In this document: piece after piece, positions 1-64,000 of the stretch
Position numbering within the stretch: position 1 is the stretch's first letter
Layout: every line of letters begins with the position of its first letter
Origin: Sulfurospirillum sp.
GTDB taxonomy: Bacteria; Campylobacterota; Campylobacteria; Campylobacterales; QNZT01
Direction of reading: 5' to 3'
DNA length: 64,000 bases
NCBI GenBank assembly: GCA_024762875.1
Contig: JANTGR010000002.1
Coordinates: 191 to 64,190, forward strand
Notes under the pieces: model-generated
Told to the model about the DNA's origin: nothing
Seen by the model: only the letters and a program-made list of their open reading frames with translations
Databases searched by the model: none
Translations under genes and position numbers: made by a program

Positions 1-1257
1 TTTTCTCTTATTGTTATCTTTAACCACTGCTTTTTGCTTATTTTTTAGTGGCTTTTCTTTTAAAACAATTTTATCTTTTTTCTGTTTTGGTAAAATTGTT
101 AATGTTGTTGTTTTTTCAACTGGTGACTTCTGTGTGAGAGGTGCAGGCTTTTTGATGGCGGTAAAAGAGATACTTTTGTATTTCAGTTTTTCATTGTTTT
201 TGCCGATAAGTGCCAGCTTTTTACCAATTGTAAGTGTTTTAGGCAAGTCCTGGTTGAGTTTTTTAATAGCTGACATTTTATTATTGAAGCGTTTGGAGAT
301 CAGAAAAAGTGTATCTCCTTCTTTGACAGTATAGGTAAAGATATTTTCATTGATACTGCAGATCGCTTTTTCTTTATTGATTTTGTCTTCAGGGATATAG
401 ATACAGTATTTTCTGTGGCCTTTTGGCGTGACACCTTTGAGGATGTGGGCATTGTATTTTTTCAGGATTCGCACCGGTATCTTGTAAGAGGAGGCCACTT
501 TTTTTAGGCTGGTTCCCTCTTTGACTTTGAGTGTTTTGAGTTTTATTTTTTTATGTTTGGTTTGAATTTTCTTTGCCTCAGAGAGCATAGCATCACTGTG
601 CGCGATCAAAGAAGCAACGATAAGCTTTCTGATATAGCGCCTGGTCTCTTTTGGAAGATAGTTATAATCACTGTCAAGCAGGGCAAATATATTATCAGTA
701 CCAGCTTTAGTGATCGCTTTTGAGAGTCTGGTTTCGCCACAGTTGTAGGCCATGGCAACCAGGTACCATTTATGAAATCTACCATGCAGATATTGTAGAT
801 ATTTGATGGCTACTTTAGTTGATTTGATAGGATCAAGCCGTTCGTCTATTTTACTGTTTATGGTGAGTTTCAGATTTTTAGCCGTCTGCGGCATCAGCTG
901 CCACAAACCAGCGGCTTTTTTACTGGATTTTGCAGTTGTAAGAAACTTGGATTCAACCATCGCCATATAGAGAAAAGTATCAGGGATATTGGACTTTTTG
1001 AGCATACTTTTGAGTGTCTCGATGATAACAGGACCATCCTTTAGTGTTCTGGAAAAATAGAGAAGATCGACTTTATCGATGCTGCTTTTCATGTTTTCAT
1101 ATTCAGCATCACCGATAAAATCGGCATCAATATCGAGACTTTTCAGTACCGCTCTTTCATCTTTTTCATGGAAGCTGGATGCAACAAAGTTAAGATTAAC
1201 CGCATATAGGCTATTCAGGCAAAGTAGTATGAGTATGAAGTATTTTATGATAAAAAT
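1..1257 (-). CDS. mltD: MltD-like membrane-bound lytic murein transglycosylase (SLT domain + LysM repeats); C-terminus lies beyond the left window edge
   Basis: Absent from the ORF track (no stop in window, no ATG/GTG/TTG start). Manual minus-strand translation gives signal peptide FIFIIKYFILILLCLNSLYA, SLT motif KKAAGLWQLMPQTAKNL (about 880-930) and LysM repeats including YTVKEGDTLFLISKRFNN (about 280-333). Upstream in-frame stop at 1291-1293. The only plausible start is ATT at 1255-1257, behind AAAGG. Confidence 0.75.
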   Translation of the reverse strand, partial: MFIIKYFILILLCLNSLYAVNLNFVASSFHEKDERAVLKSLDIDADFIGDAEYENMKSSIDKVDLLYFSRTLKDGPVIIETLKSMLKKSNIPDTFLYMAMVESKFLTTAKSSKKAAGLWQLMPQTAKNLKLTINSKIDERLDPIKSTKVAIKYLQYLHGRFHKWYLVAMAYNCGETRLSKAITKAGTDNIFALLDSDYNYLPKETRRYIRKLIVASLIAHSDAMLSEAKKIQTKHKKIKLKTLKVKEGTSLKKVASSYKIPVRILKKYNAHILKGVTPKGHRKYCIYIPEDKINKEKAICSINENIFTYTVKEGDTLFLISKRFNNKMSAIKKLNQDLPKTLTIGKKLALIGKNNEKLKYKSISFTAIKKPAPLTQKSPVEKTTTLTILPKQKKDKIVLKEKPLKNKQKAVVKDNNKRK

Positions 1258-1314
1258 GAATAACCTTTGAATGATCTGATTTGAATTTAGTTAAAATAAA
1301 CTTAATATATTATA

Positions 1315-2103
1315 TTAAATATCCTTAATTAAATCTTTAAATAGTTTATTAGTATTGGAAAAAACCAATTTTTCCAATTTTGTCTGGGGTATATTTAGTA
1401 TTTCAGCCATTTTTGCAGCAACCAGTGTGGTATAGTAGGGTTCATTACGTTCACCACGATGGGGATGCGGGGTCAGATAGGGACCGTCTGTTTCAATCAG
1501 CAGTCTGTTTTGCGGTATTTTTGGCAATATTTCTACCAGTTTTCTCGCATTTTTAAAAGTCAGTACACCTCCAATACCAAAGTAAAAGTTGTGTTCTGCC
1601 AATGCAAGCAGTGTTTCACTGGCATTGAAGCAGTGCAATACTCCGCCAACTTTTGCCACGTCATGCTCTAAAAGGATTGCTTTGCTGTCTGCTGAAGCTT
1701 CCCTGATGTGTACAATGAGCGGCTTATCAAGTTCTATCGCCAGTTTGATCTGTGCGATAAAAATTTCTTTTTGTGCCATCTTCTCTTTTTCTTTTGCAGC
1801 ATCATCTTCTGGAAGACGAAAATAATCCAATCCGCATTCTCCCACAGCGACACATTTGGGATGTGAGGCATATTGTCTTAGGAGTGCTTCATCAAAAGAG
1901 GCGATATCATAGGGGTGTACACCAACAGCAAAAAAAAGGTTTTCATATTTTTCACAGAGCATGGCGGCTCTTGGTAATTCAGCCGGGTCAGCTCCGGGGA
2001 TAATAGCTGCGATGACACCATGTTCCTTGGCGCGGGTGATAACTTCATCTATATCATCGATATATCGTTTGTCATTTAAGTGACAGTGTGTATCTATAAT
2101 CAT
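1315..2103 (-). CDS. tatD: TatD-family metal-dependent hydrolase/DNase
   Basis: 262 aa with motifs IDTHCHL, VGECGLDY, IVHIREA, LHCF and LIETDGPYL, typical of TatD/YcfH. Confidence 0.9.
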   Translation of the reverse strand: MIIDTHCHLNDKRYIDDIDEVITRAKEHGVIAAIIPGADPAELPRAAMLCEKYENLFFAVGVHPYDIASFDEALLRQYASHPKCVAVGECGLDYFRLPEDDAAKEKEKMAQKEIFIAQIKLAIELDKPLIVHIREASADSKAILLEHDVAKVGGVLHCFNASETLLALAEHNFYFGIGGVLTFKNARKLVEILPKIPQNRLLIETDGPYLTPHPHRGERNEPYYTTLVAAKMAEILNIPQTKLEKLVFSNTNKLFKDLIKDI

Positions 2104-3173
2104 ACTTCTTTTAATACCTCTATATATTGGTTAATGGTAGCGGATGGTGAAAAAAGTGCTGCCACTTTTGCTTGATTGGCTTTACATAAATCTGCGATAA
2201 TACTATTTTCTTCTCCTGCATGATTTTTAAAGTTTTCAAAGGTATCGATAAAAATATCTTTTTCCTTATAGATGGGATCAATGAATGTATCATGATAGAG
2301 ATAGGTATGGTTTTGCGCATAGCATGATGCGGGCAGTCCTGAATTGTTTTGAGCAGAAAGAATGATCGATTTATCCGCTATTTTGTATAGCAGGGCATGC
2401 TGCTTTGCTGTGATCAGTACTTCAATGAGAAGATAGTCAAAATTTTTTTCTTCAAGCAGTGCTTTGACGGCTTTTCTCTCTTGCAGGTTATGTGCGTTGA
2501 GATAAAAGATAAAAGTGCTTTGGCGCAGTCTCTCTTGCGGAAGTGTCAGCAGTTCTTCTATAAAAGCCAGTTGTTTAGCCAGTGCGCCCTGCAGGTGGAC
2601 ATAGGTAATTTCTTTGTCCAAATCAAATCCCATGGCATAAGAAGCTTTGAAAATATCTTCTTGTGTGATTTTATCTATTGCATCAAATAAGGGGATACCG
2701 TCATAGATCAGACGGCTTTTTTGTGCATAGTGATCCATGAGCGCATTTTTGTGGGAATTAAAGAGCAAAAATCTTGCTTTATTGTAGAGATAGCTGTAAA
2801 AAGGCTTTAGCAGTAAAGAGGGTGTATCATGATAACCGCAAGTGATAAAGTAGTCATAACATTTTTCACGGATTTCATCAACGATAAAAAGGGCTGACTG
2901 TTCACATTCGTACAGATCGATGATATCATAGTCCTCAAGCGAACGAACCATTTTTTTGCGTTTGTAGATACGATTTAAGAGTCTGAGTCTGGCAGTGGAT
3001 TTTTCTAAAAATTCCAGTTTGCTGGCAGGTTCGAGATCAGCTGTCTCATCTCCCTTTTTGAGCTTGTACTCTAGCAGGGAGAGTGTAGATACTTCTGCAT
3101 TGTGTGCCTCTAGCTGTTTGACCTTCTCTTTGAGTGCCTTGTCAAACCGGGTATAAAGAAAGAGTATTTTCAT
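2100..3173 (-). CDS. Hypothetical protein (357 aa), no recognisable motif; 4-nt overlap with tatD suggests co-translation
   Basis: Long ORF with coding-like composition. Its stop overlaps the tatD start. I recognise no signature. Confidence 0.6.
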   Translation of the reverse strand: MKILFLYTRFDKALKEKVKQLEAHNAEVSTLSLLEYKLKKGDETADLEPASKLEFLEKSTARLRLLNRIYKRKKMVRSLEDYDIIDLYECEQSALFIVDEIREKCYDYFITCGYHDTPSLLLKPFYSYLYNKARFLLFNSHKNALMDHYAQKSRLIYDGIPLFDAIDKITQEDIFKASYAMGFDLDKEITYVHLQGALAKQLAFIEELLTLPQERLRQSTFIFYLNAHNLQERKAVKALLEEKNFDYLLIEVLITAKQHALLYKIADKSIILSAQNNSGLPASCYAQNHTYLYHDTFIDPIYKEKDIFIDTFENFKNHAGEENSIIADLCKANQAKVAALFSPSATINQYIEVLKEV

Positions 3174-3195
3174 AAATTAGTGGTATCATATCAGC

Positions 3196-3399
3196 TTAGT
3201 CGATGACAAACGATATCTTGGCCGTGATTCTGTACTTGGATATTTTATTGTCTGTGACTTTGGCACTTTTTTCCTGGATATAGATTGACTTGATATTTCT
3301 GACTGATTTTGAGGCTTCTGTGATCGCATTTTGTGCTGCATCTTCCCAACTTTTGTCTGATTGTGCTAAAACTTCAATTACTTTAACTACTTTTGCCAT
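3196..3399 (-). CDS. Dodecin-family flavin-binding protein
   Basis: 67 aa. The pattern VKVIEVLAQSDKSWEDAAQNAITEASKSVRNIKSIYI...YRITAKISF matches the dodecin fold family as I recall it. Confidence 0.75.
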   Translation of the reverse strand: MAKVVKVIEVLAQSDKSWEDAAQNAITEASKSVRNIKSIYIQEKSAKVTDNKISKYRITAKISFVID

Positions 3400-3555
3400 T
3401 TTTATTCCTTTGGTAAAATTTTGTTCTACATTATACTATAATTTTTATTCTAATACTATCATGATAGCTTAATAAAATAGTTGGAACATATTGTGCTAAA
3501 GAAATGAATATATTGTATAGGCTGAGCATACGATATCATAAAAGGAGAAATATTG

Positions 3556-5871
3556 ATGCATAAAATGTCCAGATTTTTTGTCTCTAAAAACTTTATCAAT
3601 GGACTTTTTATCGTACTTTTCATTTTTTTATGTACCATTTTGATACTCGAAATAAACAAAAATGTAACACTATACGAAAGTGACAAATATAAAGACATCA
3701 GTAATTTATTTACAACGATTGAACACTCCCTTGATGATAAAATTCATACAATCACCTATCTGCATACTGCTGCAGAGAATTGGCTGGAGAATCCGCCAGC
3801 AAATTGTCATAGGTTGACATCTACTGTTGATAGCGTGCCTGAAAAAGATTATTTTGCGATTGATGAGCGGTATCCTAAAAGTTTTGATGCGTTATATCGC
3901 AGTAATCTAACAGGATATGCAGATTTAAAAAAGATTGACGCAGATGAGATCTGTATGGCACTCTCGCTCAATCCGCTTTTTTATGATATCAGTACAGGCA
4001 TAAAAGATATCGCCTGGGTCTATTATACTTCCAAAAAAGGTTTTATTAATCTTTTTCCCTATGTGGATTCTGATAATTTCCACCTGCAAAAAAAGGATAT
4101 GGATAAAGAGTGTTATACCTATGGACTGCCGCAGTATAATCCCGACAAATCCTATTATATGACACCTTTATATGAAGATGCCGGAGGGTTGGGGCTGATG
4201 ATCAGTATCGGGATGCCTGTCTATCATGATAGCCTGTTTCGTGGTGTGGTTGCTTTTGATATGACGATAGAACATCTTACCAATCTGCTTTCACCAATCA
4301 AAGATTTCAGAGGCTCTGCTTTGATTAAAAACAGACAGGGACAAGTTTTGGCTGCATATAATATTGATGGATTTAAGTATGATAAAATCACACCTTTGGA
4401 AAGCTTGGTGGATATCAATATTCTGGATAAATCAAAGGTGAAAAATGGTTTTTCTGAGTATGATGGAAAGTTGATTTACCATCAAAAGTTTCACAATGCC
4501 CCTTGGGAATTTGTCTATTTTACCGATAAAGCGGATATGTATCAGACTGTTTTTAAGAATTTGATTCCTTTGCTGCTGATATTTTTCTTTTTAGCTGTAG
4601 TGAGAATATTGGTCAATAAGCTTTTTGTGGCACAAAGTGCCTTGACAAAGTTGAATGCAAAACTAAAAGAGAAGGTCAAAGCCAAAAGCAAAGAAGTGGT
4701 TTATCAAAGATATAATTATGAGATGCTTTTTGAACAGTCCAGTGTAGGGATTTGTCTATTGAAAGAGGCACGTATTTTAGAGTGCAATAAAACACTGGCC
4801 AGGATGTTTGGCTATCAGTCAAAAGAGTCACTGCTGGGACATTTTATCCTGGCTTTTTCCCCAAAAATACAACCAAGCGGTATTTCCTCTTTAAAAGAGG
4901 CACGACAGATACAGCGCGATTTTATAGAACAAAAAAGTCATGCTTTTGAGTGGCAGTTTAAGCGCAAAAACGGTGAACTGTTTTGGGCTGATATATCCTC
5001 AAATATCATCAATATAAAAGGTGAAAAAATCATCCAGGTTATCTGCAAGGATATCAGTATGAGAAAAACCCTTGAAAAAGAGAATAAAATACAGACCAAC
5101 CAGCTCATAAAACAATCCAAACTCGCACAGATGGGTGAGATGCTGAGTATGATATCCCATCAGTGGCGACAGCCTCTGGGCTCAATATCGATGGTGATGA
5201 TGGGGTTGCAGATGAAAATTGAGATGGGTAAATTACCAAGAGGCAGTGAAGAAGAGGCTGCAAAAAGTGATGCAGTGATTTTGGAATATGTCGAAAAAGT
5301 GAACAAATATGTGCAGTTTCTCTCCAGTACAATTGATGATTTTAAAAACTTCTTTCAGCCACAAAAAGAGTACAGGGTTTTTGATATCAACAGCCTGATC
5401 AATGAAGCAATCACTCTCATCGCTCCGACGCTGCAATCCAAATCGATCATGATCGAAAAAAACTATCGTGCCCAGGAGGCAGTAGAGAGTTATGAAAATG
5501 AAATCAAACAGGTTATTTTAAATATCCTCAACAATGCCAAAGATGCCATGGTTGAAAACCAAAGTGAAAATGCGACTATCATGATAAGTACCTATACCCT
5601 CAAACATACCTGCATGATAGAGATTACTGATACTGGCGGCGGTATCAGGAGTGAAGATATGCCAAAGATATTTGACCCTTATTTTTCTACCAAATCAAAA
5701 AATGGAACCGGCCTGGGACTGTACATGAGTAAAATGATTATTGAAGAACACTGCAAAGGGAAACTGGATGTCAAAAATAAAGACAAAGGTGCCTCTTTTA
5801 CAATCTCTTTGCCGCTGATGCCGGCAGTGATGCCAGACGCCAGGAACGCTTCTATCGCTCTAAAAGTGTAG
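3556..5871 (+). CDS. Sensor histidine kinase with N-terminal TM, periplasmic Cache-like domain, second TM, PAS domain, H-box SHQWRQPL and HATPase_c
   Basis: ORF 3553..5871. ATG at 3556 lies 8 nt after AAAGGAG. H-box MISHQWRQPLGSI and G-boxes DTGGGI and GTGLGLYMS. No adjacent response regulator. Confidence 0.85.
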   Translation: MHKMSRFFVSKNFINGLFIVLFIFLCTILILEINKNVTLYESDKYKDISNLFTTIEHSLDDKIHTITYLHTAAENWLENPPANCHRLTSTVDSVPEKDYFAIDERYPKSFDALYRSNLTGYADLKKIDADEICMALSLNPLFYDISTGIKDIAWVYYTSKKGFINLFPYVDSDNFHLQKKDMDKECYTYGLPQYNPDKSYYMTPLYEDAGGLGLMISIGMPVYHDSLFRGVVAFDMTIEHLTNLLSPIKDFRGSALIKNRQGQVLAAYNIDGFKYDKITPLESLVDINILDKSKVKNGFSEYDGKLIYHQKFHNAPWEFVYFTDKADMYQTVFKNLIPLLLIFFFLAVVRILVNKLFVAQSALTKLNAKLKEKVKAKSKEVVYQRYNYEMLFEQSSVGICLLKEARILECNKTLARMFGYQSKESLLGHFILAFSPKIQPSGISSLKEARQIQRDFIEQKSHAFEWQFKRKNGELFWADISSNIINIKGEKIIQVICKDISMRKTLEKENKIQTNQLIKQSKLAQMGEMLSMISHQWRQPLGSISMVMMGLQMKIEMGKLPRGSEEEAAKSDAVILEYVEKVNKYVQFLSSTIDDFKNFFQPQKEYRVFDINSLINEAITLIAPTLQSKSIMIEKNYRAQEAVESYENEIKQVILNILNNAKDAMVENQSENATIMISTYTLKHTCMIEITDTGGGIRSEDMPKIFDPYFSTKSKNGTGLGLYMSKMIIEEHCKGKLDVKNKDKGASFTISLPLMPAVMPDARNASIALKV

Positions 5872-7378
5872 TCGCAAACTGTACTGCCGCTTCGGTAATC
5901 TCTTCTCCTGAAATCATACGGGAGAGTTCCTTGATACGTTCTTCTCTTTGCAGCAGTGTGACACGGCTCTCTCCCCCCTCTTTTGTCACCAAAAAATGCA
6001 TATCTGCTTTGGAGCTGAGCTGGGGTTGATGACTGATTGCAAAGATTTGATACTTTTTGGCGAGGACTTCCAGTACTTTGGCGATACTCATTGACTCTTT
6101 TCCACTGAGATTGGCATCAATTTCATCGAGGATCAGTACCCCGCTGCTTTGGATAAATTCGCTTGATGCTGCCAAAAAAGCCAGTCTGATACGGTTTAAT
6201 TCCCCTGAACTGACTTTTTCAAGTTGGGTATTTTTGAGTGAAAGTGTGATGACATCAAAGCCCAGTGCATGCATTTCATACTGGTTTTGATGAAAATGCA
6301 AAGCATCCAGATGCAGTAGCGAGAGATAGTATGTTACACGCTGGCTGAGAATTTTCAGTGCTTTTTTGCGCTCTTTTGAAAGTACATTTGCCTCTTTTTC
6401 GACAGCTGTCTGGAGTGCCTGCTGCTCTTTTTGCAGGCTCTCTTTTTCAAATGCTATATTTTCATAGCGGGCAAGTTCTTCTTTTTTCTGTGTCAGATAG
6501 AGCAAACTCTCTTCAATTGATCCATATTTTGTTTTTAAAGAGGAGAGATTTTCCAAGCGATCAAGCATGGCTTCTATATTGAGATCATCCAGCTCATGGA
6601 GCCGTTCACTGGCATTTTCAAGTATGACTTGCAGTGAGTTGAGTGCATCATCAAAAAAACTGCTCTCCTCTTCCAGCAGCGTGAGGGCATCGCCGACTTT
6701 GCCCTCATAGGAAAAAATTCCCATGGCTTCATTGATAGCTGTTTCTATCTTCTCTTTTTTGGAGAGTTCTTTTTTTTGAATCATCAGGGTTTCATACTCA
6801 TCCTGACTGGGATTGATGGCTTCTATCTTTTGGATTTCATAGCGGGCAAACTCTTTGAGCTCTGAGATCTGTTTCTCCTGCGTTTCTATTTCACCTAAAG
6901 ATTTGCTCACTGCTGTGAGGTTTTTGTAGTGTTCTTTAAAAGAGTGTAGATGTTTGGCATGATCATTGTCTTGTGTCGTGGCTATGCTGTCTAGCAGGGT
7001 GAGGAGTTTGTCATTTTCAAACTCTTTAAACTCCCGCAGGGTAAGATAGTTGATAAAGGTAGTAGAAATGTTTTTAAGATTTTTTTTGGATATCTGTTGA
7101 TTGTTGATGAAATATCGGGCTGATTTTTCTTTGCTAAAGCGAAATATATTGGGTTCATCAGCCCCAATGCCACTGTCTTGAAAGTCGATATGCCCATCTA
7201 AAGAAGCTTCGATATGTTTGGCTTCGCACTCTTTTAGACCAAAAAGTGTCAACAGTGATTCCATCAGAATTGATTTACCAGCCCCGCTGGGACCGGTAAA
7301 AATGATGAGATTTTGATCAAAATCCAAATCGAGTTCTTTAAAAGAGAGGTGCTCTTTGAGATAAAATCGCTCTATCAA
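5852..7378 (-). CDS. recN: DNA repair protein RecN
   Basis: 508 aa. Walker A GPSGAGKS, long coiled coil, C-terminal LILDEIDANLSG. Overlaps the nadK stop, giving the common nadK-recN arrangement. Confidence 0.9.
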   Translation of the reverse strand: MIERFYLKEHLSFKELDLDFDQNLIIFTGPSGAGKSILMESLLTLFGLKECEAKHIEASLDGHIDFQDSGIGADEPNIFRFSKEKSARYFINNQQISKKNLKNISTTFINYLTLREFKEFENDKLLTLLDSIATTQDNDHAKHLHSFKEHYKNLTAVSKSLGEIETQEKQISELKEFARYEIQKIEAINPSQDEYETLMIQKKELSKKEKIETAINEAMGIFSYEGKVGDALTLLEEESSFFDDALNSLQVILENASERLHELDDLNIEAMLDRLENLSSLKTKYGSIEESLLYLTQKKEELARYENIAFEKESLQKEQQALQTAVEKEANVLSKERKKALKILSQRVTYYLSLLHLDALHFHQNQYEMHALGFDVITLSLKNTQLEKVSSGELNRIRLAFLAASSEFIQSSGVLILDEIDANLSGKESMSIAKVLEVLAKKYQIFAISHQPQLSSKADMHFLVTKEGGESRVTLLQREERIKELSRMISGEEITEAAVQFATTLLER

Positions 7379-8274
7379 TTGCTTCCCCAGTGCAGTTTTT
7401 GTTTCAAGACATCAAAATAGTTTCGCTCTTCTCTGTGGATCATTCTAACACCGCGTGCAGCTGTTTTGATAGTAATATCATCAAAAAATTTGAGATTGTA
7501 GATATCCTGTCCATCTACAACGATGATCGTCTCATCCTCACTTTGAAAGGCTACTTCAAAATTTGCCGGCAAAACCATCGGGCGCTCTGTGAGCGAGTGC
7601 GGACAAATGGGTGTCAAAATCAGTGCTTCTGTGAGTGGAAAGATAATGGGCCCGTTGGCAGAAAGATTGTAGGCAGTAGAACCGGTAGGCGTCGAGATAA
7701 TCAAACCATCCCCGCGATAGCGATTCAGATGTTTACGTTTCATACCGGCATCTGTTGAAGTGACATAGGCATCAACATCAATCATACCTTCAATAGAAGG
7801 GCGTGACAGTACGATGTCATTGAGGGCAATGATCTTTTTGGTCCCTGTAGCACCATGCAGTTCTACTTCCAGGACCATCCGGGTATCGATGCGATAGGTC
7901 CCTTGAAATAGTTTATCGATAAAACTCTCTATTTCATCCAGTTTGATATCCGTTAAGAACCCTAGATTGCCGGCATTGATACCTAAAATAGGCTTATCAT
8001 GATAGTAAGAGCGGCGAGAAAGAGAAAGCAGTGTCCCATCACCGCCAAAAGAGATCAAAATATCACTCTCTTCAAATAACTTTTCCCGGGGAATTCCACC
8101 CTCAAGACCGATCATTTCTGCACTGTTTTTTGCGATGAGCAAGGTGACATGATGCTTATCCAGTGCTTTTTTGAGTACAGTATAGTAGGGCTTGAGATGT
8201 TTGGAATCCGGGCGTATGACCAGACCGGCTGTTTGTATGGTGCTGAGTTTTTCATCGTCAAATATAAAATGCAT
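7375..8274 (-). CDS. nadK: NAD(+) kinase
   Basis: 299 aa with GGDGTLL and NAGNLGFLT motifs. Confidence 0.9.
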   Translation of the reverse strand: MHFIFDDEKLSTIQTAGLVIRPDSKHLKPYYTVLKKALDKHHVTLLIAKNSAEMIGLEGGIPREKLFEESDILISFGGDGTLLSLSRRSYYHDKPILGINAGNLGFLTDIKLDEIESFIDKLFQGTYRIDTRMVLEVELHGATGTKKIIALNDIVLSRPSIEGMIDVDAYVTSTDAGMKRKHLNRYRGDGLIISTPTGSTAYNLSANGPIIFPLTEALILTPICPHSLTERPMVLPANFEVAFQSEDETIIVVDGQDIYNLKFFDDITIKTAARGVRMIHREERNYFDVLKQKLHWGSN

Positions 8275-8359
8275 AAAGATATGTTACTTTTTTTTTGATT
8301 AAAAGCAGGAAAATAGTGTGGTGCATTTTAACAAATAGACGCTAGAGACTTATCATGAT

Positions 8360-8448
8360 AAAGTGTTGTATATTTTACTTATTCACTAAGATTGCACTGT
8401 AAAACGGCTGCAGAGTCATGCACAACTAGACATTGTTTAGAACACTTT
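8360..8448 (+). repeat. REP/MITE-like intergenic element, copy A (degenerate arms)
   Basis: Core TTCACTAAGATTGCACTGTAAAACGGCTGCAGAGTCATGCAC (8382-8423) is about 85% identical to the cores at 27518-27560 and 30699-30739 (reverse complement). Short flanking inverted repeat AAAGTGTT / AACACTTT. Confidence 0.7.
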
Positions 8449-8507
8449 AAAGTTTCTAATTAAACATAAGATATAATATCTCATATATTAATACGTTAGG
8501 AAAGAAT

Positions 8508-10268
8508 TTGAGAAGTCAATATTGTGCAGAAGTAGATGAAAATAATGTAGGAGAAGCGGTTTCCCTGTGTGGTTGGGTTAATAGTTACAGAGATCACGGT
8601 GGTGTTATTTTTATCGATTTAAGAGATAAAAGCGGTCTGGTACAGCTTGTTTGTGATCCGGCTGACAGTACAGAGGCGCATAAAGTGGCGAATGAAGTAA
8701 GAGATGAATTTGTCTTGATTGCCAAGGGCAGAGTACGTCTTCGGGGTGAAGGACTGACCAACCCAAATCTCAAAACAGGAAAAATAGAAATTGTCGTCGA
8801 TGAATTGATTGTAGAGAACAAAAGTGATGTCCTGCCTTTTGTCATCAATGATGAAAAAGTTGGGGAAGAAACACTTCTGAAGTATCGTTATCTTGATCTT
8901 CGAAAGCCAAAATCCTACGAGATATTTAAACTGCGTTCCAAAGCGACTATCGCTGCAAGAAATGCGCTGGATGCACAAGGATTTTTAGAAGTAGAAACGC
9001 CGGTTTTAACCAAATCAACACCAGAAGGTGCGAGAGATTATCTTGTACCAAGCCGTGTACATGCGGGTGAGTTTTATGCGCTGCCACAATCACCGCAGTT
9101 ATTTAAACAATTGCTGATGGTGGGTGGATTTGACCGTTATTTTCAAATCGCCAAATGTTTCAGAGATGAAGATTTAAGAGCCGATAGACAGCCGGAATTT
9201 ACACAGATAGACTTGGAGATGAGTTTTTGCGGGCAGGAAGAAGTGATTGCCGTGAGTGAGGATATGCTCAAAGATGTATTTGCGGCAGCAGGACATGATA
9301 TCCAGACACCATTTAACCGTATCCCTTATATGGAAGCGATGGAAAAGTATGGCTCGGACAAACCTGATCTTCGTTATGACCTTGCGATGGTTGATATGAT
9401 TGATATCTTCGCACGTTGTGAAAATGAAATCTTTTCAAATATCGCCAAAGATACCAAGAAAAACCGTGTTAAAGCACTAAAGGTACCAAATGGTGACAAT
9501 ATCTTTTCAAAACGTCAAATGAAAGGTTTTGAAGATTATGTCAGAAAATTTGGTGCAAGCGGATTGGGATACTTTCAGATGAAAGAAGATGGATTGAAAG
9601 GACCACTGGCGAAGTTTTTCAGTGCTGAAGATCTTGAGCAGATCATTAAAGTTTCTGAGCTGAAAGTGGGTGATGTTATCTTCTTTGGTGCCGGCGATAA
9701 ACACCTGGTCTGGGATTATATGGGACGCTTTAGAATTTATCTGGCGGAGTTGATGGAGATTATCCCTGAAAACAGATTTGAATTTGTATGGGTAGTGGAT
9801 TTCCCGATGTTTGAAGTAGAAGAAGGCAAGATAAAAGCGATGCACCATCCTTTTACGATGCCAAGCAATATTGATGTGAAAGATCCCGAAGAGATGATGT
9901 CTATTGCCTATGATATCGTCCTCAATGGTACAGAACTGGGTGGTGGCTCGGTACGTATCCATAAGCCTGAGATTCAGGAAAAAGTTTTCAAACTGTTAGG
10001 CATTTCAGATGAAGAAGCCCATGAGAAATTTGGCTTCCTGCTGGATGCATTGAAATTTGGTGCACCACCGCATGCTGGACTGGCTTTTGGACTGGACCGT
10101 ATGATGATGCTTTTAACAGACAGCCCGAGTATCAGAGATGTGATCGCTTTTCCTAAAACACAAAAAGCACAGTGTATTTTGACGCAGGCACCAAGTCCGG
10201 TCGATAATGAGCAGTTAAAAGAATTGAGTATCAGACTAAGAGACAAAAAGAGAACAACAACTAATTAA
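8508..10268 (+). CDS. aspS: Aspartate--tRNA ligase
   Basis: 586 aa with TTG start after AGGAAAG. Class II motifs [26 protein letters not shown] and GLAFGLDR. Confidence 0.95.
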
Positions 10269-10294
10269 AACAGACAAAAATATCAAGGAGTAAC

Positions 10295-10864
10295 ATGAAA
10301 AAACTATTTTTAATTATCGGAGCACCGGGAAGCGGTAAAACAACAGATGCAGAGTTAATCGCCCAAAAGCATGACAATATTACACACTATTCAACAGGCG
10401 ATATGTTTCGTGCTGAGGTAGCCAGTGGCAGTGAAAGAGGTGCACTGATCAAATCTTTTATTGACAATGGCAATCTTGTGCCAATCGATATCGTGATTGA
10501 GACAATTGTAACAGCTATTAAAGCTTCTCCTACCGATGTTGTTGTGATCGATGGATATCCGCGCAGTATTGAGCAGATGGAAGAATTGGACAAGTATCTT
10601 GCCAATGAAGAGGATGTGACACTTGTGAGTGTTATTGAAGTAGTGGTCAGTGAACAGACAGCACGTGACAGGGTTCTGGGACGTGGACGTGGTGCAGATG
10701 ATAATAACGAAGTGTTTGATAATCGTATGAAAGTTTACATGGATCCTTTGGAAGATATCCAAAAGTTTTATGAAGCAAAAAACATCTTGCATAAAGAAGA
10801 TGGTGAAGGATCGATTGAAGAGATCGTAGCATCGATGGATGCATTTGTACAAAGTAAAATTTAA
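10295..10864 (+). CDS. adk: Adenylate kinase
   Basis: 189 aa with P-loop GAPGSGKTT and a short LID form. Confidence 0.9.
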
Positions 10865-10870
10865 TCTATC

Positions 10871-11629
10871 ATGATAAGCACTCCCAGCTTCTACTCGGTG
10901 ATTGTCGGTACAGAACTGCTCAACGGCAGACGACAGGACAGTCATTTTGGCTTTTTAAACAAAGCCTTGGTACAAAGGGGCTGGGAGCACAAAGCTTCTT
11001 TTGTAATCAAAGATGATCCCCATTTTGTAGAAGATATATTTAGCTTGATTCAAGCTGATAAAAATGCAGTCATGTTTTCATTTGGGGGCATTGGTTCGAC
11101 GCCTGATGATTTTACGAGAGAAGTTGCCGCACGGGCATTTACCCATAGACCTTTACAGCGGCACAAAGAAGCAGAAGAGATTATCACTGCCCGTTTGGGT
11201 GAAAAGGCCTATCCTCATCCAATCAAGATGGCAGATTTACCAGACAATGCAGAGTTGATAGCAAACCCAGTCAATAAAATGCCGGGATTTTCACTACAAA
11301 AGAAATTCTTTTTTTTACCGGGATTCCCCGAAATGGCACATCCGATGATTGAGGCTATTTTAGAAGAGCACTACCCCAAAGCCCCACAAAAATACAGCTG
11401 TAATTTTATGGTTGAAGCCAGTGAAGCATTGCTCATAGATATCATGGATGCTTTGCCTTCTCAGATAGAGTTGTCCTGTTTGCCTTCATTTGCAGGAGAA
11501 AAAAGAAGGGCGGAGATATATTTGGCCGATATAGATAAACAGCGTTTAGAAAAATGGTGTCAATTTTTTAAAGATAAGTTAGTAAAATCACAATTAAAAT
11601 TTAAGGAGATAGAGAATGTTAGTAGATAA
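10871..11629 (+). CDS. Molybdopterin-binding (MoCF_BD / CinA N-terminal-like) domain protein
   Basis: 252 aa with VIVGTELLNGRRQD and GGIGSTPDDFT motifs of the MoaB/Mog/CinA-N family. Confidence 0.7.
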   Translation: MISTPSFYSVIVGTELLNGRRQDSHFGFLNKALVQRGWEHKASFVIKDDPHFVEDIFSLIQADKNAVMFSFGGIGSTPDDFTREVAARAFTHRPLQRHKEAEEIITARLGEKAYPHPIKMADLPDNAELIANPVNKMPGFSLQKKFFFLPGFPEMAHPMIEAILEEHYPKAPQKYSCNFMVEASEALLIDIMDALPSQIELSCLPSFAGEKRRAEIYLADIDKQRLEKWCQFFKDKLVKSQLKFKEIENVSR

Positions 11630-12137
11630 AATAAAACCGGGTGAAAATCCGGAAAAAGTGAATGCTCTGATAGAGATACCAAACGGTTCAAGTATCAAAT
11701 ATGAGATCGATAAAGAGAGTGGTGCAGTTGAAGTGGATCGTGTTCTTTTTTCAGCGATGTATTATCCTGCAAACTATGGTTTTGTTCCCAATACTTTGGC
11801 AGAAGACGGTGATCCTGCGGATATTTTGGTACTGAATGAAAATGCATTTCAAGCTGGTTCTGTCGTAAGATGCCGATTGATTGGTATATTGGTGATGGAA
11901 GATGAAGCAGGCATGGATGAAAAACTGGTAGCTGTGCCTATTAGTAAAATTGATCCAACATACAATGAAGTCAATTCACTGGATGATCTTCCTGGGGCAA
12001 CACTCGATAAAATCAAAAACTTTTTTGAAACTTATAAGATGTTAGAACCGAACAAATGGGTTAAAGTCAAAGATTTTCAAGGCAAAGAAGCTGCTACAAA
12101 AATGCTACAAAAAGCGATCGAAGCTTATAAAGCCTAG
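11616..12137 (+). CDS. ppa: Inorganic pyrophosphatase
   Basis: 173 aa with YPANYGFVP and DGDPADILVL motifs. Confidence 0.95.
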   Translation: MLVDKIKPGENPEKVNALIEIPNGSSIKYEIDKESGAVEVDRVLFSAMYYPANYGFVPNTLAEDGDPADILVLNENAFQAGSVVRCRLIGILVMEDEAGMDEKLVAVPISKIDPTYNEVNSLDDLPGATLDKIKNFFETYKMLEPNKWVKVKDFQGKEAATKMLQKAIEAYKA

Positions 12138-12140
12138 TTT

Positions 12141-13586
12141 TTATTTGTTATGTGAAAAATAACTGTTTATACCTTGATAAATCCCTTTTGCCAGTGCTTT
12201 TTGGTAGAAGGGATTGAAGAGTCTTTCTCCTTCTGTGGGATTGGTGATATAACCTAGTTCCACTAAAACAGCCGGCATTTGCGCCCCAACCAGTACCCAA
12301 AATGGTGCTTCTCTTACACCCCCATCCTTGACATGTTTAAATTTTTGTCTGGTACTATGTAGTAAACCGCTTTGTATATCGATGGCAAGCTTATTGGATT
12401 GGATAATTTTATTACGGTTTAAGAAACTCAGTAAAGTCTCTTTAGAGCGGCTGTTCATCGCTGATGCAGCGGCATTTTCTTTGGCGGCTATACGTTTGGC
12501 TTTTTTGGTTTTTGCAGGAGAAAGAAAAAATGTTTCAATCCCTTTTAGGGATATATATTTTCCTTTTGGCGCAGCATTGGCATGTATGGAGATGAAGAGG
12601 TCTGCCTCTTTTAGATTGGCAATATGGGTACGTTTGGTTAGTTTGATAAAGGTATCATTGTGTCTGGTCATGTAGACTTTGAAACCTTTTTTACGCAGCA
12701 TACTTTTGAGCAGTGTCGCTACTTTGAGTACACATTTTTTTTCTTGATATTTTTTATAGCCGACTGCTCCAGAATCATGTCCGCCATGCCCGGCATCGAT
12801 AACGATAGTTTTAGAAGAAGCATAGACTTTTGTTGCACTGCCTTTCTTGATAGTTTTATGCTCTGTTTTAACAGGTACAACAGGCTTTTTGACTTTGGTT
12901 TTGGTCTTTGGGGTAGGTATGGTTTTGTTTAAACGCTTGATCTGGATAAAAAGCGTTCCTTTTCGAATATATGCTTTAGAGGATATTTTACTGTCGTTCA
13001 CTAGTACAATGCGGACTTTATCTTTTCTATTTTGTGCAATTTTGATATGTTTTAGGGCATCAATATCAAGTTTGGGTATTTGAAAGTTGAGATTTGCTCT
13101 AATGTCATAGATATGTTTATAGTGCTTGGGTTTTTGGACTTGAAAGAAGAAAACATCTTTTTTGGTGATTGGTTGGTCAAACTTCACAATCAAGCTATTA
13201 TCGTGGCTGCTGATAGAACGTATCATGCGCTTTTTCTTTTTTGTTTGAACAGGATGTAAGTGTGGTGGCCTCTTAGTCTCTTTGTGGGATAGTTTTGTAC
13301 CTGTTAAATTCTGTAACTCTTTTTGATAGGTTGAAGCATCTATGCCCAAAAGTTTTTGACAGCGTATGATACCACGTAAAGATTTTGCTATGGACTCTTT
13401 TTTGCCAGAGATAACGGCACTGATATAGAGGTTTTCCAGCTGATGCAGTATCGCCTTTGTCTCACTTTTTGAGGCATAGGGTATCTTTTGATTGAGTTTA
13501 TCTATCTGTGGTATGACATTCCCGGCCCAGCTTAAAGTATAAGCCAGGAAAAAAGAAAGCAGTAGTTTAACTATCATTTTCTCCAT
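12141..13586 (-). CDS. amiA: N-acetylmuramoyl-L-alanine amidase (Amidase_3) with long N-terminal extension
   Basis: 481 aa with signal peptide and motifs IVIDAGHGGHDSGAVG and SIHANA. Confidence 0.85.
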   Translation of the reverse strand: MEKMIVKLLLSFFLAYTLSWAGNVIPQIDKLNQKIPYASKSETKAILHQLENLYISAVISGKKESIAKSLRGIIRCQKLLGIDASTYQKELQNLTGTKLSHKETKRPPHLHPVQTKKKKRMIRSISSHDNSLIVKFDQPITKKDVFFFQVQKPKHYKHIYDIRANLNFQIPKLDIDALKHIKIAQNRKDKVRIVLVNDSKISSKAYIRKGTLFIQIKRLNKTIPTPKTKTKVKKPVVPVKTEHKTIKKGSATKVYASSKTIVIDAGHGGHDSGAVGYKKYQEKKCVLKVATLLKSMLRKKGFKVYMTRHNDTFIKLTKRTHIANLKEADLFISIHANAAPKGKYISLKGIETFFLSPAKTKKAKRIAAKENAAASAMNSRSKETLLSFLNRNKIIQSNKLAIDIQSGLLHSTRQKFKHVKDGGVREAPFWVLVGAQMPAVLVELGYITNPTEGERLFNPFYQKALAKGIYQGINSYFSHNK

Positions 13587-14667
13587 GTGTCAGTTTATGC
13601 ATAAGCTCTTTAACCGTGATAATTTTGTCTATTTTATAACCGTTGCTTCCAGTGAAAAAGAGACCGGTCTCTTTGATTCCCATATAGGCATCTGAAAGTC
13701 TGTCAGCGATACAGTACCCAACAGCTTTTGCCTCTTCACCCCGGTGACAGGGAGCAACACAGTTGGAGATACATTTGATTGCTGGTCCTGCTCTTCTCTC
13801 TACCAGTTCTACAAGATTGGTTTTCACACCACGTGCAGGATAACCGACAGGAGATTTTAACAGTTTGATATCCTCTTCTTTTGCTGCAATAAGGACTTCT
13901 TTGAAATTGTCATGTGCATCACATTCACGGGTTGCGATAAAACGGGTTCCCATCTGTACACCATCCGCTCCAAGATCCATCATTGTCTCAATATCTTTTT
14001 TATCCCATATTCCACCAGCAGCGATCAATGGAAAGTCTCCCCATTTTTTAATCTCTTCTTTGATTGGTTTGATAAGATTTTCGAGCTGATACTCTTCCTG
14101 GAAACATTGCTCATAGGTGAAACCCTGATGCCCCCCGCTTTTAGGCCCTTCTACGATAATGGCATCAGGCAATCTGTCATAACGCTGTGTCCATCGCTTA
14201 CAGATAATCTTCAGTGCTTTGGCTGATGAAACGATAGGAATAAGTGCTACATGGGGGAAGTCTCTTGTAAATTCAGGCATATTCGTAGGCAGTCCTGCAC
14301 CGGTGATGATAGCATTGGCACCTGCTTCACAGGCATCTCTTACAACACGACCATAGTCATTAATTGCATAGAGAACATTGCAAGCCAGTGGTGCATCACC
14401 ACAAATCTTTCTGGCATTTTTAAATATTTCCATCAATGAAGGTTTACTGTAAAAATTGAGTACTTCAAAAGGTTTTCCTGCGACTGCTTTTTCAACAAAT
14501 CTCTGATTTTCATAATAGCCTGTACCCACAGAAGAGATTACACCCAAACCGCCTTCTTTGCTTACAGAGCCAGCTAGCTGATCCCAGGAGATACCTACAC
14601 CCATTCCGCCCTGTACAATGGGTACTTTAATCGTAAAATCTTTAATTTTTAATGTTTTAAAATTCAT
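13567..14667 (-). CDS. Nitronate monooxygenase / FabK-like FMN oxidoreductase family protein
   Basis: 366 aa with PIVQGGMGVGIS and GADGVQMGTRF motifs of the NMO/2-nitropropane dioxygenase family. Confidence 0.8.
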   Translation of the reverse strand: MNFKTLKIKDFTIKVPIVQGGMGVGISWDQLAGSVSKEGGLGVISSVGTGYYENQRFVEKAVAGKPFEVLNFYSKPSLMEIFKNARKICGDAPLACNVLYAINDYGRVVRDACEAGANAIITGAGLPTNMPEFTRDFPHVALIPIVSSAKALKIICKRWTQRYDRLPDAIIVEGPKSGGHQGFTYEQCFQEEYQLENLIKPIKEEIKKWGDFPLIAAGGIWDKKDIETMMDLGADGVQMGTRFIATRECDAHDNFKEVLIAAKEEDIKLLKSPVGYPARGVKTNLVELVERRAGPAIKCISNCVAPCHRGEEAKAVGYCIADRLSDAYMGIKETGLFFTGSNGYKIDKIITVKELMHKLTHGENDS

Positions 14668-15872
14668 CAGCTAACCTTTACTTTTGCAAACTTTCTTTTG
14701 CCAACTTGCAGTATGTACTCACCAGATGGAAGTTGTAATTGCTCGTCATCAATTTTCTCTTGGTCTATTTTAACAGCACCTTGCTTTATATCTCTTCTTG
14801 ATTGGGACGTAGAAGGAGATATTTTAGCTTCAACCAATGCTTTGGCAATCCATATTGGACCCTCTAGAGAGAAGAGAGGGATATCTGCGGGGAGTTCACT
14901 TCTCTTATGGACACGTTCAAACTCTTCTTTCGCATCCTGGGCTGCCTTGGAGGAGTGAAAACGCTCAATGATTTCACATGCCAGATGCTCTTTTACCTCT
15001 TTTGGGTGAATAGTGCCTGCAGCTACTTCACTTTTGAGATCTTCAATCTCTTCAATAGTACGGGTGCTCAAGAGCTCATAATAACGCCACATCAGTTCAT
15101 CACTGGCACTGAGTACTTTGCCGAACATTGTATTGGCATCTTCTGTAACACCAATGTAGTTGCCTAAAGATTTACTCATTTTATTGACCCCATCCAATCC
15201 TTCCAGAAGCGGCATCATGATAACAGCCTGTTCTTTACCGATATGGTAGCTTCTTTGCAGGGCTCTACCCATCAGGAGATTAAATTTCTGATCGGTTCCG
15301 CCCATTTCGATATCTGATTTCAGTGCAACAGAATCATATCCCTGTAAGAGAGGATATAAGAACTCAGAGATAGAGATTGGAGTCTGGCTTTTATAGCGTT
15401 TTTCAAAATCTTCACGTTCGAGCATCCTTGCAACGTTGAATGTTGTTGTAAGCTCTACCAGGCCGGCAGTACCCAAGGCATCAAGCCAGTGCGAGTTAAA
15501 TACCACTTCGGTTTTTTCCGGATCCAAAATCTTAAATACCTGTTCTTTGTAAGACTGGGCATTTTTTTCTACTGTCTCTCTGTCAAGTTTCTTTCTCGTT
15601 TCATTTTTACCGGTTGGATCACCGATCATGCCTGTAAAGTCACCAATGAGAAATTGGACAATGCCACCATATTTTTGAAACAGCGCCATTTTTTGAATCA
15701 ACACAGTATGCCCCAGGTGCAGATCAGGTGCAGTAGGATCAAAACCGGCTTTAACAGTAAAATTTTCTCCAGTTTCCAAAAAGCGTTTTAGTAATTTTTC
15801 TATGCGTTCTTCATCTATGATCTCAGCGACACCGCGCTTGATCTCTTTTAATGCTTCTTTAATATCAAACAA
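14667..15872 (-). CDS. tyrS: Tyrosine--tRNA ligase
   Basis: 401 aa with HLGH and KMSKS class I motifs and a C-terminal S4-like domain. Confidence 0.95.
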
Positions 15873-15883
15873 TATTAAACCTT

Positions 15884-18049
15884 TTATATTTTTTTATATG
15901 CATCATCGAGAGGAGTAAACTCTATAATTTTATAGTTTTCATTGTTGTTATGCAACAATTTGTCCCGATTTTTGCTTGGTACATCTACAACCATCTCGAA
16001 AAAATGGGCATGAGAATTCTCATTATGTGAGAGTTCTATGGTGACCAAGTTGACATCTATTTTAGCTAAATATTGCAAAAAGTATGCTAGGGAACCCTTT
16101 TTATTTTCTATACTGACGATCAATTTGTAAGAGTTTGGTTTCTGTGTAGACCACTCTACAAAATACATTGGCGTATACTCATCCATGAGAGCATTTGCAT
16201 GGCTGCAGAATTTATGATGTACGATTGCATTGGAAGCTTTTTTAAATGCTACAATTTCATCACCGCTTTTTGGATGACAACAATAATCAAACATGACTTT
16301 TGAGATACTTTGTGATGTATAAAAAACTAGATTATCAAATTTTTGTTCTTTGAGTTTATATTTTCTCAGTGGTGAAATAATCGGAAAAATTTTAGTTTTG
16401 GCAAGAATATTTTTTTTGATTTTAATGATATCTTCCTGCAGGTGGATATAATCAATGGCTGATTTATATAGATTTTTTTGTGTCGATTCATCTTCAAGAA
16501 ATGGCTGCAATACTGGATATTTTAGATTAAAGACATTGAGTAGTATATTTGTGGCTGTTTTGAGATTTAACTCTTTTAGTTTATGATTGCAGTTTAGTTT
16601 CATCGCATTTTTAGCTTTTGCCGTTTTCACAGCAGAGATCCAACTGCAGCGCAAGACATGTTCATCGGCAGTTTCAATTCTCACAATATCACCATTTTTC
16701 AGTTCGCTTAAAAAGGGTGTTCTTTTTTTGTTAACATAAGCTGTTTTGGCACAATTGCCGATTTCTGTATGTACAGCATAGGCATAATCCAAAACAGTAG
16801 CATTGCGGGGCAGGGTGTAGAGATCTCCCTTTGGAGAAAAAACAGAGATATCTTCGCTGTAAAGGTCATCTTTGGCCAGTTCATACATCTCTTCGATATT
16901 GTCGCCCTCATCACTTTGTGTTTTAAGCTCATCAAGCCATTCCAGTTTTGGGTTAAGACCTGAATGTCCTTTGTATTTCCAGTGGGCTGCCACACCAAAT
17001 TGTGCTGTTTTGTGCATATCAAAGGTACGTATCTGTGTTTCGATGATAGATGCATTGTCAAAAACAGTTGTATGAATCGTTTGATAGCCGTTGTCTTTGG
17101 GAATAGCAACATAATCTTTAAAACGGGAGATCAAAGGATTGAAATGCAGATGAATAATACCTAAAACTTTATAGCAGTCCAAAGGATTTTTGACCAGTAT
17201 GCGTATAGCCATCAAGTCCAGAATCTCTTCCATAGAAATGCCTTTTCGATGCATCTTCATATAGATGGAATAATGATGTTTAACACGTTTTTCAACTTCA
17301 AAACTTTTTTCAACAAAGCCGTTTTGCAGCATGAGGCGACTTACTTTATTGATAAAATGATTTAACGACAGTTGTAGTTTTTGGTCTTTTCCCAAAATAG
17401 TCGAATCAATTTTGCTATACTCGTCTGGAAGTAGATAATAAAAACTTAAATCTTCCAATATATTTTTAATGGTAGCAATACCCAAACGATGTGCAATGGG
17501 TGCATACACAACCAGTGTCTCTTCTGAAATTCTTTTTTGTTTTTCAGGTAAGAGCGCATCAAGTGTGAGCATATTGTGCAAACGATCACACAGTTTAATC
17601 ACTAAAACACGTACATCTGAAATGGAAGCCAGAAGCATTTTACGAAAAGAGAGTGCGGAAGTGACAAGTTTTTCATTGGAAGTTGAAGGAACCAGTTCTT
17701 CTTCTCTTATTTCTATGATTTTGGTGAGTCCATCAACGAGGTGGGCGATATTGGGTGAAAATTCTTTGGCTACATCCTCACTGCTGCAGGGTGTGTCTTC
17801 GACAACATCATGTAAAAGCGCGGCTTTAATCATTTCAGCATCACCACCAAAATGGGCGACAATAGAAGCTACTAAAATCGGGTGGATGATATAGGGCTGA
17901 CCTGATTTTCTAAATTGGCCTTCATGCATTTTAGTTGCAAAGTCAATTGCTTTTTGGATATCAGGGATATGGTTCGTTAAGGATAAGAGCAACGTTGTAG
18001 CTGCATCAAGTGAATGAATTTGCTTTACTTGCTCTATTAGGCTGTGCAT
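15884..18049 (-). CDS. spoT: Bifunctional (p)ppGpp synthetase/hydrolase (RelA/SpoT homologue)
   Basis: 721 aa. HD domain (HDVVEDT), synthetase motif [19 protein letters not shown] and ACT-like C-terminus. Confidence 0.9.
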
Positions 18050-18060
18050 TATTGCTTACA

Positions 18061-18276
18061 TTACTCTACATCGATGATTTTATCTATTTGGATAAGCCCT
18101 TCTGCTATTTCCATCAAAGCGATATCTGTCAATTTTGTTTTATTTTTATCCGCTTTGATAAGTGGTTCTGCACCTTCAGCCAATTGGTTGGCACGCTTGG
18201 CGACCATGATAGATAACAGGTAACTGTCATCATTTGCATAAGCTGCTGCTTTTGAAATAATTTTTTCGATTCTCAT
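18061..18276 (-). CDS. rpoZ: DNA-directed RNA polymerase subunit omega
   Basis: The ORF track gives 18061..18333. The sequence from the internal Met (MRIEKIISKAAAYANDDSYLLSIMVAKRANQL...) matches rpoZ. The 19-aa upstream extension starts at the ATG inside a palindrome copy and is probably spurious. Confidence 0.8.
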   Translation of the reverse strand: MRIEKIISKAAAYANDDSYLLSIMVAKRANQLAEGAEPLIKADKNKTKLTDIALMEIAEGLIQIDKIIDVE

Positions 18277-18309
18277 TTTAAAAAATTCCTTTATGTATTG
18301 AATTGGTGC

Positions 18310-18337
18310 TATCATGATAATAGACGTTATCATGATA
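18310..18337. repeat. Two copies of the iterated palindrome TATCATGATA, 18 bp apart, in the pyrH-rpoZ intergenic spacer
   Basis: GCTATCATGATAATAGACGTTATCATGATAGAT read directly from the sequence. Confidence 0.9.
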
Positions 18338-18342
18338 GATTT

Positions 18343-19068
<726 letters not shown>

Positions 19069-19114
19069 TTATGCGTATTGTACTTAAACTTCATAAGATT
19101 AAGATAAAAGCAGG

Positions 19115-20332
19115 CTATTTTATCAACCTCATTGGATTAATATGTTTTGTTCCCTGTGTCACTTCAAAGGTCAGTTCATGTGCAACCCGACCTATGATAT
19201 ATCCTTTTTTCACTCTTTTGCCGACACGTATTGTCGGTGCAATTTTTGACAAGTGTGCATAAATAGTGTGTAGATTATTTTTATTTTCTACGATCACGAC
19301 ATTGTCAAGTACAGGTGTCTTTTCTGCATAAATCACTCTTCCATCCAGTACATTTCGTACTTTTGCATTTTTTTGTTTTGCACGCAGGATAACAGACTCG
19401 TTAAATATTTTTATTTTATAAATTGGATCGGTGTAATTACCAAATTTTTGTGTTACGGTATAGTGCTTCAGCGGCGAGATCGTCTTTGAGCCACGATATT
19501 TGATCACTTTTCCATGTTGGTAAGAAGAACCTATCTGTCGGACATTAACACTGCCGGTGTTACTCTCTTTGATGATGGTTTTATCCTGGGCTTCCTTGGT
19601 AATGTGTAATTTTTTAAGTGTGGCCGTGATCAGATTCTGTTCTTTTTTGATACGGTTTAGTTTTTGGATATAACGCTGTTTTTGTTTATTGAGATTTTGC
19701 ACTGTCTTTTTTTGTTTTCTTTTTAAGCGATCCAATTCATTTTTTTTCTTTTTTAGCGCATCTACTTTTGTAGAAAGTTTTGCGAGTTCTTTTTTAACAA
19801 GATCTATATTTTGATTGAGTTTGATATATTTTGATTTTGTTTTTTTGAATTTTGCCCGCAGTAGTCCGGTATAGGTATGGAGCACTTCATTCATCACAAT
19901 ATTGTCTATATTGGTTTCATAGTTTTCCAAAAGATGTCTGCCGTTTTTGTCAACTGTACCTTTGGTGATCATCTCAATAGAGAGCTGTTTGGAGAGAATA
20001 CTCACGACTTTTTTACTGACTAGTTTTTCCTGCTTGGCCAAACGTCGGTAAATATTTTCTATCTTTTTTAATTCTGAACTCTTTATAGAGGTTTTCTTTT
20101 TGAGTTTTGTGATGCTGTTTTGACAGGCTTTTATTTCCTTGCTCAGGCTGCCTAGATCTTTTTTTTGTTGACTGATCTCTTTTGCAATCATGTCAAGTTT
20201 GTGGGAAATCTTTTTTGCCTGTGATTTTTTTGTATCTATTTTCACCTGATTGGACTGAATTTTGTCATCGATGTCAGCCCTTAGTGAGCCTATCATGATA
20301 ACAGGCAGAAAAAGAAATAACACTTTTTTCAT
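19115..20332 (-). CDS. EnvC-like murein hydrolase activator (coiled coil + M23/LytM domain)
   Basis: 405 aa with signal peptide, long K/E-rich coiled coil and C-terminal M23-like domain. ATGA overlap with ftsX upstream. Confidence 0.8.
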   Translation of the reverse strand: MKKVLFLFLPVIMIGSLRADIDDKIQSNQVKIDTKKSQAKKISHKLDMIAKEISQQKKDLGSLSKEIKACQNSITKLKKKTSIKSSELKKIENIYRRLAKQEKLVSKKVVSILSKQLSIEMITKGTVDKNGRHLLENYETNIDNIVMNEVLHTYTGLLRAKFKKTKSKYIKLNQNIDLVKKELAKLSTKVDALKKKKNELDRLKRKQKKTVQNLNKQKQRYIQKLNRIKKEQNLITATLKKLHITKEAQDKTIIKESNTGSVNVRQIGSSYQHGKVIKYRGSKTISPLKHYTVTQKFGNYTDPIYKIKIFNESVILRAKQKNAKVRNVLDGRVIYAEKTPVLDNVVIVENKNNLHTIYAHLSKIAPTIRVGKRVKKGYIIGRVAHELTFEVTQGTKHINPMRLIK

Positions 20333-21138
20333 GAATCTTTTTGCCGGATGATGATAGTTGTCACAGAGATAATAGAGATAAAAAGGCTGATGAGCACTAA
20401 TATGGTAGTATCTTTGGCAAAATTAAAATTATTTAATTCAATACCTAAGTTGTTGTTGAGTTTTACAAAGTCAACAAAATTCGGCAGTAAAGAAAAGAGA
20501 ATGCCAACCAAGAAAGCAGAAAGGAGGGCATCGATGATGACAGATTTATACAGTGAAGCACTCTTCATCCAATAGGGCGCTCCAAAAAGTCCCATGATAT
20601 ACATCCTGTTGTGATGTTGTAATGACCAAATTTCCATCTGTTTGATGATCAGCAAAAAAGAGATGATAAAGATAAATAGAGCAAAAATATGTGAAGCACT
20701 TTTTGTCAATTTTAAAAATTGATGAAATTTATTGAATGTCTTTTTAAATGTTTCTACTTTTTGTACTGTTGGTATTGTTTTGATCTTTAAAGCCAGTGCT
20801 TTCAGTGCATTTCTATCGGGTAAAACAGTCAGTTTGAGGGAATAAAATTTTGGCAAAGTAGCTTTGAGATAGACCAAGTCTGCTTTACTCATATCATTTT
20901 TGAGTTTATCAATAAAACGGTCTTTTTTGATCTCCTGCATCAATGAGAGAGAGGGAACTTTTTCTTGCATCTGCACTTTATCAATGGGTGCATTTGAAAC
21001 GACGACGATAGAGTATTCATCTGCCAGTTTGCCTTCATAGGCTTTGACACCGCGGTCAAGCATAAAAGAAAACTGGATGCTAAAGAGCAGGGTAAAAAGA
21101 GGGATAATAAATGAAATATGATTTTTAATTGACTTCAT
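20329..21138 (-). CDS. ftsX: FtsX-like cell-division ABC permease
   Basis: ORF 20329..21153. ATG at 21138 lies 8 nt after GGAG. Topology is one TM, a large loop, then three TM. Confidence 0.8.
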   Translation of the reverse strand: MKSIKNHISFIIPLFTLLFSIQFSFMLDRGVKAYEGKLADEYSIVVVSNAPIDKVQMQEKVPSLSLMQEIKKDRFIDKLKNDMSKADLVYLKATLPKFYSLKLTVLPDRNALKALALKIKTIPTVQKVETFKKTFNKFHQFLKLTKSASHIFALFIFIISFLLIIKQMEIWSLQHHNRMYIMGLFGAPYWMKSASLYKSVIIDALLSAFLVGILFSLLPNFVDFVKLNNNLGIELNNFNFAKDTTILVLISLFISIISVTTIIIRQKDS

Positions 21139-21796
21139 AGAGTGCTCCGTCATCTAAAAAATACTGTTTATAATCAACACCCAGTGTCTGCGGTATTCTA
21201 TGTGTGGCAACAAATACAGTGCTTCCGATATGCTGTCTGACGTTTTTTAAAAGTTCCCATATGACACTACTGGAATATTCATCCAGATTTCCTGTCGGCT
21301 CATCAGCAATAATCAAGAGTGGATTGTGTGCCAGTGCACGTGCCATTGCAACACGCTGCTGTTCTCCACCACTGAGTTCAAGTGGAAGCCGGTCAGCTTT
21401 GTGTGAAAGTTTGACATGCTTGAGGAGTTTTTGTGCCTGTACGCGGCAAACATGTTTGGAGTAACCGGCAATCATCAGCGGCAGCATTACATTTTTTTCA
21501 ACATTCCATTCATTGATGAGTTTATAATCCTGAAATATAACACCAATATGTTTACGCAGAAGATTTTTTTTTGCTTTGCTGATATCATGCAGCGCAAACC
21601 CTGCGACATTCAATTCACCACTTTGTATGCCAAGTTCCCCATAGAGTGATTTGAGAAAAGTCGATTTACCGCTGCCGCTTTTCCCAGTCAAAAAGACAAA
21701 ATCACTTTTTTTAACTGCCAGTGTGGTATTTTTGATGATAGGCGAATGCTTCTCATAAGCAAGTGATAAATCTCTAGCTTCAATAATATTATTCAT
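21125..21796 (-). CDS. ftsE: FtsE-like cell-division ABC ATPase
   Basis: ORF 21125..21811 has a TTG start. The ATG at 21796 (MNNIIEARDL) follows GAAGAG. Motifs GKSGSGKST, LSGGEQQRV and LIIADEPT. Confidence 0.85.
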   Translation of the reverse strand: MNNIIEARDLSLAYEKHSPIIKNTTLAVKKSDFVFLTGKSGSGKSTFLKSLYGELGIQSGELNVAGFALHDISKAKKNLLRKHIGVIFQDYKLINEWNVEKNVMLPLMIAGYSKHVCRVQAQKLLKHVKLSHKADRLPLELSGGEQQRVAMARALAHNPLLIIADEPTGNLDEYSSSVIWELLKNVRQHIGSTVFVATHRIPQTLGVDYKQYFLDDGALYEVN

Positions 21797-22964
21797 ATAA
21801 AAACTCTTCAATTTTTTGATGCGATTTTAGGTTTTGCTCAATTGGCAATGCCTCATATGGAAAATATTGTATCTTATTATCATTAAAGATAAGATATTTG
21901 TGTTCACACTTCTCAAATGCCCCGAAGGAGAGTTTGACAACACCACTGTTTTCATCAATTTGATAGACTCTTTCAAAGTGTACAAAAAAGTCATCTCCTT
22001 TAAAGACATAAGGTGAAAATTTCTCTTTGAAGGCAGCAAATGAGAGTGGCTTTTGAAAAGTGAGTTTCTCAAATGCCTTTTTTTTATCGGAGAGGGTATG
22101 ATTGGTCAGTGTAATATCATAAATATTTTTTTCCTGTTTTTTCCAGCGGTCTTCATATTTGCTTGAGATGGCAATCTCCCGGTTTTTACGGATATGTAGA
22201 TCTGCCTGTGTCAGGGAGATAAAAGTTTCATAAGTATAAGCATAGTAGTTTTCACTATCTGTTCTCAGCTCCAGTGTGCCTTCTTTTTTCAGTACTCTGG
22301 TTGATTCGTCAATAAAAGCGGTTGATATCACACGGCGGTGTGGTTTTTTATCCCAGGGAACAGGAAAATGGACAAAGATTTTTCCGACGGCATTGGAAGG
22401 AAGAAACTCTAAAAATATTCTGGCATCAAATGCGGCGATCAGGAGATTTTCAAGGTTTTGGATTTTGCACTGTTTGGTCACTTGTTCGATAGAAGGGCCG
22501 TGTATTTCCAGGCCTATAAATTGTATTTCGGGATGGGCAGCGGCTTGATGCAGTAAGTGTCTGCCGCTGCCAAATCCAACTTCAACCCAAATCTCTTTAT
22601 CTGTTTGAAACTCATTGGCAAAATAGGTAATTGGCTTGAGATAATCGTCACTTTTTTCAAGATGTGATGCTTCTTTTTTACTTTCTATATTGGAAAATGT
22701 CAGTTTCAATGCATGTAATTCCTGAAAAGCTTTGAGTGCATTTTTGATGATGTAGATTGGGGCTACCCGGGTTAGTTTGTCATGCTTTATGAGAAAATCA
22801 TCACTGCGTTCAATAATCTTTAAAAAAAATTTTTTATCTTCAAAGGTTGTAAAAACAAGTTTTTCATCACTTTTGGATCCCTGCGCTATGTAGTGAAAGG
22901 TGTAACCGTTTTTTGAAAGCGGCAACACCCTGTATGGTAAATTTTTAGTTTGAATATTGGGCAT
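21789..22964 (-). CDS. trmB: tRNA (guanine-N7)-methyltransferase with long N-terminal extension
   Basis: 391 aa with SAM motif EVGFGSGRHL and FPVPWDKKPHRRV. Confidence 0.85.
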   Translation of the reverse strand: MPNIQTKNLPYRVLPLSKNGYTFHYIAQGSKSDEKLVFTTFEDKKFFLKIIERSDDFLIKHDKLTRVAPIYIIKNALKAFQELHALKLTFSNIESKKEASHLEKSDDYLKPITYFANEFQTDKEIWVEVGFGSGRHLLHQAAAHPEIQFIGLEIHGPSIEQVTKQCKIQNLENLLIAAFDARIFLEFLPSNAVGKIFVHFPVPWDKKPHRRVISTAFIDESTRVLKKEGTLELRTDSENYYAYTYETFISLTQADLHIRKNREIAISSKYEDRWKKQEKNIYDITLTNHTLSDKKKAFEKLTFQKPLSFAAFKEKFSPYVFKGDDFFVHFERVYQIDENSGVVKLSFGAFEKCEHKYLIFNDNKIQYFPYEALPIEQNLKSHQKIEEFLYE

Positions 22965-24269
22965 CTAAAACCACGAACTCTTTTTTTGGCTGCTTTGTAC
23001 GGCAAGATTGACACTTCTGGATTCCTGCGATGGAATACCGTCTTTATCGACAGCCACAACATAATAGGTATAGGTAATATCCGGTTTGATTTTACTATCA
23101 ACAAAAGTTGTTCCTGTAAAACCGACGATTTTGATCTTTTTTGCCTGCCATCCGTCCCAGTATTTTTTAAAGATGGTATAACTGACAGTACGGGGATCAC
23201 TCTTTGTCCATTTGAGTTCCACAGTGTTGTTGACAATTCTGGCTGCTGTGATATTGGGTGCTTTGAGATAGCCAAGTGTCCTGCCCAGTGCTGGTTTTAT
23301 CTTTTGACTGGATTCCAGTCCATCGGTATCTGTGACCGTGACACGGTAAAATCTTGTTGCCCCGTCCTGATCGAACCGGTCTGTATAGTTGGTGGCTTTT
23401 GTTTTGGCTATTAAAGAAAAAATCCCATCTGCAAAATCACTGGCATAGACTTTATACGCAAGAAAGTCTTTGATAGGTGAAGCTTTCCAGATAATTTCGA
23501 TTTTTTTTGGTAAATTGGTTGTTGCCATGATACCTGTTATCACTGGTGGAAGCTGTTTGGATGTGCCGGTGACTATTTTACTCGGAGGGGATACGATACC
23601 TTCTTTTGTTTGTGCCAGTACACGGTAATTGTAGGTAAAACCTGGCTTGACATCCCGGTCGATATACTCAACACTGAGACGTTTGTTGACAGTGGTGAGC
23701 GTATCCCAGCTTTTTGCCTGGCTGTCACTTCTTTGAATAATATAGGAATCAACACGTACATCGGGATGGATCCGCCAGAGAACTTTGATGCGTTCTGGCA
23801 AGCCCGATACGGCTGTGACAAAAGGAAGCGCAGCGATAGGCTTGTTGGTTTGGGGAACTTTGATGGTTGCAGGCAATGATACTCTGCCATCATTGGTGTA
23901 AGCTGAGACAAGATATCTGTTGAGACGGGCCTGGTGGAGGTTTTCATCCGTATAATGGGCAACATAAGGATCATTGATCACTTTAATGAGTTTATATCCT
24001 CCCGCTCCATCACTGCGCAAGATGCGATATCCTGCAATCTGTCTATCCCGTATCGGTGTCCATTCCAACGCTACTTCAGAAAGAGAGGAGCGTACTTTCA
24101 AATCTTTGATATGCGGTAAAGCACGATCTACTCTCTTCTTGTTGAGATCAAAGGCCGGAATATTGATATCAGGCATTTTCATACTGGGCAGATTAAAGTC
24201 CTTCCCTGTACACCCGCTAAATAAAGTGATTAAAATGCCTGATAATAGCATCGCTGTTGATTTTTTCAT
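22965..24269 (-). CDS. flpA: Fibronectin type III repeat lipoprotein (FlpA-like)
   Basis: ORF 22965..24293. ATG at 24269 lies 7 nt after AGGAGG and gives MKKSTAMLLSGILITLFSGC with a lipobox. Repeated FN3-like modules. Position next to trmB as in C. jejuni (from memory). Confidence 0.75.
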   Translation of the reverse strand: MKKSTAMLLSGILITLFSGCTGKDFNLPSMKMPDINIPAFDLNKKRVDRALPHIKDLKVRSSLSEVALEWTPIRDRQIAGYRILRSDGAGGYKLIKVINDPYVAHYTDENLHQARLNRYLVSAYTNDGRVSLPATIKVPQTNKPIAALPFVTAVSGLPERIKVLWRIHPDVRVDSYIIQRSDSQAKSWDTLTTVNKRLSVEYIDRDVKPGFTYNYRVLAQTKEGIVSPPSKIVTGTSKQLPPVITGIMATTNLPKKIEIIWKASPIKDFLAYKVYASDFADGIFSLIAKTKATNYTDRFDQDGATRFYRVTVTDTDGLESSQKIKPALGRTLGYLKAPNITAARIVNNTVELKWTKSDPRTVSYTIFKKYWDGWQAKKIKIVGFTGTTFVDSKIKPDITYTYYVVAVDKDGIPSQESRSVNLAVQSSQKKSSWF

Positions 24270-25173
24270 TGACTTCCTCCTGATTAAATTCATTTTTTAA
24301 AATTGCTTCAAAATCCTCAAACAAGGGTGCTTCTTTAATAATAAGTTGCTTGGTTCTTGGATGGTGAAAATAGATCACTTTTGCATGTAGCATGACTCTG
24401 GGGATAATATCTTTTTTGCTCTTAAATCCATATGTTTTATCTGCCAGAATATGCCTGGATAGAGATTCAAGATGTACACGTATCTGATGCGTTCTCCCCG
24501 TAAAAAGCTTGGCAGCGATGAGTTCATAAGGTCGGTTTTGAGCCTGTGCCAGTTTGATAAATGCACTTTTGGCTGCTCTTCCGTGTGCTGATACAGCCAT
24601 TTTGGTTCTATTTTTAGAATGACGCTGTATCGGCTTTTCAACTACAATATCTTCTTTTAAAGGCAGATCAATCAATGCCAGATAATACCGTCCCATACTA
24701 CGATCTTCCAACTGTTTGGAAAGTGCGTGGTGGGCTTGGTTGTTTTTGGCGATGATGAGTGCCCCGCTTGTCTCTTTGTCGATACGGTGGACGATACCAT
24801 TTCGTTCTTCTCCGCTGATGGTTGAAAGGGCAATACCTTTGTATTTCAGCCAGTCTACCAATGTTGCATCCTTTACGGAAGGTGCCGGATGGACAGTCAG
24901 AAAAGGGGGCTTGTTAATGATGAGAACATCTTCATCTTCATAGATAATGTCAACATCAAAGTCTATTTCCTTGGGTGTAGACTTTTGTACGGTGGGAAGA
25001 TGCAACGTAATGCGTTCTCCTCCTTTAAGTTTTAGCCCACATTTGTGTGAGGGTTTGCCATCTATCATGACACCGATCTCTTTGATAAAATGTTCGACCT
25101 GATTTCTGGCTTGTCCTAGCTCAATTTGCAGCATTTTATCCAGGCGCATCGGTTTTTGTGCTATAATCGTCAC
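24217..25173 (-). CDS. rluD: RluA-family 23S rRNA pseudouridine synthase with S4 domain (RluD-like)
   Basis: 318 aa with catalytic motif HRIDKETSGAL and RTHQIRVH. Confidence 0.85.
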   Translation of the reverse strand: MTIIAQKPMRLDKMLQIELGQARNQVEHFIKEIGVMIDGKPSHKCGLKLKGGERITLHLPTVQKSTPKEIDFDVDIIYEDEDVLIINKPPFLTVHPAPSVKDATLVDWLKYKGIALSTISGEERNGIVHRIDKETSGALIIAKNNQAHHALSKQLEDRSMGRYYLALIDLPLKEDIVVEKPIQRHSKNRTKMAVSAHGRAAKSAFIKLAQAQNRPYELIAAKLFTGRTHQIRVHLESLSRHILADKTYGFKSKKDIIPRVMLHAKVIYFHHPRTKQLIIKEAPLFEDFEAILKNEFNQEEVNEKINSDAIIRHFNHFI

Positions 25174-25203
25174 TTAATTAGTCCAAAGCATAAAGGGGAA
25201 GCG

Positions 25204-26313
25204 TTGTTTCAGGTTGATAGACGGATGTTTTCGCATTTTGATTATATTGTTCCTCTGTTGATTTTACCTATTATCATGATATCGTTTTATCTAGTACATG
25301 AATTATATCCAGTCTTGGCAAATAAACAGTTAATTTACTTTATCGCCGGTGTCTTGGTTTTTTTATTTTTTATTTTTATTCCTATTCGAAAACTCTCCTG
25401 GCTGATTCCGTTTTTTTATTGGGCAAATATTATTTTACTGTTTAGTGTGAAAATTTTTGGTGTTACCAAGTTGGGGGCGCAGAGATGGCTGGAGATACCA
25501 TTGGTGCATCTAAGCATCCAGCCTTCTGAAATCATGAAACCTGCGATGATCCTGATGTTGGCATATTGGATTAGCAACAATCCTCCAAACAGCGAGCAGG
25601 GCTATGGCATGAAGGCGTTTTTAAAGTTGAGCCTGTTTATCATGATACCATTTGTGCTGATTTTGAAACAGCCTGATCTTGGTACGGCACTGATTCTCTT
25701 TTTTATAGGGTATGGTATACTTTTTATTATCGGTGTCAATTATAAAATATGGATGAGTATCGGATTGCTTGTGACACTGATAGCGCCTTTGATTTATACC
25801 AATCTGCATGATTATCAGAAAAAAAGAGTAAATGATTTTTTAGCAGAAAAACCAAGTTATCATGTCAGACAGTCTATCATCGCAATTGGTTCTGGAGGCT
25901 TGAAGGGCAAAAAAAGAGAAGAAGCAACACAGACACATATGAAATTTTTGCCGATTGCAACAAGTGATTTTATTTTTGCTTTTTATATGGAACGGTTTGG
26001 ATTTGTGGGCGGATTTGTTCTAATTATGATTTATGGACTGTTGATTTTACACTTTTTGATGATCACACTGTATATGAAGGGAGATTATTTTACGCAGGTG
26101 CTGGCGGTTTCACTGGCATTGATGTTTTTTTTATATACGGGTGTGAACATTGCTATGACGATAGGATACGCTCCGGTAGTGGGATTGCCTTTACCGCTTT
26201 TTTCTTATGGGGGAAGCAGTTTTTTGACTTTTATGATCCTGATGGGGATTTTTGAAAACCAGATGACCTTTAGATTTCACAAATTTAAAGAACCTCTCTC
26301 CTATCAAAGATAA
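25204..26313 (+). CDS. rodA: SEDS-family peptidoglycan polymerase RodA
   Basis: ORF 25126..26313. A TTG at 25204 behind AAAGGGGAAG gives MFQVDRRMFSHFDY, matching the usual RodA N-terminus. About 10 TM helices. This is the second SEDS gene in the window; the other, next to murG, is ftsW. Confidence 0.8.
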   Translation: MFQVDRRMFSHFDYIVPLLILPIIMISFYLVHELYPVLANKQLIYFIAGVLVFLFFIFIPIRKLSWLIPFFYWANIILLFSVKIFGVTKLGAQRWLEIPLVHLSIQPSEIMKPAMILMLAYWISNNPPNSEQGYGMKAFLKLSLFIMIPFVLILKQPDLGTALILFFIGYGILFIIGVNYKIWMSIGLLVTLIAPLIYTNLHDYQKKRVNDFLAEKPSYHVRQSIIAIGSGGLKGKKREEATQTHMKFLPIATSDFIFAFYMERFGFVGGFVLIMIYGLLILHFLMITLYMKGDYFTQVLAVSLALMFFLYTGVNIAMTIGYAPVVGLPLPLFSYGGSSFLTFMILMGIFENQMTFRFHKFKEPLSYQR

Positions 26314-26353
26314 AATTAAGCATATGTTGGATAATATTTCTTTCCAATTTTGC

Positions 26354-26430
26354 GGGTCTATAGCTCAGTTGGTTAGAGCACTCGGCTCATAACCGAGTGG
26401 TCCCAGGTTCGAATCCTGGTGGACCCACCA
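26354..26430 (+). tRNA. tRNA with CAU anticodon, elongator Met (tRNA-Ile2/lysidine not excluded)
   Basis: GGGTCTA TA GCTC AGTTGGTTA GAGC A CTCGG CTCATAA CCGAG TGGTC CCAGG TTCGAAT CCTGG TGGACCC A CCA folds as a 77-nt cloverleaf with encoded CCA. It has neither the three G-C anticodon-stem pairs nor the 1:72 mismatch of an initiator. Confidence 0.9.
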
Positions 26431-26440
26431 CTTCATGAGA

Positions 26441-27073
26441 TTATTTTATATCCAGTGCCTGTATACCCATTCTTAAAAATCCTGTAAATTTTGCATTGTC
26501 ACTGCCCAGAGTCGGTGATACATAGGTTTTACACTCATCCAGTGCTTTTTGATAATTGGCATAAAATGCATAACTGGGCCGTGGCTTATAGTAGAGATTT
26601 TCCAGTTTCAGATAGCGGATGATATCTTTGGTGGTAGTGGGCTTGACAAAATATTCGCGATCAGGATAAAAATAATATCCAATGGCTGTCACATAAGTCC
26701 ATTTAGCCAGCTTTTTTTCAGCCAAAACATCCACCATCAGCTCAAACCCTTCTGCTTTACGGCCATAAAGAAATTCATAAAGCCCGATACTGAGGGTATC
26801 TTTTTGTGCCATATTCATAGCCTGGGTTTCATTTTTGAATAGAGGTTTTTCAAAGAGGGAGATGAGTGAAGATTTGGCAATAATTGTAGCCATATTTTCG
26901 ATTATTTTTTGGGGCTGTGCAAAATTATCTGCTTTAAAACTATCCTTGGTCTGTGCTGTAATTTTAGCAGTATTGTGGCGTTTGACAATAGGCAAAAGTG
27001 CAATATCATCAAACCCTTCTGGATAAGTTTCAAAAAAATAGGCTTCTATCTCTTTGAGTCTGTTTAGGTTCAT
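26441..27073 (-). CDS. Hypothetical protein (210 aa)
   Basis: Clean ORF with coding-like composition and no motif I recognise. Confidence 0.55.
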   Translation of the reverse strand: MNLNRLKEIEAYFFETYPEGFDDIALLPIVKRHNTAKITAQTKDSFKADNFAQPQKIIENMATIIAKSSLISLFEKPLFKNETQAMNMAQKDTLSIGLYEFLYGRKAEGFELMVDVLAEKKLAKWTYVTAIGYYFYPDREYFVKPTTTKDIIRYLKLENLYYKPRPSYAFYANYQKALDECKTYVSPTLGSDNAKFTGFLRMGIQALDIK

Positions 27074-27090
27074 AGCTTACCTTTTGTCTA

Positions 27091-27474
27091 TCATGATAAT
27101 AGATGTTTTTCCAAAGTTGCGGTGTAAAAAGTACCGAAAAAGACTCTATTTTCACCCACTCTGCCTTCTACTTCCACTGTGGCCCGTGTAGCATTTTCAG
27201 TGATGACTGTTCCTTCAAAGATCACTTCATCTGCTTCTTTGACCGGTGCGAGGAATTTACATTCACTTTTTGCCAATACGACAAAAGGTTCATTCACTGC
27301 TGCCATGGCAGTAAAATCAGCAGCACTAAAGATAAATCCGCCATGAATCAGCCCTTTTTCATCAGCTATCATGATAGAGGTAGTGGGGAGTGCTGTCTTG
27401 GCATAACCTTCCTGTAGATCCAGGAGATGACCGCTAAGCGTATGATCTATTTTTAAATGGGTTCGTAATGGCAT
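27091..27474 (-). CDS. Hotdog-fold (PaaI-like) acyl-CoA thioesterase
   Basis: 127 aa with the GLIHGGFIFSAADF motif typical of PaaI/4HBT thioesterases. Confidence 0.75.
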   Translation of the reverse strand: MPLRTHLKIDHTLSGHLLDLQEGYAKTALPTTSIMIADEKGLIHGGFIFSAADFTAMAAVNEPFVVLAKSECKFLAPVKEADEVIFEGTVITENATRATVEVEGRVGENRVFFGTFYTATLEKHLLS

Positions 27475-27492
27475 CTAAACTCCTTTATTGGG

Positions 27493-27586
27493 ATTGCATG
27501 TTCTGAACAACACACTTATTCACTAAGGCTGCGCCGTAAAACGGCTGTAGAGTCGTTCACAAGTGTGTTAGTTCAGAATATGCAAT
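27493..27586 (+). repeat. REP/MITE-like intergenic element, copy B
   Basis: Arms 27493-27517 and 27561-27586 are complementary except for one G:T and a 1-nt bulge. Core ATTCACTAAGGCTGCGCCGTAAAACGGCTGTAGAGTCGTTCAC contains the hairpin GCCGT-AAA-ACGGC. Confidence 0.8.
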
Positions 27587-27597
27587 TATACCAAAAA

Positions 27598-29355
27598 TCA
27601 GCGAAGGGGTGTTAAAAATTTTTCTTGAACCATCACATCAACAATATCTTTGAAAACAGGAACGGCAGAGCTTGAGGCAAAGTGTCCGGCTCCTTTTGGA
27701 TTGGGTTCTATGACAGTGACACCGATAGTATAGCGGTGTTTTTTGTCATTGGCAAATCCAAAAAATGAGTTGTTATAAATTTTTTCATATAGGCCATGTA
27801 CTGCTATCTGGGCTGTTCCGGTTTTACCGCCTACAAGCAATCCCGGCGTGATGGCATTTTGTCCGGTACCTTTTTGAACAGTTTTGATGAGAATATTTTG
27901 CATGGTACGGGCGATGCGGGGTGAGAGTACCTGTTGTGGTTTTTTATGAAATATTACTTGTTTTTTTTCTTCTGATGCCAAGTACTTTCCGATAGTGGGA
28001 GTGAGCATTTTGCCGTTATTATTAAAGATATTATAGGCTTGCAGAAGTTGAAAAAAGTTCACTTTGATACCATATCCGTAAGAAGCGGTTGCCTTAAAGA
28101 TCGAGTTTTTCAGACTGTGAATATCAGGAATGGATCCTGGCAATTCATATGAGAGATCAATACCTGTCGGTCTGGAAAACCCAAACTGCCGCAATCCCTG
28201 AAAATAGCTGAGCGCATCCAGCCGTTGTGAAAGTTGCGCCATTCCGATATTGCTGGAGTGGACGATGACATTTTCAGCGCTCATATAAGGCTCTTTATGT
28301 TCATCAGTGATTTGCTTATGTCCCAACATAAAACGACCATTATAGGTACGAATCACTTCATCAAGTGCTACTTTTTTATCACGCAGCAGCAGCGAAAATA
28401 TGATGGGTTTCATCACGGAACCAGGCTCATAGATATAGCGTATAGCAGAAATCGTCAAAGAGTCAGCATCTTCAATATGCCCAGGTGTAAAGCGTCGGGA
28501 GCTTCCTATGGCGACGATATCACCTGTTTGACTCTCCATCACCGTTGCGATAATCTCTTTGGCCTGGAGTCTTTCTTTGTGCCTATCCAATATGGCTTCG
28601 AGATATTTCTGCAGCTTGATCGAAATACTGGTGACAACATTGTATCCGTCATAACGGTTTTGTACTTTGCTTTCATCATCCAAAATGATATGGTTTCGTA
28701 CATCGCGCCGTCCTTTTATCTCTGTACTTTGAAGTCCTTCGAGTTCTTTTTCATAATATTTTTCCAAGCCGTATCTGCCTGTAATCTTTGTGTAGCGGTT
28801 TTCTTCATGTTTACGCACATATCCAATCACGGGAGTCAGTGTGCTGCCTAGCGGATGGATACGGTATTCTCCACTTTCCCGTACCTCCAGTCCATGTAAA
28901 AAGGTACGGTGTGAGACGAGATCTGTATAGCTGGTGATGACTTTGAGTTTAAAAAGCATAGAAGAGAGCTGTTCCACATAGCGGGCTGATTTGGAATCAA
29001 GCTTGTAGGTGAGGGTGACAAAGCCTCTTTTAGAGTCTATTTTTTCTCTTATCTTTTCTTTTGGCATATTGCTGTATTTACAAAAGAGCTCGATAAAAAG
29101 TTCCTTTTTGGCGGGGTCAATATTGCGTGTGTCAACAACTGCTTTATAGAGCTTTTTACTACTGGCGATAGTAAAATGATGGCGTGAAAGTATATCACCC
29201 CGCAGTGCTTTGTCCGTCTCAACTATAGTCAGTCTTGGTAATCTTTTATGACTATTAACGATGTGGACCAATGCCCCAACAAGAATAATGAAAAATAAAA
29301 GAATGAGGAAAAATATAAAAGTAATTTTAAATTTTTTGCTGTCGTCTTGATTCAT
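27598..29355 (-). CDS. Class B penicillin-binding protein (PBP2/FtsI-type transpeptidase)
   Basis: 585 aa with N-terminal TM and motifs SVMKP (SxxK), SSN and KTGTA. Confidence 0.9.
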   Translation of the reverse strand: MNQDDSKKFKITFIFFLILLFFIILVGALVHIVNSHKRLPRLTIVETDKALRGDILSRHHFTIASSKKLYKAVVDTRNIDPAKKELFIELFCKYSNMPKEKIREKIDSKRGFVTLTYKLDSKSARYVEQLSSMLFKLKVITSYTDLVSHRTFLHGLEVRESGEYRIHPLGSTLTPVIGYVRKHEENRYTKITGRYGLEKYYEKELEGLQSTEIKGRRDVRNHIILDDESKVQNRYDGYNVVTSISIKLQKYLEAILDRHKERLQAKEIIATVMESQTGDIVAIGSSRRFTPGHIEDADSLTISAIRYIYEPGSVMKPIIFSLLLRDKKVALDEVIRTYNGRFMLGHKQITDEHKEPYMSAENVIVHSSNIGMAQLSQRLDALSYFQGLRQFGFSRPTGIDLSYELPGSIPDIHSLKNSIFKATASYGYGIKVNFFQLLQAYNIFNNNGKMLTPTIGKYLASEEKKQVIFHKKPQQVLSPRIARTMQNILIKTVQKGTGQNAITPGLLVGGKTGTAQIAVHGLYEKIYNNSFFGFANDKKHRYTIGVTVIEPNPKGAGHFASSSAVPVFKDIVDVMVQEKFLTPLR

Positions 29356-29385
29356 AGATTCATTATATTGAATCTATGTTTAATA

Positions 29386-29685
29386 TTAAATTTGAGTTTT
29401 AAGTAATTCTTTGTAGGCATTGATGGCTTTGTTGCGTACTTCCAACATTACCTTCATACTTATTTCAGCTTTATCGATTGCTATGGCAGCCTGATGAAGG
29501 TCTTTTACCTGTCCTGTTGCAATTTGACCTAAGGCCGTATCAGCCTTTTTTTGCTGATTGTTGACATTATTGATAGTTGACTGCAGGATTGAAAAAAAGT
29601 CTTCACCGGCTGCTGTATCAGTTTTATTTGTTTGCAGGCTGTCTGCTATAGAGAGGGGAGATATATTTTGAATTGTTGTAGCCAT
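29386..29685 (-). CDS. fliE: Flagellar hook-basal body complex protein FliE
   Basis: 99 aa with the typical FliE C-terminus ISMKVMLEVRNKAINAYKELL. Lies downstream of flgB-flgC. Confidence 0.9.
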   Translation of the reverse strand: MATTIQNISPLSIADSLQTNKTDTAAGEDFFSILQSTINNVNNQQKKADTALGQIATGQVKDLHQAAIAIDKAEISMKVMLEVRNKAINAYKELLKTQI

Positions 29686-29689
29686 CTAT

Positions 29690-30184
29690 TTATCCTTTCA
29701 TCATATCGATCGCGCTTTGTGCGATACTTTTTGAGCTTTGAAACGCTGCCACATTGGCCTGGTATGCTCTTGTTGCTTCTATTAAATCGGCCATCTCAAT
29801 CACTGGATTAATATTTGGCAGTGAAACATAGCCATTTTCATCCGCATCAGGGCTGGATGGGTCAAATCGTAATTTAAATGGTGAATCATCCCGTACAATT
29901 TTGTCCACTGCCACTGAAGAGAGAGGCGGGTTGGGAAATGCTTGTGCACTGGGGTCTTCGATATAGTTTTCATTTTTGATTAAGTGATTGTTTTTTGCAA
30001 TTGCATGATTGAGTGCATCATCAAAACTGACTTCTTTAAATATCGCTTCTTTACGTCTGTAAGGACCGCCTTCTGCTGTTCTGGTGGTATTGGCATTGGC
30101 GATATTTGCTGAGACCAGGTTGATACGCAGTCTCTGTGCTGAGAGACCATATCCGCTGATATCAAAACTGCTTAAAAATGCCAT
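29690..30184 (-). CDS. flgC: Flagellar basal-body rod protein FlgC
   Basis: 164 aa with SANIANANTTRT and the C-terminal rod motif. Confidence 0.9.
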   Translation of the reverse strand: MAFLSSFDISGYGLSAQRLRINLVSANIANANTTRTAEGGPYRRKEAIFKEVSFDDALNHAIAKNNHLIKNENYIEDPSAQAFPNPPLSSVAVDKIVRDDSPFKLRFDPSSPDADENGYVSLPNINPVIEMADLIEATRAYQANVAAFQSSKSIAQSAIDMMKG

Positions 30185-30208
30185 CTGTTGTTCCTTTTAT
30201 TTCTCTTG

Positions 30209-30637
30209 TCATGATACTCTCGAAGAGGTATCAATCATGGTCTTAAAGAGTTGAGATTTTTTCTTGAGTGCTGCTGTAATTGCATTTATCATGATAGCAT
30301 TTTTACTCATTTCTGTCGTCTCAACATCCAAATCAACACTATTGCCGTCATTTCTGCTTGCATGGTTTGGTCTAAAAAAGATATTGGCTTTATCAACATT
30401 GGTTTCGGATAAAGCTACCATGTGCGCCGGGTTGGTTTGTGCCATTTTGAGTGTGACTTTTTTTTGTTCGAGCAAGTCAGCACTTTTTGCCAGCATCTGT
30501 TCAAAACTGATATCTTTTGCTTTATAAAAGGGGGTATCAACATTGGCAATATTCCCGGCAATCATATCCTGCCTGATATCACGGTAATGTAAAGCTTCTT
30601 TGGCGATAGAAGCATATTTGCTTATTTGAAATCCCAT
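30209..30637 (-). CDS. flgB: Flagellar basal-body rod protein FlgB
   Basis: 142 aa with the motif AGNIANVDTPFYKAKD. Confidence 0.9.
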   Translation of the reverse strand: MGFQISKYASIAKEALHYRDIRQDMIAGNIANVDTPFYKAKDISFEQMLAKSADLLEQKKVTLKMAQTNPAHMVALSETNVDKANIFFRPNHASRNDGNSVDLDVETTEMSKNAIMINAITAALKKKSQLFKTMIDTSSRVS

Positions 30638-30669
30638 TATTTATCCATTTTTAGTATTGTCTGTTCTGT

Positions 30670-30768
30670 CAATAGTATGTTCTAAGCATGCATATTTTTG
30701 AACGACTCTACAGCCGTTTTACGGCGAAGCCTTAGTGAAAAAGTATGCATGCTTAGAACATACTATTG
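30670..30768 (-). repeat. REP/MITE-like intergenic element, copy C (core inverted relative to copy B)
   Basis: The 29-nt arms 30670-30698 and 30740-30768 are complementary at 28/29 positions. The reverse complement of core 30699-30739 differs from the copy B core at one position. Confidence 0.8.
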
Positions 30769-30880
30769 ATATTTCACAAGAGTTGTCAGCAAAGAGCATG
30801 CCAAATCTTTTAAAAAATTAAATTATTTGAATTATTGTAGCAAAATTGTATTTTAATTAATATTAATGTAAAATATTTAA

Positions 30881-31154
30881 TTAAGGGTACCTCTAAAAAC
30901 CCTGGTTATTCAAAACATCACAAGCTTTGCCTTAGGCAAGGCGTTTACTTGCAGGACTAGCTGTAGCTAATGCAAAAGTAAACAACGAAGCATAAGGCAA
31001 AGCTTGTGATGCCCGCAGGGTGGGCTTAGAAGAAGTAACCTTTACAAAGATATTTTCTCATCTTAGCTTCGGCTAGGATTTCAAAAATCTCTTTGTAAAT
31101 CTCACCTCTTCTAAGCCCATTATGAACAACCAGGGTTTTTAGAGGTACCCTTAA
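30881..31154 (+). other. 274-nt nested-palindrome element (candidate structured RNA leader or MITE) upstream of ftsW
   Basis: Perfect 27-bp terminal inverted repeat TTAAGGGTACCTCTAAAAACCCTGGTT (30881-30907 / 31128-31154) encloses two long hairpins. The first has stems 30916-30934 / 30993-31011. The second has stems 31022-31033 / 31107-31118 and 31041-31050 / 31090-31099, and its tip CTTAGC-TTCG-GCTAGG is at 31062-31077. Confidence 0.7.
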
Positions 31155-31193
31155 AAACTAAGAGCATCATCAAACAAAAAGGTACTTTCAACT

Positions 31194-32354
31194 GTGACAA
31201 CAGACAAAACACTCTTTTATCTTACTATTACACTGATAACCATTGGGATCATTTTCTCCTATTCGTTAACGACGTATATCTCAGGTTTGTATCATGTCAA
31301 TGAATTTTATTTTTTCAAAAAACAGTTGATTGCAGGAAGTGTGGCGATCTTTTTGATGTGGTTTATCTCACAGCTGAATCCGGACAAAGCATTTAAACCC
31401 CTGGGTTTTTTATTTTTTGGTCTTTTTTTATTTTTGATGACGAGTATGCACTTTCTTCCTGCTTCTTTGGTCACAGAAGTAGGCGGTGCAAAGCGTTGGA
31501 TCAAGCTGCCTGGTATATCACTGGCCCCTGTAGAGTTTTTTAAAGTGGGTTTCGTTTTTTTTCTGGCTTGGAGTTTTTCGAGAAAAATTCAACATCACAA
31601 ACAGAGTCTCAAAGAGGAGGTGATTACTTTTTCCCCTTATGTTGGAGCATTTTCTGTGGTGGTTTATTTGATTGCAATCATGCAAAATGACCTGGGACAG
31701 GTGATTGTTCTGGGTTTGACCCTGGCGATTATGGCATTTATGGCTGGGACAAGTGCACGATTTTTTATGCTGGCGACTTTTTCTGCGATTACTGTTTTTA
31801 TAGTGGCGATTGTGACTTCGGATCATCGTATCCTGCGTATCAAACTCTGGTGGAGTAATATTCAGGATTTTATTCTCTCTTTTTTGCCACATTCTCTGGC
31901 AGCCACACTGCGCGTGAAAGATACCATCGAACCCTATCAGATATCGAACTCTTTTTATGCGATTAAAAATGGTGGTTTTTTGGGAGAAGGGGTTGGAAAT
32001 GGTACGATTAAACTGGGGTTTTTGACAGAAGTGCATACTGATTTTGTACTGGCAGGGATGGCTGAAGAGATCGGTATTGTTGGACTGAGTGTAGTAATCG
32101 GGCTTTTCTTTTTTATGGTATTTAGGATTTTCAAGATTGCCAACCGTCTGGAAAACAAGATGGAGTCACTCTTTGTTATGGGGATTGGGCTGATTATCTC
32201 TCTGGCATTTTTTATCAATGCCTATGGTATCACGGGTATCACACCGATCAAGGGTATAGCCGTGCCACTTCTCAGTTACGGAGGGTCATCTTTGGTGGCG
32301 CATGCTGTGGCAATCGGAATGGTATTGATGTTGAGTAAGAAGGTGAGATTATGA
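31194..32354 (+). CDS. ftsW: SEDS-family cell-division protein FtsW
   Basis: 386 aa with GTG start, polytopic. Its stop overlaps the murG start (ATGA). Confidence 0.85.
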   Translation: MTTDKTLFYLTITLITIGIIFSYSLTTYISGLYHVNEFYFFKKQLIAGSVAIFLMWFISQLNPDKAFKPLGFLFFGLFLFLMTSMHFLPASLVTEVGGAKRWIKLPGISLAPVEFFKVGFVFFLAWSFSRKIQHHKQSLKEEVITFSPYVGAFSVVVYLIAIMQNDLGQVIVLGLTLAIMAFMAGTSARFFMLATFSAITVFIVAIVTSDHRILRIKLWWSNIQDFILSFLPHSLAATLRVKDTIEPYQISNSFYAIKNGGFLGEGVGNGTIKLGFLTEVHTDFVLAGMAEEIGIVGLSVVIGLFFFMVFRIFKIANRLENKMESLFVMGIGLIISLAFFINAYGITGITPIKGIAVPLLSYGGSSLVAHAVAIGMVLMLSKKVRL

Positions 32355-33358
32355 ATATCGCTATCACAGGAGGCGGTACAGGCGGACATCTCACTATCGC
32401 AAAAGCGCTCAAAGAAGAACTCAATAAACGTGGCATCAAACCACTCTTTATCGGTTCTACCTATGGGCAGGATCGGGCATGGTTTGAAGAAGATGCAGGC
32501 TGGAGTGCGAAGTACTTTTTTGAAACTTCAGGCGTGGTCAATAAAAAAGGGCTTGCCAAACTGGGAGCACTCTTTGGTATCTTTAAAGCGATGATGAAGG
32601 CGCGAGGGATTTTTAAAAGATACAAGATAGAAGCAGTTTTTTCGGTAGGCGGGTACTCTGCTGCACCTGCTTCATTTGCTGCGATCATGATGCACAAAAA
32701 GTTTTATATCCATGAACAAAACGCTGTGATGGGACGACTCAATAAACTTTTAGCACCCAAAGCGACGATGCTCTTTTCTTCCTATCATGATAGTGTGATC
32801 AAAGATTATCCCGTGCGGGATATCTATTTTAACAATGCACGGGTGAGAACAGAGATCAAGACGATGATTTTTCTTGGTGGCAGTCAAGGGGCTTCAGCGA
32901 TCAATGATTTTGCACTGAGTGTCGCTAAAACGCTACAAGAAAAAAAGATACATATCATCCATCAGTGTGGACAAAGAGACCTTCAAAAGTGCCAAAAGTT
33001 CTATCATGATAACAAAATAGAGGTGGACTTGTTTGATTTTACCAATGCTTTAGAAGAGAAGATAAAGGAGGCGGATTTTGCGATATGTCGTGCGGGGGCA
33101 AGTACGGTATGGGAACTGTCAGCGTCACAATTGCCTGCCCTATTTATCCCTTATCCCTACGCTGCAGGAAACCATCAGTACCATAATGCAAAGTTTCTTG
33201 TCGATAAAAATCTAGCGTTGATGGTGAAACAAGCGGATATAACGCCTGCTGTTTTAGAAGATATCTTTGATGCCAATATCCAAAAGATGAGTGAAGGACT
33301 CTCTATCATGATAGAAAAAGAGGGTGCAAAAAAGATTGTCGATGCTATCTTAGACTAA
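32351..33358 (+). CDS. murG: UDP-N-acetylglucosamine--N-acetylmuramyl-(pentapeptide) pyrophosphoryl-undecaprenol GlcNAc transferase
   Basis: 335 aa with the GGGTGGHL motif and GT28 architecture. Confidence 0.9.
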   Translation: MNIAITGGGTGGHLTIAKALKEELNKRGIKPLFIGSTYGQDRAWFEEDAGWSAKYFFETSGVVNKKGLAKLGALFGIFKAMMKARGIFKRYKIEAVFSVGGYSAAPASFAAIMMHKKFYIHEQNAVMGRLNKLLAPKATMLFSSYHDSVIKDYPVRDIYFNNARVRTEIKTMIFLGGSQGASAINDFALSVAKTLQEKKIHIIHQCGQRDLQKCQKFYHDNKIEVDLFDFTNALEEKIKEADFAICRAGASTVWELSASQLPALFIPYPYAAGNHQYHNAKFLVDKNLALMVKQADITPAVLEDIFDANIQKMSEGLSIMIEKEGAKKIVDAILD

Positions 33359-33845
33359 GCCACCACATACGAAGCTTCAAACTCCACGTGGCAGTATAGC
33401 CCACTTCTGCAAATGCCAGCTTGCCATCTTTGTCAAAGATCAGTGTTGTTGGAAAGGCATTGATAGAAAATTTTTTAGCCAGAATCCCTTGTGCGTCATT
33501 GATTAGTGCAAAAGATAATCCTCTCTCTTGCATGAACTTCTTTAGTGATTGATTATCTCCTGATTGTACTGCGATAGTGATGAGGTTGTACTCTTTGGCG
33601 ATAGTGTTAAAGTTAGAGATCTCTAGTTTACACGTAGGGCACCATGTGGCCCAAAAATGCACGATAAGTGGCTTATCATGATAATGTACCGTATCAAACT
33701 CCGGCCCGTTTACTACCGGGATACGCATCTTTGGCAGTGTGCTAAAAGTGAGTTCAGGCTTTTTAAAGTAACTGATCACATTGACCAGTATAAAAGCGAG
33801 AAAGAGAGTGATGAGAGCTTCTTTGAGCAGTTTTTTTAAGCGCAT
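33345..33845 (-). CDS. TlpA/redoxin-like thiol:disulfide oxidoreductase, membrane-anchored
   Basis: ORF 33345..33887. The internal Met gives MRLKKLLKEALITLFLAFILV (anchor). Active site WATWCPTC. Confidence 0.8.
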   Translation of the reverse strand: MRLKKLLKEALITLFLAFILVNVISYFKKPELTFSTLPKMRIPVVNGPEFDTVHYHDKPLIVHFWATWCPTCKLEISNFNTIAKEYNLITIAVQSGDNQSLKKFMQERGLSFALINDAQGILAKKFSINAFPTTLIFDKDGKLAFAEVGYTATWSLKLRMWWLSLR

Positions 33846-33985
33846 GATGATACTTTTTACTAAAATATTTGGGTTAGAGTTTAGCACATTTTGCCTTCAT
33901 TGGCTGTCATCTTGGTATGTGGACAATTGCTTTTAGTTATATTTCGATAAAATATCTCCATTTTATGTAATTAGGAAACGTTGAT

Positions 33986-36538
33986 ATGGATATTAGAGCT
34001 GAGTTTTTACACTTTTTTGAACAAAAAGGGCATGCACTGCGTCCCAGTGCTCCGCTGGTGCCCGATGATGCTACACTGCTTTTTACCAACGCGGGTATGG
34101 TGCCTTTTAAGAGTATATTTACAGGTGAGGTACCTGCGCCGAATCCGCCCAGAGCAACAAGTTCCCAAACCTGTATCCGTGCCGGAGGAAAACACAATGA
34201 TCTTGAAAATGTCGGTTATACCAACAGGCACCATACATTTTTTGAGATGCTGGGTAATTTCTCTTTTGGGGACTATTTTAAAGAAGAAGCTATCGCTTAT
34301 GCCTGGGAATTTATCACTGAAGTATTAAAACTGCCTGTAGACAAATTATGGGTGACAGTGCATGAGAGTGACGATGAAGCTGAAGAGATATGGAAAAAAC
34401 ATATCGCAGGTGAGCGGATTATGCGATTGGGTGATGCGGATAATTTCTGGCAGATGGGCGATACAGGCCCCTGTGGACCCTGTTCAGAAATCTTTTATGA
34501 TCAGGGAGAAGAGCACTTTCATTCTGCTGAAGACAGGATGGGAGGAGATGGAGACCGTTTTTTAGAGATCTGGAATCTGGTCTTCATGCAGTATGAGAGA
34601 GATGCAAAAGGAACGCTCAATCCACTCCCTAAGCCGTCCATAGATACAGGTATGGGACTGGAACGTGTAGTGGCAATCATGGAAGGAAAAATTTCAAACT
34701 ATGACTCTTCTCTTTTTATGCCATTGATCGAAGAGGTTGCTGCACTCTCCAAAAAGAGATATATCTATGAAGAAGGTGCCAGCTTCAGAGTAATCGCTGA
34801 TCATATCAGATCTGTTTCATTTTTGATCGCACAGGGAGTGAACTTTGATAAAGAAGGGCGTGGATATGTACTGCGCCGGATACTGAGAAGAGCGGTAAGG
34901 CATGGATATCTTCTGGGTATCAAAGAGCCGTTTATGTATAAACTGGTGGATACTTTAAACAGTGTGATGGGTAAACAATATCCTTATTTGATTGAAAAAG
35001 CGGACAACATCAAAGAGATTATTCGTCTGGAAGAGCAGCGTTTTTTCAAAACGATTGCATCGGGTCTTGAACTTTTTGAAAAAGAGTTGGCAGATACGCA
35101 GGCTGTTTTTTCAGGAGAAGTTGCATTTAAACTCTATGATACTTTTGGTTTTCCACTGGACTTGACACAGGATATGTTGAGAGAAGAAGGAAAAAGTGTA
35201 GATATTGATGCTTTTGATACCTTGATGCAGGCACAGAGAGAACGTGCAAAAGCAGCCTGGAAAGGGAGTGGAGATGATGTGGTCAGTGGTGACTTTAAAG
35301 CATTGCTGGAAAAATTCGGCAGCAATAAATTTGTCGGTTATACCCATGTAAAAGAAGAATCGCTGATATTGGCCTTGTTAGATGAAGCCTATCAGGAAGT
35401 GAAATCTCTGCCAGCGGGTGCCAGAGGGTGGGTCTTTTTGGATAAGACACCTTTTTATGCGATGAGTGGCGGACAAAGCGGGGATAAGGGTACATTGAGT
35501 GCAAAAGCCACAGTATTGGATACGAGGAAATTTTTTGAACTCAATCTCTCAGAAGTGGAAACTTCAGCAGAGTTGAAGGTTGGGGATAAGGTAGAAGCAG
35601 TGGTTGCAGAAGATAGAAAAGAGATCGCCAGACACCATTCAGCCACCCACCTGCTGCAATCAGCATTGAAAACTATTTTGGGTGAACATGTGTCGCAGGC
35701 GGGATCACTCAATGACGCCAGCAGACTGCGTTTTGACTTTTCGCATCCAAAAGCTGTCACGGCTGAGGAGTTACAAAAAATTGAAGATTTTGTCAATGAT
35801 ACCATCGCCAGAGGCTTAGAAGCAAAGACAGAAATCATGAGTATAGAAGAAGCAAAAAAGAGTGGTGCAATGGCGCTTTTTGGTGAAAAATATGGTGATG
35901 AGGTTCGGGTTGTCTCTGTAGGCGAGGTCAGTAAAGAATTGTGCGGGGGTACCCATGTGGGTAACTCTGCAGAAATTGGAGCCTTTTTTATTACCAAAGA
36001 ATCTGGTGTAAGTGCGGGGGTAAGACGGATAGAAGCAGTCTGTTCCCGTGCAGCTTATGCTTACGCCAAAGGTATCAGAAAAGCATTGGTTGAGGCAGAG
36101 CATGAAGTCAAAAACAGTGATGTTCTATTGGGTGTGAAACGCTTAAAAACAGAGATAAAAACACTCAAGTCTGAGCTTCAAAGTGCTCTTTCCAGCTCAA
36201 AAAAAGAGATTGAGATGCAAAAAATAGGCGAGACTGATGTGGCGGTTGCTGTCGTAGAAAATGGTGACATCAAAGCGATGATTGATGAGCTTAAAAATCA
36301 AAAAGAATCTCTTGCTGTGATGCTTTTACAAAAAAAAGGTGAAAAAGTGATGATGGCAGCCGGTATCAAAAATGCCCATGCCAAAGCAGGGGAATGGATC
36401 AAAGCGGTGGCTCCTGTAGTAGGCGGCGGCGGTGGTGGCCGTGACGACTTTGCCCAGGCTGGTGGGAAAGATGCTTCCAAGATAGAGGAAGCCCAACAAG
36501 CAGCCCTGGCATTTATACAAAAGGCATTGGAGTCTTAA
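33986..36538 (+). CDS. alaS: Alanine--tRNA ligase
   Basis: 850 aa with [24 protein letters not shown] and the editing-domain motif HSATHLL. Confidence 0.95.
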
Positions 36539-37027
36539 TTGATTAAAACATTTTATGCAGATTTTGCTTTTATTATCATTCCTCTGCACCTGATCTCTGC
36601 AGTAGTCTGGATAGGTGGTATGGCGATGTTTATCGTAGCAGTTTATCCCTCACTCAAGCAGATACCCAATGAAAAAATGATGATCCGCACTTCTTTGCGG
36701 ACATTAAGACGTTATTTTAATGCTCTTTTTCCTTTTATTATCCTGCTGGCTCTTAGTGGCATAGTGATGGAGATAGGGGAAGGATATGAGAGAAAAGACC
36801 CTACACTGGGCGCCATTGTAGGTACCAAAGAAGCGATTTGGGTTTTGATGTTTCTCAATTTTTTATTTGGGTATTATAAAATCATTGAAGCAAAAAAACG
36901 CTGTCTTGCCAGTGATTCACCGCAGGCAAAAGACAATATCCGGCTGATAGCGCACTATCTTTTTACCATTAATGTTTTTTTAGGGCTCTCAGCGCTTTAT
37001 TTTGGCTTGATGCTCGAGAAGGCATAG
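36539..37027 (+). CDS. Integral membrane protein (4 TM, CopD/HemJ-like topology), function unknown
   Basis: 162 aa with TTG start directly after the alaS stop and four hydrophobic helices. Confidence 0.55.
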   Translation: MIKTFYADFAFIIIPLHLISAVVWIGGMAMFIVAVYPSLKQIPNEKMMIRTSLRTLRRYFNALFPFIILLALSGIVMEIGEGYERKDPTLGAIVGTKEAIWVLMFLNFLFGYYKIIEAKKRCLASDSPQAKDNIRLIAHYLFTINVFLGLSALYFGLMLEKA

Positions 37028-37034
37028 TTTTATC

Positions 37035-37583
37035 ATGATCATCCTCGCTTCAAATTCTGAGTCACGTGCTTCTATACTGCGGCAGGCAGGTGTGGTATTT
37101 GTGCAGAAGGGGTGCGATTTTGATGAAGAGCGTATTGTTGCTACAACTCCTAAAAATTTTGTCTATCAGGCCACACTGGGAAAATATGAAGCCTGTTTAA
37201 AAGAGATGGGACTGGATACGCCTATTCTTGTAGCAGATACAGTAGTAACTGCCCAGGGAAAGATTTTGCGAAAAGCAAAAAACAGAGAAGATGCCAGGTA
37301 TATTTTAGAGCTTCAAAGTGCTTCTGTGACCTCTATCATCACCTGTATGATTTATGCCTCAAAGTCACTCTACTTTTTGGATATCTCTTCTACTGATTAT
37401 ACTTTTTCTCGATTTGAGGAAAAGAAATTGCAGGCGTATTTGGATTCGGAAGAGTGGCAGGGCAAAGCAGGAGCATGTATGGTAGAAGGATTTTGTAAAC
37501 CTTATATCCAGCATGTGAAGGGGCTGGAAAGTAATGCAATGGGACTGGGAATCGAAAAGCTGCTCCCGTTTATCGATGTATAG
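37035..37583 (+). CDS. maf: Maf-like nucleoside triphosphate pyrophosphatase
   Basis: 182 aa. MIILASNSESRASIL, VADTVV and GAYGIQ-like (GACMVEG) regions. Position after alaS as in C. jejuni (from memory). Confidence 0.8.
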   Translation: MIILASNSESRASILRQAGVVFVQKGCDFDEERIVATTPKNFVYQATLGKYEACLKEMGLDTPILVADTVVTAQGKILRKAKNREDARYILELQSASVTSIITCMIYASKSLYFLDISSTDYTFSRFEEKKLQAYLDSEEWQGKAGACMVEGFCKPYIQHVKGLESNAMGLGIEKLLPFIDV

Positions 37584-38667
37584 TCAAGAGTTAAAAGCGC
37601 TGCAAAAAGCCAACCTTTACCGCAGTAGAGAGCTCTATGATACCAAACTGACAGATTTGGCTTCCAATGATTATCTGGGCTTGGCAGAGGATTTTGAAAT
37701 CTTTGACAAAGCGGTAGAAGCAGTGCGAAACTGTCGCTCTCATTCTCCTAAAGCATCGCAACTGGTCAATGGCTATCATGATATACATTTTCAGTTTGAA
37801 AATTATCTCAAGTGGCGCAGCGGTTTTGAAGAAGCGATGGTTGTCGGTAGTGGATTTTTAGCCAATCTCTCACTCATCGAAGCCCTGCCGCGTAAAAAAG
37901 ATATTTTGATTTTGGATGAAGAGTATCATGCCAGTGGCATGCTTGCTTCAAAACTCCTCTCCTGTGAAGTACTTTTTTTCAGGCACAATGATGCTGCACA
38001 TTTGCGCCAGTTACTGCAAAGTCATACCTATCAGCGTGCCATTGTAGCGGTCGAAGGGATTTACTCCATGGGTGGGGATCTGCTAGAAAAAGAGATCTTT
38101 ACTGTATGTGATGAGATGAAAGCTCTGTTGATTGTTGATGAAGCACACAGTGTGGGTGTACTTGGAGATGACTTTTTGGGGATATTCTCTTATCATGATA
38201 TCATACCAAAACCCAACCATATCAAGATGGGAACACTGGGTAAAGCGATGGGAAGTTATGGCGCTTATATCCTGGCCAGTGATGCAGTTATCACCTTTTT
38301 ACTCAATCGTGCCAAAGCGGTTATCTATGCAACAGCACCTTCTGTTTTTGACATCGCTTTGGCCCATCAGGCTTTTTTGCAGGTTGAAGTAAAAAAAGAT
38401 CTGTTTGCAGCCAAAAAAGAAGCGCGCAAAGCTTTGGTAAAAGAGATATTTGATGTTGACTTGGAAGGGTTGATTTTAAAGATAGAAATTGGTGACAGTG
38501 CTAAAGTGATGGCACTGAAAGCGTTTGCACTGAAAGAAGGATTTTTGATAGGTGCTATCAGACCGCCAACGGTTAAAAAAGCAATCTTGAGAGTCATTTT
38601 GAGACTCAATGTGGATGAAAAACGCCTCAGGGATTTCTTAATCAAGCTCAAAGAGGCAGTGGGATGA
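37576..38667 (+). CDS. bioF: 8-amino-7-oxononanoate synthase-like class II PLP aminotransferase
   Basis: ORF 37534..38667. The ATG at 37576 overlaps the maf end by 8 nt. Motifs SNDYLGL, DEAHSVG and PLP-lysine GTLGKAMG. Confidence 0.75.
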   Translation: MYSQELKALQKANLYRSRELYDTKLTDLASNDYLGLAEDFEIFDKAVEAVRNCRSHSPKASQLVNGYHDIHFQFENYLKWRSGFEEAMVVGSGFLANLSLIEALPRKKDILILDEEYHASGMLASKLLSCEVLFFRHNDAAHLRQLLQSHTYQRAIVAVEGIYSMGGDLLEKEIFTVCDEMKALLIVDEAHSVGVLGDDFLGIFSYHDIIPKPNHIKMGTLGKAMGSYGAYILASDAVITFLLNRAKAVIYATAPSVFDIALAHQAFLQVEVKKDLFAAKKEARKALVKEIFDVDLEGLILKIEIGDSAKVMALKAFALKEGFLIGAIRPPTVKKAILRVILRLNVDEKRLRDFLIKLKEAVG

Positions 38668-39359
38668 ATTTTTCAGTAAAAAAACTTTTGATACAATATG
38701 AAGACAAGGTACTGGTAGATATCGCTTTTGAGATCAAAGATTCACTGGCTTTGGTAGGGCAGAGCGGCAGTGGTAAATCCCTGACATTAAAAGCGCTGTT
38801 GTCTATGCTGCCCAAGAGTCTGGATGTTGATTTGTCCTATACCGGTGATTTTGAAATATCTCCGGGTCAAAATATCGCTATTGTGGTACAAAATCCTTTT
38901 ACGGCACTCTCACCGCTGACACGCATCAGAGAGCAGTTTTTTCTAGAAGAATCTGAAGCAATAAAGTATCTAGAGATGGTTGAACTGGATGGGAGTTTAC
39001 TCTCAAGGTACCCCAGTGAATTGAGTGGTGGTCAACTGCAGCGTGTGGTCATTGCAATGGCACTTTCATCAAAACCACAGCTCTTGCTGCTGGATGAACC
39101 GACTACTGCTCTTGACTCTGAGACAAAAAAGGCTATCATGATACTATTAAAGAGGCTGCAAAAGCAGATGGGATACAAGATACTGTTTGTGACTCACGAG
39201 ATTGAGATAACACAGATGTTATGTGATGAAGTGGCAATTTTAAAAGAGGGTTTGATTATTGAACGGGGTTTAATCAGTGATGTGCTGGCAGCACCCAAAG
39301 AGTCTTACTCCAAGGCATTGATAACATCAAACTTTAAACATAGAGGTTTTAGAGAATGA
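38664..39359 (+). CDS. ABC transporter ATP-binding protein
   Basis: 231 aa with GQSGSGKS, LSGGQLQRV and LLLLDEPT. No permease gene alongside. Confidence 0.85.
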   Translation: MNFSVKKLLIQYEDKVLVDIAFEIKDSLALVGQSGSGKSLTLKALLSMLPKSLDVDLSYTGDFEISPGQNIAIVVQNPFTALSPLTRIREQFFLEESEAIKYLEMVELDGSLLSRYPSELSGGQLQRVVIAMALSSKPQLLLLDEPTTALDSETKKAIMILLKRLQKQMGYKILFVTHEIEITQMLCDEVAILKEGLIIERGLISDVLAAPKESYSKALITSNFKHRGFRE

Positions 39360-41323
39360 AAATATTTTTACGTGTGATAGGTCTTTTTTTTATTATCATG
39401 ATAGCAGCAGTGATAGGTGGATATTTTTATATCTCTTCACAGTTAAAATATGATGTTGATAAACTCATCCATTATAATCCCGCTCTGACCACAAAGATTT
39501 ATGACAGAAACGGGGAATTGATTTCTAATGTATTTGGAAAAGAGCACCGCTATTATGTTCCATTTAAAGCAATTCCTCCACGTATGGTGGAAGCCTTGGT
39601 AGCGATTGAGGATACGACATTTTTTGAGCATCCGGGAATCAATATAGAAGCGATTTTACGTGCCGCGATGAAAGATATCAAACATATGAAACTCAAAGAA
39701 GGTGCAAGTACTTTAACACAGCAACTGGTCAAATTGACACTGCTTAGTAATGAAAAAAAATTAAAACGTAAAATCAATGAAGCTATGTTGGCACTTAAAA
39801 TAGAGCATAAATTGACAAAAGAAGAGATATTGGAGCGTTATCTCAATGAAGTCTATTACGGTCATCGATATTATGGTGTAAAAACAGCCGCGCAGGGGTA
39901 TTTTAGAAAGGATTTAAGTGATTTAAATCTTAAAGAAATTGCGATATTGGCAGGTATCCCGCAGCGTCCGAGTGCTTATGATCCTACACGCCATCTGGAT
40001 CTCTCCCTCTCTCGGGCAAATACAGTTTTGCAGAGGATGTACACATTGGGCTGGATCAGTGAAGATGAGCTTGAAAAGTATCAGGCACTGAGACCAAAGA
40101 TCTATAATGATACATTAACCCAAAATAGAGCACCGTACATCACCAATGAAGTATTAAAACGTTTAAAATCAGATTATCCAGATATCAGGACAGGCGGGTA
40201 TGAGATCTATACGACAATTGATCTGGAAGCACAAAAAATTGCAAAAGAGGCTTTAAAACATGCCTATGAAGGGATATTGAGCCGAGGGGAAAAATATAAC
40301 AAAACAGCCGAAGAACCGGTTGATTACAGTGATTTAAACGGGGCAATGGTCGTCTTGGAAAATAAAACCGGTGAAGTGCTCTCGTTGGTGGGTGGCGTGG
40401 ATTATAACAAAAGTGTGTTTGATCGTGCCATACAGGGCAAAAGGCAGCCTGGGTCCAGTTTCAAGCCTTTTATTTATCTGAGTGCACTTAATGCAGGTTA
40501 TTCAACACAAAGCAAGTTAACGGATATTTCACGCAGTTTTTCTTATAAGGATCAGGATGAAGAGAAAGAGTGGCGGCCGAAAAACTATGAGAAAAACTTT
40601 GAAGGGTTGATTACACTGCGGAATTCTTTGGTACATTCGAGAAATCTGGCAACGATTAACATGGTCAATGAAATGGGGCTTTCAACGGTACATCAGGCAT
40701 TGGTAGAGATGGGATTTAAAAATCTTCCTTCTGATTTGTCAATCTCCCTGGGTACTTTTTCAATCACACCTTTTGCCTTTGCCGGGGATTATACGATTTT
40801 GTCCAATCAGGGGACAAAAGTCGAGCCTATGCTTATCAAAAAAGTACGTTCTGAGGATGGTGGTGTGAAAATCTATCATACAGTTGAACGTAATGTGACT
40901 ACTGCAGCACAAAGTTTTTTGATAACGTCCATCCTGGAAGATGTGATTAAGCGCGGAACTGGACGCCGTGCAGCGGTGAAGGGCTTGGCTCTGGCGGGTA
41001 AAACAGGTACGACCAATGCTTACAAAGATGCCTGGTTTTGCGGTTATTCTCCTGAAATAGAAACGATCGTGTGGTTTGGTAAAGACAATAACGCAAAGAT
41101 GGCAAAAGAGACGGGTGGTAAAGCGGCTGCACCGGCATTTTCCGAGTTTTATCGTGAGTATCTGAAACTGCATCCTGAGATGAAAAGAGAGTTTGATATT
41201 CCAAAAGGAGTGAGAGTAGTGAAAAAATCAGCTGGTCAAAATGAATATTTTACTGATATATCAGCTCCACCCAACGATGCAAAAAGTGCATCAGAAGAGT
41301 TAGAGCAGGAATTACTTTTTTAA
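39356..41323 (+). CDS. mrcA: Class A penicillin-binding protein 1A (glycosyltransferase GT51 + transpeptidase)
   Basis: 655 aa with EDTTFFEHPGI, GASTLTQQL, SSFKP and KTGTT. Confidence 0.9.
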   Translation: MKIFLRVIGLFFIIMIAAVIGGYFYISSQLKYDVDKLIHYNPALTTKIYDRNGELISNVFGKEHRYYVPFKAIPPRMVEALVAIEDTTFFEHPGINIEAILRAAMKDIKHMKLKEGASTLTQQLVKLTLLSNEKKLKRKINEAMLALKIEHKLTKEEILERYLNEVYYGHRYYGVKTAAQGYFRKDLSDLNLKEIAILAGIPQRPSAYDPTRHLDLSLSRANTVLQRMYTLGWISEDELEKYQALRPKIYNDTLTQNRAPYITNEVLKRLKSDYPDIRTGGYEIYTTIDLEAQKIAKEALKHAYEGILSRGEKYNKTAEEPVDYSDLNGAMVVLENKTGEVLSLVGGVDYNKSVFDRAIQGKRQPGSSFKPFIYLSALNAGYSTQSKLTDISRSFSYKDQDEEKEWRPKNYEKNFEGLITLRNSLVHSRNLATINMVNEMGLSTVHQALVEMGFKNLPSDLSISLGTFSITPFAFAGDYTILSNQGTKVEPMLIKKVRSEDGGVKIYHTVERNVTTAAQSFLITSILEDVIKRGTGRRAAVKGLALAGKTGTTNAYKDAWFCGYSPEIETIVWFGKDNNAKMAKETGGKAAAPAFSEFYREYLKLHPEMKREFDIPKGVRVVKKSAGQNEYFTDISAPPNDAKSASEELEQELLF

Positions 41324-42214
41324 GAGAGTAGAGAGGTCAAAATTGTAAACAAAACCAAATCTGAGATAAGCATATTTTTGATCAAAATCACTTTGGGTTT
41401 GGGTATTGTAAAGATAGGGGATGAGACCGTTAAATTGATTGGACATGGTATTTAGTCCAATAAAAACAAGTAAGCGCTGGCTTATAGCTCTGGCAATATT
41501 GAGTTTGAAAATAGAGTTATGATTATTGAGGCTAAGGCCGCTTCCTCTGCCAAAAAGACGCATATACTGATAGTCTGCATCGATGATAAAATTACCTGCT
41601 TCCAGTGTGTAGTCCACACCGGCAAAAACCGCTTTTTCATCACGACTCACATCCAGAGCATCGATACTGGAATCAATAGAACCAAATTTATAACCGGCAT
41701 AAAAATTGAGTAAAGAAGAACCTAGTTTGGTACCGATAATGGATCTGAGATAAAATGAACTGTCACTGGAATCATTGAGATGAACAGTAGCAAAAGAGTC
41801 CAATTTATCTGCACTGTCATGGATAAACCCCAGATCAAAACTGAGAGCATCAAAGGTATAGTGAGGAGAATTGTAGAGATTAATACGGGCAAAAAGTTCA
41901 TTTTGCAGATTATTCAGCTTGCTGTTTGCATAATTGATTTTGAGTAGCTGGGCATGATAATAAAAAGAGATAAATGTATTATAGCCATATGCCACTCCTA
42001 GATCATATCCTGTCGTATCATCCAATAAGCCCTCATGTTTATTGAATTTCAGTATATCGAGTCCATCATTGACACGGTTATACGATGCATGCAGTGTGAG
42101 AGTGTTTTCGGGCAGGCTAAATACGCGTACATCCAGTGTTGTAGGCGAGATACGATCTGCCTGTAAGGAGATTGCAAGCAGCAGCAGAATTTTTACTATT
42201 CTTTTATATGGCAT
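41312..42214 (-). CDS. Putative outer-membrane beta-barrel protein, downstream of Wza/Wzz
   Basis: 300 aa with signal peptide and alternating aromatic/aliphatic beta-strand pattern. Last gene of the export operon. Confidence 0.55.
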   Translation of the reverse strand: MPYKRIVKILLLLAISLQADRISPTTLDVRVFSLPENTLTLHASYNRVNDGLDILKFNKHEGLLDDTTGYDLGVAYGYNTFISFYYHAQLLKINYANSKLNNLQNELFARINLYNSPHYTFDALSFDLGFIHDSADKLDSFATVHLNDSSDSSFYLRSIIGTKLGSSLLNFYAGYKFGSIDSSIDALDVSRDEKAVFAGVDYTLEAGNFIIDADYQYMRLFGRGSGLSLNNHNSIFKLNIARAISQRLLVFIGLNTMSNQFNGLIPYLYNTQTQSDFDQKYAYLRFGFVYNFDLSTLLKK

Positions 42215-42247
42215 AGTTTTTCCTCTCTATCATGATAGTGTCGTTTA

Positions 42248-43207
42248 TCAGAATGATAATTCACTTTTTCGTTCTTTGGTATTTTTTAAAAACTCATTAA
42301 AAAACACCAAAAATATACCTAATATAATGGATGTTATAAATGCTACAATGATGATAAGAGCACGTTTTGGTTTCTTTTTATCTTTGATATAGGCAACTTC
42401 TGGTTTGGTGAGTTGTTTGACCATATAAAACTCTCCAGCCTGAGAAAGTACTTTTTTCTTGACCAGGGCGGAGAGAAGATCTGTGATATTGGCTTTGAGA
42501 TCCAAACTGGTCGTTGATGCCAATTCGTTATTATAATATGCTACCTGCTCATCGATCTCTTTTAAATCCAGCTTTTTGATATAGTTACTCATCTCTCTAA
42601 GATAGATATTGACCAGCTCTTTGGCTAAAAAGCGATCTTCGAGGGTTGCAGAAAGGGTAATGGCACCTGACTCTTTGTCTGTAGAAGTTGAGATGATATC
42701 TTTTATTTTTTTAAAAGTGTCATAGATAATTTCATCCTCTGTTTTATCCTCTGTTTTTTTTGATGAAAATATTGATGCGATAGTATGGCGCATTTCTCGT
42801 CCATTTAAGACATAGACCATATTTTTCTGCATCGCTTCATCAGAGAGTTTCTGATCCAGATGGTAGCGCGTGATGACACCCTTGTTAAAGGCAAAATCAC
42901 TAATCAGGTTTTTAAAAAGTGCACCTACATCCAGACTGCTTCCTCCTCCTCCAAGACTGATACCCGCCATAGAAGCAAGCGCTGCTGCCCCGCCTCCCAG
43001 ACTGGGTTTGCTCTGCTCTTTGAGGATTAGAATGGTTTGCGAACTATAGCTATTGGGCTTTGTCAGTGCATAAATCAGTGCCAAAGAGGTTATTAGTATG
43101 CTCAGAAAAATAATTTTAAATTTATTTCCCCAAATTGTATCAAAAAGCTCTCTTAAATCAATTTCATCTTCTTCGATGTATGGTGCTTGGTTAGAATATG
43201 GCTGCAT
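42248..43207 (-). CDS. Wzz-family polysaccharide chain-length determinant protein
   Basis: ORF 42248..43231. The ATG at 43207 lies 10 nt after the wza stop. N-terminal EIDLRELFDTIW + TM, periplasmic coiled region, G-rich segment and C-terminal TM. Confidence 0.75.
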   Translation of the reverse strand: MQPYSNQAPYIEEDEIDLRELFDTIWGNKFKIIFLSILITSLALIYALTKPNSYSSQTILILKEQSKPSLGGGAAALASMAGISLGGGGSSLDVGALFKNLISDFAFNKGVITRYHLDQKLSDEAMQKNMVYVLNGREMRHTIASIFSSKKTEDKTEDEIIYDTFKKIKDIISTSTDKESGAITLSATLEDRFLAKELVNIYLREMSNYIKKLDLKEIDEQVAYYNNELASTTSLDLKANITDLLSALVKKKVLSQAGEFYMVKQLTKPEVAYIKDKKKPKRALIIIVAFITSIILGIFLVFFNEFLKNTKERKSELSF

Positions 43208-43217
43208 CAATGCTTCT

Positions 43218-46058
43218 TTATAGTGCACCAACAGTATGCGCAGCGGCCACTGTGAGTGAAATTTTATAGAAAATATCAGCTATATCTTTGGTGATATCCA
43301 TACCCCTGGTATCAAAATAGTACTGTTTTGGCACGACGATAACATCTCCTTTTTGTATCTCTACATCATTGGAAGAGAAGAGAAATGAGCCTAGATCCGC
43401 TTTTCTGGCTTCTCCGTTGGCATGAATCACATAGATATGTTCACTATCAGCCAGGTGGGTCAACCCGCCACTGCTTCTAATATAAGTGTTAATGTTATCA
43501 CCTTTATACGTCAGTGCTGAAGGCTGCATCACTTCTCCATTCACAATGATAGTATCATTAAATGATGGTATATCCAATGTGTCTTGATCTTTTAGGACAA
43601 GATTACTCGGACTTTGTTTAAAAGCTTCTAAATCATCTTCCAAATTGATCGTAATTCTACCTTTTGGCTTTACTTTTTTTGCCTCTTTGATCAGGGAATC
43701 GACAGCAGCAACAATTCCACCTATATCAGCGGGTTGTTTTTTTCTGTCAGAACTGTTTCGTACATTGATCAAGATCACCTGCTCTTTTAGTTTGGAGAGT
43801 TCATTGTGCAGACTCTCTTTTTGCAGCTTTTGTACATCTTTTCGCGTAAAGACGGAACCATATAAAAAGGCTTCTTTGGTAAATCCTCCGGCACGTTTGA
43901 TAACCGAATCCAGTTTTTCACCTGAATGGATGACATATGTCCCGGGGAATTTCACTTCTCCACTCAGGGTGACAGTTTGTCTGTCATACCAGTTTGGAAT
44001 ACGTTTGATAGTGATTTGATCATGTTGCTGTATTAAAAAGCTTGCTGCTTTATCAAGGGCTACTTTGAATATCTTCTTTTTTCTTTCACCATTTTCCAGG
44101 TGATAACGGATGATTTCACACTCTTTAGGATAGGCTTTTTCACTCAAACCGCCGGCACTCTCTATAAAATCCATCAGATTCATGGCATCAGAAACTTCAT
44201 AAGATCCTGATTTCACTACTTCTCCACTGATAGTGGCTGTTTGCAGGGGATGGGTTGCATTGATATTAAATAGTGTTACAGCATCTCTCTCATGCAGTGC
44301 AAACTCAGGCGTGTTTTCCATGTTGATGATATTTACTGAGGATATACCTTCATTATTCTGTTTGGAAACAATTTTTACTTTTTCCTGATCATAAGGTGAT
44401 TTGACACCAGCCTGATTGATCAAATCTGAAATAGTCATTCCCTCATGAAAGATGTACTTGCCTTCTTTAATCAAGGGGTCTCCACTGATAGTGACAAAGG
44501 GTGCTGTACCCGTATCGAGTGTATTAAAAACATAGAGTTCATCTCGATTTTCCAGTAAAAAATCTTCCTGTCCGTCTAAAACATTTTGCAAATTGACATG
44601 AAATATTTTGGTCTGTAAATCTTCACCTATACGTTTGATCATCGCATAATCAAAACGTGTGTCTTCCAGGAAAAAGGAATTGAGTTTATCTCCTTTGATT
44701 TCATTGTGCAGCAGTGTAGAGAGACGCATACCGTTTTGGCTGAATTCCCGTTTGCCTTCACGCACAACATTACCGGTTATGAGGATGTAGTTGTCATTGG
44801 TGATATTGAGCCCATCTACATAGATTTCATCACCATCTTTGAGTTTAAAGCGTCTGGCCTCCTGCATGGTAAGAGTGAGGTTTTGAATCTCTGTATTGCG
44901 GCTGTAGCGCTTGATCTGGATACTGTAGCCATCAGCCTGTGCTTTAAGACCACCGGCAAATCTTAATATATGTGCCAGGCTCTCTCCCGCTTCTATCTCA
45001 TAGATCGCTTCTTTATAAACAGCACCTTCTATAGAAACCAGGCCATGAGCACGGGGTACATAGATGGTGTCATTGGGTTTGAGAACCAGGTCACCATGGG
45101 TCAAACCCTTTGCAAGAAGGTGGTAGTAGTCTATATTGGCAATGACTTTGCCATCTCTTTTGACATAGATATCACGTACCGAACCGATATCGCCTACGCC
45201 ATGTGCTTCTATAAGGATATCTTTTACGCTGGAGACAGAGGTGGTATTATAAATTCCCGGAGCATTAACGAATCCGGTGACCGTGACCTGTGCATTGGAA
45301 AAAGCATCGAGATTGACAACAACTTTTGAGTTTTTGTAAGAACTTGAGAGGTAATTGGTCAGTAACTCTTTTACATCAGCAAACCTCTCTCCGGCAACAC
45401 GAACCGGCCCCACCTCAGGGATATCGATATTGCCTTCATTGTTAATGACAAGGGAAAAATTCTTTTCATTTTTCCCATAAATCCAGAAAGTAAGTTCGTC
45501 ACCACGGGACAAAGTGTAATCTTTTGGAGTGGAGATATTTTTTTGTGCTATTTTATTTTTATTTCTGAAAAACTCATTTGAAAAACGTTTTAGTCTTTTG
45601 TGCTCTCTTAATGTCTGTGCTGATTTTATTCTTTTGATGATGGCATTTTCACTTTTATATTGCAGGGGAGTGAGTCTGAGTGAGCCATCTTGCAACATGT
45701 TTTCATCTTTTGTTTTTTGGATCAAAAGATTTTCATCCGTTTTTTGTGTTTCAGCAAGTGAGTCATTTTTGCCTGTCATTGAAAATGAGTCATCTCGCAT
45801 ATTTTCATCATTGTAACTTTCATCAGATGCAGACATGTCAGATGTATTTGAGATATTGTTTTCAACTTGTGGAAGATTTGCTTTTGATTCTTTTGGGCTT
45901 TTTCCCTGAGGATTCTGTTTGGACATATAAGCTTGTGCCTGCGGACTGTTTAGCAGTGCGGGATTTTGGGAAACCATTTGTGCGATTTGCTCCTGCGAGA
46001 GAGCATGCGCGGCAACAGCAGTCAAAAGCAGTGCCAGGATAAGAACGACATTTTTCAT
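43218..46058 (-). CDS. Large Wza-like polysaccharide export protein (Poly_export + multiple SLBB repeats)
   Basis: 946 aa with signal peptide, a low-complexity acidic region, the motif YTLSRGDELTFWIYG, then repeated SLBB-like modules. Confidence 0.8.
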   Translation of the reverse strand: MKNVVLILALLLTAVAAHALSQEQIAQMVSQNPALLNSPQAQAYMSKQNPQGKSPKESKANLPQVENNISNTSDMSASDESYNDENMRDDSFSMTGKNDSLAETQKTDENLLIQKTKDENMLQDGSLRLTPLQYKSENAIIKRIKSAQTLREHKRLKRFSNEFFRNKNKIAQKNISTPKDYTLSRGDELTFWIYGKNEKNFSLVINNEGNIDIPEVGPVRVAGERFADVKELLTNYLSSSYKNSKVVVNLDAFSNAQVTVTGFVNAPGIYNTTSVSSVKDILIEAHGVGDIGSVRDIYVKRDGKVIANIDYYHLLAKGLTHGDLVLKPNDTIYVPRAHGLVSIEGAVYKEAIYEIEAGESLAHILRFAGGLKAQADGYSIQIKRYSRNTEIQNLTLTMQEARRFKLKDGDEIYVDGLNITNDNYILITGNVVREGKREFSQNGMRLSTLLHNEIKGDKLNSFFLEDTRFDYAMIKRIGEDLQTKIFHVNLQNVLDGQEDFLLENRDELYVFNTLDTGTAPFVTISGDPLIKEGKYIFHEGMTISDLINQAGVKSPYDQEKVKIVSKQNNEGISSVNIINMENTPEFALHERDAVTLFNINATHPLQTATISGEVVKSGSYEVSDAMNLMDFIESAGGLSEKAYPKECEIIRYHLENGERKKKIFKVALDKAASFLIQQHDQITIKRIPNWYDRQTVTLSGEVKFPGTYVIHSGEKLDSVIKRAGGFTKEAFLYGSVFTRKDVQKLQKESLHNELSKLKEQVILINVRNSSDRKKQPADIGGIVAAVDSLIKEAKKVKPKGRITINLEDDLEAFKQSPSNLVLKDQDTLDIPSFNDTIIVNGEVMQPSALTYKGDNINTYIRSSGGLTHLADSEHIYVIHANGEARKADLGSFLFSSNDVEIQKGDVIVVPKQYYFDTRGMDITKDIADIFYKISLTVAAAHTVGAL

Positions 46059-46157
46059 AACTTCAACATTCCTCTAAATAATTAATGATTGGGTGATTGT
46101 AGAGAAATAAGCATAAAAAAGAGAGTAAGAGAATAAAATAGACAAAATTTTTAAGTT

Positions 46158-46175
46158 AATTAAATATATTTAATT
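46158..46175. promoter_or_regulatory. 18-bp perfect palindrome AATTAAATATATTTAATT, copy 1 (candidate operator)
   Basis: Exact 18-mer repeated at 46233-46250, in the divergent wza / lipoprotein intergenic region. Confidence 0.6.
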
Positions 46176-46232
46176 TTTTTAGATAAAAAATAATTTAATT
46201 TAAGTTTAGAGTTTATATTTATTTTTAAGAAA

Positions 46233-46250
46233 AATTAAATATATTTAATT
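46233..46250. promoter_or_regulatory. 18-bp perfect palindrome AATTAAATATATTTAATT, copy 2 (extends to 22 bp AAAATT...AATTTT)
   Basis: Identical to copy 1, with centres 75 bp apart. Confidence 0.6.
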
Positions 46251-46400
46251 TTTAAAGCTATAAAATGCCTATTTTATAGTATTTTGCTAAATGCTCTAAA
46301 GTATTTTGCATTGTGGCCGATATAGGTTTATATTAAATTAATATTAGATTTGATATTATAGTGAAGAATTAAAAAATTTAAATAATTAAGGAGTAGTTTA

Positions 46401-47252
46401 ATGAAGAAAAGTATAGTAGTTAGTTCAGTTGCAGCATCAGTACTGGCAGGAATGTTAATGTTGGGTGGTTGTAACAGCAGCAGCACTCCAACTGTAAAAC
46501 AGGTGATTGATGACAGTAAAGTACCAGTGTCGAGTGTTGGTGTTGCCAAAAATGATGATGGTTCAATCTCATTAACTAAAAGTGGCGCAGTTGTAGCAAC
46601 AAACCCTGATGCTGGAAATGTAGAAATTACAGTGAGAAATCCAGTGATTAAAGATGGTGAAGATTGTACTGCAGCAGATCCTTGTACAATTGATTTTAAA
46701 AGACGATGTGGCAAAGAAGATGGTAAACAATTAGATTATAATGATTCTGATGCTGTCAAAGCGGCATTTGACAAGCTTGAAGAAGATAATAAACAATCTA
46801 CAGCAGCTGATAAAGAGATGCGTTATGCTGGCTTTGTTTCTGTCTCTTCAGCTACAATTGACAGTTGTGACTGTTCATTTAAAACATATGTAAAATGTTC
46901 ATTGGATAAAGAGGGCATCCAAACAGCAAGTGGCTTTGGTTACTTTGTTTATGTTAATCCAGATACAGCTCCTGTAGGAAGCAAAGTACTGGTTCTCATC
47001 GTTAAAAAAGATGCAGCAGGTAATATCATAGGTACTGAGTGGAAAGAGACTACTATCGCAGCGTATGAAGTAAAAGATGGTGTGAAGCAAGCAGTAGTCA
47101 ATGTAGATCTTGATGCATTGGATTGTCCATCAGATGTTTATCTTTTTGTTGAAGAGAATAAAGATGTTGAAGACAATGATGTACAAACAGGTGCAACCGG
47201 TGGTACTGGTTCAACAGGTAGTACTGGTTCAACAGGCGGTTTAGGAGGTTGA
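46401..47252 (+). CDS. Cys-rich putative lipoprotein with C-terminal Gly/Ser/Thr repeat
   Basis: 283 aa. AAGGAG lies 8 nt upstream. Lipobox LMLGGC. C-terminus TGATGGTGSTGSTGSTGGLGG is encoded by about 2.5 copies of an 18-nt repeat. Confidence 0.75.
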   Translation: MKKSIVVSSVAASVLAGMLMLGGCNSSSTPTVKQVIDDSKVPVSSVGVAKNDDGSISLTKSGAVVATNPDAGNVEITVRNPVIKDGEDCTAADPCTIDFKRRCGKEDGKQLDYNDSDAVKAAFDKLEEDNKQSTAADKEMRYAGFVSVSSATIDSCDCSFKTYVKCSLDKEGIQTASGFGYFVYVNPDTAPVGSKVLVLIVKKDAAGNIIGTEWKETTIAAYEVKDGVKQAVVNVDLDALDCPSDVYLFVEENKDVEDNDVQTGATGGTGSTGSTGSTGGLGG

Positions 47253-47277
47253 TTTCAACCTTCCAAATACCTTTTAT

Positions 47278-47314
47278 GTCAGCTTATAGTTTATTTATAA
47301 GCTGACACTTTTTT
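47278..47314 (+). terminator. Rho-independent terminator of the lipoprotein gene
   Basis: 11-bp perfect stem GTCAGCTTATA / TATAAGCTGAC with a 7-nt loop, followed by a T6 run. Confidence 0.8.
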
Positions 47315-48413
47315 ATACATTAAATCTAAAATGCATCACATCACCGTCTTCGACGATGTATTCTTTTCCTTCTAGTCTCATTTTTCCTGCTTCTTTGGCT
47401 CCATTCTCACCATTGTTGGCGATGAAGTCTTCATAGGCGATCACTTCTGCCCGAATAAAGCCTTTTTCAAAGTCATTGTGTATCACTGAAGCTGCTTTTG
47501 GGGCACTCCAGCCTTTGGTAATCGTCCAGGCGCGTACCTCTTTGACTCCGGCAGTAAAATAAGAGATAAGTCCGAGTTTGGCAAAAGCTGTATGGATGAT
47601 CTGTTCCAGCCCCGATTCCTGCACACCCAGCTCTGTTAAAAATTCTTCTGCTTCTTCGTCCTCAAGGGCAACTAGTTCTTCCTCTATCTTGGCACAAAGC
47701 TTGATGACATCAAAACCACTTTTGGCAGCATGCTCTTTGAGCTTGATGACATAGGCATTGTCTTCAAGTAAACCATCTTCATCTGTATTGGCACCATAAA
47801 TGATCTCTTTATTGGATAAAAATCGCAGTTCACGATCAAGTTCAATAAAGATTTCATTTTCTCTGTCACCAAAAGTTGAAACAGGCTGTAGATCATCCAA
47901 ATGTTTTTTCAGCTCTTTAGCTACTTCCAGTTTTGAAGTGGCATCTTTTTTAAACTTGGCATCTTTGGTGAGGCGTTCTATTTTTTTATCCAGTTGTTCA
48001 AGATCAGCAAATATCAGTTCTCCCTCTATGATTTCGACATCTCTGAGCGGGTCGATCTCACCTTCAACATGGGTAATATTGCCATCATCAAAACAGCGCA
48101 CCATATGTAAAATCACTTCTACTTCACGTATATTTGAGAGGAATTTATTGCCTAGTCCCTCTCCTTTGCTTGCACCTTTTACCAAACCGGCGATATCTAC
48201 AAAGTCTATGACAGAGTATTGTAATTTTTCAGGATTAACGATTTTAGCCAGCTCATGAAGCCTCTGATCCGGGACAGGCACGACCGCCTTGTTTGGCTCT
48301 ATGGTACAAAAAGGATAGTTGGCTGACTCTGCATTTTGTGCTTTTGTCAAGGCATTGAACGTAGTTGATTTTCCAACATTTGGCAGTCCTACAATTCCGA
48401 CACTAAGACCCAT
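47313..48413 (-). CDS. ychF: Redox-regulated ribosome-binding ATPase YchF
   Basis: 366 aa with GLPNVGKST and a C-terminal TGS-like domain. Confidence 0.95.
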
Positions 48414-49901
48414 CTATTTCTCCTCATCTTTATCATGATAGTTGTTTATTTTGTATGTATGCTCTTTGAGCCAATACAGACACATTCTCACACCGGCACC
48501 ACTGGCACCTGACTGATTATATCCCCACTCTTTTTCGATAAATGCAGGACCTGCGATATCAAGGTGCAGCCATTTGTCTTTGACTGTATCTGTAACAAAG
48601 TTGTCTAAAAAAAGTCCGGCAGTGATAGCCCCGCCATAACGGGAAGCAGCGATATTGGAAATATCAGCTATATCACTTTTTATCAGTTTTTTCAAATAGC
48701 GGTTAAAAGGAAGTGTGGCACTGAGTTCTCCACTTTTATCTGCAGCACTCAGCATCTCATCTTTGAGCGCACTGTTATGTCCCATGATGCCCGTAGTATA
48801 TTCTCCCACAGCGACTACACAGGCACCGGTGAGTGTCGCCATATCAACAAGATAGTCAGGCTCCAGCTCACAGGCATAACAGAGACAATCAGCCAATACC
48901 AGGCGTCCTTCAGCATCTGTGTTGCGTACTTCTATGGTGACACCATTTTTAGCAACAAGCACATCATCCGGTTTGTAAGCATTGCCACCGATCATGTTTT
49001 CACAGCTGCCGATGATAGTATGTACTTCAAATGGCACTTGTAGCTGGGCTGCTCCTTTGAGAATAGCCAGCGCTGCAGCAGAGCCGCTTTTGTCAGATTT
49101 CATACTGACCATATGTTCACTTGGTTTGAGGCTGAGCCCGCCGCTGTCATAAGTCAATCCTTTTCCTACAAAGACAAATTTTTCTTTTGCATCTTTTGGT
49201 TTGTAGGTAAGATGAATAAATCGCGGTTTATGCGCACTTGCCCTGGCTACGGCAGCAAATGCACCCATCTTTTGCTCTTCTAAAAAGTGTTCATCTCCTA
49301 TAAAACAGGTAACATTATCTAAAGTATCTGCCAGTTTCTGTGCTTCATTTGCCAGTGCTTCAGGTGTCATATCATCAGGAACAGCATTGACAACATCTTT
49401 TGCCAAATTGGCTGCTTGGGCAATGATCGTTGCTTCATCCAGAGCATTTTGAGCAGATTCCAGTTTCAGCTCTTTATCATGATACTCTTCCAGTGACAGG
49501 ATGAGTTCTCTTTGGATTTTAGTCTCTTTTTTCGACTTGTAGCGATCAAAGCTATAGTCACCCAAAAGGGCACCTTCAACAATCGCTTTTGTATAAATTG
49601 CCGGGCAGGTTTTGACGTAGGAGCCTATTTTGATTGTTTTGTAGTTGGTGTTTTTGATTGCTTTGAGTGCTGCAGCGACTGCCAGTCTGATCTCATCACG
49701 ATCGAGTGAATCGGCACCGGCATAGACTCTATGCTGATGTGGTAAAAAAGCACTTTCTTCACTTTTTGCTTCAAAGTTCAGTGTGCTTAAATCTGTTTGG
49801 TCTTTGACCCATTTGTGCTTTAGTTGTTGATTGATGATGAGAACTATCTCACAATCAGCATGAATGGCATCAAGTTTTTTGGGTGTTACTGTGATTTTCA
49901 T
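48414..49901 (-). CDS. pepA: Leucyl aminopeptidase (M17)
   Basis: 495 aa with the NTDAEGRL motif. Confidence 0.9.
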   Translation of the reverse strand: MKITVTPKKLDAIHADCEIVLIINQQLKHKWVKDQTDLSTLNFEAKSEESAFLPHQHRVYAGADSLDRDEIRLAVAAALKAIKNTNYKTIKIGSYVKTCPAIYTKAIVEGALLGDYSFDRYKSKKETKIQRELILSLEEYHDKELKLESAQNALDEATIIAQAANLAKDVVNAVPDDMTPEALANEAQKLADTLDNVTCFIGDEHFLEEQKMGAFAAVARASAHKPRFIHLTYKPKDAKEKFVFVGKGLTYDSGGLSLKPSEHMVSMKSDKSGSAAALAILKGAAQLQVPFEVHTIIGSCENMIGGNAYKPDDVLVAKNGVTIEVRNTDAEGRLVLADCLCYACELEPDYLVDMATLTGACVVAVGEYTTGIMGHNSALKDEMLSAADKSGELSATLPFNRYLKKLIKSDIADISNIAASRYGGAITAGLFLDNFVTDTVKDKWLHLDIAGPAFIEKEWGYNQSGASGAGVRMCLYWLKEHTYKINNYHDKDEEK

Positions 49902-49918
49902 CGTTATTTCCTAATATT

Positions 49919-51127
49919 TTAATTTTCAAAGTCTAGCAGTGATTTGGCCTGTATCATATCTTTGTCTCCGCGGCCTGAGAGATTGACGATAATCAGTTTG
50001 TCTTTGATGCGTTGTGGATCAAATTTTTTCAGATAAGCGAGTGCATGTGAGCTTTCAAAAGCCGGAATAATTCCTTCTTTTTGTGAAAGCCATACAAAAG
50101 CATCCAGTGCCTCATCGTCTGTGATGGATTCATATTGTGCAGCGCCCAGTTCTTTGAGATAGGCATGCTCGGGACCAATACCAGGATAATCAAGACCTGC
50201 AGAGATAGAGTGTGCTTCCAGAATTTGTCCATCTTCATCCTGCAGCAGATAAGACATCTGTCCATGCAATACACCCGGGCTTCCTTTGGCAAGACTGGCA
50301 CCATGCTTGCTGTCCAGTCCCAGTCCTCCTGCTTCAATACCGATGCAGGTTGTTTCTTTATCTTCTAAAAAATGATTAAAAATCCCCATGGCATTACTGC
50401 CGCCGCCGATACAGGCAACGACAAAATCAGGCAGCTGGTTTTCTGCTTGCAGGATTTGTGACCTCGCTTCCCAGGAGATGATAGACTGGATATCGCGTAT
50501 CATCATCGGGTAAGGATGAGGACCTGCTACAGTTCCGATGATATAAAAGGTGTCTCTGGCATTGGTCACCCAGTGGCGAATGGCATCATTCATGGCATCT
50601 TTCAGGGTACGGCTCCCGCTTTTGACAGCGTGGACTTTTGCCCCCAGCAGTTGCATACGAAATACATTGAGTTCTTGACGCATGACATCTTTTTCCCCCA
50701 TAAATATTTCACATTCCAAGCCAAAAAGAGCAGCTACGGTTGCCGTGGCAACACCATGCTGTCCTGCCCCGGTTTCTGCGATCACTTTCTTTTTGCCGAG
50801 TCTTTTTGCCAGTAGAGCCTGTGCGACGGTGTGATTGATCTTGTGGGCACCGGTATGATTGAGATCCTCTCTTTTGAGATAAACCTTTGCACCGATTTCC
50901 TCTGAAATATTGGCTGCAAAATAGAGTGGATTGGGACGGCCAACATACTGCTTATAATAATAATCCACTTCTTTCCAAAAAGATTCATCAAAGCGGACTT
51001 TTGCATAATTTTTATCCAGTTCGAGTAATGCCGGAATCAGGGTTTCGGGGACATAACGTCCACCAAATATACCATAATGCCCATTTGCATCAGGATCGAA
51101 AGGAGAGGGTTTTGGGATATACATCAT
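49919..51127 (-). CDS. trpB: Tryptophan synthase beta chain
   Basis: 402 aa with HTGAHKIN (PLP lysine) and GGGSNAMG. No trpA gene is adjacent. Confidence 0.9.
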
Positions 51128-51678
51128 TCCACATCCAATACAGCATATACCGGAGTAATAGCTTCAATTTTTTGCTTGCCCTCTAAAAAGGCAAGATTGA
51201 TAAGCATACAGGCTTCAACACACTCTGCACCTGCTTTATTGATCAGTGTTGCCGCTGCCTCAGCTGTTCCGCCTGTTGCGATCAGGTCATCAACAAGCAG
51301 CACCCGTGGTTTTTCTTTCTCACAGGCAAATGCATCCAAATGAATCTCCACTTCATCAAAGCCATATTCCAGTGCATACTTTTCACTGATGGTTGTATAA
51401 GGCAGTTTGCCGGCTTTTCTAATAGGAACAAAACCTTTATGCAATCTATCTGCCAAAGCGGCACCAAAGATAAATCCGCGACTGTCAATGCCGGCGATAA
51501 AATCAATATCTATCTCTTTATAACGACGTTCGAGATGATCCATCAAAAAGCCATAGGCTTCTTTGTTATTCAGTAGTGTGGTGATATCTTTAAAGATAAT
51601 ACCCGGTTTGGGGAAGTCTTTGATATCGCGGATATTTTTAAGCAAATATGCCTTGTCTTCTATATTTAATGTCTCCAT
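51124..51678 (-). CDS. apt: Adenine phosphoribosyltransferase
   Basis: 184 aa with PRPP motif [13 protein letters not shown]. Confidence 0.9.
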
Positions 51679-51680
51679 AT

Positions 51681-51767
51681 CTAATCCCTGAACATAAAAA
51701 ATTTGATAGCCCCAAAGAGTGCTACCAATATACCAAATGCTATGTATCCTACTGTTTCTATACCCAT
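51681..51767 (-). CDS. Candidate 28-aa single-TM small protein ([28 protein letters not shown])
   Basis: Not in the ORF track (under 60 aa). The ATG lies 5 nt after AAAGGAG and the ORF fills the gap between two minus-strand genes. Confidence 0.5.
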
Positions 51768-51777
51768 GATTACTCCT

Positions 51778-52110
51778 TTATATCAGTGCGTCTATGCGCT
51801 CTTCCAATTCTTTTACTTTTTGTGACAGTTGACTTTTTTCCAGTCTTGTTTGTGAGTTTTTAGCCCGCAGAGATTTGATATCGTTGCGCACTTTGTTCAG
51901 CTCTTCGGTCAGGATGTCAATATTGCCGATAGAGCGTTGGAGTTGTGTACGATACTTTCGAATCAGCAGTTGGGCATCTTTGATGGCTTCTTTTTGTTTG
52001 GTGCTGACTTTTAACTCTTTTTCGTAGAGGGATTTTGTATAGTTCAACTTGATAAGCAGATAAATGATTGCAAAGAGTGAAATGGTATAAAAAATCCAGG
52101 AAAAAAACAT
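51778..52110 (-). CDS. Membrane-anchored coiled-coil protein (110 aa), function unknown
   Basis: N-terminal TM helix, then a heptad-rich K/E/Q segment. Confidence 0.6.
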   Translation of the reverse strand: MFFSWIFYTISLFAIIYLLIKLNYTKSLYEKELKVSTKQKEAIKDAQLLIRKYRTQLQRSIGNIDILTEELNKVRNDIKSLRAKNSQTRLEKSQLSQKVKELEERIDALI

Positions 52111-52111
52111 A

Positions 52112-52540
52112 CTAAAGCTCTATCTTCTCCACTCTGTCAGCGTGTCTTCCACCTTCAAAATTATAGTGACACCAACTCTCACAAATAGACTCTATCACGC
52201 CCAGCCCGACAACACGCTGCCCAAAACAAAGGACATTGGCATCATTGTGCTCTCGTGCCATCTGTGCTGTGTAAGCATCATGACAGAGTGCTGCCCGGAT
52301 GCCATGGTGCTTGTTAGCAGCCAGACTCATTCCGATGCCGGTACCGCAGATCAACACGCCTTGACTGCCTTCATCTGCCAAAACCTGTGTGCAAAGTTTG
52401 TGTGCAAAATCAGGGTAATCTACACGGGAATCATTCTCCGGTCCCAAATCTATCACTTCATTTCCTAAATCTGTCAATATTTTTTTTACATCCTCTTTGA
52501 TGCAAAATGCCGCATGATCCGTTGCAATATATAGTTTCAT
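52112..52540 (-). CDS. rpiB: Ribose-5-phosphate isomerase B
   Basis: ORF 52112..52585. The internal Met gives MKLYIATDHAAF, the usual RpiB start. Motif ICGTGIGMS. Confidence 0.85.
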   Translation of the reverse strand: MKLYIATDHAAFCIKEDVKKILTDLGNEVIDLGPENDSRVDYPDFAHKLCTQVLADEGSQGVLICGTGIGMSLAANKHHGIRAALCHDAYTAQMAREHNDANVLCFGQRVVGLGVIESICESWCHYNFEGGRHADRVEKIEL

Positions 52541-52640
52541 ATTTAAACCTAATGGTAAGTTGTGTGATATTATATCCAATTGCAAATGAAAGTTATCATG
52601 ATAAGTTGATTGTTAGCTATTTACAGCGCATCAAATAAAA

Positions 52641-52977
52641 AGGCATAGCGATAAGCCGAGTTCTGTCGTGGATGATTATTTATCTCTAAATTATCTTACG
52701 ATAATCCTCTAGCGAAGTGCGAAATTATAAGAGTTATACCATACACTTCTTGCTGCAGATTGGGTTTACCTAGCTGGTAAGATTGCTCAAACCACTGGTG
52801 AGCTCTTACCTCACCCTTTCACCGTGACTCCCGATTTCTTTCATGAAAATCGATAAGCCGTCTTCTCTCTGTTGCACTGGCCCTCAGGTTGCCCTGGCCA
52901 TCTGTTAGATGGAATCCTCTCTTATAGCAGCCCGGACTTTCCTCTATCATGATAGATAGCAATCATCTACTATGCCT
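52641..52977 (-). ncRNA. rnpB: RNase P RNA, bacterial type A
   Basis: The minus-strand read contains GAGGAAAGUCCGGGCU, GGUGAAAGGGUGAGGUAAGAGCUCACCAG, AGGUAAACCCAA and ACAGAACUCGGCUUAUCG. P1 pairing is GGCAUAG (5') with CUAUGCC (3'). Confidence 0.9.
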
Positions 52978-53011
52978 CACCTGTATTATAGCATATTTTT
53001 TTACTGTTTTC

Positions 53012-54889
53012 TCAAGCGCTTTTTTTCTTTTGGTCTATCTTGATGTAAATGTGCAGGATATCAATTGCTGCTGGGGTGACTCCTTGTATCTCTGAGGCAG
53101 CAAAGAGGGTTGGTGGATTGATTTTTTCAAATTTTTCGATGATTTCATGACTGAGACCGCTGACTTTTTTAAAGTCAAAATTAGATGGAATTTTAATATT
53201 GATATAGTTTTTCATCTTATCGATCTGCTCTTGCTGTTTTTTGATATAGTTGGCATATTTTGCCTCTATCATGATAAGTTCTTTACTGGCAATATCAAAC
53301 TCTTTTGTCTGGGGTACAAGTATCTCAAGTGTTTGGGTAGTACATTCTGGGCGGGCAATGATACTTTTGAGGTTGACTTTGTCAGCAATCTTTTTTTGAT
53401 AAAGTGAAGCTAAAAGTGCGTTATTCTCTTTAGAAGGTGTCATAAAGTTGTTCTCAAGAAAGAGCAGTGTTTCTTTGAGGTTTTTCTCTTTTTGCATCAT
53501 TTTTTCATAAGCTGTTTTCTGCACCAAACCCAAATCATAGCCATATCCTCTCAGTCTGATATCGGCATTGTCCTCACGTAAAAGCAGGCGAAATTCTGCA
53601 CGGGAAGTAAACATACGATAAGGCTCTTTGGTGCCTTTTGTGACCAAATCATCAATCAATACACCAATATAGGCTTCATCACGGCGAAGAATCAGCGGCT
53701 CTTTTTCATCTATGGCTAAAACAGCATTGATACCTGCCATCAGACCCTGGGCGGCGGCTTCTTCATAACCTGTTGTACCGTTGATCTGGCCTGCCATGTA
53801 CAGCCCGGCTATTTTTTTGGTTTCAAGGGTATGCTTTAGTTCTGTAGGGTTGATATAGTCGTACTCGATGGCATAGCCATAACGGACAATTTTAGCATTT
53901 TCCATCCCTTTTATAGAGTGAATGATATCACGTTGTACATCTACAGGCAGAGACGTTGTCAACCCATTGATATAGTATTCTGTCGCTTCAATAGTCTGTG
54001 GTTCGATAAAAAGATGGTGCCGTTCTTTGTCTGCAAAACGGTTGACCTTGTCCTCGATACTAGGACAGTAACGTGGTCCTATACCCTCTATCTGCCCGGT
54101 AAACATGGGCGCACGGTAAAAGTTGTCCGCGATGATCGAATGTGTGTCAACATTGGTATATGTGATAAAACAGGGTAATTGTGTTGGTGAAAAATGTTCT
54201 TTGTCACTTTCAAATGAGAAAGGAAGAGGTGTGGTATCACCACCTTGTTCTTCCATCACGGAAAAATCGATACTTTTTGCATCTATACGGGGACAGGTAC
54301 CTGTTTTGAGCCGTCCGATGTCCAATCCCAGGGATTTGATACTTTCACTCAGTTCATAAGAGGCAAATTCTCCCTGTCTCCCGGCTTTTTGTTTTTTATC
54401 ACCTATATGAATGAGCCCGGCAAGAAAAGTACCTGAAGTGATAATGATTTTTTGTGCAAAATAATGGTTGCCAAGCTGTGTGATGACACCCTTGACGCAG
54501 TTATCTTCTACGATCAATTCATCAGCAATCTCCTGTTTGATGGTGAGATTGGGAGTATTTAGACAAATATCACGCATATACATGGCGTAACGATCCATAT
54601 CAATTTGAGCACGGCTGCCGCGTACTGCAGGTCCTTTGGAAGCGTTGAGGATACGAAACTGTATGCCTGTGGCATCTGTTGCTTTTCCCATCTCACCGCC
54701 CAGTGCATCCACTTCTTTGACCAGATGTCCTTTGGCAAGACCACCAATGGCAGGATTACAGGATGCAGCACCGATACGCTCTACCAGTATCGTCACAAGG
54801 AGTGTTTTTTTACCCATTCTCGCACTGGCCAGTGACGCTTCTATCCCGGCATGCCCACCGCCGATAACAATAACATCAAAATCTATCAT
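53012..54889 (-). CDS. mnmG: tRNA uridine-5-carboxymethylaminomethyl synthesis enzyme MnmG (GidA)
   Basis: 625 aa with FAD motif [13 protein letters not shown]. Confidence 0.95.
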
Positions 54890-54974
54890 GATAACCCTAA
54901 ATCTATATTTTTAAAGCATTATAACAAATAAAGGTTAAGCAGGGTTTATCTTGGTATGGCGCTTTCTAGTGAAA

Positions 54975-56723
54975 TCAACTTTCAATTTTCTCTTTCTCTT
55001 CAACGAGTTGTGGTTTTGGCTCATAAAAGTAAAAGCCCTGAAATTCTTTAATGCCTAGAGATTTTAAGATGGTGAGGATATGTTCAGAGTGTACAAATTC
55101 TGCGATTACAGAGATCCCCAGTTCTTTGGAAAATTCTACAATGGCTTTGACAATCGTGAGTGAACTCAAGTCTGTATCGATATCTTTGACCAGTGAACCA
55201 TCTATTTTGATATAGTCTGGTGACGTTTGTACGATGTGCTGAAAAGATGAAAAACCTGAACCAAAATCATCAATGGCAATGCGTACACCATAGGTTCTAA
55301 ATTGATCTATAAAGTTTTTGAGCATCACATAATCACCTATATTTTCGCTCTCAACGATTTCAAAGATCAGTCTGTTTCCAATGGAATATTGACTTAAGGT
55401 ATCGGTGAGCAGGTTGATAATCTCAGGGTTGGTAAAGTCATTGTAGGTCAAGTTGATTGTGAGTGTATGTTCACCCCTCTTGAGACTCTCTAAAGCTGCA
55501 TGGATGATGATATAAGAGAGCTGGGGATAGAGTTTGGTTTTTACGGCAGTATCCAAAAAAAAGAAAGGGGATATAAGTTTTTCTACACCTCTTTCTACTA
55601 CACGCATACGCATCAGCGTTTCATACTTTAAAATTGTACCGTTTTGATCAACAATAGGCTGAAATACCGGAATGATATTATTGGTCAAAATGGCAGTTTC
55701 GATTTTATTTTTCCATTCGACAACTTCCTGCATTTTGTCCAGTGAATTGAGGGCATTATTATAGATAACATATTGGTGGTGATTGTTTTTGGCATGTTTC
55801 AGTGCGATATCTGCATGGGTGAGAATATTCTCATTTTCAAGTGCCAGTCCCATCGTGGTATCTACATTGACTTCTTGGGCGATATCCTCCATATACAGAT
55901 GTAGATTGGTGGTGGATTCAGACAATTTGTTGATAAATGAAAAAGCATCTTCATAACGCAAAGAAGTATGCGCCAGGGCAAATTCATCCCCTGATGTGCG
56001 GTAGAGTTTACAGCCGGTTTCTTTGGCATATTTTGAGAGGAGATTGGAAACTTTGATGATGACTTGATTGCCGATTTCTGAACCGTAAAGATCATTGATA
56101 AACTGCAAACGGTCTATATCTACCAGGGTAAGCATCGTAAAATTCTCAGTTTTGAGATCACTGCTTAAGAGATGGCGATTGTACAACCCTGTCAGTGCAT
56201 CATAAGAGAGCTGTTTCTCCAACTCTTCGGTACGCTCTTTTACTTCTTTTTCCAGTGTCATTGCCATATTGGCAAGTTTTTCATGATAGAGATCGGAGAG
56301 GTGTTCGTTGTAAATTTCTTTGGATTTTTTATAAAGTGCCAGCACAAGCTGTTTGGTTTGCAGCGGTTTGATGAGAAATTTATCGACACCAAGATTGATT
56401 AATTTGGTCAGATAATGGGGTTCATTGTAGGCTGAGACCACAAAGATACTCTGTTTGCTGTTATAGTCCATGATTGCTTCTGACATCTCGATGCCATTCA
56501 TGACCGGCATATTGATATCAGTGATGACGATATCATAATAGTGACTATTTTGTTGAAAAAATGTTTTGTATTGTTCTAAACCGTTTTTCCCGTTATCACA
56601 TACATCTACACTTGCAAAAAAATCTTCCAGTATTTCTACCGTTTCTGTTCTTAATCCTGCATCATCTTCAACATAAAGCAGATGCAGGTTCTGTGTATAT
56701 TTGTATAATTCTTTAAAATCCAT
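54975..56723 (-). CDS. Response regulator with REC, GGDEF-like and EAL-like domains
   Basis: ORF 54975..56819. The internal Met gives MDFKELYKYTQNLHLLYVEDD (REC). GGDEF position reads SGDEF, EAL position reads EIV. DDFGSGFSS, KIDGS and QGFYF are present. Confidence 0.85.
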   Translation of the reverse strand: MDFKELYKYTQNLHLLYVEDDAGLRTETVEILEDFFASVDVCDNGKNGLEQYKTFFQQNSHYYDIVITDINMPVMNGIEMSEAIMDYNSKQSIFVVSAYNEPHYLTKLINLGVDKFLIKPLQTKQLVLALYKKSKEIYNEHLSDLYHEKLANMAMTLEKEVKERTEELEKQLSYDALTGLYNRHLLSSDLKTENFTMLTLVDIDRLQFINDLYGSEIGNQVIIKVSNLLSKYAKETGCKLYRTSGDEFALAHTSLRYEDAFSFINKLSESTTNLHLYMEDIAQEVNVDTTMGLALENENILTHADIALKHAKNNHHQYVIYNNALNSLDKMQEVVEWKNKIETAILTNNIIPVFQPIVDQNGTILKYETLMRMRVVERGVEKLISPFFFLDTAVKTKLYPQLSYIIIHAALESLKRGEHTLTINLTYNDFTNPEIINLLTDTLSQYSIGNRLIFEIVESENIGDYVMLKNFIDQFRTYGVRIAIDDFGSGFSSFQHIVQTSPDYIKIDGSLVKDIDTDLSSLTIVKAIVEFSKELGISVIAEFVHSEHILTILKSLGIKEFQGFYFYEPKPQLVEEKEKIES

Positions 56724-56787
56724 AATTTCCCGCTCACACATTTTCTTATAGTGAATATCGGCAATTATGAAAATAGTTGAAGCATTT

Positions 56788-58308
56788 TTAAAAAATAATT
56801 TTAAAGCGTGCACCCCCATTATGATTTGAGACTTCTATTTTTCCCTGACAGTGATCTTCTATCATTGTTTTTGTCATATACAGCCCCAGCCCCGTACCGT
56901 TTTTGTCATCTTTGGTAGAAAAATAGGGATCAAAAATCTTATCAATAATTGCATCGGGAATACCCCCGCCATTGTCTGTGATGGTGATAATAAACGCTTC
57001 TTTCTCTTCATAGCCCTTGATTGTGATAGCAGGCTGGCTGATATCAGCCGTAGAGAAATGATCGATAGCATTTTTCAGGATATTGAGCAGTGCCTGTAAA
57101 ATTTCATTCTGATAGGTTTCGATGCTGTGGTTAAAGTGTATGGAAGTAGAAACATTGATATGATGATCCAGGAGGCCAGGATGGACAATATTTAAGGCTT
57201 TATGAATGATTTCTTCCAAATTCACGGTTGTTTTTTCTTTATTAGGTTTGAAAAAGTTTCTAAAATCTTCAATTGTGGTACTGAGATGATCAACATAGGT
57301 GGACATCTTCTCCAGTTTTTGCATCAGATATTTTTCCTGTAGCTGTTGTCCCTCTTTTGTGTCTAAGTCAAATTTCTTCATCTGAATCTTGGTGATGATA
57401 CCGATGATAGAAGCAGAGATGGCACCCAGCGGCTGTCGCCATTGATGCGCAATCATGCTGATCATTTCACCCATTTGTGCCAGTCTTGACTGGGCATAGA
57501 GCTGCTTCTCTTTTTCTTTGAGATCTGTTAAATCCCAAAAGGTAACGATACGGGATACCTTCCCCTGGTATATGATATTGGATCCGGATACATATGCCGG
57601 AAAAGTCGTGCCGTCTTTTCTCAAAAGTGTCCATTCTGACTCAGCATGGGCTTGTTGATTTAAATGCATCAGTTTTCCCCGGTCTTTATCCGAAATGACG
57701 GTAAAGATATGTTTTCCGATACCATCTTCATAGGTATAACCAAATTTTTCAAGAGCGGACTGATTGATTTCGATACAGTTAAGATTTTCATCAAAAAGTG
57801 CCAACCCCTCACTCATGGTATCAATGAGTGTTTTGAAGTTGATCAGGTTATCAGTATTTTTTTCTGCCTGAATAGTTGTTGACAGCGCATTGGCAAATTT
57901 ATTACATAAGGGAAGCAGTGCCTTGGCAATAGTTTGTGAAAAAGGGTGAGTATTGCGCAGCAGGATTAATAATCCAAATCCCTCAAGATTAAAGATATGA
58001 TAATAGATTTGTCTGTTTTCGATGATCCTGTATGGCTTGGCAGTATCCAAGACAAGATCTTGTTGATCATCTGCACAAAAATCTTCCAAAAACTGTTTTG
58101 TTTTTGCTTGTGAAAAAAGATTTTTCGGGAGCATATAATAATGGCTATAGGCGGATGGTTTTTTTTGACACAATAGTGCGCCGGAACAATTGAGCTGCCG
58201 CATAAAACTTGAGAGTGCATCTTTTGCCAAAGCGGTAGAATTGGTACTTGTTCCTATATGCATGGAGATTTCATAGAGGGTTGTCTGAAGTTGGTAATTG
58301 CTAAACAT
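56788..58308 (-). CDS. Cytoplasmic PAS sensor histidine kinase (H-box AHQWRQPL)
   Basis: ORF 56788..58548. The ATG at 58308 (MFSNYQ) overlaps the stop of the upstream FIST gene by 8 nt. The listed N-terminal 80 aa lie inside the FIST gene and are probably not translated. Confidence 0.8.
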   Translation of the reverse strand: MFSNYQLQTTLYEISMHIGTSTNSTALAKDALSSFMRQLNCSGALLCQKKPSAYSHYYMLPKNLFSQAKTKQFLEDFCADDQQDLVLDTAKPYRIIENRQIYYHIFNLEGFGLLILLRNTHPFSQTIAKALLPLCNKFANALSTTIQAEKNTDNLINFKTLIDTMSEGLALFDENLNCIEINQSALEKFGYTYEDGIGKHIFTVISDKDRGKLMHLNQQAHAESEWTLLRKDGTTFPAYVSGSNIIYQGKVSRIVTFWDLTDLKEKEKQLYAQSRLAQMGEMISMIAHQWRQPLGAISASIIGIITKIQMKKFDLDTKEGQQLQEKYLMQKLEKMSTYVDHLSTTIEDFRNFFKPNKEKTTVNLEEIIHKALNIVHPGLLDHHINVSTSIHFNHSIETYQNEILQALLNILKNAIDHFSTADISQPAITIKGYEEKEAFIITITDNGGGIPDAIIDKIFDPYFSTKDDKNGTGLGLYMTKTMIEDHCQGKIEVSNHNGGARFKIIF

Positions 58309-59413
58309 CAGCAACCTTGGCGACGACGGCTGTGGAGTTATAAAGTTCAAGGTAATGGTCTTTGTTATTGGCAATCTCACCAATAGAAAGCGCACCAACC
58401 AAAAGCTCATCTTCAGCATAAATGGCTTCAATCTCTTGAGAAAAATTCTCACCCAACACCAAGAGTCTCGCCAGGCATCCGATGTAGAGTTTGAAACTTT
58501 TTTGATAGGATTTATTTTCACTGAGTGTGGAAGCATTTTTAGCTGCATCGATCAACTGTGTCTGGTTGGCGTGCAGGATCTGGATGGAACTGTTTTCCAG
58601 TACATCGCCGGTACAGATCAATGCAAAATCTTCGCTCAACCGGTTTGCCACACGGACAATGTTGTCACCTGTGAGCCTGTTGATACCCAGGGGATAAGAT
58701 CTGGCTACTTCAAAAAACTCTTCTGTTTTAAGTGTTTTGCCGCTGTGGGATTCTATCACTTGTTTGAAAATTTCAAAAGCGGGCTGGTAATCTATCTCAT
58801 AGATGACATTACCTTTGGAGTGCGTTACCAGGTAAGTTCGCTCTTCTACAGGTTCCCATCCGTGCTTGACCCCGATAGTACTCTCAGCTGAAGTTGCGGC
58901 AAAAAGCAATGCATCTTCCAGCAGCCCTTCATTGGAAAATAAAATAGGTTTTTTTTGAAAATCTTTCCCTGCTGCAGAGCCGCCGACATAATTGACACTG
59001 AGTCCATAATTGTTAAAGATTGACTGGATAATGGTGTCGATATTTTGACTGATACCGTCAAAAAAGAGAAATACCGTATTGATCGTATTGTCCAATATAC
59101 CGACTTTCTCTTCAATGACACTGTCATAATCCCTCTGTTGTGAAATATTGTGGATAACCGTAACATCAAAAGCATTTTTGAGTCCCAAAAGGATACTGCC
59201 TTGGTTGTATTGTCTGTTTTTATAAACAATTGCAGGAAAAATGCCGCCGATAACCGGGACCAAAGAAGCTGTCAGAATCGGATCAAGTGCTTTTTGGTCA
59301 AAACCGTTTTCATCACATGCCAAGATGATGATAGCATTGCATTCTTGCTCTAAAGCAGTGAAGTGTTGTTTAAAGTTTTCTATACTTTTATCTTCAAGTA
59401 GTATACTTATCAT
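58301..59413 (-). CDS. FIST (N+C) sensory domain protein
   Basis: 370 aa. The layout and motifs (ILACDENG, GGIFPAIV, GALSIGEI) resemble FIST_N/FIST_C proteins as I recall them. First gene of a three-gene signalling operon. Confidence 0.65.
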   Translation of the reverse strand: MISILLEDKSIENFKQHFTALEQECNAIIILACDENGFDQKALDPILTASLVPVIGGIFPAIVYKNRQYNQGSILLGLKNAFDVTVIHNISQQRDYDSVIEEKVGILDNTINTVFLFFDGISQNIDTIIQSIFNNYGLSVNYVGGSAAGKDFQKKPILFSNEGLLEDALLFAATSAESTIGVKHGWEPVEERTYLVTHSKGNVIYEIDYQPAFEIFKQVIESHSGKTLKTEEFFEVARSYPLGINRLTGDNIVRVANRLSEDFALICTGDVLENSSIQILHANQTQLIDAAKNASTLSENKSYQKSFKLYIGCLARLLVLGENFSQEIEAIYAEDELLVGALSIGEIANNKDHYLELYNSTAVVAKVADV

Positions 59414-59478
59414 CTAAGAGATCCTTTTATATGGTGAACAGTTTTAAAAGAGATTATAACATAAAGATGGGAGAAATA

Positions 59479-60183
59479 ATGAATAAAAAAGTGTTGACGT
59501 TACTAATGAGCATACTTTTGGCAGTAGGCAGTTTTGCTTATACCAACTATCATGATAAGTATAAGAGAGTGAACAAAGTCTCTACAGAAAATCTGTTGGC
59601 GATCTCCTGGCAAAATGCTTTTTGCCAAATGCATCAAAATAAAAGAGAGTGCCGCAATGTCAAACCCACCGCTTATGCTGCATCACATTTTACGCTGCAT
59701 GGTTTATGGCCGCAGCCTAGAAACAATGTAAATTGTCAAGGAAACCCTAAAGTGAGACTTGACAAAGCGCTTTACCAGGAATTATTAGTTGTGATGCCTG
59801 CGGCAAAAAGTGGTTTGCAAAATCATGAATGGAAAAAACACGGTACCTGTTATGGCAAAAAAGCCGATGCCTATTTTGAAGATTCCATTGCGCTGGTAAA
59901 ACAGATCAACGCTTCTGCAGTCAGGGAACTGTTTAAGCGCAATGTTGGCCGTCAGCTTAGTAAAAAAAATGTTATGCTGGCATTTGATAAAGCGTTTGGT
60001 AAAGGAGCTGGCAGAAAAGTCAAGATGATGTGCAAAAAAGGACTGATTACTGAATTGCAGATCAATTTAGAGGGCAAGATTGACCCGGAGACTAATCTAA
60101 AAGAGTTATTAAAGGGGGCAAAAAACGCACGAGGAGGATGTATGAAGGGTAGAGTAGATGCTGTAGGATTTGGCAGGAAGTAG
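59479..60183 (+). CDS. Secreted ribonuclease T2-family protein (RNase I-like)
   Basis: ORF 59431..60183. The ATG at 59479 after GGGAGA gives a signal peptide MNKKVLTLLMSILLAVGSFA. Catalytic motifs FTLHGLWPQ and HEWKKHGTC. Confidence 0.85.
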   Translation: MNKKVLTLLMSILLAVGSFAYTNYHDKYKRVNKVSTENLLAISWQNAFCQMHQNKRECRNVKPTAYAASHFTLHGLWPQPRNNVNCQGNPKVRLDKALYQELLVVMPAAKSGLQNHEWKKHGTCYGKKADAYFEDSIALVKQINASAVRELFKRNVGRQLSKKNVMLAFDKAFGKGAGRKVKMMCKKGLITELQINLEGKIDPETNLKELLKGAKNARGGCMKGRVDAVGFGRK

Positions 60184-60199
60184 GGGAATACCCTGTTTT

Positions 60200-61315
60200 T
60201 TATGCTGTGATAGTATGCAGCAGCTCTTCCAAAAGGACTGTTGCATACGAGCCTTTTGGTAAAGAAAAGTTCAGTTCTACCTGCCACTCATCTTCTTTAT
60301 AGGCTATCTCCAGATCTTCTGCCCAGATCCATGCAAAACGTCTTGTTCCGTTCATCTGAGACTCAAACTGCTGGGCTTCTTTGGAAAAATCTTTTTCAAA
60401 ATTGGCAGCGATACCCGTTGCATGTGTCGCTTTTTTACCGGCAAGCAGTCCTGTGACGGTGATATCTTTCTCAAAAAACCGCTGTGCTTCTGCTGCTAAA
60501 TCTTCACAGATGAAAATCCGTCCGTGCGGGTAGTGGTGCATCAGCTCACCGGGCAGCATTTTGAAAAAATGAGGCTGATTTTTCACTTGCCTAATCGTTT
60601 CGATTGGAAAATTAAAAAGTGTATCTAGCTCTTTCTCATCAAATGAATCAAAAAGTTTGGAAATTTCTACACGCTTAGAGAGCCAAAGATTAAAAAGGTG
60701 ACTTTGATAGGCTGAGATAAAAAACTTTTTCATTTTTTTATTGCGCTCTTTGATTTCACCGTTTAGTACTTTTTTGGCATGTTCATAATTATCTCCATCT
60801 TTGCCAAAACGCTGATAGCCAAAATAGTTGGGAAAGCCCAGTTTCTTGATCGATTTGACTGCTTCTTTGAGCTTTTTGGCGTCAGTAGGATTGACTTTTT
60901 TGAGGCGGATGAAAAAGTGGTTGCCTTTTAGATGGCCGATTTTGAGTTTGTTTTTGTGATAGGTTTTATGTATGATTTTGATCTTATCATGATGGAAGTT
61001 CTCCAGGGTGGACTCTTTGTTTTTGGGCATAGAGATAAACTGCACGGTCATTCCCTCTTTGTCTTTCAGCCCTGCATATCCAAAGTCACGCTCTTTGACA
61101 CCGGTAAGACCTGAGAGATATTTGAGCATTTGCCAGGTTGTCATATCTTTTTTACGGATTTGTAAAATGAGATGTTCCCCTTCACCTGTGAACTCATATA
61201 AAGGAATTTCACTGACAACAAAGTCTTTACTGTTTTTAGCAAAGTGCGCAGATATAGGTGCATGGTTGAGGTAAAAGAGTCTATTCAAAATGATTTTCCT
61301 GACACACCGTTTCAT
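60200..61315 (-). CDS. truD: tRNA pseudouridine(13) synthase TruD
   Basis: ORF 60200..61339. YLNHAPISAHFAKNSKDFVVSEIPLYEFTGEGEHL and YAGLKDK motifs. Start uncertain: ATG at 61315 or TTG at 61288, both overlapping the thiL end. Confidence 0.8.
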   Translation of the reverse strand: MKRCVRKIILNRLFYLNHAPISAHFAKNSKDFVVSEIPLYEFTGEGEHLILQIRKKDMTTWQMLKYLSGLTGVKERDFGYAGLKDKEGMTVQFISMPKNKESTLENFHHDKIKIIHKTYHKNKLKIGHLKGNHFFIRLKKVNPTDAKKLKEAVKSIKKLGFPNYFGYQRFGKDGDNYEHAKKVLNGEIKERNKKMKKFFISAYQSHLFNLWLSKRVEISKLFDSFDEKELDTLFNFPIETIRQVKNQPHFFKMLPGELMHHYPHGRIFICEDLAAEAQRFFEKDITVTGLLAGKKATHATGIAANFEKDFSKEAQQFESQMNGTRRFAWIWAEDLEIAYKEDEWQVELNFSLPKGSYATVLLEELLHTITA

Positions 61316-62105
61316 AAGCACCATCGGTAACTTTTGCAAAAAAGGTGATTTGAGTATTGTTTTCTTGTGCTATTTGCATAATTGTATCACAATCTTTTTC
61401 TTTGCAGGAAAAAAGGACTTCATACTCTTCCCCCGAACATAAAATAGCCTCATCCATGTTACTAAAAAACGCAAAGCCTTTTTTATTCATACTTGAAAGT
61501 CGTGATAAATCTTTACTCAGGCCATCGGATATATCCATCGCTGTGGTGAAGTATGGCGCAGCTGCGTAGAAAAAATCTGCTTTTAAATCAGGTGTGATGA
61601 ATTTGGAAGCAGGGGAGATTGTCTCTCCTCGAAAAAGTGTGTCTAAATCTTTTTGAACAGAGCCCAAAGAGCCAGTAAAGCCTACAATGTCATCTATCTT
61701 TAAGCCTGTTCTTCTCACGGGATTGTGCGTATGTGAAATGAGGGTGATAGAGATATCCAACTGATCCCCAGCCACCGTATCGCCACCGATGATTTGAAAG
61801 TCAAACTCTTTGGAAGCTTTTAAAAAGCCATGAGAGAGTGCATCAAGTTCTGCTTTGGCAAAGGTTTTTGGGATTTTGATGCCGATGAGTGCCTGTTTGG
61901 GTCTGGCATTCATTACAATGGCATCAGAGATATTGACCAGCATACTTTTATAAGCGATCTGCTCCAGGCTCATCCAGTCACGTTTAAAGTGGATATCTTC
62001 ACAAAAAAGGTCTTTGGAATAAACCAATTCATCGATAACTGCGCCATCATCTCCGATGTGGGCATCTTTAAAAAGGGAGATGAAGTAGGACTCTTTATCT
62101 ATCAT
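61281..62105 (-). CDS. thiL: Thiamine-monophosphate kinase
   Basis: 274 aa with the HIGDDGAVI motif and AIR-synthase-like fold signatures. Confidence 0.8.
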   Translation of the reverse strand: MIDKESYFISLFKDAHIGDDGAVIDELVYSKDLFCEDIHFKRDWMSLEQIAYKSMLVNISDAIVMNARPKQALIGIKIPKTFAKAELDALSHGFLKASKEFDFQIIGGDTVAGDQLDISITLISHTHNPVRRTGLKIDDIVGFTGSLGSVQKDLDTLFRGETISPASKFITPDLKADFFYAAAPYFTTAMDISDGLSKDLSRLSSMNKKGFAFFSNMDEAILCSGEEYEVLFSCKEKDCDTIMQIAQENNTQITFFAKVTDGAYETVCQENHFE

Positions 62106-62123
62106 GACAGGGTGTGCATATGG

Positions 62124-62948
62124 TTATTGTTCACTTTCACACTTATCTTCCTGTTTGTCGATAGAGAAAAATCCACATCCCTCTTTATCACTGGAACCGT
62201 TGATATTGAAAAGGTCGTCTGTTGTGGGCAAAGGGGTATCTTGTGACTCGGACTCTTTTTGGGAAAATGAATCAATAATCGCTTCATCACCGTTTAGTAT
62301 CTCTACCACCTGATCTTTTTTGACTATCATGATAGGAATGGTGCTAAAGTTTAAAAAAGTGGCAAAATTTTTGGCTTCAGGTGAGTTGATATCAAGCTTG
62401 GTAAAATTGATATCATTTTCTTTAAAATATGTTTTTACTTTTTTACAGTGCGGGCAGGTTGGTGACTGGATAAGGTAGGTGCCGTTTTTGACCACAAAAG
62501 CAGCCGTTTTAGGGATGGCCAAAAAGCTAAGCGCCGTTACCAGTGCCAATACCGCCGAAAGTGCCATCACCGCGTATCGACCAGATGCAGTGATCATGAT
62601 AGCCCATAAAAAAGCATAGACACCCATGCAGAACTTACACATCTCGGGTGAGACAAAGTACTGGTAACCCAGCATGATAGTTTCAAAAAGTAAAGAGACA
62701 AAAAGGACGAGATAAAAAAACTTTTTACTGACTTTATCATGATAACTCAGCCAGCCGAGTATCATGATAAGCAGTGAAACAGCAACGCCGATGTAGTTGA
62801 GATAAAGGCTGTCAAAACGCAGCAGATTATCAGCAAAAAGGCAGCCTGTGGAGTGACAGAGTGAAGAGTGAGAGAGTTTTAATCCCGTCTCTATGGCATT
62901 GTAGAGAAAAAAGAAAATAGGCAAAACGATGAAAGCTATTTTTTGCAT
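62124..62948 (-). CDS. VKOR-like membrane protein fused to a glutaredoxin/NrdH-like CPHC domain
   Basis: 274 aa with about 5 TM helices. Loop cysteines CHSTGC, membrane CKFC, then SPTCPHCKKVKTYF...TIPIMIVK (Grx fold with cis-Pro) and an acidic Cys-containing tail. Confidence 0.65.
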   Translation of the reverse strand: MQKIAFIVLPIFFFLYNAIETGLKLSHSSLCHSTGCLFADNLLRFDSLYLNYIGVAVSLLIMILGWLSYHDKVSKKFFYLVLFVSLLFETIMLGYQYFVSPEMCKFCMGVYAFLWAIMITASGRYAVMALSAVLALVTALSFLAIPKTAAFVVKNGTYLIQSPTCPHCKKVKTYFKENDINFTKLDINSPEAKNFATFLNFSTIPIMIVKKDQVVEILNGDEAIIDSFSQKESESQDTPLPTTDDLFNINGSSDKEGCGFFSIDKQEDKCESEQ

Positions 62949-63165
62949 CGATGTGTTCCTTTGTCTGTTATAGTTTAGGTTGTTGTTATGATAGCAGTAG
63001 CTTGGTAAATGTTTGTTAAGATTGAGAATTTTTTAAGAGTAATTAGTCAAACTTAAAGAGTGGTGAGGAACAAGCATTTTGATGAATCTATACTATCATG
63101 ATAAAAATAGTTGATGGAACTCTTTGTGTTCGTGGTCAACCGCGATTAGAGCTTGATTTAGGCTT

Positions 63166-63194
63166 TTGACATCCTTTAGTATCTCTGATATAAT
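63166..63194 (+). promoter_or_regulatory. Consensus sigma70-type promoter TTGACA-N17-TATAAT
   Basis: TTGACA at 63166-63171, a 17-nt spacer, TATAAT at 63189-63194. An ATG at 63201 lies about 7 nt downstream of the -10 box. Confidence 0.5.
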
Positions 63195-63222
63195 ACATAT
63201 ATGGGAAAAGTGGATGAGATAA

Positions 63223-63429
63223 AAGAAGAAAGTTGGTTGGCTGAAAGTATGGTTAGGCATTTTGGTAGTTACTATGTTCGGTATGATAGGGTGGGGTATT
63301 TCTCATATTGGGAAGGTTAGCAATCTACTTTTGATACTTGATGCTGTATCTATTGTTATGATTTCTATTATTGTAGCTATTATCAATTTTTCAGCTATCA
63401 AAAAAATTAGAAGTTTAAAGGATTTATGA
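63223..63429 (+). CDS. Candidate small two-TM membrane protein (start unresolved; possible frameshift relative to ATG 63201)
   Basis: The open frame reads KKKVGWLKVWLGILVVTMFGMIGWGISHIGKVSNLLLILDAVSIVMISIIVAIINFSAIKKIRSLKDL. The first in-frame TTG is at 63262 and the first ATG at 63274, so it is under 60 aa and not in the track. Confidence 0.4.
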   Translation, partial: KKKVGWLKVWLGILVVTMFGMIGWGISHIGKVSNLLLILDAVSIVMISIIVAIINFSAIKKIRSLKDL

Positions 63430-63512
63430 TGGAAATAATGTTTGCAATAGTTTTGATATTTGTAACAGCTGTTTTAGTTTATAGCGGATGGAGAGCTGCA
63501 CATATTAGCTAA
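63426..63512 (+). CDS. Candidate 28-aa single-TM protein (MMEIMFAIVLIFVTAVLVYSGWRAAHIS)
   Basis: Its ATG overlaps the TGA of the preceding small ORF (ATGA coupling). Confidence 0.4.
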   Translation: MMEIMFAIVLIFVTAVLVYSGWRAAHIS

Positions 63513-63779
63513 GGTATATAAAACTACAATTTAGGCGTAAGGGCTTGTCCCCCAAAAGTGCTTTAAGGAGAAGATATCCTCTATTTTCCAAAAAAGCTTG
63601 ATATCTCAAACCAAAATTCACACTTTTCTTTTCTAAAAATAGCAAGTTTTTTTCTTTGAGACTTGGAAAAAAATCAAAATTTTTCAATGTAAATGATACT
63701 TCTAGATATTTGTCTAAAGGAACTATTGATACTTAAGATGATTATGTCGATATATAGTTAAAAATTTTGTGAGGCAAAT

Positions 63780-64000
63780 ATGCATTTTAAGTGTAAGCCC
63801 TGTGGTTCAAATGACTATATTGTAGAGAAAAATCAGATTATTTGTAACTATTGTGGCAGTAGCTATCTGTATGAAGAAAAAACTGTAGATAAAAAAAGTG
63901 AAAACAGACTTTTGATACCTCTTGGTATAGTGCTAGTATTGGGGTTAACTGCTCTTCTCTCTTTTAAAGATCCAAAGCCACAAGAAAAAGCAAAAGAGAT
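63780..64000 (+). CDS. Zinc-ribbon (CxxC...CxxC) protein with a TM helix, 3' end beyond the window
   Basis: Manual translation gives MHFKCKPCGSNDYIVEKNQIICNYCGSSYLYEEKTVDKKSENRLLIPLGIVLVLGLTALLSFKDPKPQEKAKE. No stop before the window end, so it is absent from the track. Confidence 0.5.
   Translation, partial: MHFKCKPCGSNDYIVEKNQIICNYCGSSYLYEEKTVDKKSENRLLIPLGIVLVLGLTALLSFKDPKPQEKAKE

Follow-up and report, generated by a model that had tools for sequence, protein, structure and literature searches.

The DUS of Neisseriaceae and the USS of Pasteurellaceae are short words that occur at roughly 1 copy per 1–2 kb, lie within genes where they constrain the encoded peptides, and are also enriched in non-coding DNA, with a strong preference for the exact word over variants one mismatch away. 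Neither classical DUS nor classical USS are palindromes, DUS often stand as terminator pairs, and related lineages use "dialects" built on an invariant core, which is CTG in the DUS dialects. Their positions are conserved and copies go on being gained and lost, the outcome that molecular drive through biased uptake predicts. HIP1 (GCGATCGC) of cyanobacteria is a short perfect palindrome of 8 bp, about 100-fold over-represented. It lies in non-coding DNA as well as in genes, where it is read in more than a single frame. Its orthologous positions are conserved to a degree that exceeds background (Xu et al. 2018, PMC5861425). Within it lie GATC and CGATCG, which its two orphan methyltransferases recognise (PMC4390886), and recent work points to a methylation-dependent boost of transformation by HIP1 (bioRxiv 10.1101/2024.09.10.611283; 10.64898/2026.06.24.733823). 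It has also been reported that in C. jejuni the methylated palindrome RAATTY, present about every 60 bp, is a DNA-uptake discrimination signal (PMC10046745; bioRxiv 10.1101/2024.09.10.611283), the mark being written by an orphan methyltransferase and read as self DNA at uptake (PMC10046745).

The word described here, TATCATGATA, is a 10-letter palindrome with 36 exact copies in the window, that is, in the whole 64-kb stretch of DNA that was analysed. It shares with HIP1 the perfect symmetry, the degree of over-representation, the use of several frames and of non-coding DNA, the restriction to a lineage, the conserved orthologous positions and a palindromic core of 4 bp of the kind that methyltransferases classically target. 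However, sequence, base composition and phylum are different, the word is 10–12 bp long, its core is CATG instead of GATC/CGATCG, and cognate methyltransferases are known for HIP1 only; HIP1 is near phylum-wide with one sequence, whereas TATCATGATA belongs to a narrow clade whose sisters have other words or none. With DUS and USS it has in common the density, the constraint on peptides, the enrichment in non-coding DNA, the preference for the exact word, the conserved positions with turnover, and dialects on an invariant core (CATG here), but it is a perfect palindrome without the terminator-pair arrangement. RAATTY comes from the same phylum and is likewise palindromic and hyper-abundant; it is, however, a degenerate 6-mer whose abundance owes much to AT-richness, while TATCATGATA is a fully specified 10–12-mer about 100 times above composition. 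For TATCATGATA, a receptor of the ComP-like pilin type, an uptake bias and methylation are all putative. An earlier note on this DNA argued for a DNA word under selection, with HIP1 and DUS/USS as precedents, and every test that was run agrees with it.

All 36 starts given in that note match TATCATGATA exactly, with 0 missed and 0 surplus. The count expected for the window is 0.11 by dinucleotide shuffle (maximum 2 in 100 shuffles), 0.13–0.86 by Markov models of order 0 to 4 and 5.5 by the order 5 model; the large excess claimed before is thus reproduced (36 vs 0.1–0.9 expected), and the composition then assumed was near the measured G+C of 39.4%. In coding sequence, 26 copies stand against 0.29 in a codon-order shuffle and 5.4 in a synonymous-codon shuffle that preserves each protein (maximum 11 in 200 shuffles), so that the excess survives the codon-preserving shuffle, which had been set beforehand as a possible refutation. 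The six 9/10 variants listed earlier (15213, 25063, 37031, 60985, 62100 and 62592) are all real, and with four further ones at 30207, 40103, 56279 and 56531 the window holds 10 one-mismatch copies against 36 exact ones. Only 2/35 spacings are below 30 bp.

Bare CATG is without enrichment in the window (225 observed vs 225–327 expected), and TCATGA outside TATCATGATA is at chance level (15 vs about 21–32 expected for the hexamer); therefore, the unit under selection is the full 10–12-mer. C/T stands directly before 33/36 copies and A/G directly after 30/36, exactly as counted before, and both hold together in 27/36; the extended form of the word is YTATCATGATAR. Beyond ±1 the flanks of the 36 copies carry ≤0.13 bits per position, i.e., essentially zero. 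A larger repeated element, which the earlier note had named as a possible refutation, was not found around the copies, the best pairwise flank identity being 20/40.

The 36 copies are divided into 13 read as Tyr-His-Asp (YHD), 13 read as Ile-Met-Ile (IMI) and 10 that are intergenic or at gene edges. Apart from the MurG, AhpC/thioredoxin-fold and BioF-like genes treated below, YHD copies are located at 2288..2297 and 2825..2834 within a hypothetical ORF (2100–3173, minus strand), at 4222..4231 in a sensor histidine kinase gene (3553–5871, plus), at 7995..8004 in the NAD kinase gene (7375–8274, minus), at 48431..48440 and 49475..49484 in an M17 aminopeptidase gene (48414–49901, minus), at 59548..59557 in an RNase T2-family gene (59431–60183, plus) and at 62735..62744 in a glutaredoxin-domain gene (62124–62948, minus). 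The last gene also contains IMI copies at 62325..62334 and at 62760..62769, the latter 25 bp from the YHD copy, and the sensor histidine kinase gene contains one at 5577..5586. Other IMI copies are found at 18310..18319 in the 5′ end of the rpoZ ORF (18061–18333, minus), at 20291..20300 in the N-terminal region of a cell-wall-hydrolase-like gene (19115–20332, minus; weak M23 match) and at 53267..53276 in MnmG/GidA (53012–54889, minus).

Among the copies at gene edges, which take in start codons and one stop codon, 10867..10876 lies in the gap between the adk stop codon and a CinA-like gene, its internal ATG (10871) being the start codon of the ORF; 18328..18337, 18 bp from the rpoZ copy just mentioned, covers the first in-frame ATG of that ORF; the internal ATG of 54884..54893 is the start codon of MnmG (54889–54887); and the internal TGA of 27089..27098 is the stop codon of ORF 27091–27474 (minus). 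Intergenic copies are located at 3457..3466 (96 nt upstream of the sensor histidine kinase gene), 8351..8360 (between the divergent NAD kinase and aspS genes), 42228..42237 (between ORF 41312–42214, minus, and a Wzz-like gene, 42248–43231, minus), 52594..52603 (between rpiB and the RNase P RNA gene) and 63094..63103 (past the start of the glutaredoxin-domain gene). The RNA gene of the earlier note is that of RNase P RNA (52636–52978, minus strand); here the copy at 52945..52954 makes up the loop of the P3 hairpin, a variable element, together with its 3′ arm. About 28% of the copies are thus in or at the edge of non-coding DNA, which makes up ~7.6% of the window. The tripeptide YHD occurs 13 times vs 1.0 expected, and TATCATGATA encodes all 13. 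That is to say, TATCATGATA acts at the DNA level and, as the earlier note held, is a DNA word under selection and not a protein motif, since it uses two reading frames, intergenic DNA and an RNA gene and distorts YHD usage.

TATCATGATA is carried by ten divergent genomes at 5–12 copies per 10 kb, with MurG 69–82% identical to that of the window. It has this density in L001, L020 and L241–L247, whose assemblies were deposited at NCBI, JGI and ENA and represent different samples. The next relative, L248 (MurG 67% identical to the window's), has no copy of TATCATGATA, and among 78 other loci recovered via alanyl-tRNA synthetase (AlaRS), 76 are without the word and two have a single copy. The word is confined to one clade of uncultured Campylobacterales with a sharp boundary, the sister lineages without the word having the same composition. 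The density is about 0.6–0.7 per kb (about 1 per 1.5–2 kb), mostly within genes; these figures derive from 64 kb of the source genome and from pieces of related genomes that are syntenic or short, and the claim of genome-wide abundance from unrelated metagenome contigs of unverified taxonomy.

Conservation in related genomes, a check that had been asked for, was found far above background: of the 9 coding sites that could be aligned, L001 has the exact word at 7, vs 6.0% of background 10-mers, although third codon position identity in the clade comparison is only about 52%. The YHD copy at 33674..33683 in the AhpC/thioredoxin-fold gene (33345–33887, minus) and the IMI copy at 39134..39143 in an ABC ATPase gene (38664–39359) are each exact in 8/8 aligning clade loci, and outgroups differ there at 3–7/10 positions and code for other residues. 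In MurG, 6 clade genomes have exact matches to each of the YHD copies at 32783..32792 and 33002..33011; outgroups show a gap in the alignment or unrelated sequence at the former and 2–5 mismatches at the latter, and the C-terminal IMI copy at 33304..33313 is exact in L001, L243 and L244 with one mismatch in L241 and L242. The IMI copy at 30287..30296 in FlgB (30209–30637, minus) is exact in L001, L242, L243 and L244 with one mismatch in L241 and L246; 27367..27376 (IMI, ORF 27091–27474) is exact in L245. In RodA (25126–26313, plus), the IMI copy at 25638..25647 is exact in L241, and that at 25272..25281 is absent from it. In the BioF-like gene, the YHD copy at 38191..38200 is exact in 7 other clade genomes, outgroups coding for different residues, e.g., His-Tyr-Gly.

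Moreover, the copies turn over, with gains and decays within the clade. The BioF-like YHD copy at 37774..37783 is a sub-clade gain (window, L242 and L243), the remaining clade genomes and nearest outgroups having Tyr-His-Pro, and 38124 is another; 39394..39403, read as IMI in the N-terminal hydrophobic stretch of PBP1A (FFIIMIAA), is exact in the window only, with one mismatch in L245 and L246. Decay to one mismatch is seen at 30207..30216 (TGTCATGATA, flgB stop codon), whose counterpart in L001 would be the exact copy at the gene end (L001:6577), a positional assignment for a site outside the alignment, and at 37031..37040 (TATCATGATC, start of maf), orthologous to an exact L001 copy (13022). 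Pooled over the clade, exact copies number 150 vs about 1–1.7 expected and one-mismatch copies 54 vs 21–29, i.e., an excess of about 100-fold and about 2-fold, respectively. Purifying selection or homogenisation thus acts on the exact word.

There is next to no chance that the word is non-functional, that is, a product of chance, of codon or amino-acid usage, of a protein motif, or of mobile-element remnants such as MITE ends or a target-site footprint. It is indeed an AT-rich word in an AT-rich genome, and its codons are preferred ones (TAT 78%, CAT 69%, GAT 77%, ATC 47%) except ATA, the sole non-preferred codon, with 21% of Ile codons. Nevertheless, this reading is refuted, since every null falls short by one to two orders of magnitude, two reading frames, intergenic DNA and an RNA gene are used, the flanks are random beyond ±1 without a larger repeat, and orthologous positions are kept in ten genomes while sister lineages of the same composition lack the word. 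The earlier statement that it is no mobile-element footprint holds on the same grounds of flanks, clade restriction and orthologous exact 10-mers.

Dense binding sites of an abundant, sequence-specific chromosomal protein, selected for chromosome organisation (nucleoid structuring, segregation or condensation), seem a rather improbable explanation. A perfect 10–12-bp palindrome fits a homodimeric DNA-binding protein, and the sites are dispersed and position-conserved. In the unrelated AT-rich viral contigs L098 and L102, ~14 GGTATCATGATACC-like sites are clustered in 2 kb like an array of protein sites; therefore, proteins reading the word probably exist. However, Noc, SlmA, MatP and ParB have tens of sites per genome, placed regionally and with degeneracy tolerated, whereas TATCATGATA has the density given above, mostly inside genes, with enrichment limited to the exact word, so that the Noc/SlmA/MatP precedents proposed earlier are a poor analogy. 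The cost to proteins, e.g., the change of a widely conserved Tyr-His-Pro to Tyr-His-Asp in BioF, and the existence of close lineages wholly without the word would be strange if the organiser were essential.

Other Campylobacterales lineages have their own hyper-abundant CATG-centred words, TTTACATGTAAA, CTCTACATGTAGAG and YGGCATGTGGAW. TACATGTA-type words in L014 number 16 vs 0.15–0.3 expected, and GGCATGTGGA (Sulfurimonas) in L052 numbers 15 vs about 0.01–0.02. The lineage words keep their position within their own lineage, while the flanks at the same site drift. The three word families sit at different genomic positions and therefore expanded independently instead of being mutated in place. 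These words bear on a Chi-like signal, read by AddAB/RecBCD-type helicase-nucleases that protect and recombine self DNA after breaks, to which we give only a slight chance. Chi sites are over-represented, lineage-specific short words of 5–8 nt, but they are asymmetric, strongly co-oriented with replication and far less dense. TATCATGATA is palindromic, and even the non-palindromic GGCATGTGGA is without strand bias in single loci (7:10 in L052; 29:41 pooled). For the Chi-like reading, it may be said that Elhai counted Chi as one of three known classes of hyper-abundant oligomers (PMC4390886), and that unmethylated HIP1 aids transformation only within homology arms, an effect its authors regard as possibly Chi-like (bioRxiv 10.1101/2024.09.10.611283).

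Less improbable, though still unlikely, is a methylation-coupled word of HIP1 type with a cytoplasmic role, in which TATCATGATA would be the extended site of an orphan methyltransferase whose target is CATG or TCATGA. The methylated sites would serve replication, repair or strand discrimination, or gene regulation, and their abundance may be raised by a very-short-patch-type repair bias from near-cognate to cognate. It is favoured by the palindromic core CATG common to all hyper-abundant words found in these lineages, by the analogy of the orphan methyltransferase sites within HIP1 (PMC4390886), and by the ~100-fold exact vs ~2-fold one-mismatch excess, typical of methyltransferase/restriction-type recognition. 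In addition, 22.5 kb of the C. gastrosuis locus L030 contain zero CATG, so that the phylum appears to have active CATG-specific systems, and Elhai argued that HIP1-associated methylation is necessary for short-term viability, which uptake alone does not explain (PMC4390886). On the other hand, bare CATG and TCATGA outside the word are unenriched, a selected 10–12-mer is longer than usual methyltransferase sites, and a one-base repair bias alone cannot produce a word of 10 bp; some gains, 39394 among them, are ≥3 positions off their orthologues. No methyltransferase was found in the reachable clade DNA, a small fraction of any genome; nor did the window or ~200 kb of clade DNA yield a competence or restriction gene, as searched by scans for protein families in most ORFs of the window and in 10 metagenome-contig proteins, precomputed Pfam labels of L241–L247 and a crude adenine-methyltransferase motif scan.

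The explanation that we put forward, tentatively and at somewhat less than even confidence, is that TATCATGATA is a lineage-specific, selectively maintained word of the HIP1/DUS kind serving as a self-DNA tag in natural transformation. The origin of the word lies in the ancestor of a single uncultured Campylobacterales clade; it spread to ~1 copy per 1.5–2 kb in the sampled regions where protein and RNA constraints allow, and the 10-mer was afterwards preserved unchanged in place, with new copies still arising. A symmetric (dimeric) protein would read it as double-stranded DNA with restriction-enzyme-like stringency, and the word would mark self or kin DNA at the binding/uptake step and/or the recombination step. 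Fragments bearing it would be favoured in uptake and recombination, and this bias would both drive accumulation (molecular drive) and keep existing copies. Since the words of other lineages have the same CATG centre, one recognition module may be common to them, possibly with a methylated CATG core and with the flanks as lineage "dialects"; the self-DNA tag may itself depend on methylation of that core. Against this reading stand the negative search above for competence, methyltransferase and restriction genes, the lack of symmetry in classical DUS and USS, and the terminator pairs common in DUS, since a stable hairpin is not possible for TATCATGATA and its short spacings are few. The uncultured clade is not known to be naturally competent. 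Hyper-abundance, clade restriction and positional conservation are also the pattern of HIP1, whose function is unsettled.

The opinion of the earlier note that Campylobacterota have no described equivalent stands in part: no prior description of TATCATGATA itself was found in the literature, but the methylated RAATTY of C. jejuni is a partial precedent. In C. concisus loci, AAATTT occurs every 138 bp.

By pattern search, the same 36 exact copies of the word (i.e., the 10-bp palindrome TATCATGATA) are found in the window as had been scanned by hand in the earlier note, on DNA with a G+C content of 39.4%. Only 0.11 copies are expected from dinucleotide shuffles (maximum 2, n = 100 shuffles) and 0.13–0.86 from Markov models of order 0–4; the order-5 model, which already holds most of the word within itself, expects 5.5. 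Among coding copies, 26 were observed against 5.4 in a synonymous-codon shuffle in which the proteins were kept (maximum 11, n = 200), and against 0.29 in a codon-order shuffle. These nulls, taken from dinucleotides through Markov orders 0–5 to the two codon shuffles, rule out chance and composition as the source of the copies. That is to say, a short perfect palindrome at least an order of magnitude above compositional and codon-aware nulls, as is characteristic of HIP1-type words, is present here.

The sharpness of the word is shown by its parts and its surroundings. Bare CATG is without enrichment in the window (225 observed, 225–327 expected), and the nested palindromes occur 57 times (TCATGA), 42 times (ATCATGAT) and 36 times (the full 10-mer), so that the selected unit is the whole word and not its core. 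The six variants matching at nine of ten positions that the earlier note had reported were all recovered together with four others, making ten one-mismatch copies in total, whose differences lie mainly at the outer positions. The flanking preference was likewise reproduced, with a pyrimidine at −1 in 33 of 36 copies, a purine at +1 in 30 and both in 27. Beyond ±1 the flanks carry at most 0.13 bits per position, and the best flank match between any two copies is 20 of 40 bases; therefore, the copies are not parts of a larger repeated element, and an interspersed repeat (REP, MITE or Correia-like), for which no extended alignable element exists, was rejected on the same values. The two outcomes that had been named in advance as fatal to the claim, namely a codon-preserving shuffle equal to the observed count and one larger repeat holding all copies, are thus contradicted by the shuffle and flank results. 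Two pairs of copies lie close together (at 18 and 25 bp) against about 0.6 expected, which is not significant.

The window is an ordinary housekeeping chromosome, with genes for AspRS, Adk, RecN, SpoT, TyrRS, RpoZ, PyrH, FtsEX, TrmB, RodA, PBP2, FlgBC, FtsW, MurG, AlaRS, Maf, a BioF-like protein, PBP1A, capsule export proteins, YchF, PepA, MnmG, two-component and c-di-GMP proteins, tRNA-Met and RNase P RNA. The copies were said to lie in housekeeping genes, intergenic DNA and an RNA gene, and all three locations were found, the RNA gene being that of RNase P RNA, where one copy makes up the loop of the variable P3 hairpin together with its 3′ arm. Intergenic or gene-edge copies make up 10 of the 36, although non-coding DNA is only about 7.6% of the window. 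In coding frames, 13 copies read TAT-CAT-GAT (Tyr-His-Asp, YHD) and another 13 read ATC-ATG-ATA (Ile-Met-Ile, IMI), while the third frame, which contains TGA, holds none. At gene edges, the ATG of the word is the apparent start codon of a CinA-like gene (10871) and of mnmG (54889), and possibly that of rpoZ (18333); its TGA is the apparent stop codon of the ORF at 27091–27474 (27091). The proteome is visibly distorted by the word: the tripeptide YHD, for which amino-acid frequencies predict 1.0 occurrence, is found 13 times and is encoded by the word in all 13, and IMI is found 16 times where 3.4 are predicted, with 13 of the 16 so encoded. A protein motif is ruled out by the use of two frames, the intergenic copies, the use as start and stop codons and the copy in RNase P RNA. 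Taken with the nulls and the flanks, the frames exclude the readings as artefact, composition, protein motif and mobile element.

Genes differ in how many copies they hold. The AlaRS gene, alaS (2.5 kb; 33986–36538), has no copy in the window, nor has its orthologue in the eight clade loci where the gene is covered (L001, L020, L241–L243 and L245–L247), although the clade-wide density predicts about 1.7 copies per gene. Instead, copies cluster in less constrained genes; MurG and the glutaredoxin-domain gene at 62124–62948, for example, have three each. Highly constrained genes, as far as such counts tell, appear to resist the word.

The carriers of the word were traced with two proteins. A scan of species-representative genomes seeded with the window AlaRS returned 80 Campylobacterales loci, among which the word is multi-copy only in the two closest, i.e., a Campylobacterales MAG (L001; AlaRS 82% identical; 15 copies in 22.5 kb) and an 'uncultured Sulfurospirillum' (L020; AlaRS 82% identical; 6 copies in 8.4 kb); it is absent from 76 of the remaining 78 and present as a single copy in each of the other two. 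A MurG protein search then gave a graded series of relatives, whose contigs were counted for the word; the loci L241–L247 among them come from assemblies at NCBI (three) and ENA (one) and from two JGI metagenomes. All relatives whose MurG is 69–82% identical carry the word at 5–12 copies per 10 kb, and the next one (L248, 67% identical) has 0 copies. The boundary of the clade is therefore sharp, at 67% versus 69% MurG identity, since L248 is word-free and all closer relatives are word-bearing. The host was called Campylobacterales from these AlaRS and MurG relatives, with taxonomy taken from the titles of the MAG records, and the clade comprises at least ten species-level lineages. Not known outside metagenome assemblies, it is seen as 64 kb of the focal genome plus fragments of relatives of at most 22.5 kb, mostly syntenic with the window. 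A metagenome word-pair scan also returned short contigs, of unconfirmed taxonomy, with dispersed copies, whose chromosomal genes are unrelated (oligopeptidase A, CopA, BamA, Ppx, MiaB, an RND pump and a c-di-GMP phosphodiesterase), which suggests that the word may be genome-wide rather than limited to the region of the window. The word can serve as a clean taxonomic marker for binning contigs of the clade, and its absence as a flag for horizontally acquired segments. In one locus, L243, an insert of about 0.9 kb (11106–11950) lies between murG and an AhpC-like gene as compared with all other clade loci; it contains a Fic-domain gene and a 28-residue ORF and is word-free, at a length too short for a depletion test.

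Positions of the word are conserved far beyond the surrounding DNA. The window shares about 18 kb of synteny with L001, with aligned coding DNA 73% identical, third codon positions only 52% identical even in codons for identical residues, and 6.0% of aligned 10-mers fully identical; against this background, seven of the nine alignable coding copies are exact in L001, which is conservation at orthologous positions of the kind known for HIP1-type words. Several sites are exact in all eight to nine aligned clade genomes. Across the matrix of ten genomes, every aligned clade genome has the exact word at sites 33674 and 39134, and six to seven of the other clade genomes have it at sites 38191, 32783 and 33002; at all five, outgroups mismatch at 2–9 of the 10 positions and encode other residues, for example His-Tyr-Gly in place of the Tyr-His-Asp of the clade. 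The word also turns over. At 37774–37783, in the BioF-like gene, it was gained in a sub-clade common to the window, L242 and L243 through the adjacent double change CC→GA, by which Tyr-His-Pro, kept in other clade members and the nearest outgroups, became Tyr-His-Asp; this is a clear case of a DNA word overriding protein conservation. Site 38124 has the word in six relatives and lacks it in the window, and window sites 30207 and 37031 have decayed to one mismatch. The word is shown here to be a DNA-level, clade-specific, exact palindrome of 10–12 bp, which is held at conserved positions and is still being gained.

Over the pooled clade DNA (218 kb), there are 150 exact copies against 1–1.7 expected, and all 30 one-mismatch neighbours together have 54 against 21–29 expected. 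The exact word is enriched about 100-fold and the neighbours about 2-fold, which points either to a reader with the stringency of a restriction enzyme or to decayed copies being efficiently removed or corrected. Per kb, the window has 0.56 copies and the clade 0.69, or roughly a thousand sites when extrapolated to 2 Mb. The sites of nucleoid proteins such as Noc (NBS), SlmA (SBS) and MatP (matS) number tens per genome, are regional and mostly tolerate degeneracy, whereas the copies here extrapolate to the thousand scale, show no regional confinement over 64 kb and on unrelated contigs, and are enriched only in the exact form. That the copies are high-density sites of a nucleoid protein fits less well and is improbable, failing on density and stringency.

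Two known classes of word come closer. HIP1 is cyanobacterial and has the sequence GCGATCGC, whereas the present word is TATCATGATA and belongs to Campylobacterales, so that it is not HIP1 itself. With DUS/USS, it has in common roughly one copy per kb, dispersed over unrelated genes and non-coding DNA (its strand symmetry is automatic in a palindrome), and the rest of the statistical anatomy is matched as well: density, presence within genes at a cost to protein sequence, enrichment in non-coding DNA, an exact word much commoner than its near variants, and dialects built on one constant core. The precedents that had been drawn from HIP1 and DUS/USS thus bear out in abundance, orthologous conservation, density and dialects. 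The word is the same kind of object as both and a member of neither, because sequence, host and symmetry differ and the likeness is a statistical one.

What such an object might do is indicated by experiments elsewhere. Methylated RAATTY is required for DNA uptake in C. jejuni (PMC10046745), and this methylated palindrome is the sole experimentally defined signal of this kind for uptake discrimination in the phylum. HIP1, the most closely studied iterated palindrome, has been reported to raise transformation in a way that depends on methylation, and it co-varies with type IV secretion proteins, which the authors tied to DNA uptake (bioRxiv 10.1101/2024.09.10.611283; 10.64898/2026.06.24.733823). 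Given the DUS/USS-like statistics, the RAATTY precedent and the HIP1 transformation reports, the word may be a recognition tag for self or kin DNA, most plausibly in natural transformation, a reading put forward tentatively and at somewhat less than even confidence. Under it, the word would be read as duplex by a symmetric protein, and biased uptake or recombination would both spread the word and preserve the existing copies. The main rival is a methylation-coupled role in the cytoplasm, like that proposed by Elhai for HIP1 (PMC4390886), which is considered rather unlikely. Candidate writers and readers were sought by a protein-family scan of most window ORFs, by precomputed Pfam labels for L241–L247, and by a crude adenine-methyltransferase motif scan of 27 clade or candidate sequences; none of the scanned window ORFs or clade loci yielded a methyltransferase, a restriction enzyme or a competence gene, and since these make up under 10% of any genome, this says little.

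Different CATG-centred words, i.e., dialects, occur in other lineages. TTTACATGTAAA is hyper-abundant in Sulfurospirillum-like MAGs, and its core TACATGTA occurs 16 times in L014 against 0.15–0.3 expected; CTCTACATGTAGAG is found in L016 and related loci. The Sulfurimonas word YGGCATGTGGAW is asymmetric, with 15 copies in L052 against about 0.01–0.02 expected, and is distributed over the two strands as 7:10 in L052 and 29:41 in the pooled loci. A Chi-like signal fits less well and is highly improbable, since the word is palindromic and the asymmetric dialect is without strand bias. The family cored on TACATGTA includes L014, L018, L022, L077, L054, L033, L012, L016 and L010/L011, and the GCATGTGG family includes L052, L024, L063, L064, L021, L028 and L038. 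The three word families are mutually exclusive by lineage and all centred on CATG, so that lineage dialects with an invariant core (TATCATGATA, TTTACATGTAAA, CTCTACATGTAGAG and YGGCATGTGGAW around CATG) are found here as in DUS/USS. No such word was seen in most Sulfuricurvum and Sulfurovum loci, nor in L248. Dialect sites keep their position within their own lineage, and the flanks drift at one orthologous site between species (e.g., TTACATGTAAA versus CTACATGTAGA). Switching of dialects in place was rejected, as TATCATGATA, TACATGTA and GCATGTGG occupy orthologous positions that differ from one another; the sole coincidence is in the AlaRS gene around window position 35952, where the L014 word, the L052 word and CCCATGTGGG of the window meet. 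Because sites of different families do not coincide, each word expanded independently.

In C. concisus (L066, L067, L071, L075, L076 and L078), AAATTT, which is an instance of RAATTY, occurs every ~138 bp (163 in 22.5 kb of L066; 39 expected under Markov-1), GCTAAATTTA is 7–36-fold enriched, and GCTAAATTTA(GC) occurs 11–13 times per locus against 0.4–1.9 expected. Scarcity was also observed: Campylobacter gastrosuis PS10 (L030) has zero CATG in 22.5 kb, where other loci have 50–100, and Ca. Sulfurimonas kebritensis (L039) has zero TCATGA and just 29 CATG. Such low counts suggest strong avoidance, as might arise under CATG- or TCATGA-specific restriction.

Short words of such abundance are rare, and the known cases are informative: Chi, DUS/USS and HIP1 revealed machinery that decides which DNA cells keep, take up and recombine. 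The present word equals these in strength of enrichment and sharpness of definition, in a phylum for which only a degenerate methylated 6-mer (RAATTY) was known. In the literature searched, i.e., that outside REBASE and subscription-only sources, TATCATGATA was not found as a genomic motif, no paper joins any two of the related words, and uptake sequences or CATG methylation are not linked to these genera. The CATG-centred dialect series across Campylobacterales appears to be new and the most interesting part of the analysis. It is conceivable, more as a conjecture than an expectation, that free-living Campylobacterales (Sulfurospirillum-like, Sulfurimonas-like and the present uncultured clade) share a hitherto undescribed self-DNA recognition system, with a CATG-centred signal and lineage-specific flanks (TATCATGATA, TTTACATGTAAA, CTCTACATGTAGAG, YGGCATGTGGAW), perhaps read only if the CATG core is methylated. 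If so, this shared system would govern DNA uptake or recombination and, with it, the limits of gene flow from lineage to lineage. DUS/USS-like signalling would then have arisen independently a third time, and the system would link the RAATTY mark of Campylobacter in mechanism to cyanobacterial HIP1. Sister lineages with other CATG-centred words or none, separated by sharp boundaries, form a natural experiment, and these contrasts make the question of what reads the words directly approachable. If tagging for uptake or recombination is what the words do, they would mark out where gene flow among abundant sulfur-oxidising bacteria meets barriers, and would give a practical means of rendering such organisms transformable.

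Carriage by phages was also considered, and a word-pair scan of viral contigs gave no virus with dispersed copies, only local arrays and tandem repeats, which are phenomena different from the dispersed word. Two IMG/VR contigs, 3300020576_002046 (L098) and 3300033066_000988 (L102), 96% identical over 2.7 kb and with 27–30% G+C, carry about 14 TATCATGATA copies in ~2 kb (L098:440–2150; L102:520–2210), with few long ORFs and several copies extended towards GGTATCATGATACC. This looks like an operator, iteron or promoter array, and therefore some protein probably reads the same word in the viral setting. In L100 (9552–11255) and L112 (14–3921; IMGVR_UViG_3300005573_000082), there is a tandem array, whose period is about 172 bp, with one TATCATGATA per unit, which is unrelated to the dispersed chromosomal word. 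A Sulfuricurvum MAG (L056:15770–17280) has eight AGCTSSAGCTTGGGAAYG units in four inverted pairs over 1.5 kb, a larger structured repeat rather than a dispersed word, and in another, STD1_133 (L023), the unit CAGGAA/ACAGGAAC recurs about 16 times and may be a tandem repeat.

Follow-up and report, generated by a model that had tools for sequence, protein, structure and literature searches.

A genus-specific palindromic DNA word and its tripeptide imprint in uncultured Campylobacterales

The word and its copies in the window

The stretch of DNA analysed here (the window, 64 kb) belongs to G000, a genome of an uncultured Campylobacterales genus, and carries among others genes for a kinase, an EnvC-like protein, a TlpA-like protein, an RNase T2 and a VKOR-like protein together with nadK, rodA, flgB, murG, bioF, pepA and mnmG. 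Both these genes and the spacers between them contain the palindrome TATCATGATA. An earlier note had counted 36 copies, 25 of them within coding sequences (CDSs), and our recount gave the same figures: 36 exact copies, compared to 0.11 expected from 100 dinucleotide shuffles (shuffle maximum 2), of which 25 lie fully inside long open reading frames (ORFs). The range 2288-62769 originally given holds 35 copies, and the 36th, at 63094-63103, falls beyond its end. Thirteen coding copies are read as TAT-CAT-GAT (YHD) and 12 as ATC-ATG-ATA (IMI), and every peptide previously listed was reproduced. The coding copies are given below with their occurrence in the two congeners, G001 and G002, and in other relatives.

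2288..2297: YHD (LYHDTF), 357-aa ORF at 2100-3173, minus strand; G000 only
2825..2834: YHD (GYHDTP), same 357-aa ORF; G000 only
4222..4231: YHD (VYHDSL), kinase gene at 3553-5871, plus strand; G002 has TATCATAATA, one mismatch
5577..5586: IMI (TIMIST), same kinase gene; shared with G002
7995..8004: YHD (YYHDKP), nadK; CATCATGATA (HHD) in G001 and G002, A/K/S-Y-D/N/K outside the genus
20291..20300: IMI (VIMIGS), EnvC-like protein; G001 has it exactly, G002 with one mismatch
25272..25281: IMI (IIMISF), rodA; G000 only, relatives I-I/V-G/A/S-I/L
25638..25647: IMI (FIMIPF), rodA; relatives Y-I-L/I-I/L-P, G002 one mismatch off
27367..27376: IMI (SIMIAD), thioesterase ORF at 27091-27474, minus strand; shared with G001 and G002
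30287..30296: IMI (AIMINA), flgB; I/V/M-M-I/V/F/Y stands here in relatives, so that mostly synonymous changes sufficed for the word
32783..32792: YHD (SYHDSV), murG; in all three genus genomes, absent in 25 other orthologues
33002..33011: YHD (FYHDNK), murG; shared within the genus only
33304..33313: IMI (SIMIEK), murG; shared within the genus only
33674..33683: YHD (HYHDKP), TlpA-like protein; shared with G002, relatives L-K/L-N/D/K/G
37774..37783: YHD (GYHDIH), bioF; G000 only
38191..38200: YHD (SYHDII), bioF; shared with G002
39134..39143: IMI (AIMILL), ABC protein; shared with G002
39394..39403: IMI (IIMIAA), PBP1A N-terminal membrane segment; G000 only
48431..48440: YHD (NYHDKD), pepA, in its variable C-terminal tail; also in G001 and G002
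49475..49484: YHD (EYHDKE), pepA; shared within the genus, relatives Y-x-E/D
53267..53276: IMI (LIMIEA), mnmG; found in 14 of the 15 mnmG clusters with >=85% identity
59548..59557: YHD (NYHDKY), RNase T2; G000 only
62325..62334: IMI (PIMIVK), VKOR-like protein; shared with G002
62735..62744: YHD (SYHDKV), VKOR-like protein; G000 only
62760..62769: IMI (LIMILG), VKOR-like protein; shared with G002

The copies at gene ends and in spacers are as follows.

3457..3466: non-coding spacer upstream of the kinase gene at 3553-5871 (plus strand)
8351..8360: divergent spacer between nadK (minus strand) and the ORF at 8508 (plus strand)
10867..10876, plus strand: start codon; its ATG (10871) starts the ORF at 10871-11629 (plus strand), and the copy begins 3 nt past the stop of the ORF at 10295-10864
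18310-18319 and 18328-18337, minus strand: pair of copies 5 nt past the stop of the gene at 18343-19053 (minus strand)
27089..27098, minus strand: stop codon; its TGA (27093-27091) ends the thioesterase ORF
42228..42237: spacer, 33-nt gap from the stop of the gene at 42248-43231 (minus strand) to the start of the gene at 41312-42214 (minus strand)
52594..52603: 9 nt upstream of the start of the ORF at 52112-52585 (minus strand); kept in G002
52945..52954: 58 nt downstream of the stop of mnmG; the equivalent position in G002 also holds a copy
54884..54893, minus strand: start codon; its ATG starts mnmG (53012-54889, minus strand)
63094..63103: spacer upstream of the VKOR-like gene

G000 as a whole holds 1028 copies of TATCATGATA in 2.28 Mb. 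It is the commonest palindromic 10-mer of the genome and ranks second among all 10-mers, after its own extension ATCATGATAG. The full word is the 12-bp palindrome Y-TATCATGATA-R; the information is confined to those 12 bp, and a check of the flanks of the G000 copies found none beyond them. The 12-base palindrome YTATCATGATAR occurs about once per 2 kb (about 1 per 2.2 kb) in the genus. The two congeners have 1236 and 1549 copies of the word, compared to 0-93 in each of 38 other genomes of the order, and its high abundance is restricted to the genus. The sister genus has a non-palindromic dialect, CTACATGATA. In its genome G004 there were 400 forward and 422 reverse copies of TACATGATA, compared to 32 for the control, and this was the top 9-mer in a 132-kb sample.

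Origin of the YHD and IMI imprint

YHD and IMI are the two most over-used tripeptides of the G000 proteome. The comparison with expectation that the earlier note had proposed gave an 11-fold excess for YHD and a 5-fold excess for IMI, and both are about 8-10-fold above relatives; YHD occurs 0.573 times per 1000 aa, compared to 0.065 for the reversed DHY and 0.055 for YHD in relatives. The spelling is strongly biased. ATC ATG ATA preceded by T accounts for 468 of 543 IMI tripeptides (86%), where codon usage predicts a few percent (ATC 45% and ATA 24% of Ile codons), and TAT CAT GAT followed by A for 297 of 400 YHD (74%). About 26% of the G000 copies are not within a CDS: 159 are intergenic, 84 give a start codon and 46 a stop codon.

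It had also been noted that the word is read in its two stop-free frames and in no other. This is correct inside CDSs, where the third frame (TA-TCA-TGA-TA) is empty by definition because its TGA is a stop; the use of two frames is no evidence of anything, and the third frame serves gene ends. Genome-wide, IMI (464) exceeds YHD (294), and the near-equal 13:12 split of YHD and IMI in the window is local sampling.

All 25 coding sites of the window were aligned with orthologues, and 22 columns could be tested outside the genus. The tripeptide was common to outside-genus orthologues at only two of the 22, the IMI sites of flgB and mnmG, and there it was spelled differently from the word; at the mnmG column, ILV or ILI is found in more distant relatives, a few of which have IMI. 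The 10-mer itself was not found in outside-genus orthologues at any of the 22 testable columns, nor was YHD found outside the genus at any of the 13 YHD columns of the window alignments.

Selection of YHD and IMI as peptide motifs at the protein level could draw on the IMI-like residues that some relatives already have in the flgB and mnmG columns. It is refuted by the near-exclusive use of one spelling, the copies outside CDSs, the absence of the tripeptides at 20 of the 22 columns and the peptides of the sister genus (LHD, YHV and YMI), which follow its different word. The same word moreover yields two unrelated peptides, at sites favouring poorly conserved columns, and we regard this explanation as practically dismissed. 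The proposal that selection acts on the DNA word and that proteins accommodate it is supported by the spelling, the non-CDS copies, the orthologue columns, the DHY control and the sister-genus imprint. The imprint almost certainly originates at the DNA level, as a by-product of the hyper-abundant, genus-specific palindrome.

Placement and persistence of the word

The word arises in place through base substitution, since most coding sites align with orthologues without insertion or deletion. The same alignments refute, for the coding copies, an origin as mobile-element footprints, either excision scars of mariner/IS630 elements (a TA duplication with TCA...TGA termini) or a very small MITE. TA-TCA-TGA-TA does have the form of such a scar, and a MITE is inserted at TA in the window (30881-31154). 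The terminal repeat of that MITE (TTAAGGGTACC...) is, however, unrelated to the word, an 8-bp scar would shift the frame of a CDS, and conservation ends at 12 bp, which makes this origin extremely improbable.

The word settles where proteins tolerate it. It occupies the two stop-free frames, columns of weak conservation, genes with weak codon bias, start and stop codons and, most of all, the DNA immediately downstream of genes. Word sites occupy less conserved columns (0.536 vs 0.665, p = 5e-5), with 20 of 21 below the median. The sole window site at a well-conserved column is that at 37774..37783 in bioF, which replaces a Pro (YHP) retained in five of six other-genus orthologues and in G002. 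Word density decreases across codon-bias quintiles from 0.555 to 0.214 per kb and is lowest in highly biased genes. At the start codon of mnmG, the genus clade has the N-terminus MI-D/T/A-F/Y-D, one residue longer than the M-x-F/Y-D of relatives. Intergenic copies are densest in convergent spacers (2.22 per kb, compared to 0.73-0.87); 86 of 150 follow a stop by no more than 30 nt, and the same is true of 18 of the 20 intergenic pairs with a spacing of 13-28 nt. The minus-strand RNA of the pair at 18310..18337 is predicted to form a hairpin with a 12-bp stem and a loop of 6 nt, and the pair is kept in G002 with a different loop.

The depletion in codon-biased genes and at conserved columns is selection against the word, and it stays compatible with a bias as its source. 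A neutral biased process, in which a lineage-specific methyltransferase, very-short-patch-like repair or a strand signal of mismatch repair converts near-matches into a functionless word, would follow a model proposed for HIP-type palindromes (Elhai 2015). CATG and TCATGA, both of a kind that methyltransferases typically target, are part of the word, one-off variants at its outer positions are mostly transitions, and all three genus genomes have an apparently orphan D12-class N6-adenine DNA methyltransferase (G000 C98:4111-5112, PF02086). In other genomes of the family the methylase-type hexamer CGATCG is hyper-abundant, ranging from 50 to 3459 copies within one genus, as expected from gain and loss of methyltransferases. 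The same D12 methyltransferase is, however, present in word-poor relatives (G003, G009, G012, G013 and others), CATG itself is slightly under-represented (8660 vs 10095 expected), and the depletion described above also counts against this process. A 12-bp specificity is beyond what type II methyltransferases or Vsr are known to recognise. A motif screen of the gene calls, directed at C5-methyltransferases, left no candidate. We consider a neutral bias improbable as the explanation.

After it has arisen, the word is retained far more faithfully than the sequence around it. G000 and G002 are 73.4% identical in DNA (27% divergence). The two genomes have 12 word sites in common, with a further 4 found only in G000 and 6 only in G002, i.e. 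67-75% are conserved, compared to only 6.7% of control 10-mers being identical. Within the word, each of its six constituent codons is more conserved than it is outside (ATA, for example, 0.92 vs 0.34). About a third of the sites turn over between the congeners; at 2288, for example, the word stands 8 nt downstream in both G001 and G002, where it is read as IMI (YGDIMID).

Such conservation is equally expected if each site is under direct selection, as has been proposed for HIP1 (Xu et al. 2018, PMC5861425). Each copy could be a site for an abundant dimeric DNA-binding protein acting in nucleoid organisation, segregation or replication, with the imprint as a by-product. A perfect 12-bp palindrome suits a homodimer. 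The inner 6-8 bp are nearly invariant, with single-base variants found 2-23 times and the perfect word 1028 times, and phage contigs contain TATCATGATA-type palindromes in local arrays resembling operators or iterons. The site retention and the conservation of codons inside the word, a test also applied to HIP1 (PMC5861425), point the same way. The turnover and the 8-nt moves with change of frame nevertheless agree better with a need for density than with a need for position, the word of the sister genus is asymmetric, and a candidate protein was not identified. Spacing in the assembly of 213 contigs is near Poisson (CV 1.06, dispersion 0.97), with no regular placement seen. Direct selection of single sites for such a protein seems to us possible but rather unlikely.

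A possible role in self-DNA recognition, and known systems

Tentatively, we favour as the most likely reading that the word may serve as a self-DNA recognition signal in natural transformation or recombination, like DUS, USS and HIP1. DNA fragments bearing it would be preferentially taken up or recombined, and alleles creating it would hence spread, as in the 'molecular drive' of DUS and USS and in what has recently been put forward for HIP1 of cyanobacteria. The putative reader would be a protein contacting CATGATA half-sites, and purifying selection on proteins would then decide which positions survive, leaving the peptide imprint. This is suggested by the sister-genus dialect, the paired-copy hairpins after stops, the conservation of sites between species and the presence of competence genes. 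The latter (ComEC, DprA and three secretins in G000) are equally present in word-poor relatives (G009) and therefore have no discriminating value. The density of about 1 per 2.2 kb and the crowding of intergenic copies in convergent spacers resemble uptake signals as well. Inverted DUS pairs of Neisseria form hairpins, as the window pair is predicted to do with its 12-bp stem. Classical uptake sequences are non-palindromic, and USS are reported to be spaced more evenly than random; the palindromy and the Poisson-like spacing of the word count against an uptake function. So does self-DNA recognition in Campylobacter, which uses a short methylated motif rather than a long word. Campylobacter jejuni, of the same order, reportedly discriminates self-DNA during transformation by CtsM-dependent methylation of RAATTY. 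The present word shares with it a possible role as self-recognition tag for transforming DNA and has an adenine-methylatable core. RAATTY is, however, a short motif that is methylated and no more abundant than base composition would give, whereas the word is 12 bp long and about 10,000-fold over chance.

Cyanobacteria carry HIP1 (GCGATCGC) and its variants as highly iterated palindromes (Elhai 2015, PMC4390886; Xu et al. 2018, PMC5861425), and HIP1 increases transformation, an effect that depends on methylation (bioRxiv 10.1101/2024.09.10.611283; PMC13756078). Like the present word, it is a hyper-abundant palindrome of coding and non-coding DNA which arises by substitution, its sites and the codons within them are conserved between genomes beyond controls, related lineages have variant words, and an orphan methyltransferase is present. 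Its function is likewise unsettled, with a link to transformation recently proposed. The present word differs in being 12 bp rather than 8 bp long, AT-rich and from another phylum, in that the methyltransferase does not track it across relatives and in that its sister-genus variant is not palindromic.

USS of Pasteurellaceae and DUS of Neisseriaceae also leave a tripeptide imprint in the proteome, and the DUS frame reading 'AV-stop' has 0 copies (Findlay and Redfield 2009, PMC2817400). The likeness extends to a word of 9-12 bases with ~1000-2000 copies in genes and spacers, enriched encoded tripeptides and an empty stop-containing frame, copies at poorly conserved positions, lineage dialects, paired-copy hairpins after genes and competence genes. 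The present word differs in its perfect palindromy, its Poisson-like spacing and its occurrence in Campylobacterales. The YTATCATGATAR word has no earlier description, while the tripeptide side effect is itself already known from DNA uptake sequences. In this genus an abundant DNA word makes YHD and IMI the top over-used tripeptides across unrelated proteins, and the imprint, ~8-11-fold for YHD and 5-8-fold for IMI, is several times stronger than the 1.8-2.7-fold imprint published for uptake sequences in three species (PMC2817400).

Abundance, form and host range of the word

The 64-kb window has 36 copies of the palindrome TATCATGATA, compared to a mean of 0.11 and a maximum of 2 in 100 dinucleotide-preserving shuffles. 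The window genome (G000, a 2.28-Mb assembly in 213 contigs with an N50 of 17.9 kb and 39 % G+C) contains 1028 copies, about one per 2.2 kb. The word is the top palindromic 10-mer of the genome, and among all 10-mers it ranks second, after its own extension ATCATGATAG. Its information is limited to 12 bp, Y-TATCATGATA-R (C in 53 % and T in 34 % of the copies at position −1, with the mirror image at +1), and there is no conservation further out. A single change within the inner six to eight positions gives variants with 2–23 copies each, compared to the 1028 perfect copies, and the outer positions tolerate chiefly transitions (65–97 copies). CATG alone is mildly under-represented in the genome (8660 compared to 10095 expected). 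The spacing of the copies is near Poisson (CV 1.06, dispersion of 5-kb bins 0.97), and across the genome neither even spacing nor clustering nor word-free islands were found, the longest word-free stretch being at most 12 kb.

The two congeners have 1236 and 1549 copies. In 38 further genomes of the same family and order the counts range from 0 to 93, the highest being that of a bin with 6 % contamination. The host is an uncultured Campylobacterales lineage: the sole named relatives of the window MnmG, at 71–75 % identity, are MAGs labelled Campylobacterales, Epsilonproteobacteria or Sulfurospirillaceae. A literature search with the word itself gave chance hits only, and no paper on such a word in Campylobacterales was found.

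The word is denser between genes (0.85 per kb) than in CDSs (0.36 per kb), particularly in convergent spacers (2.22 per kb, compared to 0.73 in divergent and 0.87 in tandem ones), and 86 of the 150 copies measured lie within 30 nt after a stop codon. Copies 13–30 nt apart are about three times as frequent as expected by chance (28 compared to ~8), and 18 of the 20 intergenic pairs spaced 13–28 nt are located within 30 nt after a stop codon. The word being self-complementary, copies that lie close together can pair with each other. The window pair and three further examples are:

Window 18310-18337, copies at 18310 and 18328, hairpin beginning 5 nt past the stop of the gene at 18343-19053, minus strand
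G000 contig C1:108654-108680, pair just after a stop codon
G000 contig C4:12072-12099, pair just after a stop codon
G000 contig C46:12149-12177, pair just after a stop codon

The window hairpin has a 12-bp stem and a 6-nt loop (−13.1 kcal/mol, z = −7.3). No U-run follows it, which leaves this pair a putative terminator at most. The 19 other intergenic pairs in the genome, often between convergent genes, form hairpins of 10–12 bp, likewise with no U-run. The pairs after stop codons may be terminators or 3'-end stabilisers made from the word, and they recall the DUS pairs of Neisseria, in which inverted copies form hairpins.

Imprint of the word on the proteome

The earlier note had placed 36 copies between 2288 and 62769, with 13 read as Tyr-His-Asp (YHD, TAT-CAT-GAT), 12 as Ile-Met-Ile (IMI, ATC-ATG-ATA) and none in the third frame. 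Placing the copies against long ORFs gave the same lists, proteins and flanking residues, and the other 11 copies are not within any CDS. The range held for all copies except the 36th, which lies just past its end, and the third frame is indeed absent within genes but is used for one stop codon. The word also supplies two start codons in the window:

63094-63103, the 36th copy of the word
27091-27474, minus strand, thioesterase ORF with the TGA of the word as its stop codon
10871-11629, plus strand, ORF with the ATG of the word as its start codon
53012-54889, minus strand, mnmG with the ATG of the word as its start codon

The third frame is missing inside genes because it contains TGA, and no biological finding should be read into this; likewise, the Neisseria DUS has 0 copies within ORFs in the frame that includes a stop (PMC2817400).

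Gene calling by a simple model of codon usage gave 2293 genes, which cover 92 % of the genome; on these calls, 464 copies were read as IMI, 294 as YHD and 159 were intergenic. The word provided the start codon in 84 copies, the stop codon in 46 and both, via an ATGA overlap, in 21 cases. A comparison of tripeptide frequencies, which the earlier note had proposed, gave 400 YHD in the proteome compared to 36 expected from amino-acid frequencies (11-fold) and 543 IMI compared to 108 (5-fold), making these the two most over-represented of all tripeptides. With controls following Findlay and Redfield, i.e. the reversed tripeptide and a sample of ~110,000 residues taken from the family outside this genus, YHD had a frequency of 0.573 per 1000 residues, compared to 0.065 for DHY and 0.055 for YHD in the other genera; for IMI the corresponding values were 0.78 and 0.10. 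At least one of the two tripeptides is found in 681 of the 2293 proteins (30 %), and the word accounts for ~3 % of the Met codons and ~2 % of the His codons.

The cause of this imprint lies at the DNA level, and the dominance of one spelling is decisive here. IMI is spelled T ATC ATG ATA in 468 of 543 cases (86 %), though ATC accounts for 45 % and ATA for only 24 % of the Ile codons, and YHD is spelled TAT CAT GAT A in 297 of 400 (74 %). A tripeptide imprint by an abundant DNA word has already been published for USS and DUS, the uptake sequences of Pasteurellaceae and Neisseriaceae, with enrichments of 1.8–2.7-fold (PMC2817400), and the imprint described here is therefore several times stronger than those in Haemophilus and Neisseria. 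For HIP1, the highly iterated palindrome of cyanobacteria, Xu et al. found no evidence of a role as a peptide motif (PMC5861425).

All 25 coding sites were aligned with the orthologous sequences of the two congeners and of as many as 25 further genomes, and 22 columns were testable outside the genus (the kinase has no outside orthologue, and the thioesterase alignments were weak). None of the orthologues outside the genus had YHD at the 13 YHD columns, and the 10-mer was absent from all those aligned. Outside the genus, IMI was limited to two columns, one in flgB, where 2 of 11 relatives have it, and one in mnmG, where 1 of 3 and a few clusters at greater distance do; its spelling there is never that of the word. 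The two tripeptides are accordingly genus-specific at nearly all testable columns; sharing by word-free orthologues, which the earlier note had named as the sign of protein-level conservation, is confined to those two IMI columns. A functional peptide motif maintained by selection on the proteins was rejected, based on the single spelling and on the lack of the tripeptides at orthologous columns.

It is protein constraint that decides where the word can sit. Among relatives, column conservation at 21 sites averaged 0.536 at the word compared to 0.665 in the rest of the same proteins (Mann-Whitney p = 5e-5), 20 of the 21 sites being below the median, and word density is 2.6-fold lower in the gene quintile with the strongest codon bias than in that with the weakest. 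Uptake sequences have the same preference for poorly conserved positions and weakly codon-biased genes (PMC2817400). The sites favour spots which are partly pre-encoded, such as a conserved Tyr (murG, pepA, nadK) or I-x-I (rodA, mnmG). The one exception, GYHDIH of bioF, shows a real cost to the protein, as it replaces a Pro (YHP) kept by 5 of 6 orthologues from other genera and by the congener G002. At the N-terminus of MnmG, MI-D/T/A-F/Y-D is found in every one of the 15 clusters with at least 85 % identity and M-x-F/Y-D in more distant relatives; here the word on the start codon has added one residue. The dominant spelling, the unshared tripeptides and the preference for poorly conserved columns all agree with the proposal of the earlier note that selection acts on the DNA word and that proteins accommodate it.

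Retention of the sites and related words in the family

Over 30 orthologous genes of the window, G000 and G002 share 73.4 % DNA identity, and of ordinary 10-mers just 6.7 % match exactly in the two genomes. In comparison, 12 word sites are shared, 4 are found only in G000 and 6 only in G002, i.e. 67–75 % are kept, and the word is clearly retained much better than the surrounding sequence. Of the coding sites in the window, 15 of 25 are exact in at least one congener and 3 more are one mismatch off, while at least 4 of the 11 non-coding copies are conserved in G002. All six constituent codons are more conserved inside the word than outside, e.g. ATA 0.92 compared to 0.34 and ATC 0.83 compared to 0.49, on small numbers; the same control has been used for HIP1 (PMC5861425).

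The alignments show the word arising by substitution, most sites aligning without insertion or deletion. A mobile repeat of the REP or MITE type was rejected, as 74 % of the copies are in CDSs, the information ends at 12 bp and most sites align indel-free. The window does contain a 274-bp MITE-like element at 30881-31154, upstream of ftsW, with 27-bp terminal inverted repeats (TTAAGGGTACC...) unrelated to the palindrome. An origin as transposon scars was rejected on the 12-bp limit, these unrelated ends and the indel-free alignments.

In the 357-aa ORF the copy at 2288-2297 is in the YHD frame in G000 (LYHDTFID), whereas both congeners (G001, locus L104; G002, locus L103) have theirs 8 nt downstream in the IMI frame (LYGDIMID). 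A similar displaced copy, 49 nt apart, was seen in the RNase T2 gene. It is possible that these two cases reflect local replacement of lost copies, a rough binomial estimate for which was not significant.

Samples of 20 kb were taken from 15 relatives and two leads were followed. G004 belongs to another genus of the family and has a non-palindromic word of its own, CTACATGATA (loci L057 and L168-L177), which equals the word of the window genus minus one T in one arm. In its 1.9 Mb, TACATGATA occurs 822 times (400 forward, 422 reverse), compared to 32 for the reversed control and ~40 in other genomes; in 132 kb of G004 it ranks first among the 9-mers, with a copy roughly every 1.9 kb, and 61 % of the copies have C at −1. 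The coding copies are read as LHD, YHV, YMI and SC, not as YHD or IMI. CGATCG, the core of HIP1, is 6–7-fold enriched in G006 (3222) and G007 (3459), and within a single genus the counts span 50 to 3459. The genomes of the family listed with CGATCG enrichment also include G005, G019, G042 and G044, and in the congeners G001 and G002 it is avoided (61 and 27, compared to 209 and 222 for the control).

When viral contigs were scanned for paired words, the hits were limited to local arrays that are unrelated and have different flanks. Contig IMGVR_UViG_3300005573_000082 (L214, L202) has ~23 tandem units of 171 bp, each with an inverted pair TATCATGAYAGACCTCTATCATGATA, and has the appearance of an iteron or centromere array with the same word as its basis. 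In the low-GC phage contigs 3300020576_002046 and 3300033066_000988 (IMG/VR; L200, L204) there are clusters of GGTATCATGATACC (~14 copies per 1.7 kb), which has the core of the genome-wide word with different flanks; these are probably operator-type sites unrelated to it.

Direct selection on the sites of a dimeric DNA-binding protein would explain the palindrome and its conservation just as well as does the reading we favour, a signal linked to transformation or recombination. It would fit the turnover of sites and the asymmetric word of G004 more poorly, and we regard it as rather unlikely.

Possible role of the word

The word resembles DUS and USS in being a genome-wide word (these have 9–12 bases and hundreds to thousands of copies), in having lineage-specific dialects among genera, in its enrichment downstream of genes with inverted hairpin pairs, and in its enriched tripeptides encoded at poorly conserved positions. 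The Neisseria DUS has a dedicated receptor, the minor pilin ComP. The competence genes found here are all generic. ComEC, DprA and secretins are present in the window genome and equally in word-poor relatives, and they are therefore not discriminating.

Like HIP1 (GCGATCGC), the word is a perfect palindrome of very high abundance, present both in genes and between them. It further shares with HIP1 the site conservation beyond control motifs and, on small numbers, the higher codon conservation inside the motif. HIP1 has a chromosomal periodicity of 10–90 kb. Over the short ranges covered by the 213-contig assembly, the spacing here is Poisson-like. As the word is different and the host belongs to Campylobacterales, it is an analogue rather than HIP1 itself.

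HIP1 co-occurs with orphan methyltransferases which recognise sub-sequences of the palindrome. A motif screen of the gene calls revealed only a type I HsdM and one orphan N6-adenine DNA methyltransferase of the D12 class (G000 contig C98:4111-5112), which has a SelO-like gene on one side and a transposase on the other and lacks an obvious restriction partner. No target specificity could be inferred for it from PDB, NCBIfam or annotated plasmids. Its homologues at ~65 % identity are spread over Campylobacterales and Flavobacteriia, and although all three genomes of the genus have the enzyme, it also occurs in word-poor relatives and does not track the word. It is the only candidate for an origin of the word by methylation or repair bias, and to our knowledge 12 bp exceeds the specificity of any known methyltransferase. 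We consider such an origin unlikely.

Tentatively, and at a little less than an even chance, we favour the word as a recognition signal linked to transformation or recombination. Our reasons are its density, the genus-level dialects (one of them asymmetric), the DUS-like pairs at 3' ends, the ComEC, DprA and secretin genes of the genome, and recent work in which HIP1 was found to increase transformation (bioRxiv 10.1101/2024.09.10.611283; PMC13756078). Against this, the competence genes are equal in word-poor relatives and the spacing is no more even than random. In a more specific form, which we hold possible but doubtful, YTATCATGATAR would be a true DNA uptake or recombination specificity signal of an uncultured genus that branches deeply within Campylobacterales. 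Its reader would recognise two CATGATA half-sites that overlap, perhaps with the adenine of the CATG core methylated beforehand, and the asymmetric dialect would be a product of evolution in the sister genus. If so, YTATCATGATAR would be the first long uptake-type word in Campylobacterota and an independent, dialect-bearing counterpart of HIP1, which could help to settle the role of such words.

For annotators, the word explains the recurring YHD and IMI "motifs" and the one-residue N-terminal extensions (MI-) of this lineage. The strength of the imprint and the pair of palindromic and asymmetric dialects are noteworthy. As one genus has a palindrome, a second an asymmetric dialect and others an abundance of CGATCG, the family lends itself naturally to a comparison on the role of HIP1- and DUS-type words. 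It also illustrates that the upkeep of a short DNA word for reasons at the DNA level can measurably rewrite a proteome.

Follow-up and report, generated by a model that had tools for sequence, protein, structure and literature searches.

A probable IS5-family type II MITE with a conserved three-way fold between flgB and ftsW of Sulfurospirillum sp.

The window analysed here is a stretch of 64,000 nucleotides of Sulfurospirillum sp. DNA, to which all coordinates refer. The relatives of its FtsW assign it to a Sulfurospirillum-like member of the Campylobacterales. At the locus of interest the genes flgB-flgC-fliE-PBP lie to the left on the minus strand and ftsW-murG to the right on the plus strand. 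No ORF reaching 60 aa lies between flgB and ftsW. This region includes a block of ~95 nt (30786..30880), delimited in a three-species alignment, that ends exactly where a nested palindrome of 274 nt begins. This conserved flgB-ftsW control block has a putative sigma-54-type motif TGGCAT-N5-TTGCT on the minus strand (30786-30803), facing flgB, and a -10-like hexamer TAAAAT (30869-30874) oriented toward ftsW, both assigned by reading of the sequence. The hexamer reads TAATAT in L003, a related Sulfurospirillum-like genome whose FtsW is 77% identical, and TAAACT in L002, whose FtsW is 84% identical. Conservation and this hexamer suggest the position of the ftsW promoter; the sole site returned by a simple promoter scan is sigma-70-like and lies on the minus strand (30872..30845). 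Beyond the palindrome the remaining native ftsW leader (31155..31193, plus strand) is intact, with an AAGG ribosome-binding motif, and is followed by the GTG start of ftsW at 31194, 39 nt past the end of the repeat.

The 274 nt of the palindrome include a TTAA tetranucleotide at each end (30881..30884 and 31151..31154), the element proper being the 266 bp from 30885 to 31150. With these flanks the terminal inverted repeat is perfect over 27 bp (30881-30907 / 31128-31154) and matches at 94% when extended to 35 nt. Within the left terminal inverted repeat (30885..30915, plus strand) the outer ~19 nt, GGGTACCTCTAAAAACCCT, are conserved in sequence and common to IS5-family insertion sequences, and of the inner ~12 nt only the pairing with the right end is conserved. 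The right terminal inverted repeat (31120..31150, minus strand) is identical in an independently assembled contig described below. Hairpin A (30916..31011, plus strand) has a perfect outer stem of 19 bp (30916-30934 / 30993-31011), an internal loop with conserved CAAGGC / AACGAAGCA, a further inner stem and the tip TAGC-N4-GCTA. It is followed by the junction mini-hairpin CCCGCAGGG, CCC-GCA-GGG (31012..31020, plus strand), inside the conserved string TGCCCnnAGGG. Hairpin B (31021..31119, plus strand) has an outer stem of 13 bp and an inner stem with interruptions, and is capped by the invariant tip TAGCTnnGGCTA; its stems are found at 31022-31033 / 31107-31118 and 31041-31050 / 31090-31099, and its tip CTTAGC-TTCG-GCTAGG at 31062-31077. 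All the stems, the junction mini-hairpin and the tip of hairpin B that had been described in the initial annotation were recovered at the same positions. The 64-kb window has no second copy of the terminus or of the element and encodes no cognate transposase. A search of the window for nearby sequence from which the stems could have been copied, or which they could target, gave no match longer than 12 nt.

Contig L001 of the Logan assembly SRR19843167, which derives from an independent read set and codes for an identical FtsW, has the right end of the element at the same site, so that the insertion is no assembly artefact of the window. This contig breaks inside the element, at window position 31117 on the boundary of hairpin B and the terminal repeat, which is only suggestive of multiple copies in the source genome. 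In L003 the site is empty and the conserved block runs directly into the ftsW leader. L002 has a different and unrelated palindrome of ~134 nt within about 3 nt of the insertion position. The empty site together with this other palindrome identifies the element as an insertion and the spot as an insertion hotspot for palindromic elements. Comparison of the L002 insert and of a second palindrome of the window (30669-30769) did not support their membership of the element family or a relationship between the two. The source genome also has another family of hairpin repeats, with a conserved core and variable stems.

The 18-nt terminus GGGTACCTCTAAAAACCC matched 114 metagenome loci, 57 of which have it as inverted pairs, and pairing of the plus and minus matches at these 57 loci was used to delimit element ends. 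The exact 23-mer terminus has no match in the species-representative genome collection, nor has the 18-mer any in viral contigs. The 4-mers flanking the delimited copies are identical on the left and right in 30 of 53 and differ by one mismatch in 10 more, against identical flanks in 1-2/53 when the comparison is shifted. The duplicated 4-mers comprise 17 different sequences with the consensus T-T-A-A. Since the flanks match around each such copy and vary between copies, the TTAA/TTAA of the window is a target-site duplication, exactly 4 bp long, and the element proper spans 30885-31150. The 27-bp terminal repeat first reported is correct as a perfect match, its outermost TTAA belonging to the duplicated target and not to the element.

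Elements with GGGTACCTCTAAAAACCC termini fall into short and long ones. The short elements, of which the metagenomes have dozens, form classes of 90-335 bp, including a tight class of 262-267 bp to which the window copy belongs. The long elements measure 1198-1359 bp and each carry one ORF of 315-347 aa. The products match Pfam DUF772 and DDE_Tnp_1 as well as NCBIfam NF033581 'IS5 family transposase', the latter with 295 bits against a cutoff of 140. Their nearest annotated plasmid relative, with 51.7% identity, is the IS5 family transposase of Aliarcobacter faecis plasmid pAFAEC (NZ_CP053838.1, transposase WP_026805439.1), which resides in an IS of 1279 bp with the same termini GGGTACCTCTAAAAAC... 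and ATAT/ATAT flanks. A DDE transposase of the DUF772 + DDE_Tnp_1 type, an element size of ~1.2 kb and a 4-bp duplication, by which the IS5 family (IS5 group) is recognised, are found together in the long elements, and this family is the putative mobilising partner. The hairpin modules were not found in the non-coding ends of nine long IS copies, which have nothing in common with the short element beyond the termini. The interior was for this reason rejected as an IS deletion remnant, the comparison giving no demonstration that an IS lost its middle part to yield the MITE. As only the termini are common with the IS, the element is of 'type II'.

Thirteen full-length copies and one partial copy of the 266-bp class could be aligned end to end with 52-96% pairwise identity; the full-length ones all lie between genes, and their surroundings are unrelated. 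Five more (L017, L047, L084, L113 and L120) were added with the help of a covariance model built on hairpin A, which recovers every copy of the class, the L047 copy being a 228-bp variant; a further match, in L068, is partial and interrupted by the contig end. At least 19 copies are thereby found on different metagenome contigs with unrelated flanks, several of these contigs coming from one metagenome, Ga0256840. Element length is kept at 262-267 bp across the class. As to the taxonomy of the hosts, the metagenomic copies gave only a low GC content (31-42%) and weak paralogue matches. We consider it very probable that the 266-bp non-coding element is a type II MITE of the IS5 family, having only its ~19-bp termini in common with autonomous IS5-family elements. 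It combines the features by which bacterial MITEs are recognised: small size, lack of coding capacity, termini matching an IS, a duplication constant in length but not in sequence, a relative with the site unoccupied, and copies at scattered locations. A MITE bounded by a TTAA duplication had been put forward initially as the alternative to an RNA, and it is this proposal that the IS5-family termini, the variable 4-bp duplications, the dispersed copies and the empty site of L003 bear out.

The preferred proposal had been a structured RNA read from the plus strand, either as the ftsW-murG 5' leader or as an ncRNA in its own right, based on a U:G wobble and a UUCG loop at the tip of hairpin B. 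Some properties of the locus agree with a dedicated RNA. The element stands between a conserved promoter-like block and the ribosome-binding site of ftsW, its covariation is strong (see below) and its fold is very stable, with a minimum free energy of -143.7 kcal/mol (z = -16.8) for the plus strand and -157.5 kcal/mol (z = -19.8) for the minus strand, none of 200 shuffles folding as well. In the plus orientation of the 14 aligned copies the tip-B pair at columns 184:197 is always a standard one (6 U:G, 6 A:U, 2 G:U), and the outer stem of hairpin A counts 27 G:U against 2 A:C. However, it is the minus strand of the window copy that folds better, by 13.8 kcal/mol, with 6 G:U pairs against 1 on the plus strand, and the UUCG loop is present in the window copy only, the other 13 copies having UAAG, UAUG, UUUG, UACG or UAUA. 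Over the whole 266-bp class the window-plus orientation has 65 G:U against 27 A:C when cells are counted, many of which are inherited within sub-lineages, and 27 against 19 when alignment columns are counted; fold energy favours the opposite orientation in 9 of the 14 copies.

The position of the copies relative to genes does not favour a dedicated RNA either. Other copies adjoin unrelated genes in every orientation, the full-length ones occurring in divergent, convergent and tandem contexts. Among those in tandem contexts, 2 are co-directional with the host genes and 3 are opposite. When all short elements are considered, the better-folding strand is co-directional with the genes in 12 and opposite in 9, the strongly strand-asymmetric elements being divided into 4 and 6, respectively. 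Orientation relative to neighbouring genes is random. The argument for a strand-specific RNA was accordingly dropped for the 266-bp class, in which wobble counts, per-strand energies and gene orientation give no consistent signal.

No known RNA family accounts for the element. Rfam 15 (riboswitches, leaders, sRNAs, ribozymes, retron msr, and bridge/omega RNAs where included) gave no family at the gathering score over the whole window, in agreement with the initial annotation. Searches of the region at E values up to 10 and of 14 sibling loci returned sub-threshold eukaryotic miRNA-precursor models only, which simply match the generic shape of a long hairpin, and nothing at or near the gathering score. 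The promoter scan has no promoter-like site within the element. Taken with the transposon termini, the target-site duplication, the empty site of L003 and the other palindrome of L002, these results make a dedicated plus-strand RNA highly improbable.

The fold is a property of the class. RNAalifold on the 14 oriented copies, window copy included, gives the same three-way architecture of terminal stem, hairpin A, mini-hairpin and hairpin B. Standard pairs fill 96.7% of the paired cells of this alignment, compared with 76.9% after shuffling and 34-49% if the partners are displaced by 1-3 columns. For covariation the score is 0.547, compared with 0.18 (shuffled) and 0.07-0.13 (displaced), and two-sided changes that retain pairing affect 56 of 98 pairs.

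Conservation is distributed unevenly along the element. The outer ~19 nt of the termini, presumed to be the transposase site, are essentially unvarying and the inner 12 pairs turn over completely between sub-lineages; the terminal stem (helix 1) accordingly has 13 unvarying pairs and 11 pairs altered on both sides. Nearly all pairs of hairpins A and B also turn over completely between sub-lineages. Compensatory changes are found in 16/19 pairs of the outer stem and 8/9 pairs of the inner stem of hairpin A, and in 11/13 and 8/15 pairs, respectively, of hairpin B. The outer stem of hairpin A, for example, is ACAAGCTTTG/CAAAGCTTGT in the window copy, ATAGCAAATA/TGTTTGCTAT in L024 and AGAGAGGAG/CTCCTCTCT in L040. 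Invariant or nearly so are the string TGCCCnnAGGG with the junction mini-hairpin (helix 5 of the 14 aligned copies), the hairpin B tip TAGCTnnGGCTA, the hairpin A tip TAGC-N4-GCTA and the hairpin A loop CAAGGC / AACGAAGCA. The bases of the hairpin B tip are invariant in 14/14 copies, the loop itself being variable. Compared across the copies, the three-way fold is a family trait and no local adaptation. The element is ordinary in kind, its fold being unusually well preserved across distant copies.

Such a pattern could have its origin in the DNA, without selection on the fold, if the arms of the MITE are kept complementary by recombination or gene conversion, or by template switching at quasi-palindromes. 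The L018 copy has hairpin A at its usual place but turned round with respect to the termini and hairpin B (score of 75 for the reverse complement against 36), showing that DNA-level recombination between arms does happen, and the stems of the 266-bp class are ~92% Watson-Crick, with few wobbles, as if one arm had been copied from the other. However, homogenisation is not fast, since young copies (92-96% identity) hold 5-11 one-sided stem changes, about half of them pair-breaking, that have been left uncorrected. Complete turnover of the stems leaves the loops, the tips and the junction unchanged, and the length is constant, neither of which favours upkeep by arm copying. The sibling classes of 158-162 nt, which have the same termini, show 7-10 G:U pairs on one strand versus 0-3 on the other and a strand asymmetry of 15-37 kcal/mol, which copying between arms is unable to produce; when these classes are aligned together the heterogeneity is too great for reliable pair counts, and this alignment serves as qualitative evidence only. 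Upkeep at the DNA level without selection thus appears rather unlikely, if still deserving consideration.

We privilege the hypothesis of a MITE whose fold is selected. Lineages at 80-83% identity differ by 8-14 pair-keeping two-sided changes, where about 1 is expected by chance according to our own estimate, with 0-2 broken pairs. In combination with the broken pairs of the young copies, such a pattern would be expected if copies underwent neutral decay once inserted and the lineages that spawn copies were filtered for an intact fold. This difference between young and old changes, and the strand asymmetry of the sibling classes, lead us to conclude that selection probably acts on the fold while the nucleic acid is single-stranded, to the benefit of the element's own propagation or of its tolerability. 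A family trait kept by compensatory change would most likely serve these ends and not the regulation of ftsW. The covariation with invariant loops exceeds the needs of a purely selfish unstructured MITE. A bolder and rather doubtful proposal is that the fold acts as functional single-stranded RNA or transient ssDNA, a cis-acting module needed for propagation of the MITE superfamily. If so, the hairpin A module, with its loop CAAGGC / AACGAAGCA and tip TAGC-N4-GCTA, which recurs in other size classes and is strongly strand-asymmetric in those of 158-162 nt, could serve to attract either the IS5-type transposase or some factor of the host, or the structured module might join the two ends of such a very short element. 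The MITE would then be structure-dependent and not a passive pair of transposase-binding sites.

The modular appearance of the interior raises the question of a composite origin by nested insertion, in which hairpins A and B were once separate small hairpin elements inserted into, or captured between, a pair of IS5-type termini. The covariance model of hairpin A matches the single hairpin of L009, which belongs to the 161-nt class and has identical termini, with 37 bits and on one strand only. This hairpin has the same CAAGGCG / CAACGCAG loop, and hairpin A is therefore a module common to size classes. A composite origin also agrees with the other hairpin-repeat family of the source genome and with the break of the Logan contig exactly at the boundary of hairpin B and terminal repeat. 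Against it, there are no duplications around hairpin A or hairpin B, and the A-junction-B order and the length are constant in 14 copies, so that any such event is older than the class. The model of hairpin A also matches hairpin B on the opposite strand. The idea that hairpin B arose as a paralogue of A in inverted form was nevertheless rejected: the similarity of A to the reverse complement of B is not above that of shuffles, and only the TAGC..GCTA tip is shared. We regard the composite origin as improbable.

For a type II MITE of this family, the course of events at the locus can be proposed as follows. An IS5-family DDE transposase, supplied in trans, would recognise the GGGTACCTCTAAAAACCC termini, excise the element and paste it into an AT-rich 4-bp target of consensus TTAA, which would be duplicated in the process. 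The copy studied here landed on the edge of the conserved flgB-ftsW block, ~7 nt past the -10-like TAAAAT and 39 nt before the ftsW start. If ftsW is transcribed from this block, its start of transcription would be within a few nt of the insertion, and if the block is the promoter the ftsW-murG mRNA would open with a tightly folded leader of ~270 nt. It may well be that ftsW transcripts carry the element in their leader. Such transcription is made possible by the landing place; it would be a consequence of the insertion and gives no evidence of a dedicated RNA gene. By analogy to Correia elements, the terminal duplex of 27-35 bp could be a plausible substrate of RNase III. Nothing suggests that the element has been recruited for ftsW control, and relatives manage without it.

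A transposon insertion, and not a regulatory RNA, is thus the best explanation of the unusual 274-nt palindrome that precedes this essential operon of cell division. In the source organism ftsW-murG probably has a leader, large and folded, that its relatives lack. Low-GC environmental bacteria have what appears to be an undescribed superfamily of IS5-type MITEs, with highly structured interiors that change in compensatory fashion around constant loops; the searchable literature has no description of this MITE family, nor of any MITE in Sulfurospirillum or related genera. The superfamily offers a natural data set on whether MITEs mobilised by DDE transposases need a fold, and why. Very clean covariation, invariant loops and a hairpin module common to size classes of IS5-type MITEs give it specialist interest. 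For annotators, it illustrates that covariation alone cannot tell an RNA gene from a structured mobile element.

Among known systems, the candidate type of autonomous partner is the IS of pAFAEC, which has the same termini, a 4-bp duplication (ATAT) and a Campylobacterales host. It differs from the MITE in its size, in encoding a transposase and in residing in another genome, the two having been compared at their termini alone. The closest likeness in kind is to BrickBuilt/ISPg1 of Porphyromonas gingivalis and ATR/ISNme1 of Neisseria, which are IS5-family type II MITEs (PMC4596501). Like the present element, BrickBuilt and ATR are short and non-coding, have only terminal inverted repeats in common with IS5-family IS and keep no transposase remnant; they are also intergenic and have predicted long stem-loops. 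Their terminus is GAGACC... (PMC4596501), whereas it is GGGTACCTCTAAAAACCC here. The duplications of BrickBuilt are variable or absent, in contrast to the clean 4 bp found here. The present element also differs from both in having no internal minisatellite and in its fold, which is a defined three-way one, rich in compensatory changes and with loops that do not vary.

An assignment to IS200/IS605-type or REP/BIME elements, which have sub-terminal hairpins but neither terminal inverted repeats nor a duplication, was rejected, the element having long terminal inverted repeats, a duplication and a putative DDE partner, not TnpA(Y1)/RAYT. ERIC, RUP, BOX and other small palindromic repeats of enterobacteria or streptococci are likewise imperfect palindromes located between genes; they fold as RNA and can alter the stability of the mRNA that carries them (compare PMC10969869). 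They have no known sequence similarity to the element, the comparison made here being the negative Rfam scans. The Correia elements of Neisseria (CREE/NEMIS) are MITEs of 100-200 bp with terminal inverted repeats of ~26 bp, often located just upstream of genes (PMC10969869). They have a TA duplication, an IHF site and outward promoters, and more than 120 copies are present in the N. gonorrhoeae genome sequence (PMC10969869). The element is no Correia/CREE, on account of its IS5-type termini and of a duplication of 4 bp, not TA; it also differs in having no promoter-like site in the scan. Correia elements are co-transcribed, their terminal duplex is cut by RNase III, and inversions have been reported (PMC10969869). 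They provide the best model for the possible effect of the insertion on the ftsW mRNA.

Upstream of ftsW, the focal 266-bp IS5-type miniature element (MITE, 30885-31150) abuts the conserved flgB-ftsW block, an intergenic segment of ~95 nt that is highly conserved in three species. The block holds, on the minus strand, a sigma-54-type motif directed at flgB (TGGCAT-N5-TTGCT, 30786-30803), which is kept in the Sulfurospirillum-like relatives L002 and L003, together with a sigma-70-like sequence on the same strand (TTTACA-16-TACAAT, 30872..30845). In L002, a related Sulfurospirillum MAG, a palindrome of ~134 nt with 32-nt perfect arms (TGATTGAGCCTTATGTATGTTAAGCGTTCAAC...), distinct from the focal MITE, lies at 1361-1494. 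Since its insertion point falls within ~3 nt of the position occupied by the MITE in the window, the two insertions point to a hotspot immediately 3' of the conserved block.

The window also carries a second hairpin-repeat family, unrelated to the focal MITE, with two intact copies and a degenerate one among the three found (30669-30769, ~27484-27577 and 8376-8444). The intact copies have in common a ~45-nt core (GAACGACTCTACAGCCGTTTTACGGCGnAGCCTTAGTGAA) that includes the mini-hairpin GCCGT-TTT-ACGGC, and their stems of 27-31 bp are perfectly paired with sequences wholly different from one copy to the other. The window copies have neither IS5-type termini nor an obvious target duplication. The copy at 30669-30769 lies within the leader of flgB, with the sigma-54-like promoter on one side and the start of flgB on the other; it is missing in L002 and L003, and its similarity to the L002 palindrome is not significant.

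Sibling elements of 158-162 nt with the same termini as the focal MITE are found at eight metagenome loci (L009, L036, L045, L055, L063, L067, L101 and L118). In these classes one strand folds better than the other by 15-37 kcal/mol and holds 7-10 G:U pairs versus 0-3, and the better-folding strand shows no co-orientation with adjoining genes. Neither read-through transcription nor homogenisation of the arms at the DNA level accounts for this combination of strand asymmetry and lack of gene co-orientation. At metagenome locus L018 (1454-1549), hairpin A of the MITE copy keeps its position but is reversed with respect to both the termini and hairpin B, an inversion that is a footprint of palindrome-arm recombination. 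Local clustering of superfamily MITEs is suggested by contigs L027 (4024-5260) and L058 (5697-6043), because each holds at least two short elements close together, the neighbours measuring 141 and 335 bp in the former and 123 and 141 bp in the latter. Only one other public contig, L001 (Logan SRR19843167), codes for the identical FtsW; it breaks off precisely where hairpin B meets the right terminal repeat, its positions 1-38 corresponding to 31117-31154 of the window. This break would fit extra copies or variants of the MITE in that sample.

Among known RNA families, Rfam matches at gathering score across the window are only bacterial class A RNase P RNA (52636-52978, minus strand, 244 bits) and a tRNA gene (26354-26427, plus strand).
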